Source of the DNA: Phoronis australis
Taxonomy: Eukaryota > Animalia > Phoronida
Assembly (NCBI GenBank): GCA_002633005.1
Contig: NMRA01000064.1
Span: 1 to 64,000, forward strand
DNA: 64,000 nucleotides
Reading direction: 5' to 3'
Shown here: piece after piece, positions 1-64,000 of the stretch
Layout: the number at the start of each line of letters is the position of its first letter
Position numbering within the stretch: position 1 is the first letter of the stretch
Made by a program: the position numbers and the translations under genes
Notes under the pieces: model-generated
The model's database searches: none
Told to the model about the DNA's origin: nothing
The model's input: the letters and a program-made list of their open reading frames with translations, nothing else

Positions 1-13826: not shown

Positions 13827-14411
13827 AGCGGCACTCACTCTGCAGAAGAACCACCACCGTCGCTGTTGTTTCTCACCGTCCTAACAGGTTAACGCGATAC
13901 CTCTTGGCGAGGTAAGATCGACCGTATGCGAAGTGATGTGGATATAGACTGATTAAGATGGTAAAAAAGACTAATTTAATTGGGTAGCATTCTCCTTTAA
14001 ACTAATCAAACAATGGGAAGTGGAATTTATTCCTCTGCTTTACATTACTATGCAGTAACTGAATTTCAGTCCACCAAATCTGAGTCGGGATCAATAGGAA
14101 GTCACTTTCGTGCTCTCATTACTCTAGAGAGTGTCAGTATAAAAAGTCCCCTATTGAAATGAACAGAGCAACCTACTTGCAAAATTTATTTCACTATGAG
14201 TAATAAGGGTGTCCACGATGGGGTACACTGTTAATTTTGATCCCTATATTAGTACTGCGGTATTCTGTCTGACTAGTGGCAAATCCCAATGAAATAGAGA
14301 CTGTCATGGAAAACCAACACCAACAAATGCCTGGATGGCTCTCTTTTCCACACTCTGAACAGGTGGGTATTCCTATTTTCCACTTCCAGTTGAACCATAT
14401 CAAAAAAATAG

Positions 14412-14463
14412 TAGGCAATGACCATCGCCTCTGTCGGGCCAACAGAGACGATGGTCATTGCCT
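14412..14463. repeat. 52-bp hairpin made of the two termini of the MITE at 15573-16498
   Basis: TAGGCAATGACCATCGCCTCTGT-CGGGCCA-ACAGAGACGATGGTCATTGCCTA. Confidence 0.65.
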
Positions 14464-14929
14464 AAACAACTTAGTCTTAGTAGAGTACACAAGTAGACCC
14501 TGTCCCTGGGCAGTTCTAGGAACCAAAAACATGAGAAGGTATCGAAACGCGACACGACCTTTTTATGCGATACCCGTTAGCCTAGCCCTAAGGCCTCTCG
14601 ACCATTCACAGACCTAGTTTTAGACTTAGTCTGACCACGACTTAGCTTTTTAATTTTAGGTATAATTTTTTCCATTTTCCCGTTTTAAAAGGCCCTGGCT
14701 TTGTCAACTCAACGACATAAATGACAAACAGGAGGACAGTAATTAAAATACGACCGCATAAATGTGCGAGATTTGAATCACAAAGTACACCACCAAAAAT
14801 GTCAGAAAAAGCGATCATCAAGAGAGAACAATTGTTTACCACTCTACCAAAGAAATCACCAACACGGCAACAGGCATCTCTGACAAATCCGACAGATGTC
14901 CGTCCTAAGAAAACTCTTCACCTGTTGCT

Positions 14930-15256
14930 CAAGGTTATAACTACATTTAATATGGCTGCCACCTGTCGTCTGAAACTGATACAAATGGCTTTTAAACGGC
15001 ACATTTCTCGGAAAATTTTTCAAAGCCAAACTGAAACGGCCTATAAAAGACATTTCTCGGGACATTAATTGGAACACAAGCTCACCATTGACCTATTTTA
15101 AACGCATCAAATGTGGAAATTCTGAATTTCCGGTTAGGGAACCGGAAATACCTTCCTCCTCATCTCGTCAGATGTCGCGGGAGTAAAAGTTTGTGAAAGA
15201 CCGGTGCGCATGAGGTTCACGCTTTCGCACAATATCACTGACAATAAATACCGAAT
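14930..15256. promoter_or_regulatory. Putative DDX54 promoter, possibly shared divergently with the phosphatase gene
   Basis: CpG-richer stretch just upstream of the DDX54 ATG with a YY1-like AATATGGCTGCC and paired ETS-like TTCCGG/CCGGAA sites near 15128-15148. Inference only. Confidence 0.3.
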
Positions 15257-18200
15257 ATGCCACGGGGAAGGAAAGGCAAAAAGAAAGATGGACGAAATCA
15301 AGAGTCAAATCCCATGGATTTGAAGGAAAAGGAGTCCGTACTATCTGTAAGGTTATATCCTGGAGAACCTGTTGCCCATTTTTACTTGGTCTTGCCGCTT
15401 GGCACTGGCAGTGAGTTGGTGACTGGTGTTACTGTTGCTGTGGAGTGTGGTCGAACTCGGAAATGGAATCCTGCTTAATCTCAAGATCGCGTTTGTGTGA
15501 ACTTGGGAATTCACGACAGAACTTGACACTTTCACTCAAATCAATCACTTTCACGTAGCTTAGTACTAATAGTAGGCAATGACCATCGCCTCTGTTGGCC
15601 CGAAGCAGAGGCGATGTAGAGGCTATAGGCGCTCTGTACGCCGGAAGCTTTTCGGCGAATTATGCCTCGCACCGACTAAACCATCAAAGTCACGTTGTTA
15701 TAAATACCTTTTGCGCATAGAGGAACACCTTAGGAGGTTGTCGATGTGTTTAATTCCTTCCAACTCGAACAAATACTCCCGTTATGAAACTTTTTCTTCG
15801 AGCAGTCCCTATTTCAGGTCCCAAAATCGTGAAATCAACTTTTTCATTTTTTTAACCAGGCCGAAGGTCAGAAGTTGCGGACCTACCGGCGAACTTTGAA
15901 AGCTGAAGTTCCCGCCCTTCGCGTACGTGCTGCCGGGAACCAGCCGTGCATTTGCCGTGTTGTTAAACATTAAAATGTCAAATATGTGCACAAAGACTTT
16001 TAAATGTCATATCAACAGCATTTATTTTTATCAAATACAAACAATAATTCATTGAAATACAAACAGTTTCAAGTAACGCCAATTAAAGAAAAGTGGTGGC
16101 ATTTTGGAAACGAACATTTGACTGACAAGACCGCAATGGCTCACCTTTGGCCTATTTAAAAAATATTGAGGTTATGAAGTCACATCACCTAGCGAGCGCG
16201 GTAAAAGTTGGAGCGTGCGCAGTACAAAAATTTTGATTTCACGATTTTGGGAACTGAAATAGGGACTGCTCGAAGAAAAAGTTTCATAACGGGAGTATTT
16301 GTTCGAGTTGGAAGGACTTAAACACATCGACAACCTCCTAAGGTGTTCCTCTATGCGCAAAAGGTATTTATAACAACGCGACTTTGATGGTTTAGTCAGT
16401 GCGAGGCATAATTCGCCGAAAAGCTTCCGGCGTACAGAGCGTCTATAGCCTCTACATCGCCTCTGCTTCGGGCCAACAGAGGCGATGGTCATTGCCTAGT
16501 AGCTTAGGTGCAAAGTTGTATACTAAATCTACAGCTTTGCGCCGATGTGGGTAAAAAATTGACCAGATAAAATCTGACACAAAATTAGTGTCATTAAAAT
16601 AAGAAGTAATCAAAGAGTTTCATACCGCTGAGTATGTTAATTGACTGTCTTTGATTTGTGTAACATAACTACTCATTTTGAAGTATATCTTGCATAGGTA
16701 GGTGTGTTTTACGCTCTAGTTGTACTGTTTTTCCTGCGCATTACAAGTGAGCTTCAAGTGGCCATTTCTGGAAGTCTAACTTTTTATCACACATCATCAT
16801 GTATTGGCACGCAAGACTTTTATCAATTCTGACAAGAAATGTTGTCTATGTGAACATAGCTTCATAATATTTTCTGTTACAGACGATGAAAGGGTTTCCT
16901 ACTGCAGATGTCTGTGATGAAGAATACGAAACTAACCGGAAGTTGATTCAACAGCAGAATAGGAAGAAAAAGAAGTCAGGAGGATTCCAGTCAATGGGTT
17001 GATACATTTTTTTCTGTTTTTCAAAATTCACTTCACTTTTATTTTATGAAAGAGTGAAAGTATTTCGCTGTGGAGTGTTTAATGCCTTCTGCATTTCTTG
17101 TTGTTTGTTTTGTGGATTTGTTAATTAACATCTGTTAAGACTTGTCAGCACACAGTTTAAAAGATTGGGCTACGACGTTGAAGTCTACCATAGCATTTAA
17201 ATATTGACTCTCATTGGAGTTCCCTTGATGAGTATAATTGCCCACTGCAGCCCTGACTGATGGAGAGTTAATGATAGAACGTGTGATTTAAAACTTGTCT
17301 GTTTTAATTTTGTGTTTGATATCTAACCAACTTATTGGCAATCATATTGCTTTCCGCGCATAAATTACAACCAACGGATTATAGTTGTCAGCAATAATTA
17401 TTTGCCAGTTGTTCCCAAAACGTCACTACCTGTACCTTGTTAAGTCACCAGCTGAGTTCGGTTGTACAACTGTGAGTAGCGTAATGTAGCATAGTGTTTT
17501 TGAAACAAAAATCTCAGGAAGCAGCTGGATTTGGGCTTAATAACAACAACAGGAATAATAATAGTAGTAGTAGTAGTAGTAGTAGTAATAATAATAATAA
17601 TAATAATAATACTAACAATAATAATAGTAAAGCAAGAAGTTTTAGTTTCTTTGACAACTTGGAAGGTTTTGACTCTTAAAAACGACTTGCAATATTCTTG
17701 CTCTGAGCAATACTACCTTTGAAGAGTCAGTGTAACCCAATGAGATAAGTGTCTACTTCCTTTACTCAAGGTCACTGGTTTGAGTCCCACTGGGCCACGC
17801 TGCGAGACCCTTGAGTCGGGTTTCTAGCTCCTCAGCTCGGTTTTAGTGATATGCTGATAAAGCAAAAAAATGGTTTCAGGTGACCAGTGCAGTGATCCCA
17901 CCCGAGTGGCCTGTGCGCGTTGGGTACAATGTGTATCAGTCCGCCTGCATTATTTTACTTTATTGCTTCCTTTTGCGTATTGCAGGTCTATCTCACAGTG
18001 TGTTTACAGGAATCACACGAAAAGGATACAAAGTTCCAACTCCCATTCAAAGAAAGGTTTGGATTATTAAACACTTTTCCTAATCTTGTTCTCGGGCTGC
18101 AATAAAATCATGGCTGTATTGAGGTTATTAGTTGAAACTCGCAAGATTGTGTTTTATTAGCTAGTGCTCAACTTTGCCGTCAATTACCACTGTGGACATG

Positions 18201-21200
18201 GCACTAATAATCCATAATGAATGCTACACTTTGAAATGTAACACAGCTTTAGGAACACTTGACGTAATCATGTACTCTCAAGTCTGTTTTTCTCAACTGA
18301 ACACCCTTTCCCAGATTGTTGAGTTTGTCATTTGAAATGCTCCATGCATTAACCCATATATGTAGGGCAAGTTGAAGCACTTTCAGGTGAACGATTTAAT
18401 CAGGTGTTGTATCGTAATGTGATTCTTATTTTTTTGTGTACTGAATTTATAGATCACTATTTTAAAATGAACTGACTGTTTGAAAGGTAAACTCTTTTCT
18501 ATTCCGTGAATAAGACGATTATTGTTTGTATAAGGAGCTCCCTTACTTTGTAGCTTTAGTCTCAATATTTGGTTGCCAGCAAACTGAATAGTAATTGATT
18601 TATATTTGTCTTGATTGTGTATAAAGTCATTAAGAGTGAAATGCTGCGTCTTTGAAATTGATGGCACTGCAAACGTATGAGTGTCCTGTATTAATAACTA
18701 AGTTAACACTTTTTGGTAATTCCAAACAGTAATAAAGATGTAAAGCGTCTTTATTGAATTCCAGACCATCCCTCTGATTCTGGATGGTAAGGACGTAGTA
18801 GCCATGGCTCGTACAGGAAGTGGTAAAACAGCTGCTTTTCTTATCCCTCTCTTTGAGAAGTTGAAAGTTCACTCTGCACAGTCTGGGGCTCGTGCACTCA
18901 TAATGTCACCAACAAGAGAACTGGCCCTTCAAACATTGAAGTTCACAAAAGAGGTAGGCTTGAGTGGCGCACATCGAAGATAAAGCCTGTTGGAAATTTA
19001 TATGGCATTTTGGTATCTGTAAAACCTATGTCAGACAATAAACTTTGACCACTGGCTTATTGTTAAAATTAAAGGAATGTTATTGAATTTTTGGAAGTTC
19101 AGGTAAATGAGGGGATTTAAATGACTTTAGATAACTGGATACCATTTTTGTAAAAAAATTAATTTGTCAAAATTAATGCTTTGCTGAGACCATAAGGCGA
19201 TGTCTCATGAATTCACCATCCTTTCAACCTGGGTATTGTTATTATAAAATCTCTATCTTCATTATCTGCCAATTCATCGTTGAATTAAATGTAAAAAAAT
19301 CTTTATAAAAATGAAATTTTCACCTCTACTAGATAAGTTGCAGTGTCTCAGTTTGACGAGACCATCCTCAATTAAAACATTTCTGTAATTAAATGTGAAG
19401 GTTCTCATACTAAACAGCGTAATCACTAGCACAGGCCCCTGTCTCTTCACGTAAGTGGATTGTTTTATCAAAGCTTGTAAGTCCAGTCTAAGCTGAGGTT
19501 GCCGACAGTTGAATTTGCTCATTGTTCATTAAAAGATGATCACTGGCTTTTATTTCTTATAATGAATATTTTTTGGAAAGACATGATAATTTCTCCCCAT
19601 TTCTTCACGGTGCCATTGTTAAGATTTCCAAACAAAAGTCTGCATACCTGTCACTGTCACTGTCACGTAAGAGCCTGTAAAAAGCAAAGAAAATATTTAT
19701 GTTTTTACGCTCACGTCGGCAAACACAATATGTGCATTGATTCAGACCTGGCTGTTTTGCCAGATCGGGTGACCTTTGGCCAAAACAACTACCTCACTGT
19801 GGCATTTTGGGTGATGCAAAAATTGATTGCGTGACATTTGCAAGTCCGTGCTTTCAGAAACACTGCATCAAATCACTGTCATTTATTTCTTAAGTTCACT
19901 ACTTTGTTCAAATGTTTGGTGTTTTCCTTATGTTCCGTGCCAAGTAAAATAGGCAGACAGGAAGATTTTAGGCGTTGATATTCTATAATGTGATAATTAT
20001 ATAATGTGATAATTGTATAATGTGATGATTCTATAATGTGATGATTCTATAATGTGATAATTCTATAATGGGATAATTCTATAATGTGATAATTCTATAA
20101 TGGGATAATTTTATGTGATAATTCTATAATGTGATAATTCTATAATGGGATAATTCTATAATGTGATAATTCTATAATGTGGCTCATGAAGGTGATCAAA
20201 AAGTCTATATTGTATTTATTGTATTGTATTTAATATTTATTATAGTGACAAGTACAATTAATTCAAACAGTTATAACGTTCATAAGAAAAATAAGTACCC
20301 AGCCCAGTTGGGCTTATTAGTCACTTTAACTACACATCTCAGATGTGCCACAAATGCGACAGTTTCTGAGTTCAAAAGCAGACTTGATATATTTGGCGAA
20401 TTGCCTAGGGAAATACTGAAACAGCAGTTTTAACGTATCTAATCTTCTGAAATCTGCGTGTAACATATCAACATATCATTCACTGCAATGTTTGAATCTT
20501 ATAAAAATGCAGCATTGTGTTGGCATTACCGCGCCTCTGACCATCTTAGCTTCAACAGTGTTACTGTACTTATGACCTTTGATAAAACAAGTTCATGTTG
20601 TGTAATCTGAATGGTATAACACATAATGTTGTAACATTTCAGCTTGGTAGGTTCACAGGACTGAGAGCTGCTGTTATTCTGGGAGGCGATAAGTAAGTGG
20701 AAGTTGCCAATAACAGAACACAATGTCAGTAGCTTTTCTGCTCAAATAACAAGATAAGTATTACACCCATTTCTCAATATTCTGCATCTTTGAGAAGGCT
20801 TTGCAACCACAGCACGAGAATACTATGTGATTAATAAATACCCCTTAGTCATTTTTCTTGCAAACTCTTTTTTGGCTGAAATTCTTTTGTCTTTCAGCTG
20901 CGTTTGAACATTCAAGCCTTGCACAAGGAAGTGTGTGTAGTATTTCTCATGTCAGTAAATAAATCGGTAAATAAATAAATCGGATCAACTGAAATTTGAA
21001 ATTTTCGGATGTAATAACATCCGAAAATTTCAAATTTCAGTTGATCCATTCTTGTTGTTTTATTTACCGATTTATATTCTTCATTTCATGAAACAATAGT
21101 ATCCTTGGGAGAATCTGGATCGCCTTAGTTAGTTTCAGATATATTTTCTACGTTGTTTTTCATGTCAGTAATAAATTCATTGTTTCAGAATGGAGGACCA

Positions 21201-22691
21201 GTTTGCAGCACTTCATGAGAATCCCGATATGTAAGTAACTCACTATGTGAACCATGTAATTTGTCACGTGGCCATTTTCACAGCAATTCCTGCATATTGT
21301 ACAGTAGAGGTTCATGTGGAAAGGTGGTGCTGAACAAGAAATCAAACCATGCTTCTTGATTTGGGTATTGAGTGGTTCGGAACTCAAAACCAAAAGGTCG
21401 TGGGTTCAATTCCTGGCTTAATGTTGCTGTATGTAGTTGGGTCTTTGAGCAAGATACTTAATTTGTGTCACTCCAGTTTACTCAGCTATACAGAAATGTG
21501 CTGGGTAGTACCCTGTGATGGATTAGTGACCAGGAGGTCTTGACATACTGCCATCTACTCGTACCACAGAAACCAGAGTTAGAAACTGACCCAGTGAGCC
21601 TATGGTGTAAATAGCACTCATGCTTTTACCAAGCCACCTACTGCTCGGCTTCTTGTACACTTAAAGCCTCAGTCTATAAATATGTTTTCCCTCTTAGAAG
21701 CGAATCTTTGATTTAGATGACTTTCTGCTCAGAAATTGGTCTCAACTTGTTTTTTACTTGGATAAGTAAGTGATGTCTTGGCTTGCAAAGAACTAACACT
21801 TCGTTATTCCTTGAGTAAGTGGTGTCTTGGCTGGCATAGAACTAAAAGTTTGTTATTCCTTGACACCATGTTTGGCAAAGTCTCGACCAATACTAAACTG
21901 TCAATTGTTTTGAGCCCATGAAATCACCACCAATTTGAGACCAAGTTCATATTGGTTTGTGGTATAAGTCAAAAGTTGTTTTGTTTTGATGTAAGATAGG
22001 TTTGTAGTCACTTTGAACTGCAACAAACTATATTGCCTATGAGCGATTTTCATAGCGAAGGCTATGATGTAGTAGTGTGGTGTTAGAGTCAGAGGTAATA
22101 GCCACATGCTGAAATATCACAGCGCCCTCTGTGACTCTTTGTTATTTATCCACAATACTGCACTTTCCCTGCAGTTGTACAGCATGTTGGTGCCATGCTG
22201 ATCACTATTTCGTATTAAAAATAGTTTGTTATCTGTCGTTCTGATGCCAATCAAGTAAAAAGTTGCAATGCAGAAGTCAAGCACTTCTAAAAGCCGTGTG
22301 TGGTCTGATAGATTATACTTCACTGGTCCGACTTGACTGAGAAGCTTTCTAAAACTAGGCCATTCTTACAGTGTGTAGATCTACCTCTGCAAAAGAGGGG
22401 AGTTGATTCTGTGGTTGTGGGAATTAGCTGTACTTTTACGATAACTTATTGCATGTAGTTATAGTGATCCAACACTTTCTCATTCCCATTTTGTGCAAGA
22501 GGTGCAAAATGATAGATGACCCCCATGATTTTACATACTGGGAATATTTTATATATTTGTTTCGTTACTCATCCAGTAAATTCTATGTGTTCCAGAATCA
22601 TAGCAACACCTGGCAGATTCCTGCATGTGATTGTGGAGATGGATCTCAAACTGACATCTGTGGAGTATGTTGTGTTTGATGAGGCTGACAG
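15257..22691 (+). CDS. DDX54: DEAD-box RNA helicase DDX54/Dbp10, exons 1-7 (15257-15346, 16883-16997, 17986-18056, 18765-18953, 20643-20692, 21189-21230, 22596-22691); 3' part not in window
   Basis: Phase-consistent GT-AG exons read ...[70 protein letters not shown]...[79 protein letters not shown], near-identical to DDX54 from the Q motif to motif II. Confidence 0.95.
15573..16498. mobile_element. MITE with ~270-bp near-perfect terminal inverted repeats in DDX54 intron 1
   Basis: Arms 15573-~15840 and ~16230-16498 give mirror-image ORFs (15579+ and 16492-, near-identical translations); each end has an internal hairpin CATCGCCTCTG...CAGAGGCGATG. Confidence 0.8.
17538..17630. repeat. Compound (AAT)n/(AGT)n microsatellite
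   Basis: Directly visible. Confidence 0.9.
17730..17930 (+). mobile_element. Degenerate tRNA-derived SINE-like element
   Basis: A/B-box-like head (GTAACCCAATGAGATAAG...GGTTTGAGTCCC) followed by CCCTTGAG; does not fold into a full tRNA. Confidence 0.4.
19978..20180. repeat. 16-bp minisatellite (TTCTATAATGTGATAA), ~12 copies
   Basis: Directly visible. Confidence 0.9.
20960..21074. repeat. Perfect 31-bp inverted repeat with 4-nt loop plus outer 16-bp arms
   Basis: GGATCAACTGAAATTTGAAATTTTCGGATGT (20982-21012), loop AATA, exact reverse complement (21017-21047); outer TAAATCGGTAAATAAA/TTTATTTACCGATTTA. Confidence 0.85.
21365..21602 (+). mobile_element. tRNA-derived SINE (CORE-like body), degenerate
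   Basis: B-box GGTTCAATTCC followed by TCTTTGAGCAAGATACTTAA...CCCTGTGATGGATTAG...ACAGAAACCAG, typical of invertebrate SINE2 bodies. Confidence 0.55.
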
Positions 22692-24404
22692 GTACGCTTA
22701 TTTCTACCACTTCATCTTCTTAAAATATGTTTTGTGTATTTAGATTATTTTATATGTGAGCATATTACTGTGCAGTTGCGTACATAGTTTTGGTGGGTCT
22801 GGGCAGCTGTCTCTCAGTCAAAGAACCTGGCTAAAGTAGATTTGCAATGATTTCGAATTATCAACATATCCTCTATTTGCAGTTTTCCTTTTTTCTTCTT
22901 CATTTCTAAATCTACCTAGTTCCTTGGTGAATCTTGGTGACATTTGGCTGACAATATAAAAGATTACAGCTCCAGGCCATACGTAGACGTGCTTTATGTC
23001 ATGCCATTTTAGGGCACTTTGTATTATTTTTTTGCCCTCCTAGTATATGCATGATGTGCATATTGCTATAATATAATGTTGTTTGGAGCTGCTTTATTTC
23101 TGAATTCCTCAATTGATCGTCATGAAATCTAGCTCAGTGATGTGTTCCTGCCTAAGGTGATGGAGATGGTGTCCATTATGTACACAGACCACTTCTTTAG
23201 CCAAATATTTCCAGTTTTTGAGAACTCGAGTTCAAATTAAGTCGATTTGCCAAAGCCGAGAAAAAGCTGATTAAATTGTGGGAAGTGAAGGTCTCAAGGT
23301 CTTCGGTTATTTATTTGGTGAAAACTTGTTTCGGTCAATATAACTTATATACCCCTTAGGCACATTCATTATTTCAACATTCACGCGCAATGTCATCTGA
23401 ATTTGCAGTGTGTAATTAATTTAATTATCACAAAAACGTTCAATTTAAACCAAGCCGATTTCCAATGCAGTCTAACTAGGTCACGGACGGAGCCAAAATA
23501 TTAAGTGGGTTAAGCTGGTGCATTGTGGTCGACTTTAAAGTAGGTCAACAGCTCATTGTTAGACACACTACGTGCTGGGAGACTGATATGAAACCCAAGT
23601 ACGAAATGGATACAGAAATCGGGTCGGTGGTTAAAGCACGTTGTGAGCACGAGATCGAATCAGTGAAATGTCGAATTACTTATTGAATTGAAGAATTTGG
23701 GTGAAGATTTTTCTGTTTTCACGACTTTTTGTGTTCGTAAATGCATAGTCACATAGGCGCTAGGCAACTCATAGCATTTGTTCTCAATGGTCATATGTAT
23801 GCAGACACACAACTCTCTCAGGATCAAAGCCAAGTTTTGTCTTCGTTTTGCCCGCATATTTCTATCATTTGTACACGTCATTGACGCAATATTTTGGCGA
23901 CTTGGCGAATGAAAGCACTGAAAGTACATATGGAACTGCTCTGTACCTGGCAGGAGTTACAATTTGAGTGACAGCCCCGTAACCTTTGACCTCGGATAAG
24001 TAGTAAACAAATGTCCATCTGGTTTCATGGTGGTTCTGGTAAATCTTTTTTTGGCTACACTGTATACATTTCGTATTTGAAGTTCTTCCGAGGTATTTTG
24101 CTGAACATGTGTAAAACATTGTAAAAATGGCCAATTTTTATGAATAAGGTTATCCTTAACAACAAAAGCTGGTCCTCTCAACAAGGCACACATTGGTCCC
24201 CTCCTCACAATATTGCTTTTATACTTTCAATGCCTTTTTGATGCTAAAATGTTCATTTTCAAAGGCTGATTACTTTACGGAAAATCATGGAAAATTTATT
24301 GAAAGCTGTTATATGGTATCTGCACAGTACAAACCATGCTAGTGATCGCCTGTATTTTCTGGTTCTTTATTTTGGTGGAGAAATTTGACAAAATTTAATT
24401 TCAC

Positions 24405-24880
24405 TTGATAAAAGTAAGAAAAATTACTCACGAGAAGACATTCAGTTAGTTGAGTATAATGTTTCAAGCCGCAGCTCAGGCCCTTAATCACATGACTGTT
24501 CTTCCCGCCGGTGTGAAACTGGAAGTAACACCTGACCGTAAATAGGAGGAAGTTGCAGACCCTGGTCACAGTAAAGTGGGGGTTGCAATGCTTAATGTAA
24601 ATGACCTCTTTGATCTTACGGGAGTGCCAATGTTCTTCTCTAGATAAAGCTTATGTATTGCCTCCAAAGAGGCCATTTACATTAAACAGTACAGCTACCC
24701 ACTTAACAGTGACTAGGGACTGCAACTTCCTCCTATTTACGATCAGGTGTTACTTCTGGTTTCACAATGGTGGGAAGATCACTCATGTGATCAAGGGCCT
24801 GAGCTGCAGGCTTGAAACATTATGCTCAACTAACTAGTAAATGTCTCCTAGTAAGTACATTTTCTCGTTTTTACTATCAT
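24405..24880. mobile_element. Palindromic (foldback) MITE, ~200-bp imperfect arms
   Basis: Arms give mirror-image ORFs 24339- and 24601+ (CNFLLFT.RCYF.FH.GGK..HVIKGLSC). Confidence 0.75.
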
Positions 24881-25415
24881 CAAAGGAGACAACAATGAAC
24901 AGTTTTAGCCATAATTTCACTTGTCGGCCACGTTGTAATGGTAAATAAGTAAAGAATTACTGTACCAAGCGAAGATTATGATTTTTATGGTCGTGCACCT
25001 CGCTCAAATTATAATTGAAATAAAAAAAAACATTCACCAGCCTGAATAATAACATTGCCATCAAATGCAAAGATTTTAAATCATAAAAAATGCAGCACCA
25101 ATTTTATTACAACTACAAGTACATATTAACAGTTGTGTAGCCTGTTCTGCTGTGAGGATGCTGGAGTGGGCTGCGTACTGTTAATCTTAATGTAAGTCTC
25201 ATGAGCTGAAACCAAGCTCACGGGTGGACGGTAGCACAGTGCTAACAATGCCTCCACCCTGCAGACAATGTGAGTATGCGTGGCTGAGACTTTAATCCAC
25301 AGTGCTGGTGAGAACTACGGGAAGAATACTGCTACTTAGAAACTTTGTGCCGATTTGTAGATTATCTTGTCAAGACAAGCCAGCAATGCTACAACGCAAT
25401 CAGTTTGCTTTTTAC

Positions 25416-28400
25416 TCATTCACTCAGAGAAGACATTTCGCTTAAGTATCCCGATTCCATAAGTTTGTTAGAGCATTTTTTGTTGTCCAGTTGTTCAATG
25501 TAGTGTTGCACTTTCTCCACGGCCCGCTCTTGTCCGATATTCCTCAACATTGTGGCTAGCGTCTGCAAAGCATCCATTTGACTCTTATCTTCTTTTCGCA
25601 TTTGCAATGTGAAGAGAACAAGCAAGGTATGTGTTTTCGAGTTAGCCATTGTTGTACTTTCAGTGTCTTTAAGGAACCTTGCCTTGTCCGGGCTGATATG
25701 TAGTTCGTTTGCGAAAGCCATATAGTCTTTTCCAGGACGAACCGGCTCTAAAAACTTAATAAGATCATGCCACAGGTCATAGGTAATATATCCAGCTTGT
25801 TTTGTATTTTTTTCACCTAGCATGTAGTTGTAAAAATCATCTTCATCTGGGTAGTGTTGCACCTGAAAAGACCATATAAATACATGACATTAGTGTTAGC
25901 AGAGTTTTCAATATCAGAATCTACCGATGTTCTGAAAGTTGTGTAAGTCTAAAGATCGCCTAGTTTTTGTGAATGTGACATTTTTAGTTTGGTTTCGTCT
26001 TTAATTAAAATCGAAGCTTGGAATTTTCTGCTGTCATCAGCGTTTTTATACTTCTGGAAAACAAGTTGAATGTCCAATTTAATGTCCGCGGCAAATTTAT
26101 GATCTCAGCTGCTCGTTATCTTTCTGAGGAATGGAAATTGTCATTATCAGGACAACTTGAAAGGTGTGGTTTTCATCAATGGCGTCCCAGTTTGTAACAA
26201 ACCACGGGGACAATATGTGACAATTTTGCGGCTAAAAATACACCGAGAATGGAATATGTTGATTTTTTTGTGGTTGAAGTTGAAAAAACAATTGGGACTT
26301 GTATCTTGACAATTGCGCACATGTAAAAGGAGTAAGAGGTGTTCTGGGGAACTCTTTTGAAAAATAAGTATGTTTTGACATTCCAGTGATTTAAAGCTTT
26401 GGTATTCGTGCAAAACATTTGCTGTCTTCTCTTATTTAACACACAATATGGCTGGCTATTGAAATTCCATTTCATTAAAATTCTCCACAAAAATAAATAT
26501 TAAGAACATTTTAGTCTAACGAAAGCAGGTATGGTAGTATCAGTTAGAGACAGCTTCACCATACATTTCTATGACCGCTTGTGGTAAGTTTCAACTTATT
26601 TTGCAAAAAAATGCCAAAACGGTTATTTTTCAATTTTTTAAAGGCTAATTATCTCTTTGCAAATATTTTTTTTGCAAAATTGCGGAGGTAAAAACACAAA
26701 CCGATCTTTCAGCCTTCGATCCATTTTAAGTGATGTTTTCATTAATGTTCAGGTCTAGTTAGCTAATTAATGAGATTTTCTAACTTTTCATAAGTATACC
26801 TTCAATATCACCACATGGCCTAATGGAAAGGGAAAATGTGTGTAGCCTTCCAAGGCTAGTTTGTGAAACATGACGCTAAGCATGAGATTACATTGTCATA
26901 AAATTATGTCCGTTATAAAGCATTATACAGAAAGTTGATGTTATCAGTACGTGAAAGATACAGATACCAAACGATCGTGTAAAAATAGGACCAATAACAA
27001 TAATAACAATGCCTTCATCCACAGCTCTCATTACCTTATGTATTGCTGACGGGGGCGGAAATGTTGCCAGAATAGTTGTCGGTTCACCTCCTGTTTGCTG
27101 AAATGTGATGTCACAAGATGGATCGTCGTCATCGAACCTCAGTCTAAAATCATAGGCTGCTGTTCCCCCTTTGAAAACGCTGTCTAGTTGAATGTCACCC
27201 TGAAAAAAGTGTGCACATGAGAAAATGTGTACAGTTGTCCAGCTTGGCCTTCCACTAATTTGTGTCTCATTTGAGATTGAGCAATCTACATATCCAGTGT
27301 CATATTATCAATGAGAATAACTCAACTACAACTAAGGTGCCTACGCAAAATAGGCACACCCGTGCAGTAGCTACTATGTCTCTCATAAATTGTTTCAAGT
27401 GGGTGAAAGTGGTGGCAAAAGGGGAGGCACAGCTAAAATCATCAGCCCCCCTGGCTGTTTACAGCATGAGGGCGTGAAGAACCCTTACTCTGTCACCACA
27501 AATAGTTCTGGCAATTGTTAATCATGTAAACATAGGCATGTCAAATGACAACCATCATTAAGCCTTGTACCAACATAGGCATTTTAAATGATAAGGGGAG
27601 CTGCCATTTCTGGTTATTCTACCTCACAATCAGAACACAACACAATGCATACAACACAAACTGGATAGTAACATTATGTGCCAGGATTTTTGAAGCTATT
27701 TCTATTAATATAAATGATTTCGGGTGGTGACATCAGCTGCTATGAATGTAAGGCAATGTGGCCCATGGGTACATGCGCGTGCGTAATAATTTACAGGTGG
27801 TCGACCATATGACTAGGATTACTGTAGTCTTACGGATAGACATTAACCCTGAATTTTTAAAATCTTTACTAATTATAAATATCTTCACATTCGGCTATAC
27901 AAAGATGTCTGAATTTCTGTTCCCCTAATCTCACGCTGTTCGCTTTCCTGGCTGAGTGGCAATGTATTGTTTATACTCTGGTTATGCATTATTTAGTTGA
28001 ATGCAATACTTGTCCTGTCTATTAACCCTATTTGGTTGCATGTAATACTTGTCCCGGTTATTAACCCTATTTGATCATTTGGCAACACTATCACAGAATT
28101 TTTTGTAAACCTCCAATTTTTTAGTTTCTGGTTTTAAACAAATGCGATACTTATTCCTCCCCAAGGCTCGCAATAGTACGCATGTGATCTTGTATAACTT
28201 GTCATTCAGTGTCAAATTTTCAACTTTTGAATTTATAGTAATGTTCTAAACTTGATCCAGGCCAAAGGTCAAATTACTGAACTCAAGATTCGACTCAGTT
28301 TCAGGTACAGAACTTATTAACCAATCATTCTACTCGATTGGAGTACAACTTTGTAAGTTTACTCGCTATGTGCTCTGCAATTGGTAATTTTTAGCCTGCA

Positions 28401-31400
28401 AATGAGGAGTGAGTAGAATGAGACCTATGGATAAATGCTTCAATTTTCGACAGAAATTATGGTGAAAATTGCCACATTTCTACTTTTCAGACACTAACTA
28501 CATTGTTTCAAAATTTAATGCGCAAAATTTTACCAAATGTTGTTTGCTAATAATTACGCCATACAAATCATGCTAACAGCAAAGTTTCCTTAAAATTTAT
28601 TTTCGTTGAGAAACTCACCTTTCCGCTATAATGTGACCCAAACTGAAGAATTTTTACTTTTTTATGAGGATAAGTGGTCTGAATCATAAGTTAAATTTTA
28701 CTGAAGATGCTGATTTCTCGCCCCTTTAAACTTACCGTTTTTATTGGTTCTTTTTGATATGCCAGACTGCACTTCATTTTTCTATCCTTTTTACTAACCA
28801 TGTGGCTTCGAGGTCTTGCTGCTAGTCTGTGGTCAGCGTGGTCAAGTTTCATCTGGTGAATGTAGAAGTAAATAAAAACATCAAAAGCAAATGCCAGATC
28901 AAACTCTGTATCGTTGCTGTCTCCAGTGTCCGGTTCACTGAGAATCTTGAGGAATGAATGTCGTTCTGTGTGCTTTTGAATTTCAGTTTAGTTCTCATTA
29001 CTACGGTGCTTTTGCATGGTCTTTTGGATATTAAAAAGACGTTATTGGTGGCAATGTTGCGTTTTTGAAATAGCCCCTAGGTGCAGTCAAACCCACAAGC
29101 ACAGTGGTTGTAGTCAATGCTTTGATAGTAAGGACTATAAATCCAGTGTTCCCAACCATCTGTCTTGAATCGTGACTGCGCCAAATTTGAATTTTGTTGT
29201 GACAAGTTTGGCTTACTTGCCTCGAATTTGAAAACTTATGCAACGAGTTTGAAGTTTTATTAGAAGATTAGTCATTTCTTAGCAAATTAAGGGCTATTTG
29301 GATTTTGGTAGGAGTTCAGTGTGCATTAATTTTATTCCAAGACCTAACACACAAACTCTGCAAAGTATGGACACGTTAATGAATTTTGTATTTTCAGTCA
29401 AGTTTGAATTTTCTGTTGTGGAGAACACTGAAGTCAATACAGCCAGTTGGCAGGGACTATAAACACAACAAAGTTGGAAGGAAGTCTTTGAAATATAAAA
29501 AATAGTTTTGATATATATTTTTGTTCAAAATTGTTGAGATTTTGACCAGTGACACAGGCAAGGCCAGTTCTAGAACTCTGTTCACCTTTAGTTTATAAAC
29601 TAATTTAATTTGTTACGACTTGGAAGCTTATAAGAGAGTTCAGATTGAGATTTCAGAAAAGACTAAAATTGTAACTACAGTAGAAATAGGGCTGTGAGTT
29701 TATCAAGGAGATACTTTACCTCTGATCTTAGAGGAGTGACACAGCACGTCAGTTTTACTTTGTTGGCTGCAAAGTGATCTGCACAGACAAATAAATCCAC
29801 TACAATACTGAAATCTTCACTCATATCCACACTTTCTGGACTGTCTTGTGGTCTGCATTTTTTTGGTCTTGCACCTGTATGGTCTTTCTCCTTAACATCA
29901 TCCATTGATAGGTCCTCCATTTTTTTGCTCACTTTTCCCATTGCTAGATTCGCATCATTTAAATTTTCAGTAGCTTCAGTTTTACTGTCTGCCGTTGCCC
30001 CGGGTTCATCGTCACCCACTGCATACGTTCCTCTGATACCCGTAAAGTGCATCAACAGTACTCTCAAAGCATTGCTGTCAACAAAGGACGCAGAACCATC
30101 TTCTCCATTGATGGATTTCCATGGTGAACTGAGTTGTTGAATCTCGGCCTGTATGGCGTCTGAGTTTGTAGCTCCGTGTTGTATACTCAGCACTACAGGA
30201 CTGTTAAATTCAATACCGTCTGGACCTAACTTTATTGTTGGAGTTATATGTCGTCCTCTCAACGTGGTCCTAGTTTCTAGAACTCGCATGAAGAGACGTT
30301 TTTGGTCATTTAGAGCACCTGGGGGTACAAACAGGAACACACCCTGCTGCTTCAGTTCTAGAAAGCCTCCTTCACGATCAAACAGGGCCGATGTCTCTAG
30401 TGCAGGTTGATTTGGAGGGGTGAGATCTAGGAAATTCTTTGGTGTTTGTTCAGTGCTTTCGTCACACAAAGGAATACCTGGAAGAAAAGTCGTTGTAACG
30501 TGTCATTATCGTAGGATATCTACCAAATACCTGGATACCTATATTATATAATTTAAGAATATTTTGTAAACTTTCTTGACTTAGAACAGGTTGAAAAATG
30601 CACCATTGTCCCCTGTGGTCGGTTGCATAAAACAGTTCCCTAGCTTTTCAGCACATTTGTAGACTAACACTAATTGTCTTTTCTATTTTACCTTTGACTT
30701 TGACTCATACCAACAATAAACAATAAGTTGTATTTTAATATTATTGAAATGAGAGCCCAGTTTTGAAATATATTATCAGAAAATGTGAAAATATATTAAG
30801 TAAATAGGAACTCTCAATGAAGCTAAAGCAGTGTTCCTCATCACGTGTTTTAACTTGTCACCGCGTCAAATCTAATTTTGTCATAACGAGTGTGGCTTGC
30901 TTGCATCGAGTTTAAAACCTATGCACTGAGTTTGAAGTATTAGGAGATTACTCATTTCTTTAGCAAATTAGGACATTTTGGACATTTGGTATCAGTTTGC
31001 TGCATTTATTCCGAGACTTAACACACAAACTTCCAGCAGTATGGACATAATAGACTTTTGTATACGTTCATGAATGTCATTATTCCAGTCAAGTTTTAAA
31101 TTTCTATTGTGGAGAATACTGTAAAGTGACTGCAGAGTGTAAAATTAATATCATTAGTGAGTAAATAAAGTCCAAAGGGTTTTATGGACCCAGCCATGGT
31201 GTTTTGAAGGAGGGTTGTCTCATTTGCCTGTATATGGGACCAAGCATGGTTTTGTGAAGGTGGGTTGTCTTGTGTGCCTGTATGGAACCAATCGTGGTGT
31301 TTTGAAGGAGGGTTGTCTCATTTGCCTGTATATGGGACCAAGCATGGTTTTGTGAAGGTGGGTTGTCTTGTGTGCCTGTATGGAACCAATCGTGGTGTTT

Positions 31401-34400
31401 TGAAGGAGGGTTGTCTCATTTGCCTAAATTTTGCTGTGTAATGTGACATTTTTAACTTTGTGTTTTGGTGATAGATAACTCCTTTTATTATCACAGCCTG
31501 ATTTAATTAGCTAGGAACTCGAAATTCTCTCGTTGAAAACAACGCAACGTGAAAATGCATTCGTTCATGATAGTCACTTGTCAGCTCTTTTAGCGAGGTG
31601 AACAGTTTTTGTGAAATGGAGGGAAATAAATATCCTTTCATTAGGCTACCTTTTGAATTAATTGCCCATTCTGCTGACTTTGATTCTGCACAACAATGTA
31701 TTATGTTCAGTGAGACAGATGGCTTGTTGAAAGATGTGCACAATTTATTTCCAAGTTTGAAGAGTTAAACTTAAGCTTAAAATTTGAAATGATCCTGGAA
31801 ATAGCTTAAATGAGAAAAATACAATGCTTTAGAAGCAAATTAATTTCTTTGTTTGGACAGTTGGTTGCAGTTCTCATTTTAACTGTGACTGTTTACCACA
31901 CAGCAACCTACTTGCGGGGGTTACTATTTTACATTCACAGGACGACAAAAACGTCGTCCGTGAAAAGAGTATAGAACTGCAATCCATCCCTTTGATGGGT
32001 CTGGCACTCTGTTTTTATTCTTGAAATGTATGCCTTCAAAAGTTCTGTTCACTGGCAACTGCTGGTGTTGAGTGTCTCATCTGACATGTGACCTAATAGA
32101 TTACCCACTGTGAAGATAATGGGCATTTGTTTTTTATAAGCGTAGGAATTATATTACGTAAATTTACTGACTATGCAGTGGTTGACTTGCCTTTTACTGT
32201 AAGCTGCTTCAACTGTTTTTTGAGTGTATCGCTTTTACCGATTGTGGAATTCCCGGCAACACTGTTATAACCGCTGTCCTGAGAGAAAACGCTCATTTCA
32301 GAGTTGGCAGAATTCAGTTTTCCAATGCCCAGTTTGTGCTGTTCTATTGGTGGTAGTAGTTTGGGAAGTGTCCTGAAAGGTGATATCACTTCGGTATCTG
32401 GAAGTTGACTGCTTTGCCAGGTTTTGTATTTGATTCTGTTGCTGTCTGGATCACCATGTTGCTGATCATTTGTTGATCTTCCATTGTCACTGTCATGTAC
32501 ACTGGCCTTTGTTGATCTTCCATTGTCACTGTCATGTACACTGGACTTTGCCTCCTTTGGAGTAGTACCTTTGGAATGGCTGGTATTTTCAGTTTCTACA
32601 GAATCTAACTCATCCATTTCTTTTGCTTGCTCTGCTCGGAGCTCTGATTGGTTAGTTGCCCTTGTGACATTGCCTTTCTCCTCAGAAGTGTCTTGGTAGC
32701 CATGGTTGTCATAGTGACCTGTTTCAGGGTTACCTGGAGTTGTGGCTTCTGAATAGTTCTGAACTCTTCCCTGTAAACAAAATGAACAGATGTGAGTAAA
32801 TGCATTTGTTTTGTGGAATATTTGTAATACAAACATCATTGTCCACTGAGAGACTACATCACTTCTATTGAAGAAATGTTTTATTGCTGGTGCTGTTAAT
32901 GAAGTTTTTGTAAAAGTACTATTCACCTGATGAGTTGCCCAAATAAGCCAATTTTAGCTATCCTGTCCGCAAACTTTCAGCGATCCCATTGGTCAACAGA
33001 TGTGGTGTAGTATTCTTTTTTTTGCTTTTCTCTCTACAAATGTTTTGGCAACATGGTTATGAGACCTGAGAGTGACATTTCATTAAGAAAATATTTGCGT
33101 TGTCGCCAAAAATGGCAGATTGGATATCTATAATTTAGTCTCGAAGTTGTTCACCAGAGGGGGCTTGTGCAAGTTGAAGGACTTTCAATATGAGAAGCCT
33201 GTTGCAAGCATGGTTTCTAGTCCAGCAATGGACTCTGGTGTAGATGTTCAATACACTTAGTCAGATTTTTTACCATAAAGCCACAAGTTGATTTGTATGC
33301 ATATTTCAACATTTCAAATTGTTTCTCATTCTTCTCATTTTCTATAATTTTTCTGAGACTTATTGCTGCTGATATTCATTGCACGTTGTTTCATTTTTAC
33401 ATAACCTTTGTGAAGTGTGAAAAATGAGCGCACAGTTGAATTGTAACCGAAACAAAATGTCCTGTTACAGTGTCATGTGATAAGTCTAACGGAATTGGCA
33501 TGGAGAACACAGATTCTATCCCCTCATTAGTCATCTGGGATACATAACAAATTAAGCCAGTTCATATCTTACAAAATGCTTTTCACTGATTTAAATGCAC
33601 CGCTTGACCTCCTCCTTGGTTGTCCAATCAAGAATCAGATGTCAGGGATCTACATCAGACTCAAATTCTAATAGAGTATGGGTTTGAGACTAATCCAGGC
33701 ACTGCAATATAGGCCAGACAGCCACACAACCCTTACAGAACCTCTGCCAGTTTTCTGTGTGTGAATAAGATCAACTTCTTGTCTGCGGTAGTAATACCCA
33801 GGGAACTTGGGTCACGGAAATGGGATTGTCCACAGGCCTTCATGCAGCTTATGTCCTGGATGCCCTAGCACTATTATGGACGCCCTGGCAAGGATCCCAA
33901 TGTATTGTTTGGACCTCCACTGTCAATCAATCTTTTAAGTTTGGACACACACATTGTAATGATTACTGGGAAGCCTAGGCACATAGCTGAAGGGAGAAGT
34001 GAGCTCACAGTGGCAGCTCTTTTTCAAGAAGAAACATACAATGTATATACAAAGTACCAGTACGGTAAAGTCGCGTGATTTTCGGACGGCCCGCCATTTT
34101 CGACCACGAATAAATATTTCCGAAATGAGTTTTTCATGGTCCACAAAATTCGTACAAGGTCCAAAAACTGTTTTTCAATGATCCTCGAATTTGGGACAAT
34201 GTCATAAACGTCGGATTTTTGTCCCGCGACTTTCGGACAAGGAAAATTTTAGAAACGCTAATTTAGGATCGACGCAACTCCCGTGTCACTAAAGCGTTCA
34301 ACGGATGATTACTACTCGATAAGGCTTGAATCTGAGAATTGGGGTAACGGGCTTTGTAATTTTTACCTTGTCTTGACGATGTCATGACCGTTACTCGATT

Positions 34401-37400
34401 GTCTTGCGTTTAGCTTGAGTTTGGCGCTTTAGCTATGAAAAAAGTCACCGAGTCTCGCATGACGAAAATTTCTGATGAAAATACAAATGGGAAATACACG
34501 GAAGGCTGCAGTTTTTCGTTGTAGCGTAACATGTGCTCTGGTTTAATTAGACCGTGTTGTTCAACTTCCGACTGTGACATTGAACTTGCACGCCTCAACT
34601 TGCGTGTTTACGAAGCGTTTTTATTTTTAAAACGTCCTGGCCTTTGCAAATGCCCTTGTTAGTGGCTAAAATCTCCCGACGACGTGTCTGGATTTTATTC
34701 TTGACGTGATGAGAAATATTTTTTGTTTAGGCCCCCATACACAATAGGTCACAGCTAAGTATGTCCGTAGGATATCGCGCGTTCAAAGTAGTGTAGATAG
34801 TGAACAGCAGCAGCCGAATGAGACGGAGCCAAAGTAAAACTGGTTAAAAATCAAACATAGCGCAAGGCCCAGCACTCAGAAAGGGGCGCGGCGCACACGC
34901 AATTGTTACAGAGACATTGCATCCCTGTCCTATGTTGTGTAAGTGCCGGTGTGCTATAACACATATCAAAAACTAATGTACATCCACGTAACCACGTTTC
35001 ACTACCCTTACAAATTGTCTGTTGCTCTCTGATAAGCATCGCAGATGCAAGAATCTCGCTAAAGAAGATAGTGTGATCGTGTGCTTCGTTTGCAATGCCT
35101 CACCATACGTCTCGACGTCTTAAGTCTAGCGTGTTCGTGAGATTCTCACCCTTGCGCCCCCGATCGCAGACTAGGGTAGAGTTCAGTAGCTGTCTTGGGA
35201 AATACAAAAATCTAGCCAAAATCACGCTTTCAATTAAAAAACACAATACATCACGTAATTTCATGAATTCGTGCTTTTTAGCGAAGTTCTAGCGTTACGA
35301 GCTTAACCCCAGATGTAAACCTAAAAAGATTTAACTTGCGGCGACCCAATTTTGCTTGCTCATCCACTGGTCTGTGTACTTGTGGTCTTGTTAATTCACA
35401 TCCTAGCTGTACCGTCTGAGGTACAACACCCTGAACTCCATGGTGTCCCGAGATTAAGATGAATCCCGACAAGGACACCGGGACCCTGTGGCACTCTCTG
35501 TCTGCGGCGACTAAGAAAATCCTCCACCAATCATTTCGAAAAATGACAAGTCAGTTGAATCAGATTTGGTAGTCGTTGCTTCTTGTGGTCCTAGGGGTAG
35601 GCTAACAAGAATACAGGACCTGGAGTCCGATGCAACGGGCCTGGAACCTGATAGGTGTTTCCGACCGGAGTTCCATATCTACTTTCCACAGGACCTTGTC
35701 TTCATGTCTATGTTACCGCCTTCAGTTGATAGTTTTGAGACAAAAAAGAAACGTGATCTTAAACTACAGACCATGTTTTTTGTATTACTTAATATAGTTT
35801 TAGAGGCATTTCAGCTGTAAGTGTGTTTAATTGTGTTGACTGTTACATTGCTAATTATTATTGTTCTATTTTTACCCGAGGTGATGCCTTACTTGCAGCA
35901 AGGGTAAATAATTTTGGGAAGTATTACTAGCGATTTCCGTATATAAGTTGGGGAAACCAAACGTCTTATGTAAAAATACACCAGGGCCTATACTCAGCAA
36001 TGCCGAATACACGAACACAGTATAAATACTGTAGCTCACCCTAATTATATCCTAGTGGGAATAGCATTATTTTTAGATTTCAAGCATGCATTTTTATTCT
36101 CAGATATGCATCCCAGGTATATTTTAGGGAAAAATTTAAGATACGCAAATTGGCCATATATTCTCCTGGACTTATATACGGAAATCTACGGTGGATCTTC
36201 TTAAACCTGTCAACCATGAAAATTTCATTGAGACAGTTTTGTTCTACTAACATGTTCAACTAACATTCCGTTCATGCAAGTCGGTCAGTACGTTCGCATT
36301 TAAGGCGTTATTGCAACAGGTAAGTGTTGTTTTGATTTTTGTTTGGTGTTTCCATATTTTATTTTGTTATGTATTCCTGTCTTCAGATAGTCACTGTTAT
36401 TCTTCAACAACATTTCTGTACTTATAATGAGACTTCAGTAAACTCGCGACTGTTCATACTTTAAATGTTAGCAGAAGTGTGTAATGTCCATCAGCAGAGA
36501 CCTGTGGGAAGAACTATTTTCCGTAACTGTAGCAAATATATGACGAAATGAAATGAAAACGGTCGACATAGATGAATTGTAATTGGTTAAATATACATTA
36601 AGAAAGAAAATTAAGTATATAAATAGTAGAATGGTACTTGAATTGCCTGGTTTACGTCCTTCATGAGTTCACCTGTCCCAAATTGAGTGCTTTCGTTTTT
36701 CTTTTCAGGTCGTCACTAGTCGATTCTTCTAACAGTCGTGATCTGCCCAGTATCCTATTGTATCAACGTGCGCAACAACGGTCTTGGCAGGGGGTTGCAC
36801 CTAGTAGACTCCCTTAGAATTAGTGGCGCAAAATCGACATTGGTGTGCAACAGGAGGCCGAGGGAGGGGGGGGGGGGTGGCGGCGTAAATTAGTAGTGAC
36901 TGACGGAGACTGAGCTGCGCGAAATTGGTGACGACCGTGGACGGCGCTAAACTGGTGACGACCAGAAGAAACGGCCCTGTTATCTTCCACGCAGATTACC
37001 AGAAAATGTTAACGATTATCAGTTTCATTTCATCCACAAAAAGATTTCACAAGTCAGAGTTTTCACTGTGGTTAAAAACGTAAGCGAACCCAGATGTGTT
37101 AGGTCACCTCAGTTGCATGAAGACGCGCCAGTGTATCACTGAGTTAACATCGGGCGTTTCAAAGGCTGTGGATGAGAAAGGTTTTAATTGTAAAAAAAAA
37201 CGGTTGGGTGAATTTGATGTTGGTAGCATTTGAAATTGCATTTGCTTTCTAGACAACGCCCTTATATATACAATATGTTAGTTAATCGTGTCTTCAGCCG
37301 CGCAGCACTGTACTAGTCGACGCATTCCCATCGTTTGCCGCAGTAGGCCTAAACATGTAGAACGACAGCGCTTCTTCAACAATTCAGACGACTACCAGGA

Positions 37401-39790
37401 CGACAAATGGGGATCACAAGTCGATGAGAAACTACTCGTTTTATTATCATGATTGTCTTTGTTATCTATTTTGGGTAATTGTTCAATCGAAGTTTTCATG
37501 TTGAAACTGAGCTTTCAGTTAATATGGAAATAAATGTGTCAGAGTTAACTTGCGTTTCGGTTTGTAACCAGCAGACAATGCATGGATACGTTTAACAAAC
37601 ATAAATATATGCTATGTTCTTGTCATTGTTCGTCACTTTCTTCATTGAACTCGTTCCCACATCCATTACTGTTACGTTTAATGCAAAATTCGTTAAAATT
37701 GAGAAAGCGCATGTTTTGATGGTCGGGAACCCTCTTTGTGCGCCGAATACGCAATTCCAGCATTTTATTGGGAAACCATGCGTTCACAGCGCAAACTCGA
37801 CATTTTTGTTATTGAGAAAACGCATTTTTACAAAAGAGAATCGGTTGTCTAACGTTTCATGTGCGTCAACAACGCAAACCAGACCCACTCATTGAAAAGC
37901 CCATATTTGTCACCAGGAAGACTCTTCGCAACGCAGCCCGATATTTCAAGTGGGATAGCGCAGTTTTGAAAAGATTCCGTCACTTGCGGAGAACGGTTTT
38001 TGAGCATCGGCAATGCAAGCCGAATATTTCATATTGAGAAAGCACATCTTTGAAAAGAAGAACCAACACTTGTTGGGAACGGTCTTTGTGCGTCGACGGC
38101 GCACATTTCTTATTGGGAAAGCCAGATTTTCAAAAATTAATCGCTCAGACCATTTGAGTCTCATTTACCTGCAATTATACTGCTATCAAATGACCGAGCC
38201 AGCATTGTTGATACTACGACCGCTCATCGAAATAATGTACACCCACGAAATTCGGACACTAGCGGAAACCCAAATTTGGAGGTCCGCCAAATTCGGACAC
38301 CACAAAATGATATTTCGCGAGATTCGTCCAAGAATGAATTTTTTCTATTGGAATTAATTTTCAGTGTCCGAAAATCACGCGACTTTACCGTATATACAAT
38401 GTTGCTGTGTTCACATTTAGTTGATAGCTTTGAGTATCTACAGCGGCTTTCAAGTATTAGCAGATTTGGTTGTCAAAGTTTCTTCCACAGCTGGCTATGC
38501 TCCCAGTGGTCTTGCCTCCACAGGTCACTACTATATGTAAATGTAGGGTTCGTAACTTAGTGCGACTCCATACTGGTATTTCAGAGATGTAACTGCATGA
38601 TTTTCATCTTTTTTTAAAATATAAAAAACGAAATAAATGTCATTAATTTAATACAATATTGTGCCACAGGAAAATGCCCATTTAATTCTTTTGAGTTTGT
38701 GCTCTTTCGTGCTTTTCAATGTGCGTTTTAACGTTTAATATGGAACAGCAGTGACACCTGTTGCCAAAATATAAGTCACACATCATACCTGCACTTATCT
38801 TGTTTTGTAACTGCAGCTCTGATGACTCATTTTACAGAATATTAAAGCTAAGTAAAATTATGTGACAAACTTTATAACACTTTATAACATCAATTTGACC
38901 CAAGATCACCAAAAACATAGTGCACTCATCATTTAACTAATATCTCTAATATTTGTTTGGTAAGCTACTTGGCTGTTTTTGTAAATTAGGATGTAAAAGT
39001 CTTGGTCTACACAGTTTTCTCAGTAAAAAAAGCTCACTACAGAAGGCTGTTTTGTAAACTTAGACGTGAAAACCTTGGTCTACGCATTTTTTGTAAAAAA
39101 ATCTCTCTGTGTGGGGGGGGGGTTGCTGGTGAGTGGTCCTGGTGGTGGGGCTTACGCATCGGAATCATGGACGCCCTGGAATATTGGGAACCCCATTTTG
39201 GGCACCCTATTTTCGAAATCCTGGATAAAGGCCTGATTGTCCGTGATTTTTTATCTTACCAAATGTGCAAAACTGTGTTCAAAAAGGCTTGTATTAAATA
39301 AGTTTGGTGACTGAAAAAGGTAACACACTGTAGCTTATTACTAAATACACAATTTGGTATACATATTGTCATGTGTATACATATTGTCATGTGTATACAT
39401 ATTGTCATGTGTATACATATTGTCATGTGTATACATATTGTCATGTGTATACATATTGTCATGTGTATACATATTGTCATGTGTATACATATTGTCATGT
39501 GTATACATATTGTCATGTGTTCGAACTAAATCCGACCTGGAAGGTCTTTAGTAACTTACCTTATTCTTTGAACGTAGTTTTCTGAAGAGGCAGATAACAC
39601 ATCCGGTTAAAATAAGAAGTAAAACTCCAGTGGTGATCGTAACGATGTAAAATATTTCAATGGTTATGACAAATGAGTTTCCACAGTCTTGTTGGGTTGG
39701 TCCTGTACATGGTCCTGCGCGGCAATACTGATCACATGGTACACAGGCGGTACTGTTGTTAAATGTTGATTGCGGACACGTGCTGCTCAT
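25416..39790 (-). CDS. Gene A: single-pass receptor, Cys-rich (furin/TNFR-like) ectodomain - TM - disordered region - ZU5 - linker - UPA-like - death domain; exons 39790-39560, 32770-32191, 30477-29720, 28852-28736, 27199-27035, 25862-25416 (~765 aa)
   Basis: All junctions are phase-consistent (0,1,0,0,0; intron 2 is GC-AG). Ectodomain CPQSTFNNSTACVPCDQYCRAGPCTGPTQQDC; TM IFYIVTITTGVLLLILTGCVICLF followed by RKLRSK; ZU5 FDREGGFL...VFLFVPPGAL...PTIKLGPDGIEFNSPVVLSIQH...W...HFT; death domain DLWHDLIKFLEPVRPGKDYMAFANEL...LATMLRNIGQERAVEKV. Start codon is inferred. Confidence 0.8.
29144..31121. repeat. Pair of ~290-bp direct repeats (29144-29430 and 30829-31121) flanking the gene A ZU5 exon
   Basis: Both begin CAGTGTTCC and share GAGTTTGAAGT.TTA..AGATTA.TCATTTCTT, AACACACAAACT, CAGTCAAGTTT and TTGTGGAGAA.ACTG. 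Confidence 0.7.
31183..31425. repeat. Tandem repeat, 98-bp unit made of two ~49-bp subunits, ~2.5 copies
   Basis: GTTTTGAAGGAGGGTTGTCTCATTTGCC recurs at 31201, 31299 and 31397. Confidence 0.85.
34063..38390. mobile_element. 4.3-kb TA-flanked DNA element (Tc1/mariner-pogo-type ends), no intact transposase seen
   Basis: Perfect TIRs CGGTAAAGTCGCGTGATTTTCGGAC / GTCCGAAAATCACGCGACTTTACCG, TA on both sides; CpG-rich interior; no long ORF. Confidence 0.75.
35926..36192. mobile_element. Small pogo/Tc2-like MITE nested in the 4.3-kb element
   Basis: Inverted ends GATTTCCGTATATAAGT / ACTTATATACGGAAATC. Confidence 0.5.
39358..39520. repeat. 18-bp minisatellite (TATACATATTGTCATGTG) x9
   Basis: Perfect tandem copies; explains the repetitive ORFs at 39256-39585. 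Confidence 0.95.
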
Positions 39791-42700
39791 GATGAGTTTT
39801 ATTGGTTGTCCATCCTCACTAGAAAAACAAAACATACTGAGCTTTGTATCGTCTGAGATTTAATGATTTTGAAATAACTACAGTGTATTGTGGGACGAAT
39901 AAAACCAACCAATGAGAATATACTTCTGCATTTCCAACCAAAAGATGACAAGTAAGATTTTTATCCCACTATCTTTATGATGTATTACAGTAAAAATTAT
40001 TCAATTTAGGACAAAAGTAATAGCTAAAATTGCCATATTTTTTGTCACATTGTTACAAATGGTCAAAATTTTCCAGATAATGTTTGATAATAGCTTTTCC
40101 ATGTAAACCATGTTTGGTAATAGCTGTGCGTTACAAACCATGCTAATAGCAAAGTAAAGTATTCTTGAAAAGTTGACAGTCGCAGGGTGTGCGGCTGGGA
40201 AATTAAAATTCCCATAATCCTTTTGAGTTGGTGAAAACCCATTTTTTTTAAAGACTGAGTAATCATGATTAAAAGGTATCTGTTAGTTGGAACCTCATTG
40301 AAAGGTATCTGTTAGTTGGAACCTCATTGAAAATTTCATCCATTTGGATTTTTTCTACATAATCGTGTGAAGTGGTTCTAAACCCTATTGAATGCTTATT
40401 TGTTGGATTAAAATTGAATAAAACACATGAGCTACCCTATAATACCACAAACCTAGTTATAAAATGAGTGACCTTTCTGTCTCCAAACTAACTCATAGTC
40501 TTCTAGTAAGTAACTTCTCTGGGTTTTAATTAGCTGCAGTTCATGTGTTAAACTCACACTTATTTTCATAGTCACATTTTGGGTAGTTATTAATCATGGT
40601 CACCACATGATTAACCAGCGCAATAGTATGAATGTAAGAAGAATAAACTCCATTTAGTATTTTTAAAATCTTCCATTAGTTTGTTATATTTGAAAGCAAT
40701 GTTGCAATGTCCTAGTGTATGCCGGTTGATCTTCAGGGTGAAACAATGACTCTTAGGTGAACAGAAATTATCACGGCACTTCGTGAATAAGAGTTCGAGT
40801 TCACACTGTTTTTTTAACTTCATAGTTGACTAGATTGGAAAATAAAGCATGGAAATATGAAATCAGTCAGTTTCGGTTTTTGAAATATCAATTTTGGCAC
40901 CAAGTAGTTTGTTACCTTCATACTTTGCGGTATTTCTCTTTTCATTATCCAACAAAGTACGAGTACCAGGAGCGGTGCGCAGCCTATTGTGCACTTGATA
41001 AAAATAAAGTTATGTTCAGATGCTTTTTAGAATTATGGTAACAGTTTGAGATTCTGAGTTTGAGAACATGAGCAGCATCATGGTAAGCAAAATGTAGACT
41101 TTGTGTTTGATGTAATAACAAGGTTGTCTAGCATAAACTCTGCTCGTTTTGTTTTTACATTGTATGTAAAATAATCTGTTAAGTACTTGCCTCATATTGG
41201 AAGTGGGAACTCTATGCTGTAAAAGGTCCTAGCATTCATCGACAACTGTGCATCAATGAATAGTCTACTGTGATCTATTTAAACTGCTGTTTCCCCTTCT
41301 CAATTTGATATCTTTATTATGTCAAAAGCAAGTCTTACGGTCTTTCCGTATCCAGTGACAGAATCCTCTTCAAGTGAGTGATTGTCTATAGGTTCCTAGA
41401 CTGGACAATATAGTGATGCCATAGGGTTCTTTGTGTTCAGTTTGTGGAAAGTTTGTAGGTATCCTTTACCTATTTGTTGTCTTCTTGTACTACTTAGAAT
41501 GAGAATCGCTGTGTAGGCAATCTAGATGATTAGAAACTTAATGAACACTTACCTGGATTCACAGGTTGTCTTGTTTTTACACAACTCAGTTATCAGGTAA
41601 AAGCTGACAGTTGTCTCCAAAGGTATGCTGCCATGGTATATTTAGCATCTCTCTTTCTCTGCTTGACTGTTGCTATGGGAGTTTTCTGTTATGGTCTCCT
41701 GATATCTGGGCCTGTGTAAATATGTATGGTCCATTGTTCTCTTTTTAAACCCCAATCAATGCCTGTGGAATGCACCTCAATGTGTTCTTTTGTTTAACCT
41801 GTGGGTGTACCTGTCTAAATATTTTCGTATGAGTCATGGGGTTTTTGAGGAAGTAAGATGACCCGACTACCGTTGTTAGTACAGTTTTGATATGCAGCAT
41901 GTTCAGTGATTTGAGAAAAGGTTAAAGTTCCTTTTTAAGGTTTTGAAGGCCCTTATCAATTAATGTGTGTACTTATCCATCTATCTACAAAACAATCTAG
42001 ATTTCAACTTAAAAATACTTTGTTGCAGTTTCTTATCATTTCATTTTCGTTTTTTGCAATTTTTGATTTTTTCAAAAACATTACAGTCCTATGTTTGATA
42101 GCCCCTCATGTAAAGGTGTAACATTCTAAAAACAACAGTATTTGGAGAACAGTGCATCTAAAAGCTTCATGTGAACAGTGCTGTAGTAATAAAATTAAAG
42201 GTAAGTAGGCACCCAGAGCCCTCCCCCCCCNCCCCCCCCCCCGTATCACCTTGAGCACTGAACGTAACTTACGGTGCGTAGACGCTATGTTCAAATGCCA
42301 AAAGGTGGTTGGCTGCGCCTACGTGCGCCTACGCCCCACTACAGCACTGCATGTGAATCTGATCAGTCATCAGTTGGACATTTTTCTGGTTGTGAATACA
42401 CCTCTACAGTACATTGAATTGAAAACAGTACCAATAGTTTTTAGACAATTTTGTGAACACCGAGATTGGGTAAAATAAAGAAAATCAAAGTGTTTGTTTT
42501 CCCATCAAGTCAGAAAAATAAGCCACTTTTTGCTATTCACTTCTTGAACCCCTAATCATCTCATTTGTTAATTTTTTTTTCGTCACAAACTTGTTGGCCA
42601 AATATAGTTTTGGTTATTCACCTGACAGGCGTCAATCAAAGTTGATAACTGATGTGCTGTCATAAGTGACTTGTTCTATATTCCACACTTGGACAGGCAA

Positions 42701-44174
42701 ATATCGTGCGTCACAAGCTCGTTTCCAGAGATGAAAAGGAGACAAGTGGTACAAAATAAAGTAAATAGACTAGTAAATTGAAATAAAATAATATTATCTT
42801 TGGAAAGATGGGCAATAATAAACCTGCACAAGAGATGCTGAAAACAGCTCATCCACAATGGTTACTATTTCATAGGTGGTTCTCACAAGTAGCGCACAAC
42901 GTAACTATCGACTGCAGTGACTCAACTTGCAAAAGTTGAAGTTGAAGTGATGGTTTGAAGGAAATAATTTAAATTTTTAATTTTAATGCTCATACAGAAA
43001 TTAAATTTGAGGTGATAGACAAATGCAAGATTTGAGAAAAAAAGTGGAAACTAAAAGTGGTGGAAAGAATTTATATCACTGGATCATATCCAAGGGATTT
43101 TAGGGGCACAAGTTTGGGGATTGTACTGCTGTTGTGATGTCTGCTTAGTGGTCTGCGCAACTAACACTGGGGTTTAGAGGCAGATTTAGTTATAACTGTC
43201 ACCCCTGGATTTTTATATGTTGGGTAAGGTAACGAAGCAACCATCATGTGGCCAACTGCAATGTAAATACCCTAATGTTTTCAGATTAACTTGTTGGATG
43301 ACCTGAAAGTATCAGTTCATTTTGCCCGCAGGATTGGTGAGAGCACTGAAGTTGTCTGGTGGGACAGTAAAAGCAGAATAGCATTGTTGTGTGTCCCTAA
43401 TAAACTTGAAGCTTTACCTAGTCAATAGCAAAAATCAGCTGATTTGACCAATATGCCTATGAGCATTATCTTGATAAAACAGTACCAACTTTAAAGAGTT
43501 TGTTGGGTGAATAGCAAAAATAACGTTATTTGTCCACACATGCCTGATGTTACAGCAACTACCAACAAATGGGAACGGAGCATGCATTGTTGGTTAAACA
43601 GCAAAAATCGACCTATTTTTCCAACTTTTCAGCCTTAGCGCCAGATACAAAATAGGATTTAGGCCAAACTTTTCTGTTTTAGAAAACGAAATTTGCTATT
43701 AATTCTGGGAATTGGGTATTTATAGTACTCATACTAGTTATTTTTCACAAGAGCCTTCTTACTTAAGTATAAGAATATGGGCATTCACAATGTTACACAG
43801 CAAAGTCCTTGAAAAGCAAAAAAAGGTTAATATTGGCAATTATTTTGTCTGAAATTGGTGAGATGTTACCTTAATATGCTATAATGCTGAAGTCATTTGT
43901 GTAGTTTTGCTTCATTATAATAAAACTGTAATTTAATACTTATTTCACATAAAAATAATTGCCAAAATTGTCATTTTCCATTTTTGCAAGTAATGAACAA
44001 CTTACGAAAAAATGTTTTTGTGATACCTTCACAGCACAAAACATGCTAAGTAATAGTCTGAAACTTTAGTAATCTTTATTTTTGTAGAGAAATTTGACAA
44101 AAAGGACTTTCGCATGTCATCCATGTTGTGTGCTAAAGAAGTGAAAAGTTATCGAAGTTCTGAAGTGAAAAATA

Positions 44175-44502
44175 ACAGAATGCCACTATATGTCTGAGTA
44201 GTGGTCGGCTGTACATGGTGTAATACAGAATGTTACTGTATGTCTGTAGTGGAAGGCTGTACATGGTGTAATACAGAATGTTACTGTATGTCTGTAGTGG
44301 AAGGCTGTACATGGTGTAATACAGAATGTTACTGTATGTCTGTAGTGGAAGGCTGTACATGGTGTAATACAGAATATCACTATATGTCTGACAGCTGTAC
44401 ATGGTGTAATACAGAATACCATTGTATGTCTGAGTAGTGGTGGGCTGCACATGGTGGAATACACAATATCACTGTATGCCTGAGAAGTTGACGGCTGTAC
44501 AT
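44175..44502. repeat. 48-bp minisatellite, ~6-7 copies
   Basis: TGTACATGGTGTAATACAGAATGTTACTGTATGTCTGTAGTGGAAGGC repeated. Confidence 0.9.
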
Positions 44503-45316
44503 TGTGCATCATCAAACCAGATGAAAAAATGAAGTTGTTTGGAAAATGATCAAAGAAAATGAAGAATGTGTTTGCTATAATAGATTCTTTATTATTGTTC
44601 ATACAGGGTATGTGTCAGGATGATGCATCCTTGTCACAACCAATACACTCTACGTAACGCTGTCAGAGTGTACAATCATAACTAATTCCTACTTCAAGTC
44701 TGTAACGCTTCTACGCTTAAAAGGCACATTCCAGAGCATCCTTTTCGAATTTCACATAAAACAATTTGTCAGAATTATTGTTTTTCTATTGTTCAGAAGG
44801 CCGATTATAATACGTTGTTGAAATAGTCAAAATTTTGTTGTATGATAAGAGTTCAGTACAAGCAGTAGTGTTCATGATGCCATGTAAATAGACTCAGGCT
44901 GGACAAAATACCCGCAAAATCTTGGCTTATTTTCCTATTTTTATAAAGGAATTTTCACTCATATTTTTCAACTTCTGTTGCATGTAGTTATAAGCCAATT
45001 TCCTTACAACTTCATAGATTGCCCTATGAGAATCTACTATGCTTTTTGATTTTACCTGATTTTATATCACCTTGTATGTAAGTGCTTAAGCTAATTTTGC
45101 AAACATTATGCCAGGAAAATAAATTAAAATGTTCAATTTACAAAACAATGAAGCGGTTTATCCATGCTTGTAACAAAGGAATGTTTAAACTGAAACAATA
45201 TAATGATTAAAATATGTGTATACACTAAAACTGTATTCAGTGTAACTATTTATATCAAAACTTTGCATTCTTATAACATAATTTTCTGTCGTCAGTTTAT
45301 TTTTAAACAAGTTGCA

Positions 45317-47867
45317 CATCTATAAATTAAAATAACTATGCTTCACTCAGTGCTTGTCTTTGTCAAGGTCACAGACACATCTCTTACTACTCCATACCCA
45401 AAGTTTATAGTATATAAATAAGATGTACATAAAGCAATAAAAATTCATAATAATACTGTTGTTTACTAGGCGTCTTAAAATGATGGAGTGTTCTGGTAAT
45501 ACAATTGACCTTTTCACAGATAGCATTAAACGTCATATACACTAAGGATTTTGGTAAATGGATCAGTCAATTTTGAGATGTCTCAACTGAGCTGTGTTGT
45601 TGAATTTGTGCTGTGCATGGATATAGTGATGTGACAAATGAACATCCTAAGATGTGAATTAATCAACTAGATAACTAATAGATTGTGATGGCGGGACTTC
45701 AGTTGTTTGTCAGAGTCCTTTGCCTGCATATGAAGCTGATGATTTGGCTATGCCAGCTCTTGGCTTGACTGATTCATATACCACAAATCTGCGCTCTGAG
45801 ATGCGTGTGCATCAATTTACGCTATCCATAAATAGGTCAAGAATACACTAGTTCCCCGTAACAGAACTTTTTGTCAGCAATTCATTTTTAGGCACCTACA
45901 TATACGGTATATACATGGGTGCAAGTTGTAGTCATCTCTATCTAGACATCTGGTTCCGATGCTGTATCTCCTAAACTCCTTGTACTGTGTTGTTGAAATC
46001 TGTCAGATGTGTTCTTGTGAAGTTGACCACAGGTGACTACGAACTTCTGACTGATCTGTCTGCTGCTGTGCTCCTAGTGGCAATTTTGATTTTATAAGTT
46101 TGCCTTTGTATCTTAGAAGTTCCTTGGTGGATTTTAAGGAAATTTGACAAATAGTTTTATAATAAGAAGACAGCAATGCCATTTCATTTCTTACGGATTT
46201 GATATATTGTGGGCCATCTAATGGCCATTTTTGTTATACTAGAAACACCCCTAGAAGCACAAAGTTTTCGGTGTAGCCGTGGATGCATTTCAATGCTCCG
46301 CATTGTTCTTGTTTAAATATTAAGTTCTTCATCTACAAAAAATAACTATGCTTCACTCAGTGCTTGTCTGTGTCAAGGTCACAGACACACCTCTTACTAC
46401 TCCATACCCAAAGTTTATAGTATATAAATAACATGTATATAAAGCAATAAAAATTCATAATAATACCTCTGTTAAACAGACATCTTAAGATGATGAAGTG
46501 TTCTGGTAATACAATTGACCTTTTCACAAGTAGCATGAAACGTCATATACACTAAGGATTTTGGTAAATGGATCAGTCAATTTTGAGATGTCTCACCTGA
46601 GCTGTATTGTTGAATTTGTGCTGTGCATGGATATAGTGATGTGACAAATGAACATCCTAAGATGTGAATTAATCAACTAGATAACTAATAGATTGTGATG
46701 GCGGGACTTCAGTTGTTTGTCAGAGTCCTTTGCCTGCATATGAAGCTGATGATTTGGCTATGCCAGTTCTTGGCTTGACTGATTCATATACCACAAATCT
46801 GCGCTCTGAGATGCGTGTGCATCAATTTACGCTATCCATAAATAGGTCAAGAATACACTAGTTCCTCGTAACAGAACTTTTTGTCAGCAATTCATTTTTA
46901 GGCGCCTACATATACGGTATATACATGGGTGCAAGTTGTAGTCATCTCTATCTAGACATCTAGTTCTGATGCTGTATCTCCTAAACTCCTTGCACTGTGT
47001 TGTTGAAATCTGTCAGATGTTTTCTTGTGAAGTTGACCACAGGTGAGTACGAACTTCTGACTGATCTGTCTGCTGCTGTGCTCCTAGTGGCAATTTTGAT
47101 TATATAAGTTTGCCTTTGTACCTTAGAAGTTCCTTGGTGGATTTTAAGGAAATTTGCCAAATAGTTTTATAATAAGAAGACAGCAATGCCATTTCATTTT
47201 CTTACGGATTTGATGTATTGTGGACCATCTAATGGCCATTTTTGTTATACTAGAAACACCCCTAGAAGCACAAAGTTTGCAGTGTAGTCGTGGAAGCATT
47301 TCAATGCTCCGCGTTGTTCTTGTTTAAATAAGTTCGTCATCTATAAAAATAACTATGCTTCACTCAGTGCTTGTCTGTGTCAAGGTCACAGACACACCTC
47401 TTACTACTCCATACCCAAAGTTTATAGTATATAAATAAAATGTATATAAAGCAATAACAATTCATAATAATACCTCTGTTAAACAGACATCTTAAGATGA
47501 TGAAGTGTTCTGGTAATACAATTGACCTTTTCACAGATAGCATGAAACGTCATATACACTAAGGATTTTGGGAAATGGATCAGTCAATTTTGAGATGTCT
47601 CAATGGAGCTGTGTTGTTGAATTTGTGCTATGTATGGATATAGGGATGTGACAAATGAACATCCTAAGATGTGAATTGATCAAGTAGATAACTAATAGAT
47701 TATGATGGCAGGACTTCAGTTGTTTGTCAAGAGTCCTTTGTCAACTTATTAAGCAGCTGATTTGGTTATGCCAGTTCTTGGCTTGACTGATTCATATACC
47801 ACAAATCTATGCTATGAGATGCGTGCGCATCAATTTATGCTATCCGTAAATAGGTCAAGAATACACT
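45317..47867. repeat. ~1.01-kb tandem duplication, ~2.5 copies, each containing a ~340-bp MITE-like segment
   Basis: Units start near 45317, 46330 and 47338 (AAATAACTATGCTTCACTCAGTGCTTGTC...). Internal imperfect inverted ends TTGACCTTTTCACAGATAGC / GCTATCCATAAATAGGTCAA. Confidence 0.9.
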
Positions 47868-49937
47868 ATTTAATTTGTTTTGATTTTTATGTTCTGTCAG
47901 CCCTAAATAGGGAAATATATATATTAATATTACATAGGTAGCTGTGACCTAAATAGTGAACTATTTATGAATAGCAGGAACTTGCAGAAATTTACAAAGA
48001 GTAAGCCACCAATTTTAAAAGAATGGAAATGACAGAGTTATCTATATTACATGAGCATTAGGATGGATTCACTGTCAATGCCATAACAAATTAGATATAA
48101 AAAGTTTCGCAATGCGCATGCTATCAAAATATGTAATAGTGGTTATATATCCACTATGCTGGTCCATGGTAACCGTGTAATATGAAATATGAGTACTTAC
48201 AAAATATATGAATTGAGCTTTACTTAGATCACCCTAGTAGATTCCTGATTGTATATGAGCATCCTATAAGGCTTGTATCTTGATTGTCTGGGAAATCTTT
48301 ATTATGGTAATAATTCTCCTGTTTGGGATAGTCTCTAAAATTTGAGACATGTAAATTCAATCAAAAATTGAATTTTCTTGATTCTTAAGATTGGAAGATG
48401 GCTGATTTTGACGCTGATCGTATTTCTGAAATTTTGGTTCTCGCAGTGTGTTACATCAACTAGGTGAATGATTGTTTTTCACTGACTGTAATTCTTGAAT
48501 TTGGGACGGCCATAGTTGCCTATTTCTACTGTATTGTTCGAGGTCTAACCTTGAGCAAAATAATTGTTTTTTCACTGTCCCAAACTGGAGAATCTTTACA
48601 ATTTCTAAGCGCAAAATCTTGTTAGCTTTAGTCTAATCGCTGGATAGCTTACGGGATCTCCATTTGTTAAGTTTTGAAGAAGGCGGAAATTTTCTTGAAT
48701 GCCAAAGGACTGCGCAAAAAATGGCATATGGGAAGGGGTTCCTATTAAGTTGTTTGGGGGACTTTCTCAAGAAATTTTTTTTTTAATTATGGGCTCATTT
48801 CATTCATTTCTGTGAAATATTTTTTGCTTATCTGAATGCAATGAAGCTTAATACACAGCAGACTGGATATTGAGGCTGGCGCCACAAATTCAAAGATCAC
48901 GGAAACGTTGGAGGAAATTTAAAAGTGTAGCAAGTGTAGTAGCCTGTGAAAACAGAGTGTGGAGAACCCTGATAGCTCAGATTAAGAGTATGAGCATTGT
49001 TGAAAAGTAGCTATGCAAAGTGTTGCCCTTTGGTAGTTAATGGTACTCATGCTGTACAGTATCTACAATGCTTATCATTGCCGTTTCCTATTTCCGACAT
49101 TTCTAGGCTACTTGGTGGTGCATGAGCAATCATAGTTGACTCACACAGTTAAGTGAGTGTTTTTGAAGGGTTTTTATAAACCATTTCTAGAAATATTTCT
49201 ACAAAATATATGTTCCAGTGAACAAAGCAATTTTTACATTCGATAAACTTTCACGATTATGGAAAGATTCTGTAATTAAAATAAACGAATAAAGCTTTTT
49301 GTTCTAATTCCTTTCCTGTGGTTATCCTTTTTCTTGTATGCTAGAACCCTTTTGCGTGACTTGTACCACCACAAAGTGATAAAGTCAGTCTATGCAAGAT
49401 ATTGTTTTAACACGCGCCACTTACATTTGAGGTGTTCTCGGCAGTTTAGGACACTTAATGTTTTTTGATTTAAGATTTGTATCCGAGTGTTGATCATTTT
49501 TATGAAATCAGCTCTGTCATTTTTGTTTTCATAAGTGTGTTGAGGGCGGGGTGAGTTATGACAGGTGTAATAGGCAGGGGTTTGCCTTTACTAGCAAAAA
49601 AATTGACGCGTGTCTACTTAATATCTTAGCGTTTGGGAAAAGACTCCCATATCAATATCTAGCTTCTTATTTGTAACTCATTTCAACCACAAGTTCTATT
49701 ATAGGAACCCTTTCAATGCACGAAAATATGTCATCTATTTCATGCGTCATCTATTTCGATACGTCATCTATTTCAATACGTTATTGATTTCAATATGCGT
49801 CTATTTCAATGCCAAAATTGCTGATTTGGTACCTATCAATGCCAAAATGACACGAATATCAACCTTGCAGTCATACCAATACCTCGTAATTTTATGCACA
49901 GGAAATGAAGTTTCCTCGGTCTGTGCCCTAACTGTAA

Positions 49938-52900
49938 CTATTCAACTCCTTTCTGTTTATCGACTAAGAAGGCGTCTCCAACCGACATATAAGCACTGTC
50001 CTTTTCTACCGGTTTATTACCCTGCGGCTTCTTATGGGACCTCATCTGTACCTGTTGATGTGCAGTAGCCTCAGCTCTTTCCCCACCTTCACAATCACCC
50101 TCAGGTTGCCGAATAACAGAGTACGTCTCCGGATAGAGAAGTTCTTGAATATGATGGGCAATAGAGTCTGGCTTTGCTTGGCAGTGTGCCAGCAATTTCC
50201 TCAAGCCATCTTCTGGAGCCTCATGCTGACTCCTCACCTTCATTTCAAAGATGTCCAACAGATGTCCACAGTCGCTGTGTTGAACTTTCTGCTGGCACCG
50301 TTGAAGCCTTTCGTACGTGTCGATTTCTTCGTCTTTTGTACCCAGTTGTTCTTTGAGAAATTGTATAAATTGCCTTCTGTTTTTAGGATCATCCAGATTC
50401 GTTAACAGCTTGTATCGCAGTAACAGTGGAAGACAGGTTCTCTCAGCCTGTAAAGATCAGTCCTTGTGAATTTAATTTTTCTCTTTGTTACTGGTCAGGA
50501 GAACGTGTAGTACATTGATAATGAGGATTGTTTCCTGATACTATTAGCTGTGTTGATTCATTCAATTTCATTTTAATTGTGACTATAGCTGCAAGAAATT
50601 AAGAAGCTAAAATAACACCATATTTTGTGTTCTTTTGAATGCCTATACTATTAGTAAACGATTCTGAAAGAACATTCAATGGAGTGCTTTTTTGAACCTT
50701 GCTTCCAAGAGAGCTCACATGCGGGCTCTTTTATGCGTCCACATTTGTACATGTGGGTGCATTGTGGCGTCATTCCTATCCAGACAGCATCCCTTCGATG
50801 TATGTTCATGGAAATTTACAGACATGTTCCTTTCATGGATGGGACGGCGTGATCGGACTACCGTTGTGCCCCCTAATTTCATTTTTTCCAATTTTCTCTT
50901 GACAGATTTTTTATGAAATTTGGTAAATAGGTCTCCATTGAAAAATTGATGACGTTTTCCCGTTTTTGGATGGATTCAACATTTTTGCGCCATCTAGTGA
51001 CCATTTTTACTGTTTGCTAATGTGTTTTTGGTGTCCGCCCCTCTATGATCCAAACCACTCAAACGATAATGATGAAAATTGGCATGTATGGTTCTGCTGT
51101 GAAGAGGATGGCTGATGGATGATTTTCGGATGACTCCGACTACTGTGGCATCTCCTAGTGGTGTTTTTAAATCTCTCCTAAATCCTTTGTGGGAACTTTC
51201 ATTATTAAATTTGGCAAGTGTATTTATATGAAATTGACGACAGACGACATCATTTGGACGAATCCGACTTTCGCTGTGCCCCTGGAAATAATTTTTCCCC
51301 CGTTATCTTCTGTTATAATCTTTGAAGCTCCTTAACGGATATTTATGAAATTTAGTAAATGGATTTCTATTCGACAATGACATGTTCCCATTTCCTGATA
51401 GATTTGACATGTAATGGCCACTTTTGTAAACATGAAATTTTGCAAATAGGTTTCTGTTAAGGAGATGACTACGCCTTCTAATTTTCGGACAGATTTGTCA
51501 TACTTTGTGCCACCCGCTGGCCATTTTTAAAAATTTTAAATACGTTTTTGACGTCCCTCTCTCTATCCATCAAACCGCTCGAAGGATCATTATTCTGGGG
51601 GCCCAGGGTCGTAGCTATGAACTCTGACTTGACTCCTACTGGAAACTTAGCCAATCATAATGCCTGAGTACTAACTTGTACGTTTACTCATTCCGTGTAA
51701 TTTATAAATTTTCATCTTTAGTTTTGAGTACTGACATTAGATGCCAGGCCCTTATTTGTCAATCTTCCAATGAACAAAGGCAAATCACCGATAAAATCAT
51801 CACATTGAATTTTTAACTTTTGGTTATATTTTGCAGTATCCAGTTTAGTAATAATTGTTTACCATAGTAGTTGCAGCAGCTGTCACTAAGATGTCCACAC
51901 CGTTGTCTTCACAACCCTGCTGTACATGTAGTTTGTAGGTGTTAGTCCGATGAGTGGTAATAATGAATTCCACACCACTGTATCCATGCTTATACACGGT
52001 AGCTACCTTGATAGTTCTGTCTTCTACCTGTAGATGTCAGTATGGTGTGCTTAAATTGATACCAATCCCGTCTAGCCTATTATCAGATAATTATCACCAC
52101 TAGATTCTATAAATGTTTGAAATAAAATATTACCGCGTTACCCTTGTCAACCCTCAAAAGTTTGGAACAACTTTGATATCATACAAGGACTGTCAAATGG
52201 CCAAGTACCAGACAGACACGCCACAAAAATTCTTTCCTTGAATTACCTCCCCCCCCTTGCCACAGAACCTGAATTCCAACCACACTCACACACTCTTACC
52301 ATGAATAATTTTAGTGTAACTAACTGGAAACACAACATAGACACTGGTCACTTGTACTGAATGCCGGAACGTGATTGGAGTTCAGGTTTCATGGTAAATG
52401 TTTTTTTAAGCATGGCAAGAGTTTTGCAGTGTGTGGTGAAGGTATGCACACCCATGGTAAGAGTAGGTTTCCACCCCCTCTATTGACAGCTGAGGTGATT
52501 GACAGCTGAGGTGATTGACAGCTGAGGTGATTGACAGCTGAGGTGATTGACAGCCTAAATCAAGCCACACTGTCCACTTTCTAACACAACTTGAAATTGT
52601 TTTGAGCTGAAGAACAAGATTATTAGATAATCAGGTTCAAGACATGGGGTAAAATGTCAACTGTTTGGCATGCAATATGGCAAACAATTAAAATTTTATT
52701 TTCTTGTTTTTCACAAAACTTAAATGTCTGTAAGTGATGCTTTGCTGTTTGAATAGTTGTGGGCATTCAAAACAATGTGAAAAATCTTTGAAAAATGAAA
52801 ATTATTACATTTCGACTTTTATTTTTGTTCAAAGTTAGGGAAATGCTATGCTTTGGTACATGTTATGTGATTAGAAATTGTTTCATTGTGGAACATGCAA

Positions 52901-54530
52901 AAAGGTTACTGTGAATGCAAACTGGTCAACCAGCAACGTTTAACATTGATTTGGTCCACTGTTGTGAAAGGAGGATATGTGTTAAGTTTTATTACTTACT
53001 ACTTCTGCAAACCTCAGCTGCACGCTCACATCACCGTCTCCCTCACACAAAGACATTGGCTGTGGTAGGCCTGTTGCCTGGATGCCTTTCATATTAGATA
53101 ATTTGACCTGAAACGAAGCTGTTCGTTGAGCCATTGGGGAAAAAGCATTGTCTGTCTAAAACAATGAATTATCCACTGTAACACACTTCCACTCATTACT
53201 CTTTTATATTGTAGCAAAAACTAATAAATTAATTTAGTTATCAGTTTAATTTGTACAGAGCTTATCCTCTGTTAAGGATATCTCATATATTATTCACAAA
53301 AATTAGCCGCCGTTTTTACAATATTTCACATACCATATGTCTAGCAAAATACCTTATCTTCATTCTTAGGGAACTTCAAATACGAAATATATACTTTGTA
53401 GTGAGAAAAAATAGATTTAGCAGAAGTACATTGGAACCATACATGTGTTCATGTGGGTATGGGTGTAAAGCGGAATGTTTATGGTCTGTTTCATTCCTAG
53501 TGATTTTTTGGTCTTTGTACACTGTAGCATAATATATCCAGACATAGCTTAAATCTGTCCGTATCTCTTAGTACAGTTGAATGACTTAAATGTACGTGGT
53601 GTCACTTACCATAATATCCAAGTCCTTCATCACGTAGCATGTCAGGTGGCGCATGTTGGAGTTGATAGGGCGCTCGTACACTGTCACGTGAGCTGTCTGG
53701 GTATTCGATGCACCTGGATTGTTTGAGGGCATGTCGTCTGCTTCAACAGGATCCTGTCTGACGAATGACTGACTGGGAGCAGTAGCGCCTTCCTCTGAGC
53801 ATTCCTCTTCGTTGTCAGAGATACTTTCTAGCGCATTGCTGGCTCTGATTCGCGTAAAGTGCCACAACCCGATGCTTATCTCCTTCTCGTCGACAAAGTA
53901 ACTGGCGTCTTGTTCTTTAGCATGCTTCCATTCATCATCGGTCTGTTTGATATCAACGCAGACTTTTGCTTTGCTACTGTTATTTTTCCGTTGATAGCAG
54001 ACGTACACAGGTCGCTTGAAGTGAGTTCCTTCCGGCCCCATCTCAATAATGGGCATGACATGTTTTTTTGTGGGTGTATCCTGTGGCTGAATGATTCTCA
54101 TTGTTAACTCTTTAGCCTGTGTGCCGATTGCTCCTGGAGGGACAAACAGAAACACATTATGTTCATTACTCGTTAGGAAGCCACCTCTTTCATCAAACTC
54201 ACCCCTCACCGTGGTGGGCGGTGACAGGTTTGCTACATCCTGGTTAGAGTCGATGGTTGTGTTGTCGCTTGAATCAGCTGTGCTGCTCTCTTTCTCAGTA
54301 CTTTCATGCCCGTGTGGAACACTGCCTGTCGGACCTTTAGTCCCACCATCTGTCTCACCTCCTGTCCTACTAGTATCACTCATAGTCTCATTTTCAGCAT
54401 TCTGAAACTGGTCTATCCGTGTGTTATTTTGACTCTTAAAAATGTTGCTTTCCAGGATGTAATCTTTTTTATGCTGCTTTCCGGAGGTATTGTGTGCCTT
54501 TTTAGAGGCAAAAGGTTTGAATGTACGTCT
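49938..54530 (-). CDS. Gene B: disordered N-terminus - ZU5 - linker - UPA-like - death-domain-like protein; exons 54530-53610, 53107-53000, 52027-51863, 50447-49938
   Basis: All junctions phase 0 with GT-AG. ZU5 FDERGGFL...VFLFVPPGAI...PIIEMGPEGTHFKRPV...W...HFT; exons of 108 and 165 nt match gene A's 117- and 165-nt exons; last exon LPLLLRYKLLTNLDDP...LLDIFE...GLRKLL is death-fold-like and ends in TAG at 49938. Confidence 0.8.
50690..51600. repeat. Unclassified interspersed repeat with internal subrepeats
   Basis: Recurring ATGAAATTT.GTAAAT.G blocks (about 50913, 51345, 51432) and GTCC..C.CT.TAT...C.AAACC.CTC blocks (about 51033, 51553). Confidence 0.45.
52482..52554. repeat. 16-bp tandem repeat (ATTGACAGCTGAGGTG) x4.5
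   Basis: Perfect copies in a gene B intron. Confidence 0.9.
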
Positions 54531-57436
54531 CTGCAATGAAGAAAAAGGTTACTATTAATGTAAGAATTGCTAAAAATACCCAGCAGTGATGGAAGTGTGT
54601 AGCGAAAATGATGAGACAAACATTCCATTTCCCTGTCATGATTCTGACTACTACTAACACCCAGCCATCATGACGGGGAATTCTGCTGGCGTAAGTCATC
54701 ATGGTGATGTCATGTGACTGAAAAAATAGCCTAATGGATGAGAGGCTTGCTGAACACCTTGTACCGTATATTGGAATATTTCAAAACAGTATTTGGGTAT
54801 GACTTAGTGAAAACCTAACCTGTAGTCAGTAAATTTCCTCCTTAATTTCTGTTGTGCATTCTGAATCCCTTGAAACAAAATTGAAGGTTGGTTAAATATT
54901 CACTCATTTTTTTCACGCCTAACTGCTTCCTTACAGCACTTCCTCATGAAGTGTACATTAGGTCCCCATAACATGTATTATTTAGACTTTCCCATGGCCT
55001 TGAACCATGTATAATACCCTGGATACAATCAGTAAGGAAGTTTTCTGGCCTCAACCTATTGTTTAGCAATGCTGTTGAGTTCAAGGGTCATAGATACACT
55101 GTTTTTCCATGTTCCTCTTTAAAATGTGTAAAATATAATGTGTGTTGTCCTATGACTCATAACTTAAGAAAAGCAAAGAAAATTGTTTTTGAGTGACTAG
55201 CTTATAATATTACACACATTTAATTTTTCCAAAAAAGCTCATTTTTTCTTGATGGCTTTTCCAAGAAATACAGTTTTCAAAACCTTCCAATAGTCTTATT
55301 TAAGTCACCAATACACAATTATGACCAAGAAGTCATCATCACACTGTTTTTTGTACTTTGTTTCTGAGATTTGGCAAATACACAACATTCAGTCAAAATT
55401 CCAACTTCATATCAAAACAACTTAAGTTATAATCAATTTAAATAAAAACCCTGGCACAGATTTGAAATTCATTTGTATTAGATTTCAAATTTTTAATTCG
55501 TAAAAATTGAACAAAAGATAGCTGAGAAATAAACTTGAGGTATTGCCACTATTGCGAAATTATGAACTGAGATAACATAGGTGTTTAATGTTTTTCAGTT
55601 ATATGCTACTTTTGTCCAACTTTCACTGAAAATCTGTGCATATAGTGCTCCAGTTTTACCTAACATTGGTAAAAAGCGATCAGAGGGTACTTTCTATCAC
55701 ATAATAACCAACTTTTCAGTTGTGCATTGCAATATTTGAGCTTTTTTCTTAAAGTTTGTCTGCTTCTCAGACCCAAGTCCAACATGTCTGCTTGGTCTAT
55801 TGTGCATTTTGACAAAGGAGCTTTGTGTGGTGGTGTGATAATTGGTCAATTTGTGGTCTAAGCTCCTGGATTCTTACAGTGAGCTAACAACTAAGTCTGT
55901 GGAGCAGCCACATAGGAAAAGGAATTTTCAGAGATGTGGTTTAAATGACAACTATTCACTTTAAGTTTCCAGTCCGTTTCATTTTGTCAGGAGCATGTAA
56001 ATTGATAATCAAAGTTTTAGACGATATAAGAATTCAAAAACTGTCAAAAATTTAAAATTCAGTGGATACACCCTCCTTAAATGTCTTAGACTGAGATTCT
56101 TCTCAAAGCCTCGAAGACCCATATGAAGTGAGAAAAAACCTACCCAAAGTCAGAATGGGTTGTCTCATTGAAAAACATGGTAATATCTTATGTAATGTCT
56201 CAACATCTTGTTTTTCTAGCAAGGATCTAGCGTTGCTGAACTTGGTTCTGTTCCTACTCAAAATACAGTTTCACTTGTCCACGATATTGGTTGCTTTCAT
56301 AGTACAACATTAAAAGTGCGCAACTTTGTTTTAATTTTGTTTTGAAAAGCACGCCTGCATACACCGTATTCTCTGGTCTTCAGAACAAGGCTGTGACTTC
56401 ACGGCTAAGATGATATAGTTATGGGCTGTTAAAGCTTTGATTTTACTTGGGTTTTTACTCTGTACTTTGTGAAAACAGGATATGAAAAGCAGGGAAATGT
56501 TAAATTAGCCACACTGTCAATTTTCGAAGTATCGTCTCGCACCAAGTATCTTTTGTCTTGATACTTTACTGGCGTTTTACGCTTTCGTATTCAGTACAGT
56601 GTTGTCAACAGGATCCAGTGTCCAACCTCTGTCACAATGGCTCTCCGTTCATAAGGAAATGCATACTTTCATTGGCACTGTTTGAGTTTTTATGGTCGAC
56701 TAGGAGATGGTGAGTAATGCAAAATGAGGTTACACAAGGTTAGGCATATGTTACTCTGATTTTCTACAAATATAAATTATATGTTGATATTCAAAACCAA
56801 AACCAAGTCAGCTGTAAGGCAGTGGTTATACATGTAAACATTTCTGTTATCAATTCATTGGCTCTAAAACTTTGTTTCCCAAGTGTTGCTTTATAGGAAT
56901 TTTTATCCAACTGTTTATGTTCATCAGTTAACATTCTAATAGCTAATTTTCTGTAAAAGTTCCAGTAATTTCTGTTTTTCATATAGGATGTTGTTGTTTT
57001 TCAAATGCATTATGGGATGATTGTCGGTTTGTAAACATCTTGGTTGCATCATAGAAAAAACTGGGTGACTTGTAAACAATTTGGTGGAAAATAGCACTTG
57101 TCACTTGAACTCACCGTATTTGAAAGCGTATGTCCACTGCAACATAATTTTTGGTGCAAGTGTGACTTAACAACAATCATATAAAAATTAAAATATGCAT
57201 CAAATGAACAATAGGTTTTTTGCAAAATATTTAGTGAGATTCTAGGACTATACCAGGTGAGAATGTATCTTGAGGCACATACCGTCCAATAACACTGAGG
57301 TTAACGTCCCTCTTAAAATGCAGGGCCTACGTACCGTAGATGCGAGAAACTCTTAAAAATGCAAGATTAGACATGACTGTGAAATATTGCCACGTATTAC
57401 AAGCAAAGAACGTGGTTACTCTGACGTCATACATTA

Positions 57437-57700
57437 AATTCATGCATCTACGGAATACAGCCCAGGTTTACACAATTCATGCATCTACAGAATACAGCCC
57501 AAGTTTATACAATTCATGCATCTACAGAATACAGCCCAAGTTTACACAATTCATGCATCTAAAGAATACATCCCAGGTTTACACAATTCATGCATCTACA
57601 GAATACAGCCCAAGTTTACACAATTCATGCATCTACAGAATGCAGCCCAAGTTTACAAAATTCATGTATCTACAGAATATAGCCCAGGTTTACACAATTC
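57437..57700. repeat. 37-bp minisatellite, ~7 copies
   Basis: TTCATGCATCTACAGAATACAGCCCAAGTTTACACAA repeated. Confidence 0.9.
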
Positions 57701-58140
57701 TCAGTTTTCAGTGATTTCACTAGATGTTCATGAGACAACAACCGTCCCACAATGCATTTGAAAAACAAGCATCAGCGCTGCTAGTGAGTAAGTTTTGGTG
57801 TGGAAGAAATTCTGCAAATTAATGCTGCGTGTTTCATTGAAAATCAGTTTTCTACTAGCTAAGTTTCCAAACTTCCTCAATTTGGGAAAATTATGCCATT
57901 TTGAGCCTTTACCAATTCTTCAACTTTGTCTCAAGAGTCAAACCAAATGTTTTAGTGGGAAGTGTCCCTGCTCAGGCCTGTCATACAATTTAGTTGCTAA
58001 AGACTGTAACGAGTAGCCAAGCCACCAACTCGGGGATGGTCAAATGTAACTGTCATGTTTATTAATTTCTCATGGAGCCTGAGTGGATCATAGCTTGACC
58101 AGTTTATGGTTGACGAAGTCTTTAAGATGGCGTCATGACC

Positions 58141-59302
58141 AATAGCTCACTTGCGAGTTTCTCGCTAGTCACTGTGACGTCACCGGAAAAGGGGCAAAAC
58201 CCGCCATATTGCTCTTGTTTCATGCCCCGAGTCTTTGCTACACACGCTAAAACTTACTGGAGTTCTTATGGTGAATTTTACGCTTAAAACGTTAAAACAA
58301 CTTAAGATATGGTAGATGGGTCGTGGAATATCTGTGAATAGACGAAGAAAATGTGACCTTGTTATGTTGTGCGAAGCTGTGAACGGACTGAAATTGGAAC
58401 TTAACCCGCTCTAGGCCTGAATGGCGCAGGCATACAGGGGCGATAGTGTATCCCCATGAAAAGATATTTACTTCAAAATACAGCAAATAAAATCAAATGA
58501 AACATGCATATGTGCACATGAAGTTATAATTAACACATACCCTGACTCTGGACACAATTTAGTCTACAAATATCTTGAGCGGTTCTCTCGAGTTTCTCTC
58601 ACTAAAGAGCCGCCATTTTGAGGAAGTTACGTGAAATCACGCCTGTTGACGAACAAAAAGTCCAAGGGACACAAATCTTACAAATTTCACTTGATATTTT
58701 CTCATGCTATTTTGCAAGTGTCACGCGCCAGGTCACGCGCCAGATCTCGCGCTTCGCTCAGTCTCGCGCTAGCCTTTGCCTCATACTCACCTGACTCAGT
58801 TGAAATACTTGATTGTGGTAATCGCGCGCGCGGACAAAGTTAACAGTAACCACAAAGTGGAGTTGGAATTCTTCGCCTAAGTCACCTGAATTCCCGTATA
58901 TATGCTTCATCGAAGATATGTTTAGAAGCAGAAAGAGTCACTGAAGAAAGTAAGAGCCTTTTAGGTGCTAATTTTAGGTGTAGAATGTATTTTCGACGAG
59001 GTGAAAACTTTATCAGTGAGCGGATTTCGCCTACCGCCCGTTTAAAATACACGGGACGAAATTAGTACAGAACGCGATAGAACGTATTGTAGTGCGAATC
59101 TGAAGTTCATTTGCCATAACAGCGATGCTTTTGGGCATTTTTCGAACTAAACGGCTAAAAACTCGAAGACAATAACAGAATACACTCTGCTACCGTATTG
59201 GGCAAATGACCAAACGACAAGCTTTTGCCCCACTTCCGTTGACGTCACAGTTAAGTCTCACATAATCTCGCGTTATTGTTATAAACTCGCAAAAGGCCTA
59301 TT
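58141..59302. mobile_element. CpG-rich non-autonomous DNA element (MITE-like)
   Basis: Imperfect inverted ends AATAGCTCACTTGCGAGTTT / AAACTCGCAAAAGGCCTATT and subterminal CTGTGACGTCACCGGAA..GGGGCAAAA / TTTTGCCCCACTTCCGTTGACGTCACAG. Confidence 0.6.
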
Positions 59303-59669
59303 TACAGTGTACCAGTAGTACTGTGGGCCAATGGAAATAATTATAATAATAGGTTGATAAATGTTATAAAACAACTTTTAGATATATCATTTCTGCACAT
59401 CAGTGCTATTTGAAAGTCCACTCAACTGAATGTCCCAGATTGGCCTTTTTGGCCCATGACCTGAGTGAGTCATGGAAAGGTGCAGAAGACACGTCTACTT
59501 TTCTGCAGGTACATCTCAGCCAATCTGACCAAGAGCGCTAGCACTAAAAACAGAGATCCAAAACAAAACTACTTAAAATGCCATTTGACAAGTATCCAGA
59601 TAGTCTTGTGGGTACCCCTGAGGTAGGTTCCGGTGCCCCTAGATCAATGTTGAATCTTCTAATACTTAC

Positions 59670-59696
59670 CATCACCGTCTTGTTCTTGTTTGCCAT
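59670..59696 (-). CDS. Candidate first coding exon of gene B (MANKNKTVM)
   Basis: ATG in CCAATGG context with an upstream in-frame stop, strong ATG|GTAAGT donor, phase 0 compatible with the 54530 acceptor. Not confirmed. Confidence 0.35.
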
Positions 59697-61779
59697 TGGA
59701 AAGATCTTGCCAAAATTCCAGTAGGACTGTCTGGATTTTTAGACAAGTCCCTGAGGCCTTTTGGCTTGTTATGGTTTAGATAAACTATTACAAATTATTT
59801 AGTACATTATTCTCAACTGAAGGTGGGAATTCCCCAAATTTCCTTGGCTCTATTTATCTCATTGTTGATTGTGGGTCAAATGTCATCAATTGAGGAAGCA
59901 AACCTAATCGAGGAAGTTAATCTCGTTTATTCTCTGATTCAAATTAAAATGAATATTTTGTATGTTTTCATCAGAAAAAGTCATGATCTTGGTCCTGCAT
60001 ACAAAAAATCTTTTAAGCTAATGTCTTTGAATACTCTGATAATAATAATAATGATAACAATAATAATAATAATTGCCAAAAATTTTTATTACTGTCATCA
60101 GAAGTTTGAAACATTCAAATCTTTGTGCAAACTCATAAAAATATTGTTTGGTTTTAATTCCAAGCAATTTGAAGCCAATCAAAACCTGTAAACACAACTT
60201 TAAAAGTCGGGTTGCACATTAGCATATTTTTGGCATTGCTCTGTGTTACCATTTGAGTTATGAGAAAATCCTCTACAACGAAAAAGTCAAAATAATAGAA
60301 ATGACAATGACTGCCGCTGATTGAGCTGTGATAAAGTTAAAATGAATACTTGGATCTTCCTTAACTGTTATTGTTTGGTTAGGCAAGAATAAAATCCATT
60401 TTATTGAGTATAATAAGCACTGCTTTACCTTTTCTGTTGAGCTCTCATGCTTGTAAGTTAGCAATAATGCCTCAGTAATGACATTGCGATTTTACGGGTT
60501 AGGTTTGCATTTTTAAACAATTTCCTTAAAATCAAGCAAAACTAATCGTGATGGATGAGCCAATGGACGTCATTTCACTACTAATAATAGATCTGTTTTT
60601 CAAATCACAGATTAGTATCATATTGGACTTTAAACTAATCACCTAAGGTAAAAGGTTTTTAGTGTGGGACAAAATAGTCGCTAAATTTGACATATGTCTA
60701 CATTCCTACAGTTTTGAAAATTCTAATACTGTAACTGCTGAACACTTTAAAAAATTCTTAATTTTTTATTCGATTGATAAATCGGACAAAATAAAATTCA
60801 GATTCCACCTATTACTCAGTTTTGGTGGAGTGCTTGTGACACTACAGAACGTATGAATCTCCTTCAAAAAGTTTAAACATGTTGTAACATATTAAAATAT
60901 TTTAACAGTTCTACAAGAGTTGTGTCACCTCATACAGGTATTACTTATTGGTACTAGTAAGAAAAGCTTAGTCTTGATGAGGGTTCATGGAATGTTGACT
61001 TTTAAGTTGTACCTACGACAAGATGTGAATAGGTGTGAAACTGAAAGTACTCTCTTCGACATTTGGTTGTATTGTCACCAGCGTCGGTTGAGATACAAGG
61101 TCAAGGATATCACGTACTTGCATTGAAAAACGAATCTTGTGTCTTGTTAGTTTTTTTCGGGTTTTACATGAAATATTTTATTTTTCACTCATAATTATTT
61201 AATGCAGGTCTTTCAGCTACCGTGTTATGATAAGTTCTGTCCCAATTTACAGTGACCGCGGTCTGTAATAAGCTGCTTCTATTGGGTGATAGAGTTTGTA
61301 CATGTACATATTTATCAAGTGATATGTACTACCTACATTGTGGCTGATATATTGATTTCCAAAAGCACTGAGATTTAACACTATTTTTAAACTGTATGCA
61401 TTCATTAATTTACTTAATTACAGTGTCTCAAATTGAGAAACTTTATTTGTAATCATATTTTAACTGATTCCTGGTCCGTCTCTAACGCACGCATGTCACC
61501 ATTTAGGAATGTTGAGCAATTGCCCGCTACCGTATCAAAGGTGATGTGATTGTTGTTAGTGCCTTGCAATAGAGGGAAAGTACCGTAGCAGTAAACTGGC
61601 ACAGATTGGCTCCTGATAAAACTCCTCCCCGTCATAAGATTATCTTTCAAGTGGATTAAAAGTCCTATACCTGCTACTACCCTGTATTGACATGTAGTAT
61701 CCAGTTATGTGAAATTGAGGCTTCGGTTGTTCAGATTATTCCGACAAAATTTCAGAATTATTTCTTAACTCATCCATTT

Positions 61780-62227
61780 TATTTATAAGGGCTTCTGACA
61801 TTGCCATAGGATGCCTTCAAAATGTTGAGTGGTGGTGATTATTGCACAGAGCTTGGAATTCTTAAAGAGATCATTTGATGCTAGTAATTTCACTTGATGA
61901 GTTTTCTTGTCCCCCATATTTCGGCGTACTTTTCATTCTTCACTACCGCGAGCCACTTCCGAAGCTTTGTGGACTCTCGAGTAAATCAAAAAATGATATA
62001 CCCGCTTTCCTCGCAGCTTCATAGTTCGCACAAGTGGGAACGATACACCACACCATAGCGGCACTCACTCTACTGAATAACAACTGTCGCCGCTACGTCA
62101 TTTCTCACCTTCCTCACAGGTTAACATGACACTCTCGGCAAGGTAAGATTGACCGTATATGAGGTGATGTGAATATAGACCAATTAAGACAGTAAAAATG
62201 ACTAATTAAATCGGGTGACATTCTCCT
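61780..62227 (-). mobile_element. Partial second copy of the Kolobok element (THAP end)
   Basis: Aligns with 13700-13996; reads MVWCIVPTCANYEAARKAGISFF on the minus strand; ends GACATTCTCCT|TTAA. The other terminus was not found. Confidence 0.75.
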
Positions 62228-64000
62228 TTAAAGTGACAGCTAAATGCCAGGTGAAATGCACCTTTCATTTCATCACACCCTTCACAGTGAAAGGAAAGTA
62301 AACGTTGATTCCTATCCAACATACATGTTTGAATTTTAATGTGTTAAAGAGACTGGTCGCAGTAGCTAACCTTACTCATGAGTTGATAACTTACCTGTAG
62401 ATCGAGTGCGGCAGGTCCCTTCCTGTTTGACTGAACTAGGAGTAATCCTCTTACTAATGATGTTGCACTATGCACTACTTAGAACTGGTATGGGTGGTAA
62501 GATGAACTCTTTGTGGTTGTGGGCACGGCTGATACCAGTTTATGAGCAGGTCAACTTGTAGGCAGGGAAGAAATACAAAAGGCTTATACAAGCGTGTTTT
62601 TAAGTCACGATATTGTAAATAGCATTAATGCAGGACAAAATTAATTGCCATATTTTTTCCTTTTTTAATGTTTTTATATTAGGACACCCCCATAAATCAC
62701 GTAGGTGTTATATCCAGGTTCTAGTTCACTCTCATGCATGCGTTCTTTAGTAACACTGAGCAATGCTAGATTGTCTGCCAGCAATGCCAGGATTCAAATT
62801 CAGCTCTCCCAAATAGTACTCTGGAACTCAAACCATTGAGCCAAACTGTTGCCTAGCTTTATTTTGAATGCTAGTGATTTTTCAAAAACGTTGGCTGTAT
62901 CTGATGTTGTGTTTGCTATAGACCTTGACAATGAAAATGCAGTACTTTGGTGTCATAACGCTTAATCGTCGTGAGAGACCGTCCCGAGTTAGTATGTGGT
63001 GCAACTCGGGACAGTCTGGGGTCTACAGAAAACCATAGTTCAACTGTGAGTCTTCACCAATGTGATAAACGAGAGTAGTTCTACTTGCTGCGTCAGCTGC
63101 TGGTACGCTTATCTCTTTTATGATACACAATGTGCGACTGGGCAAAGAGTTTTCAAAATAATGTGGATAAATCAGTGGAGTGTGATACCCCTGAGGTCCC
63201 TGTCAAGTCCTCACGGCAATTTTACGTTATGGTCACTTATCGTTTAGGAAAAATAGAAAAAATAAGATTTCAGTTGTCTGCCATATTGTGACCTAAATTA
63301 GCATGTTGTTAGTTTATCGTCTTTTGTAATGGTTAAATAAGGTGGTGACATCCTGATAAATGTACCATGAATATGTAATGCATGAAGCTATCATTACTTT
63401 GCCCATTTGCTTAGGGTTCCGTAGGACCTTGTTGACTCAACTTGCTGGTGTATTTGTTAAATATTTATAAAACTATTGTTTTAAAAGTATGTATTTTCTG
63501 AACTTAGAAAGTCTAAAATTTGATTCTTGCTGTTAGCTGCCATTATTTGGACCATGTGATCATGTGTTTTTAGTACACTTGGTGAAAAATGTATGAGTTT
63601 CCAGAGTAAAACACCAGTATCACTAACATGACCCAATGTTTTTGATGTAAATGTTCAAGATGAAATTTCAAGAACACTGTTACAGTATTCTAAATTATTT
63701 GTTTTTACGCGTTTATTGCCCAGACATTATAGAAAGGCTAGTCTGAGTTAGATGCCTCAGATCTAGTCTTTATAAGACATTAAACAATAATTATATATTA
63801 CGTAAGTCAACATATAACGATCTATAAATGTCCACATTTGTGTCCAAGGTATCTAAATAGTCGTTTTGTTTTTGTTTTATGCAATTAGGCGTTTCTTTCT
63901 TAACATTATAAAAGTCTCGTTTTTGATGGCCCCTCCTGCAAAAGTGGAATCATTTCAAAACAATTGAAGAAGAACGCACGAAGCAGTTTCATATGAATCA

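What the first reader, a model, noticed from the sequence alone, without database searches (positions are those of the whole stretch)
25416..59696. Paired ZU5-UPA-death-domain genes: a membrane receptor and an apparently soluble CARD8-like paralogue, a candidate invertebrate autoproteolysis-gated signalling module
Seen: two tandem same-strand genes with the same C-terminal exon scheme (ZU5+linker exon, 117/108-nt exon, 165/165-nt exon, death-domain exon, with phase-0 junctions between them) but strongly diverged sequence and different N-termini. Gene A has a tiny Cys-rich ectodomain, a TM and ~200 aa of disordered sequence. Gene B has only ~110 aa of disordered sequence. Established: ZU5-UPA-death-fold cassettes occur in UNC5, UNC5CL, PIDD1, ankyrin, NLRP1 and CARD8; in NLRP1/CARD8, ZU5 self-cleavage plus degradation of the N-terminal piece frees an oligomerising UPA-CARD. 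Inference: A and B may form a receptor/adaptor (or sensor/decoy) pair releasing UPA-DD fragments into NF-kB or caspase signalling. Neither has UNC5's Ig/TSP1 ectodomain, PIDD's LRRs or ankyrin repeats, so the architecture fits no vertebrate family I recognise.
Basis: partly seen in the sequence, partly recalled or inferred. Interest (0 to 1): 0.85.

Follow-up and report, generated by a model that had tools for sequence, protein, structure and literature searches.

The report
Tandem UNC5CL-type self-cleaving death-domain genes
Two neighbouring, transcribed animal genes encode a likely membrane-anchored and a soluble version of a known death-domain signalling module that is predicted to cut itself; both carry short motifs resembling kinase-triggered destruction tags, which would act as on/off switches, but whether the two proteins work together is untested.

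Summary
Both genes are real and lie on the minus strand. RNA joins 4 of 4 introns of gene B and 2 of 5 of gene A. Both encode ZU5 ending in His-Phe-Thr, a shortened UPA-like region and a death domain (A by Pfam; B by family profile and fold). A has one furin-like six-cysteine module and a membrane helix; B has no membrane segment. The claim that no vertebrate family fits is wrong: UNC5CL is a self-cleaving TM-ZU5-UPA-death-domain protein. The closest relatives are an expanded 'UNC5C-like' family of hemichordates, echinoderms and amphioxus, in which the cassette sits behind many different N-termini; membrane-plus-soluble forms and apparent tandem pairs recur there. The scan has noted other fusions of this cassette in other genomes. 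'CARD8-like' is an analogy of layout only. New here: furin-repeat receptors of the same plan in amphioxus and Ptychodera, and beta-TrCP-type DSGxxS motifs strongly enriched in the disordered flanks of relatives (tail: 14 of 59 proteins, 0.44 expected); A and B both carry them. Verdict: new variant of a known kind, moderate interest.

The parts
39560..39818 (-). Gene A exon 1 (first coding exon as assembled): Met 39790, one six-cysteine furin-like module (aa 4-36), TM helix (about aa 46-70), basic stop-transfer stretch
   Evidence: Hydropathy peak 2.5; weak PDB matches to ErbB2/ErbB3 cysteine-rich repeats, E 0.07-0.3; best of 2434 open frames against a furin-repeat profile, E 1.4e-4, and 30% identical over 82 columns to the last repeat plus TM of amphioxus P0043; link to exon 2 not shown by RNA
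32191..32770 (-). Gene A exon 2, disordered cytoplasmic region, ends at a GC donor
   Evidence: RNA joint 30476/32190; low hydrophobic content
32261..32278 (-). DSGYNS, beta-TrCP-type degron-like motif in the piece N-terminal to the predicted cut
   Evidence: Motif scan; consensus DSGXXS in PMC6027159; function inferred
29720..30477 (-). Gene A exon 3: ZU5, HF|T motif (30049-30041), acidic linker of about 70 aa, first UPA strands
   Evidence: Pfam ZU5 E 3e-13; covered by RNA contigs
28736..28852 (-). Gene A exon 4 (117 nt), UPA-like middle
   Evidence: Canonical splice sites, open frame; weak family-profile support, 5.5 bits, 1 of 300 shuffles reaches it; joints not shown by RNA
27035..27199 (-). 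Gene A exon 5 (165 nt), UPA-like C-terminal strands
   Evidence: Donor confirmed by RNA joint 25860/27033; alignment to family UPA
25416..25862 (-). Gene A exon 6: death domain and tail with ESGYLS degron-like motif (25457-25440)
   Evidence: Pfam Death E 1.8e-9; family profile 30.3 bits; RNA joint
59670..59696 (-). Gene B exon 1, coding part (ATG at 59696)
   Evidence: Joint 54530/59670 in 16+4 reads; in-frame stop upstream
53610..54530 (-). Gene B exon 2: about 105 aa disordered, ZU5, HF|T motif (53861-53853), acidic linker, first UPA strands
   Evidence: Pfam ZU5 E 8e-10; RNA
53000..53107 (-). Gene B exon 3 (108 nt), UPA-like middle
   Evidence: Both joints in RNA; family profile 14.0 bits, 0 of 300 shuffles
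51863..52027 (-). Gene B exon 4 (165 nt), UPA-like C-terminal strands
   Evidence: Both joints in RNA
49938..50447 (-). Gene B exon 5: divergent death domain and tail with DSAYMS degron-like motif (50000-49983)
   Evidence: Family DD profile 14.3 bits, shuffles max 2.1; six-helix model pLDDT 80.8; best fold matches Tube, RIPK1, TNFR1 death domains, Z 8.2-8.5, rmsd 2.8-3.0 over 85-100 residues; RNA
41553..41640 (-). Candidate upstream exon of gene A (strong donor after 41553); its ATG runs into stops as assembled, so a 5' UTR exon or an unresolved signal-peptide exon
   Evidence: Sequence; low minus-strand read depth in one run; join to 39818 not shown

Best explanation
A and B are two transcribed, diverged tandem paralogues of an expanded invertebrate UNC5CL-type family (ZU5-UPA-death domain), A likely membrane-anchored and B soluble, each predicted to cut itself at His-Phe|Thr and likely to signal through its own UPA-death-domain piece under control of phosphorylation-triggered destruction tags. 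Shown: gene models (B fully, A partly by RNA), domains, HF|T motif, tail motifs, relatives. Inferred mechanism: (1) after folding, Thr attacks the preceding peptide bond and the two pieces stay associated, as in PIDD1, UNC5CL and CARD8; (2) release or clustering of the UPA-DD piece lets its death domain nucleate an IRAK/MyD88/FADD-type assembly leading to NF-kB or caspase output; in A the trigger would be ectodomain clustering or loss of the membrane-bound N-piece, which carries DSGYNS; in B loss of the disordered N-piece; (3) the tail motifs (ESGYLS, DSAYMS) would be phosphorylated by an IKK/GSK3/CK1-type kinase and recruit SCF-beta-TrCP, ending the signal. They need not act as a dedicated pair.
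For: RNA joints. Pfam ZU5 in both, Death in A; B's death domain by profile and fold. 110 of the 150 listed relatives keep HF[T/S/C] at the same place, 80 of them HFT; Ser, Thr or Cys can be the nucleophile (PMC3210808 passage). Family profile matches UNC5B ZU5-UPA-DD at E 2e-69, and MyD88 and FADD death domains at about 3e-11 to 3e-10. Of 30 relatives looked up, 10 are hemichordate, 10 echinoderm, 7 amphioxus, 1 bryozoan, 2 unnamed, several labelled 'UNC5C-like protein'. A and B are each other's nearest ZU5 (34%) and sisters in the ZU5 tree, SH-aLRT 95. Degron-like motifs: 30 in 25 of 112 relatives against 2.1+-1.4 in local shuffles, permuted-motif controls 1-2, none in the folded core of the 59 DD-bearing proteins; tails 14 of 59 against 0.44, N-regions 10 of 59 against 1.25. 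p100 uses DSAYGS for SCF-TrCP (PMC6027159 passage).
Against: No cleavage, binding or signalling was measured. A's TM exon is not shown spliced to the rest, and 3 of A's 5 introns lack displayed RNA joints. A's UPA support is weak (5.5 bits, 1 of 300 shuffles higher; not significant), and both UPAs are shortened. B's death domain lacks the family's conserved tryptophans (alignment) and Foldseek gave no match at E<=0.001; the model was built from an alignment of death domains, so it leans that way. A and B are long branches and the relatives were collected with an A+B profile, so sisterhood may be inflated. The degron-like motif is not family-specific: 4 of 38 hits without the HF motif also have it, the 14 tails fall into about 7 related groups (trees), the broad pattern was chosen after seeing A and B, and Asp|Ser-Gly can also be a caspase site (recalled). 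B has no such motif in its N-piece.
Confidence: 0.62

Rival explanations
1. A and B are a dedicated pair: A is a ligand receptor and B its soluble adaptor or decoy, binding through death domains or UPA.
For: Adjacent, same strand, sister ZU5 domains, both transcribed in the same runs; B's death domain is unusually diverged, as a decoy might be.
Against: Adjacency follows from tandem duplication alone. Relatives with consecutive accession numbers on one contig occur in Ptychodera and Acanthaster, and one Ptychodera gene makes both a TM and a TM-less isoform (P0153, P0010), so the arrangement is common. The two death domains are only 14% identical.
Confidence: 0.15
2. The cassette works as in UNC5A-D: an uncut, autoinhibited ZU5-UPA-DD supramodule acting in guidance, adhesion or dependence-receptor apoptosis; HF|T is kept for folding only.
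For: The best structural relative by sequence is UNC5B; canonical UNC5 does not autoproteolyse; Asp-Ser motifs could be caspase sites (recalled).
Against: UNC5B has no HF[S/T/C] at the aligned place (alignment), whereas 110 of 150 relatives keep a nucleophile there and vary only among Thr, Ser and Cys. No Ig or TSP1 exon was found.
Confidence: 0.13
3. One or both genes are drifting duplicates, still transcribed but losing function (shortened UPA, odd death domain in B, a reduced ectodomain and possibly lost signal peptide in A).
For: Long branches; low read depth, about 0-9x; shortened UPA; upstream ATG of A runs into stops.
Against: Open frames of 765 and 576 codons, exact splicing and conserved exon phases despite 33% identity, with HF|T and tail motifs kept in both.
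Confidence: 0.1

Closest known systems
UNC5CL (ZUD; database label 'UNC5C-like protein')
   Same: TM helix without the UNC5 Ig/TSP1 ectodomain, then ZU5-UPA-DD, autoproteolytic (PMC10084454, PMC7883297 passages); title of Heinz 2012 names IRAK signalling (reference list only).
   Different: A adds a furin-like cysteine module, about 210 aa of disordered juxtamembrane sequence, an acidic ZU5-UPA linker and degron-like motifs; nucleophile Thr (Ser in UNC5CL, recalled); B has no TM; orthology not shown.
Invertebrate deuterostome 'UNC5C-like' ZU5(HFT)-UPA-DD family, notably P0043 (amphioxus) and P0072 (Ptychodera)
   Same: Same cassette and HFT; P0043 and P0072 have furin-like repeats, TM, disordered region with a DSG motif, then ZU5 and DD.
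   Different: They carry several repeats and a signal-peptide-like start; A has one repeat and no evident signal peptide. The three do not group in the trees; ZU5 identity only about 30%.
CARD8 and NLRP1 (FIIND = ZU5-UPA)
   Same: Disordered N-region, ZU5-UPA, death-fold domain; functional degradation is the model for release (bioRxiv 10.64898/2026.10.24.761588 passage).
   Different: SF|S motif and CARD there; HF|T and death domain here.
PIDD1
   Same: ZU5-UPA-DD, HF|S autoproteolysis, DD platform.
   Different: PIDD1 has LRRs and two ZU5 domains; A and B have one ZU5 and no LRR.
NF-kB p100/p105 C-terminal degrons
   Same: B's DSAYMS resembles p100 DSAYGS, an IKK1/SCF-TrCP site.
   Different: No Rel or ankyrin domain in A or B; resemblance of a six-residue motif only.

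Membership tests
UNC5CL | ZU5-UPA-death domain in that order | tested here: met
   Pfam ZU5 both, Death A; B DD; UPA clear for B, weak for A
UNC5CL | N-terminal TM without Ig/TSP1 ectodomain | tested here: inconclusive
   A has a TM exon whose splice to exon 2 was not displayed in RNA; B has no TM and does not meet it
UNC5CL | His-Phe-nucleophile at the end of ZU5 | tested here: met
   HF|T in both; Thr is a permitted nucleophile; Ser in UNC5CL itself is recalled
UNC5CL | Orthology to vertebrate UNC5CL | tested here: inconclusive
   No vertebrate UNC5CL sequence was in hand; A+B are long branches with no supported placement
UNC5CL | Autoproteolysis and IRAK-dependent NF-kB activation | not testable with these tools
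   Needs expression assays
UNC5A-D netrin receptors | Two Ig and two TSP1 ectodomains | tested here: not met
   Only one cysteine-rich coding segment upstream of A's TM, furin-like; Ig-bearing relatives found no such exon in the window by tblastn; A's 5' end is not RNA-defined
CARD8/NLRP1 | SF|S cleavage motif | tested here: not met
   HF|T in both against SF|S
CARD8/NLRP1 | C-terminal CARD | tested here: not met
   A scores Pfam Death above its cut-off; B matches the family death-domain profile and its top six fold matches are death domains, although Dark CARD and AIM2 PYD lie within 1 Z unit
CARD8/NLRP1 | DPP9 restraint and release by N-terminal degradation | not testable with these tools
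   Needs biochemistry
PIDD1 | N-terminal LRRs and two ZU5 domains | tested here: not met
   One ZU5 per gene, no LRR hit in the exons scanned
TNF-receptor-type death receptors | TNFR cysteine-rich domain in the ectodomain | tested here: inconclusive
   The 33-aa module gave no TNFR family hit at E<=1 and matches furin-like/ErbB repeats weakly; too short for a firm call

The most novel reading that the evidence does not exclude
Invertebrate deuterostomes have a large family of self-cleaved ZU5-UPA-death-domain switches wired directly to the IKK/beta-TrCP circuit: a DSGxxS tag in the N-piece makes a kinase signal destroy it and free the death-domain piece (endogenous, phosphorylation-gated functional degradation), a second tag in the tail switches the signal off, and gene A is a furin-repeat death receptor of this class with B as its soluble partner or parallel sensor.
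Probability: 0.2. Interest if true: 0.78.

Novelty: new variant of a known kind. Interest (0 to 1): 0.45.

Why it matters
Self-cleavage followed by release of a UPA-death-fold piece is understood mainly from NLRP1, CARD8, PIDD1 and the little-studied UNC5CL. These genes belong to a much larger invertebrate repertoire in which the cassette is shuffled behind many sensors, mostly uses Thr as nucleophile, and often carries beta-TrCP-type tags. If the tags work, they give a simple answer to what triggers and what ends signalling by such cassettes, testable with two or three point mutants, and suggest how the inflammasome's degradation logic may have arisen from NF-kB-pathway parts. The tandem pair itself is ordinary for the family.

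Tried and rejected
No whole genome is held, so paralogue count and synteny in this species were not examined. Word-based protein searches with the single ZU5 exons found nothing at E<=0.001; weak evidence, as HMMER later found 183. Search with the furin-repeat receptors gave 61 hits, of which only the query P0072 had ZU5; it missed even P0043, so it says nothing on how widespread that plan is. Single-sequence fold of B's last exon: pLDDT 54, no death-fold match; superseded by the alignment-based model. Complex prediction A-DD with B-DD: no answer, score 0.00, alignments not used; no evidence either way. NLRP1 and CARD8 chains were not among the 48 PDB matches of the family profile at E<=0.1, which does not exclude remote kinship. 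A's death domain alone gave no significant PDB sequence match. No RNA holder was on record in the run index; raw-read runs were added by species label and laid. The atlas gave no result. No phase-2 signal-peptide exon was found between the genes. The GC-richer stretch at 58-59.3 kb first looked like B's promoter; reads show a multi-copy repeat. TRAF6-like PxExxD motifs (A 622, B 270) are too short to weigh and were not tested. Heinz 2012 and Liao 2014 were not held. Ten paper searches listed no paper whose title or abstract start describes this invertebrate family, furin-repeat ZU5 receptors or beta-TrCP tags in them; most subscription papers and all supplements were outside what I saw, and amphioxus immune-repertoire surveys (recalled) may list such architectures. 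The careful tree did not finish; the quick tree is quoted. In one search midpoint rooting left the support label of the A+B branch ambiguous.


Full report
1. Observation. Six-frame and splice-site scans recover two genes on the minus strand. Gene B (59696-49938) has five coding exons and 576 codons; gene A (39790-25416) has six and 765. Four public runs of one species label were laid. All 4 introns of B are joined, with stranded reads from the minus strand and a 1481-nt contig over exons 2-5. For A, 2 of 5 introns are shown, one of them GC-AG (15 joints displayed, 4 not). The TM exon's link to exon 2 rests on sequence alone: strong donor, matching phase, no rival exon found. Depth is low, and about a fifth of each raw run was read.

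2. Domains. Pfam finds ZU5 in both and Death in A. B's last exon is missed by Pfam, but scores 14.3 bits on a profile of 28 relatives' death domains (200 shuffles, best 2.1), folds into six helices at pLDDT 80.8 with an alignment, and its best structural matches are the death domains of Tube, RIPK1, TNFR1 and FADD (Z 7.8-8.5, rmsd 2.8-3.0). Foldseek gave no significant match, and the model leans on a death-domain alignment. The middle exons align strand by strand to the family UPA but are shortened; support is clear for B (14.0 bits, 0 of 300 shuffles) and weak for A (5.5 bits, 1 of 300). Both have His-Phe-Thr at the end of ZU5. A has one hydrophobic helix, B none. A's ectodomain is one six-cysteine module of the furin-like/ErbB type. 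No signal peptide is evident: translation would start at Met 39790, unless an upstream exon ending at 41553, whose ATG meets stops as assembled, supplies one.

3. Relatives. A profile of the two ZU5 exons found 183 representatives at E<=0.001; the best 150 were listed. 110 of 150 have HF[T/S/C] at the same place, 80 of them Thr. Of 30 looked up, 27 are hemichordate, echinoderm or amphioxus. Pfam scans of 96 of the 150, plus two cluster members, show the cassette behind furin-like repeats plus TM (P0043, P0072), Ig domains, TPRs, a Rel domain, RING fingers, LRR-TIR or nothing recognised. 15 of 59 death-domain-bearing members have a TM-like segment before ZU5. Amphioxus P0043 (furin repeats) and P0037 (TPRs) share 64% ZU5 and 73% DD identity, so N-termini are swapped quickly. 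One Ptychodera gene yields a TM and a TM-less isoform, and consecutive accessions on one contig suggest tandem pairs in Ptychodera and Acanthaster (inferred from numbering). A and B are sisters (SH-aLRT 95, 114 rows, quick tree; 38 hits without the motif left out), with long branches; the three furin-type receptors do not group. A profile of 21 members matches UNC5B's cytoplasmic region at E 2e-69.

4. A has DSGYNS before ZU5 and ESGYLS in its tail; B has DSAYMS in its tail. DSGXXS is the IkB degron read by SCF-beta-TrCP, and p100 uses DSAYGS (PMC6027159, passages). In 112 relatives, A and B excluded, the strict motif occurs 30 times in 25 proteins against 2.1+-1.4 in local shuffles; permuted motifs occur 1-2 times; 60 PCSK5/EGFR-like proteins have none. 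Among 59 DD-bearing members the broad motif lies in 14 tails (0.44 expected) and 10 N-regions (1.25 expected), never in the folded core. Against: 4 of 38 hits without the HF motif also have it, the control proteins are mostly extracellular, the 14 tails form about 7 related groups, and the broad pattern was chosen after seeing A and B.

5. Mechanism. Established: ZU5 self-cleavage by Ser, Thr or Cys with the pieces staying together (PMC3210808, abstract and passages); PIDD1 and UNC5CL autoprocessing (PMC7883297, PMC10084454, passages); release of UPA-CARD by N-terminal degradation (bioRxiv 10.64898/2026.10.24.761588, passages). Inferred: A and B cut at HF|T; the freed or clustered UPA-DD piece nucleates a death-domain assembly; A's N-piece tag could make a kinase the trigger, and the tail tags would end the signal. 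The tail tags have the stronger statistical support and are shared by both genes. Nothing here shows that A and B bind.

6. Comparison and novelty. The layout works like UNC5CL (A) and, by analogy, CARD8 (B). Membership in CARD8/NLRP1, PIDD1 and UNC5A-D fails on tested features; orthology to UNC5CL is open. PMC8195603 (passages) already notes ZU5/UPA fusions in invertebrate immune expansions, and earlier notes of this scan list other such fusions (unchecked). What I did not find described in ten searches is the furin-repeat receptor form and the degron enrichment. Verdict: real genes, new variant of a known kind, interest 0.45; boldest reading 0.2 likely, worth 0.78.

Noticed in passing
window 17900-22710 (+): DEAD-box helicase exons (DDX54-like from recall) stop after motif II at about 22693; no convincing later helicase exon was found on the + strand in the remaining 41 kb, so genes A and B may sit antisense inside one long helicase intron, or the helicase is truncated.
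   Followed up: partly
window 33882-39235: Multi-copy element in A's first intron, read on both strands at 20-50x; ends 73-78% like a short element at 2761-3173, with a perfect 27-bp inverted repeat at 34061-34087 and 38366-38392; likely a DNA transposon nested in a MITE-like element.
   Followed up: partly
window 30478-32190 (-): Non-canonical GC-AG intron in gene A, confirmed by RNA.
   Followed up: yes
window 45302-47871: About 2.5 tandem copies of a 1-kb unit, 91-95% identical, between the two genes.
   Followed up: no
window 7035-8066 (-): Large exon with rhodanese-like and dual-specificity phosphatase domains.
   Followed up: no
window 58000-59300 and 50900-51600: Multi-copy repeats in B's introns with high read depth.
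   Followed up: no
protein P0104 (Glandiceps talaboti): Rel homology domain fused to ZU5(HFT)-UPA-death domain: an NF-kB-like protein that might be released by self-cleavage; gene model not checked.
   Followed up: no
proteins P0021 and P0037 (Branchiostoma floridae): A Toll-like receptor followed by ZU5, and a TPR array followed by ZU5-UPA-DD; gene models not checked.
   Followed up: no
proteins P0032 and P0044 (hemichordates): Family members with a different small cysteine-rich ectodomain and no Pfam match for it.
   Followed up: no
window 12975-13400 (+): Cysteine-rich ORF with weak transposase-associated matches, probably a transposon remnant.
   Followed up: no

What the first reader, a model, noticed from the sequence alone, without database searches (positions are those of the whole stretch)
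39560..39790. Gene A looks like a signal-peptide-less (type III) receptor with a single 6-Cys module
Seen: MSSTCPQSTFNNSTACVPCDQYCRAGPCTGPTQQDCGNS, then a ~24-aa hydrophobic helix and RKLRSKNK. N-glycosylation sequons (NNS/NST) before the helix and basic residues after it predict N-out/C-in. The nearest upstream candidate exon (donor at 41553) has an in-frame stop, suggesting the ATG at 39790 is the start. Established: the CxPC..C...CTGP...C spacing is furin-like, and single-CRD type III topology is used by the TNFRs BCMA and BAFF-R. Inference: a minimal TNFR-like receptor wired to a ZU5-UPA-DD tail instead of a bare death domain.
Basis: partly seen in the sequence, partly recalled or inferred. 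Interest (0 to 1): 0.7.

Follow-up and report, generated by a model that had tools for sequence, protein, structure and literature searches.

The report
Furin-module mini-receptor, self-cleaving death tail
This spliced, weakly expressed animal gene encodes a tiny six-cysteine module and one membrane-spanning stretch, likely joined to a cell-death signalling tail that is predicted to cut itself; it likely lacks a signal peptide, and the module resembles furin/ErbB repeats more than TNF receptors, so it is likely a new layout of the known UNC5CL-type protein rather than a TNF receptor.

Summary
The exon is real: 6 Cys (gaps 10,2,3,4,7), overlapping sequons, a 24-aa hydrophobic helix, RKLRSKNK, then a perfect donor. 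ATG 39790 lies 28 nt inside an exon with a strong acceptor (39818). The upstream exon (donor 41553) is transcribed on the same strand (about 2 reads, one run) and has an in-frame stop with no usable ATG, so the reference reads as type III (about 0.7). Caveats: four upstream ATGs; a strong-context ATG at 41634 is one base out of frame; the joints e1-e2 and e2-e3 were not listed (too few reads). The module is furin-like, not TNFR-like: the best hits are ErbB2/3 and furin-repeat proteins (20/37 identical to one repeat), in the register of the last repeat before a membrane helix. BCMA's ligand-binding D-x-L is absent. Downstream exons give a 765-aa frame: disordered linker, ZU5 ending in His-Phe-Thr, UPA-like part, death domain. 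The closest known protein is UNC5CL (TM-ZU5-UPA-DD, self-cleaving). Likely mechanism: signal-anchor insertion, self-cleavage at Phe/Thr, release of UPA-DD. No homologue was found. New variant of a known kind; moderate interest.

The parts
41553..41767 (-). Exon 1 (5' end not defined, at least 41767): 5' leader in the reference, with uATGs at 41734 (30 aa, in frame but stopped by TAA 41644), 41648 (20 aa) and 41634 (13 aa, strong context, one base out of frame)
   Evidence: About 2 same-strand reads in run X1; depth in bin 41505-41594 equals 42 nt, i.e. a read ending exactly at donor CAG|GTAAGT 41553; frames. Link to exon 2 inferred.
39560..39818 (-). Exon 2: acceptor at 39818 (phase 2), 4-aa uORF at 39813, start ATG 39790, Cys module, TM, basic stop-transfer, phase-0 donor
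   Evidence: about 4 same-strand reads in X1, none in X2, X3, X4
39683..39778 (-). 32-aa six-cysteine furin-like module (aa 5-36), sequons at N11/N12
39584..39655 (-). Transmembrane helix (aa 46-69; hydrophobic from aa 40), predicted type III signal anchor
   Evidence: Hydropathy and charge; helix at pLDDT 81-97
32191..32770 (-). Exon 3: 193-aa low-hydrophobicity linker with DSGYNS (32278-32261), ends at a GC donor
   Evidence: Joint to exon 4 in 4 reads of X1 and 1 contig of X4; composition and motif
29720..30477 (-). Exon 4: ZU5 domain (Pfam 30394-30161), His-Phe-Thr at 30049-30041 (aa 414-416), acidic linker, start of UPA-like region
   Evidence: Pfam E 2.5e-13; UNC5B best PDB hit E 0.0011; HFT conserved in gene B
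28736..28852 (-). Exon 5 (predicted only): 39 aa, phase 0-0, UPA-like
   Evidence: Canonical splice sites and open frame; no read joint shown; no BLASTP match to gene B's exon
27035..27199 (-). Exon 6: 55 aa, UPA-like
   Evidence: Joint to exon 7 in 2 reads of X2 and 1 contig of X4; same 165-nt size as gene B's exon, no BLASTP match to it
25416..25862 (-). Exon 7: death domain (Pfam 25763-25500), ESGYLS near the C-terminus, stop
   Evidence: Pfam Death E 1.6e-9

Best explanation
Exon 39818-39560 encodes a six-cysteine furin-type module, a hydrophobic helix and a basic stretch, and is likely the signal-peptide-less front end of a 765-aa UNC5CL-like membrane protein whose ZU5 domain is predicted to cut itself at His-Phe/Thr and would then release a UPA-death-domain fragment to signal. 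Steps: (1) Shown: exon content, ZU5 and death-domain matches, the HFT motif, splicing of exons 3-4 and 6-7, transcription of exons 1 and 2. (2) Inferred, about 0.85: exon 2 splices to exon 3. (3) Inferred, about 0.7: translation starts at 39790 by leaky scanning or re-initiation behind four uORFs, so output is low; the long helix with a +7 charge difference inserts N-out as a type III anchor; the 40-45-aa lumenal piece gets one glycan (N11 or N12) and three disulfides (1-2, 3-5, 4-6, by analogy). (4) Predicted, about 0.6: N-to-O acyl shift at Thr416 cleaves the chain, and the 350-aa C-fragment stays bound to the anchored half. (5) Speculative, about 0.3: clustering through the module, or phosphorylation of DSGYNS and degradation of the anchored half, frees UPA-DD to nucleate an IRAK/MyD88- or FADD-type death-domain assembly and drive NF-kB or cell death. 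Origin (inferred): the membrane-proximal stump of a furin-repeat stalk, shuffled onto a ZU5-UPA-DD tail.
For: 765 aa without internal stop with all exon phases compatible. Exon 1 transcribed, with an in-frame stop and no later in-frame ATG. Of 5 phase-2 ATG-first candidate exons in 39830-49900, none has a good signal core (best 9-aa KD 1.78, inside a 1-kb repeat). 4884 nt of modelled coding sequence in the window carry no frameshift, so assembly indels are rare. Long hydrophobic anchors with C-side positive charge favour N-out (PMC2139883 abstract and introduction; PMC6269167 passage). Module: 20/37 identical to a furin repeat of P0002, which lies in GF_recep_IV/Furin-like matches; the last repeat before P0002's TM has gaps 10,2,3,3,7 against 10,2,3,4,7 here; 5 of 5 PDB hits at E<=10 are ErbB2/3. 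HFT ends the ZU5 in both paralogues and aligns with ZO-1's HF (non-significant stretch). PIDD1 cleaves at His-Phe-Ser, and Ser, Cys or Thr serve as nucleophile in such self-processing proteins (PMC9162469 passages). Unc5CL keeps TM and supramodule, lacks the ectodomain and self-cleaves (PMC10084454 passage). Two [DE]SGYxS motifs: the looser pattern [DE]S[GA]xxS reaches 2 copies in 0.4% of 3000 shuffles (motif recalled, chosen after seeing it).
Against: Only about 6 good reads (3 fragments by my arithmetic) in 1 of 4 runs cover exons 1-2, and neither joint e1-e2 nor e2-e3 was listed. The true 5' end is unknown. Three of the four uATGs have A at -3 and G at +4, and one uORF ends 8 nt before the main ATG, which is poor for re-initiation. 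ATG 41634 could be joined to the main frame by a one-base indel, a layout seen in only 6.5% of 5000 shuffles. No homologue was found to confirm the N-terminus. The ErbB hits are weak (E 0.017-0.57) and Pfam gives the module no furin or TNFR family directly, only VSP below its cut-off. UPA has no profile hit. The motif is HFT, not the HFS of the tested proteins. No ligand, partner or function was tested.
Confidence: 0.5

Rival explanations
1. Type I protein: the real start is ATG 41634 in exon 1, and the reference carries a one-base deletion (assembly error or null allele); the true protein has a 37-aa N-terminal extension acting as signal peptide. A sub-variant: TAA 41644 is an error or allele and ATG 41734 adds 70 hydrophilic residues, which would still be type III.
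For: ACCATGG context; joinable in only 6.5% of shuffles; 39 open codons upstream of ATG 39790 (13.8% of shuffles); exon 2 begins with a phase-2 acceptor and an open frame, like an internal coding exon; furin repeats usually sit in type I ectodomains (general knowledge).
Against: 0 frameshifts in 4884 modelled coding nt. Over 141 open single-base insertions the best 9-aa hydrophobicity was 2.17, next 1.79, weak for a signal peptide by my judgement (SignalP not available). The extension would add two further Cys.
Confidence: 0.2
2. A true minimal TNF receptor (BCMA/BAFF-R-like) that binds the animal's TNF ligands through its single module.
For: Type III with one 6-Cys CRD is the BCMA layout (PMC5360319 passages). 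The module fits a recalled TNFR cysteine pattern if the C4-C5 gap is relaxed from 7-11 to 4. A death domain follows.
Against: The strict pattern fails. No TNFR_c6, BCMA, TACI or BAFF-R model was listed at E<=10 (HMMER filters drop most weak hits) and no TNFR chain in PDB. Where BCMA has Y13/D15/L17, this module has F followed by N-N-S-T sequons (register by eye).
Confidence: 0.12
3. A decaying or barely translated remnant: a truncated receptor gene whose ectodomain exons were lost, with a vestigial module that is only a spacer or trafficking tag.
For: Very low read depth; uATG count 4 against 3.9 expected, so no depletion; a 4.3-kb transposon in intron 2; no homologues.
Against: All six Cys, sequons, TM, HFT and death domain are intact over 765 codons with canonical, used splice sites; the Cys set is complete with none unpaired.
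Confidence: 0.13
4. Exon 2 belongs to a different transcript and does not join the ZU5-DD exons (two genes).
For: The joint 39560-32770 was not listed.
Against: Phase 0 donor and phase 0 acceptor match; same strand and same run carry most of the signal; without splicing the frame stops 3 codons later; no convincing other exon among 81 donor-frames scanned for TM or Cys-rich content in the intron.
Confidence: 0.08

Closest known systems
UNC5CL (ZUD)
   Same: TM without the Unc5 ectodomain, then ZU5-UPA-DD, with self-cleavage retained (PMC10084454 passage; the primary paper Heinz 2012 was not held, I saw only its title in that reference list). Its 'type III' database label is recalled, not checked.
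   Different: This protein adds a 6-Cys glycosylated module outside and about 225 aa of disordered linker before ZU5, and has HFT instead of HFS. Orthology was not shown; the tail may be an independent lineage-specific ZU5-UPA-DD.
BCMA / BAFF-R / TACI (TNFRSF17, 13C, 13B)
   Same: No signal peptide, N-out single TM, one small Cys module (PMC5360319 passages).
   Different: Second half of the module has furin spacing (C-x4-C-xGP-x4-C); no D-x-L; the tail is ZU5-UPA-DD and not a short TRAF-binding peptide (1 TRAF2-like match against 1.4 expected).
Furin-like / GF_recep_IV repeats (ErbB2/3; P0002; Tetrahymena KAL4468609.1 = P0001)
   Same: Cys spacing, the C-x-GP-x4-C end, and position directly before a TM.
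   Different: Those occur in arrays or large ectodomains; here one unit is the whole predicted ectodomain.
PIDD1, CARD8/NLRP1 (ZU5-UPA self-cleaving proteins)
   Same: HF/S-type site at the end of ZU5, disordered stretch before ZU5, death-fold domain after UPA (PMC3210808 and PMC9162469 passages; CARD8 abstract starts).
   Different: Those are cytosolic; this one is membrane anchored with an extracellular module.
UNC5A-D netrin receptors
   Same: TM-linker-ZU5-UPA-DD order; UNC5B is the best PDB hit of exon 4.
   Different: No Ig-Ig-TSP1-TSP1 ectodomain; canonical UNC5 does not self-cleave.

Membership tests
TNFR superfamily | CRD with TNFR cysteine spacing (recalled PROSITE-type pattern, C4-C5 gap 7-11) | tested here: not met
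   Gap is 4; strict pattern fails, relaxed pattern fits
TNFR superfamily | Match to a TNFR-family profile or solved chain | tested here: inconclusive
   None listed in Pfam or PDB phmmer, but Pfam also lists no furin family for so short a query; 5 of 5 PDB hits are ErbB
TNFR superfamily | TNFR CRD fold | tested here: inconclusive
   Single-sequence model has pLDDT 52-56 over the module; fold searches returned nothing or only long helices
BCMA/BAFF-R/TACI subgroup | Y/F-x-D-x-L ligand hairpin (human BCMA Y13, D15, L17) | tested here: not met
   Residues from PMC5360319 passage; here F10 is followed by N-N-S-T; register by eye
BCMA/BAFF-R/TACI subgroup | Type III topology, no signal peptide | tested here: inconclusive
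   Met in the reference sequence but 5' end and e1-e2 joint not shown
TNFR superfamily | Binds a trimeric TNF ligand | not testable with these tools
   No TNF ligand sequence of this species in hand; no genome held
Furin-like (FU / GF_recep_IV) repeat | Sequence similarity and Cys register of furin repeats | tested here: met
   20/37 identical, pairwise E 1e-9; library E 1e-10 and 7e-5; spacing; both hits carry GF_recep_IV above cut-off
Furin-like (FU / GF_recep_IV) repeat | Direct Pfam match above gathering score | tested here: not met
   Only VSP, 15.7-16.4 bits against cut-off 31.4; these models span several repeats
UNC5CL-like | Single TM without Ig/TSP1 ectodomain | tested here: met
UNC5CL-like | ZU5 domain | tested here: met
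   PF00791 50.6 bits, cut-off 21
UNC5CL-like | His-Phe-nucleophile at the end of ZU5 | tested here: met
   HFT aa 414-416, also in gene B; Thr instead of Ser
UNC5CL-like | UPA domain | tested here: inconclusive
   No Pfam hit on the three separate exon pieces; inferred from position
UNC5CL-like | C-terminal death domain | tested here: met
   PF00531 38.2 bits, cut-off 22.6
UNC5CL-like | Orthology to vertebrate UNC5CL | not tested
   No homologues returned to build a tree
UNC5CL-like | Actual autoproteolysis and IRAK/NF-kB signalling | not testable with these tools
   Needs expression
UNC5A-D netrin receptors | Ig-Ig-TSP1-TSP1 ectodomain | tested here: not met
   Predicted ectodomain is 40-45 aa; exon 1 is closed in frame

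The most novel reading that the evidence does not exclude
A convergently built 'BCMA-like' surface receptor: one furin repeat serves as the whole ligand-binding ectodomain of a type III receptor, and ligand-triggered phosphorylation of a beta-TrCP-type degron destroys the anchored half and frees a pre-cleaved UPA-death-domain fragment, i.e. CARD8/NLRP1-style functional degradation controlled from outside the cell.
Probability: 0.1. Interest if true: 0.7.

Novelty: new variant of a known kind. Interest (0 to 1): 0.38.

Why it matters
UNC5CL-type proteins have no known ectodomain (as far as the passage says), so how they are triggered is open. A natural version with a defined 32-residue extracellular module gives a small, testable input for a self-cleaving ZU5-UPA-DD switch. 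It would also show that the single-module type III receptor layout of BCMA can arise again from a furin repeat. Against that, marine invertebrates shuffle many front ends onto this tail (unchecked AI notes list LRR, tetraspan and ankyrin versions), this gene has no detected homologue, and its expression is very low, so it may be a lineage-specific experiment.

Tried and rejected
No whole genome held. No RNA holder listed by index; four same-species runs were offered and laid. Three word-index protein searches for longer relatives (exon 4, exon 7, ZU5 alignment of genes A and B) scored 0 of 2226, 0 of 81 and 0 of 1209 candidates; the tool calls this weak evidence. The 1.84-billion library gave 2 hits, both furin-repeat proteins, no orthologue. 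The ESM Atlas could not read the sequence. AlphaFold without deep alignment was uninformative: module pLDDT 52-56, ZU5 exon 30; Foldseek gave 0 matches, VIA gave only long helices, Z<=4.3. A 20-nt exon 1 pattern in metagenomes hit 2 loci that match the window only over 20-21 nt, i.e. chance, so the T-run at 41612-41609 could not be checked. Viral contigs: 0 of 12 pattern hits confirmed. NCBIfam: nothing relevant. TRAF2/TRAF6 motifs at chance level. A TM exon for gene B: none convincing among 171 donor-frames in 54600-64000. Literature: no paper describing this layout was seen in searches 'ZU5+death domain+TNFR+invertebrate' (3 papers), 'ZU5+death domain+furin-like+transmembrane' (2 papers, both Unc5D-GPC3), and (listings only); the library lacks most subscription papers, and Heinz 2012 and Liao 2014 were not held. 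Searches returned nothing useful. No complex prediction was run, since no candidate ligand was in hand.
Full report
Observation. It has six Cys with gaps 10,2,3,4,7, overlapping sequons at N11 and N12, one hydrophobic stretch (best 19-aa KD 2.48, about aa 46-69, hydrophobic from aa 40), then RKLRSKNK and the donor AAG|GTAAGT. Net charge is -1 before and +6 after the helix. A furin-type 6-Cys pattern occurs once in the window and 0 times in 60 shuffles.

Gene structure. The ATG lies 28 nt inside an exon that begins at a strong acceptor at 39818 (phase 2). Downstream, exons 32770-32191, 30477-29720, 28852-28736, 27199-27035 and 25862-25416 join in phase to 765 aa without a stop. RNA supports two joints: 32191-30477 (a GC-AG intron; 4 reads of X1, 1 contig of X4) and 27035-25862 (2 reads of X2, 1 contig of X4). 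Exon 28852-28736 is predicted only. Pfam gives ZU5 (E 2.5e-13) and Death (E 1.6e-9); UPA has no hit and is inferred from position.

The 5' end. In the focused lay only run X1, 1 of 4, had good reads here: 6 of its 42 reads were 95% alike or better, and the depth over both exons is all of the orientation expected for minus-strand RNA. Depth falls on 39560-39810 and 41553-about 41770, with only repeat-like reads between. My arithmetic on the bins: bin 41505-41594 holds 42 nt, exactly one read ending at donor 41553; bin 39525-39614 holds 120 nt, fitting two reads that stop at donor 39560 plus the 5 nt that intron and exon 3 share (GTAAG, GGAAG); no read ran over the end of the stretch. So both donors appear to be used, but the partners were not displayed, because joints need 3 reads. 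The e1-e2 and e2-e3 links are inferred.

In the spliced leader the main frame is closed by TAA at 41644, followed by 39 open codons with no ATG. A scan of 39830-49900 for other ATG-first exons with a phase-2 donor gave 5 candidates, none with a convincing signal core. Three things count against an easy type III call. The leader has four uATGs (3.9 expected by shuffling), three in strong context, one ending 8 nt before the main ATG. ATG 41634 (ACCATGG) is one base out of frame and could be joined to the main frame by a single indel, adding 37 aa; this layout arose in 6.5% of 5000 shuffles. ATG 41734 is in frame and separated only by the one TAA. In favour of the reference: 4884 nt of modelled coding sequence in the window show no frameshift, and the shifted product is weakly hydrophobic (best 9-aa KD 2.17 over 141 open insertions). 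I put type III from 39790 at about 0.7 and the shifted type I at about 0.2. Long hydrophobic anchors followed by positive charges, with a short unfolded N-terminal piece, favour N-out insertion (PMC2139883, abstract and introduction; PMC6269167, passages).

What the module is. All sequence evidence points to a furin-like repeat. PDB phmmer gave 5 hits at E<=10, all ErbB2 or ErbB3 (E 0.017-0.57, weak), with ErbB2 sharing the 2,3,4,7 spacing. The 1.84-billion library gave 2 hits: a Tetrahymena protein and an unnamed IPT/TIG protein, both matching GF_recep_IV above cut-off. One repeat is 20/37 identical. In P0002 the last repeat before the hydrophobic segment has gaps 10,2,3,3,7, and in P0001 all five units precede a hydrophobic segment. 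So the ectodomain looks like the membrane-proximal stump of a furin-repeat stalk with a complete set of three disulfides (connectivity by analogy, recalled). Pfam itself lists only VSP below cut-off. A recalled TNFR pattern fails at the C4-C5 gap, though the first half of the module is TNFR-like in spacing, a resemblance between the two repeat types that I recall as long known and could not source. BCMA binds ligand through Y13, D15, L17 (PMC5360319, passages); here the matching hairpin, by eye, carries the sequons. Structure prediction did not resolve the fold.

The tail and the mechanism. ZU5 ends in His-Phe-Thr (aa 414-416), conserved in the neighbouring paralogue (39% identity over the ZU5 core) and aligned with ZO-1's HF in a non-significant stretch. 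PIDD1 cleaves at His-Phe-Ser right after its ZU5 domains, and in CARD8 the fragments stay associated (PMC3210808, passages); Ser, Cys or Thr act as nucleophile in such proteins (PMC9162469, passages). Unc5CL lacks the Unc5 ectodomain, keeps TM and ZU5-UPA-DD and self-cleaves (PMC10084454, passage; PMC7883297, passage). The 193-aa linker is 18% hydrophobic and carries DSGYNS; ESGYLS follows the death domain, and gene B ends with DSAYMS. I recall these as beta-TrCP-type phosphodegrons; two copies of the loose pattern arose in 0.4% of 3000 shuffles, but the pattern was chosen after seeing them. Most likely working model: low-level translation, N-out insertion, constitutive cleavage at Phe/Thr, a membrane-held latent UPA-DD fragment, and release or clustering on a signal, feeding a death-domain assembly towards NF-kB or death. 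The trigger is unknown; degradation of the anchored half, as described for CARD8 (abstract starts in listing), is my bold guess. TRAF motifs are at chance level.

Comparison and novelty. It works like UNC5CL with a BCMA-like topology. It is not shown to be a TNFR: two defining features were tested and not met. It is not an UNC5 netrin receptor. Membership in UNC5CL proper is untested. No relative was found, and no paper with this layout was seen (listings; the library lacks most subscription journals; no supplements were read). PMC8195603 (passages) notes UPA-ZU5 fusions in invertebrate immune proteins; PMC11874512 and PMC13255311 added nothing beyond a reference title. Unchecked AI notes report LRR, tetraspan and ankyrin front ends on the same tail in other invertebrates, which fits routine shuffling. 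The organism was not identified; AI notes on this genome say mollusc in one place and horseshoe worm in another.

Verdict. Observation confirmed; interpretation partly supported. New variant of a known kind, interest 0.38.

Noticed in passing
window 54531-49938 (-): Gene B, a tandem paralogue: ZU5 with HFT (39% identical to gene A's ZU5 core), three further exons, 517 aa from ATG 54383. Its last exon has no Pfam Death hit and no real similarity to gene A's death-domain exon. Its first coding exon is open for 50 codons before the ATG and begins in phase 0 with basic residues, like gene A's post-TM exon, but no TM exon was found up to 64000.
   Followed up: partly
window 34061-38392: 4.3-kb DNA transposon-like element with perfect 27-nt terminal inverted repeats beginning TA, inside gene A's second intron; RNA depth about 16-85 (both orientations summed) with many mismatches, so likely reads from other copies.
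   Followed up: partly
window 32190-30478 (-): GC-AG intron between exons 3 and 4, supported by reads and a contig.
   Followed up: yes
window 8066-7032 (-): Open frame of 344 aa with rhodanese-like and dual-specificity phosphatase domains (DSPc E 1.3e-32), apparently one long exon.
   Followed up: no
window about 45300-47800: Tandem repeat of about 1010 nt, up to three copies at 93-99% identity in matched blocks, between genes B and A.
   Followed up: no
window 41854 and 41836 (-): ETS-like and AP-1 consensus sites 70-90 nt upstream of the furthest exon 1 read; no chance control run.
   Followed up: no
window about 58500-59200 (-): CpG-rich stretch with a YY1-like motif (recalled) and donors at 58791 and about 58541, seen by eye: candidate promoter and non-coding first exon of gene B.
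   Followed up: no
P0001 (Tetrahymena malaccensis KAL4468609.1): Five repeats of a unit in which a furin-like module sits directly before a hydrophobic segment; the record looks like several fused gene models.
   Followed up: no
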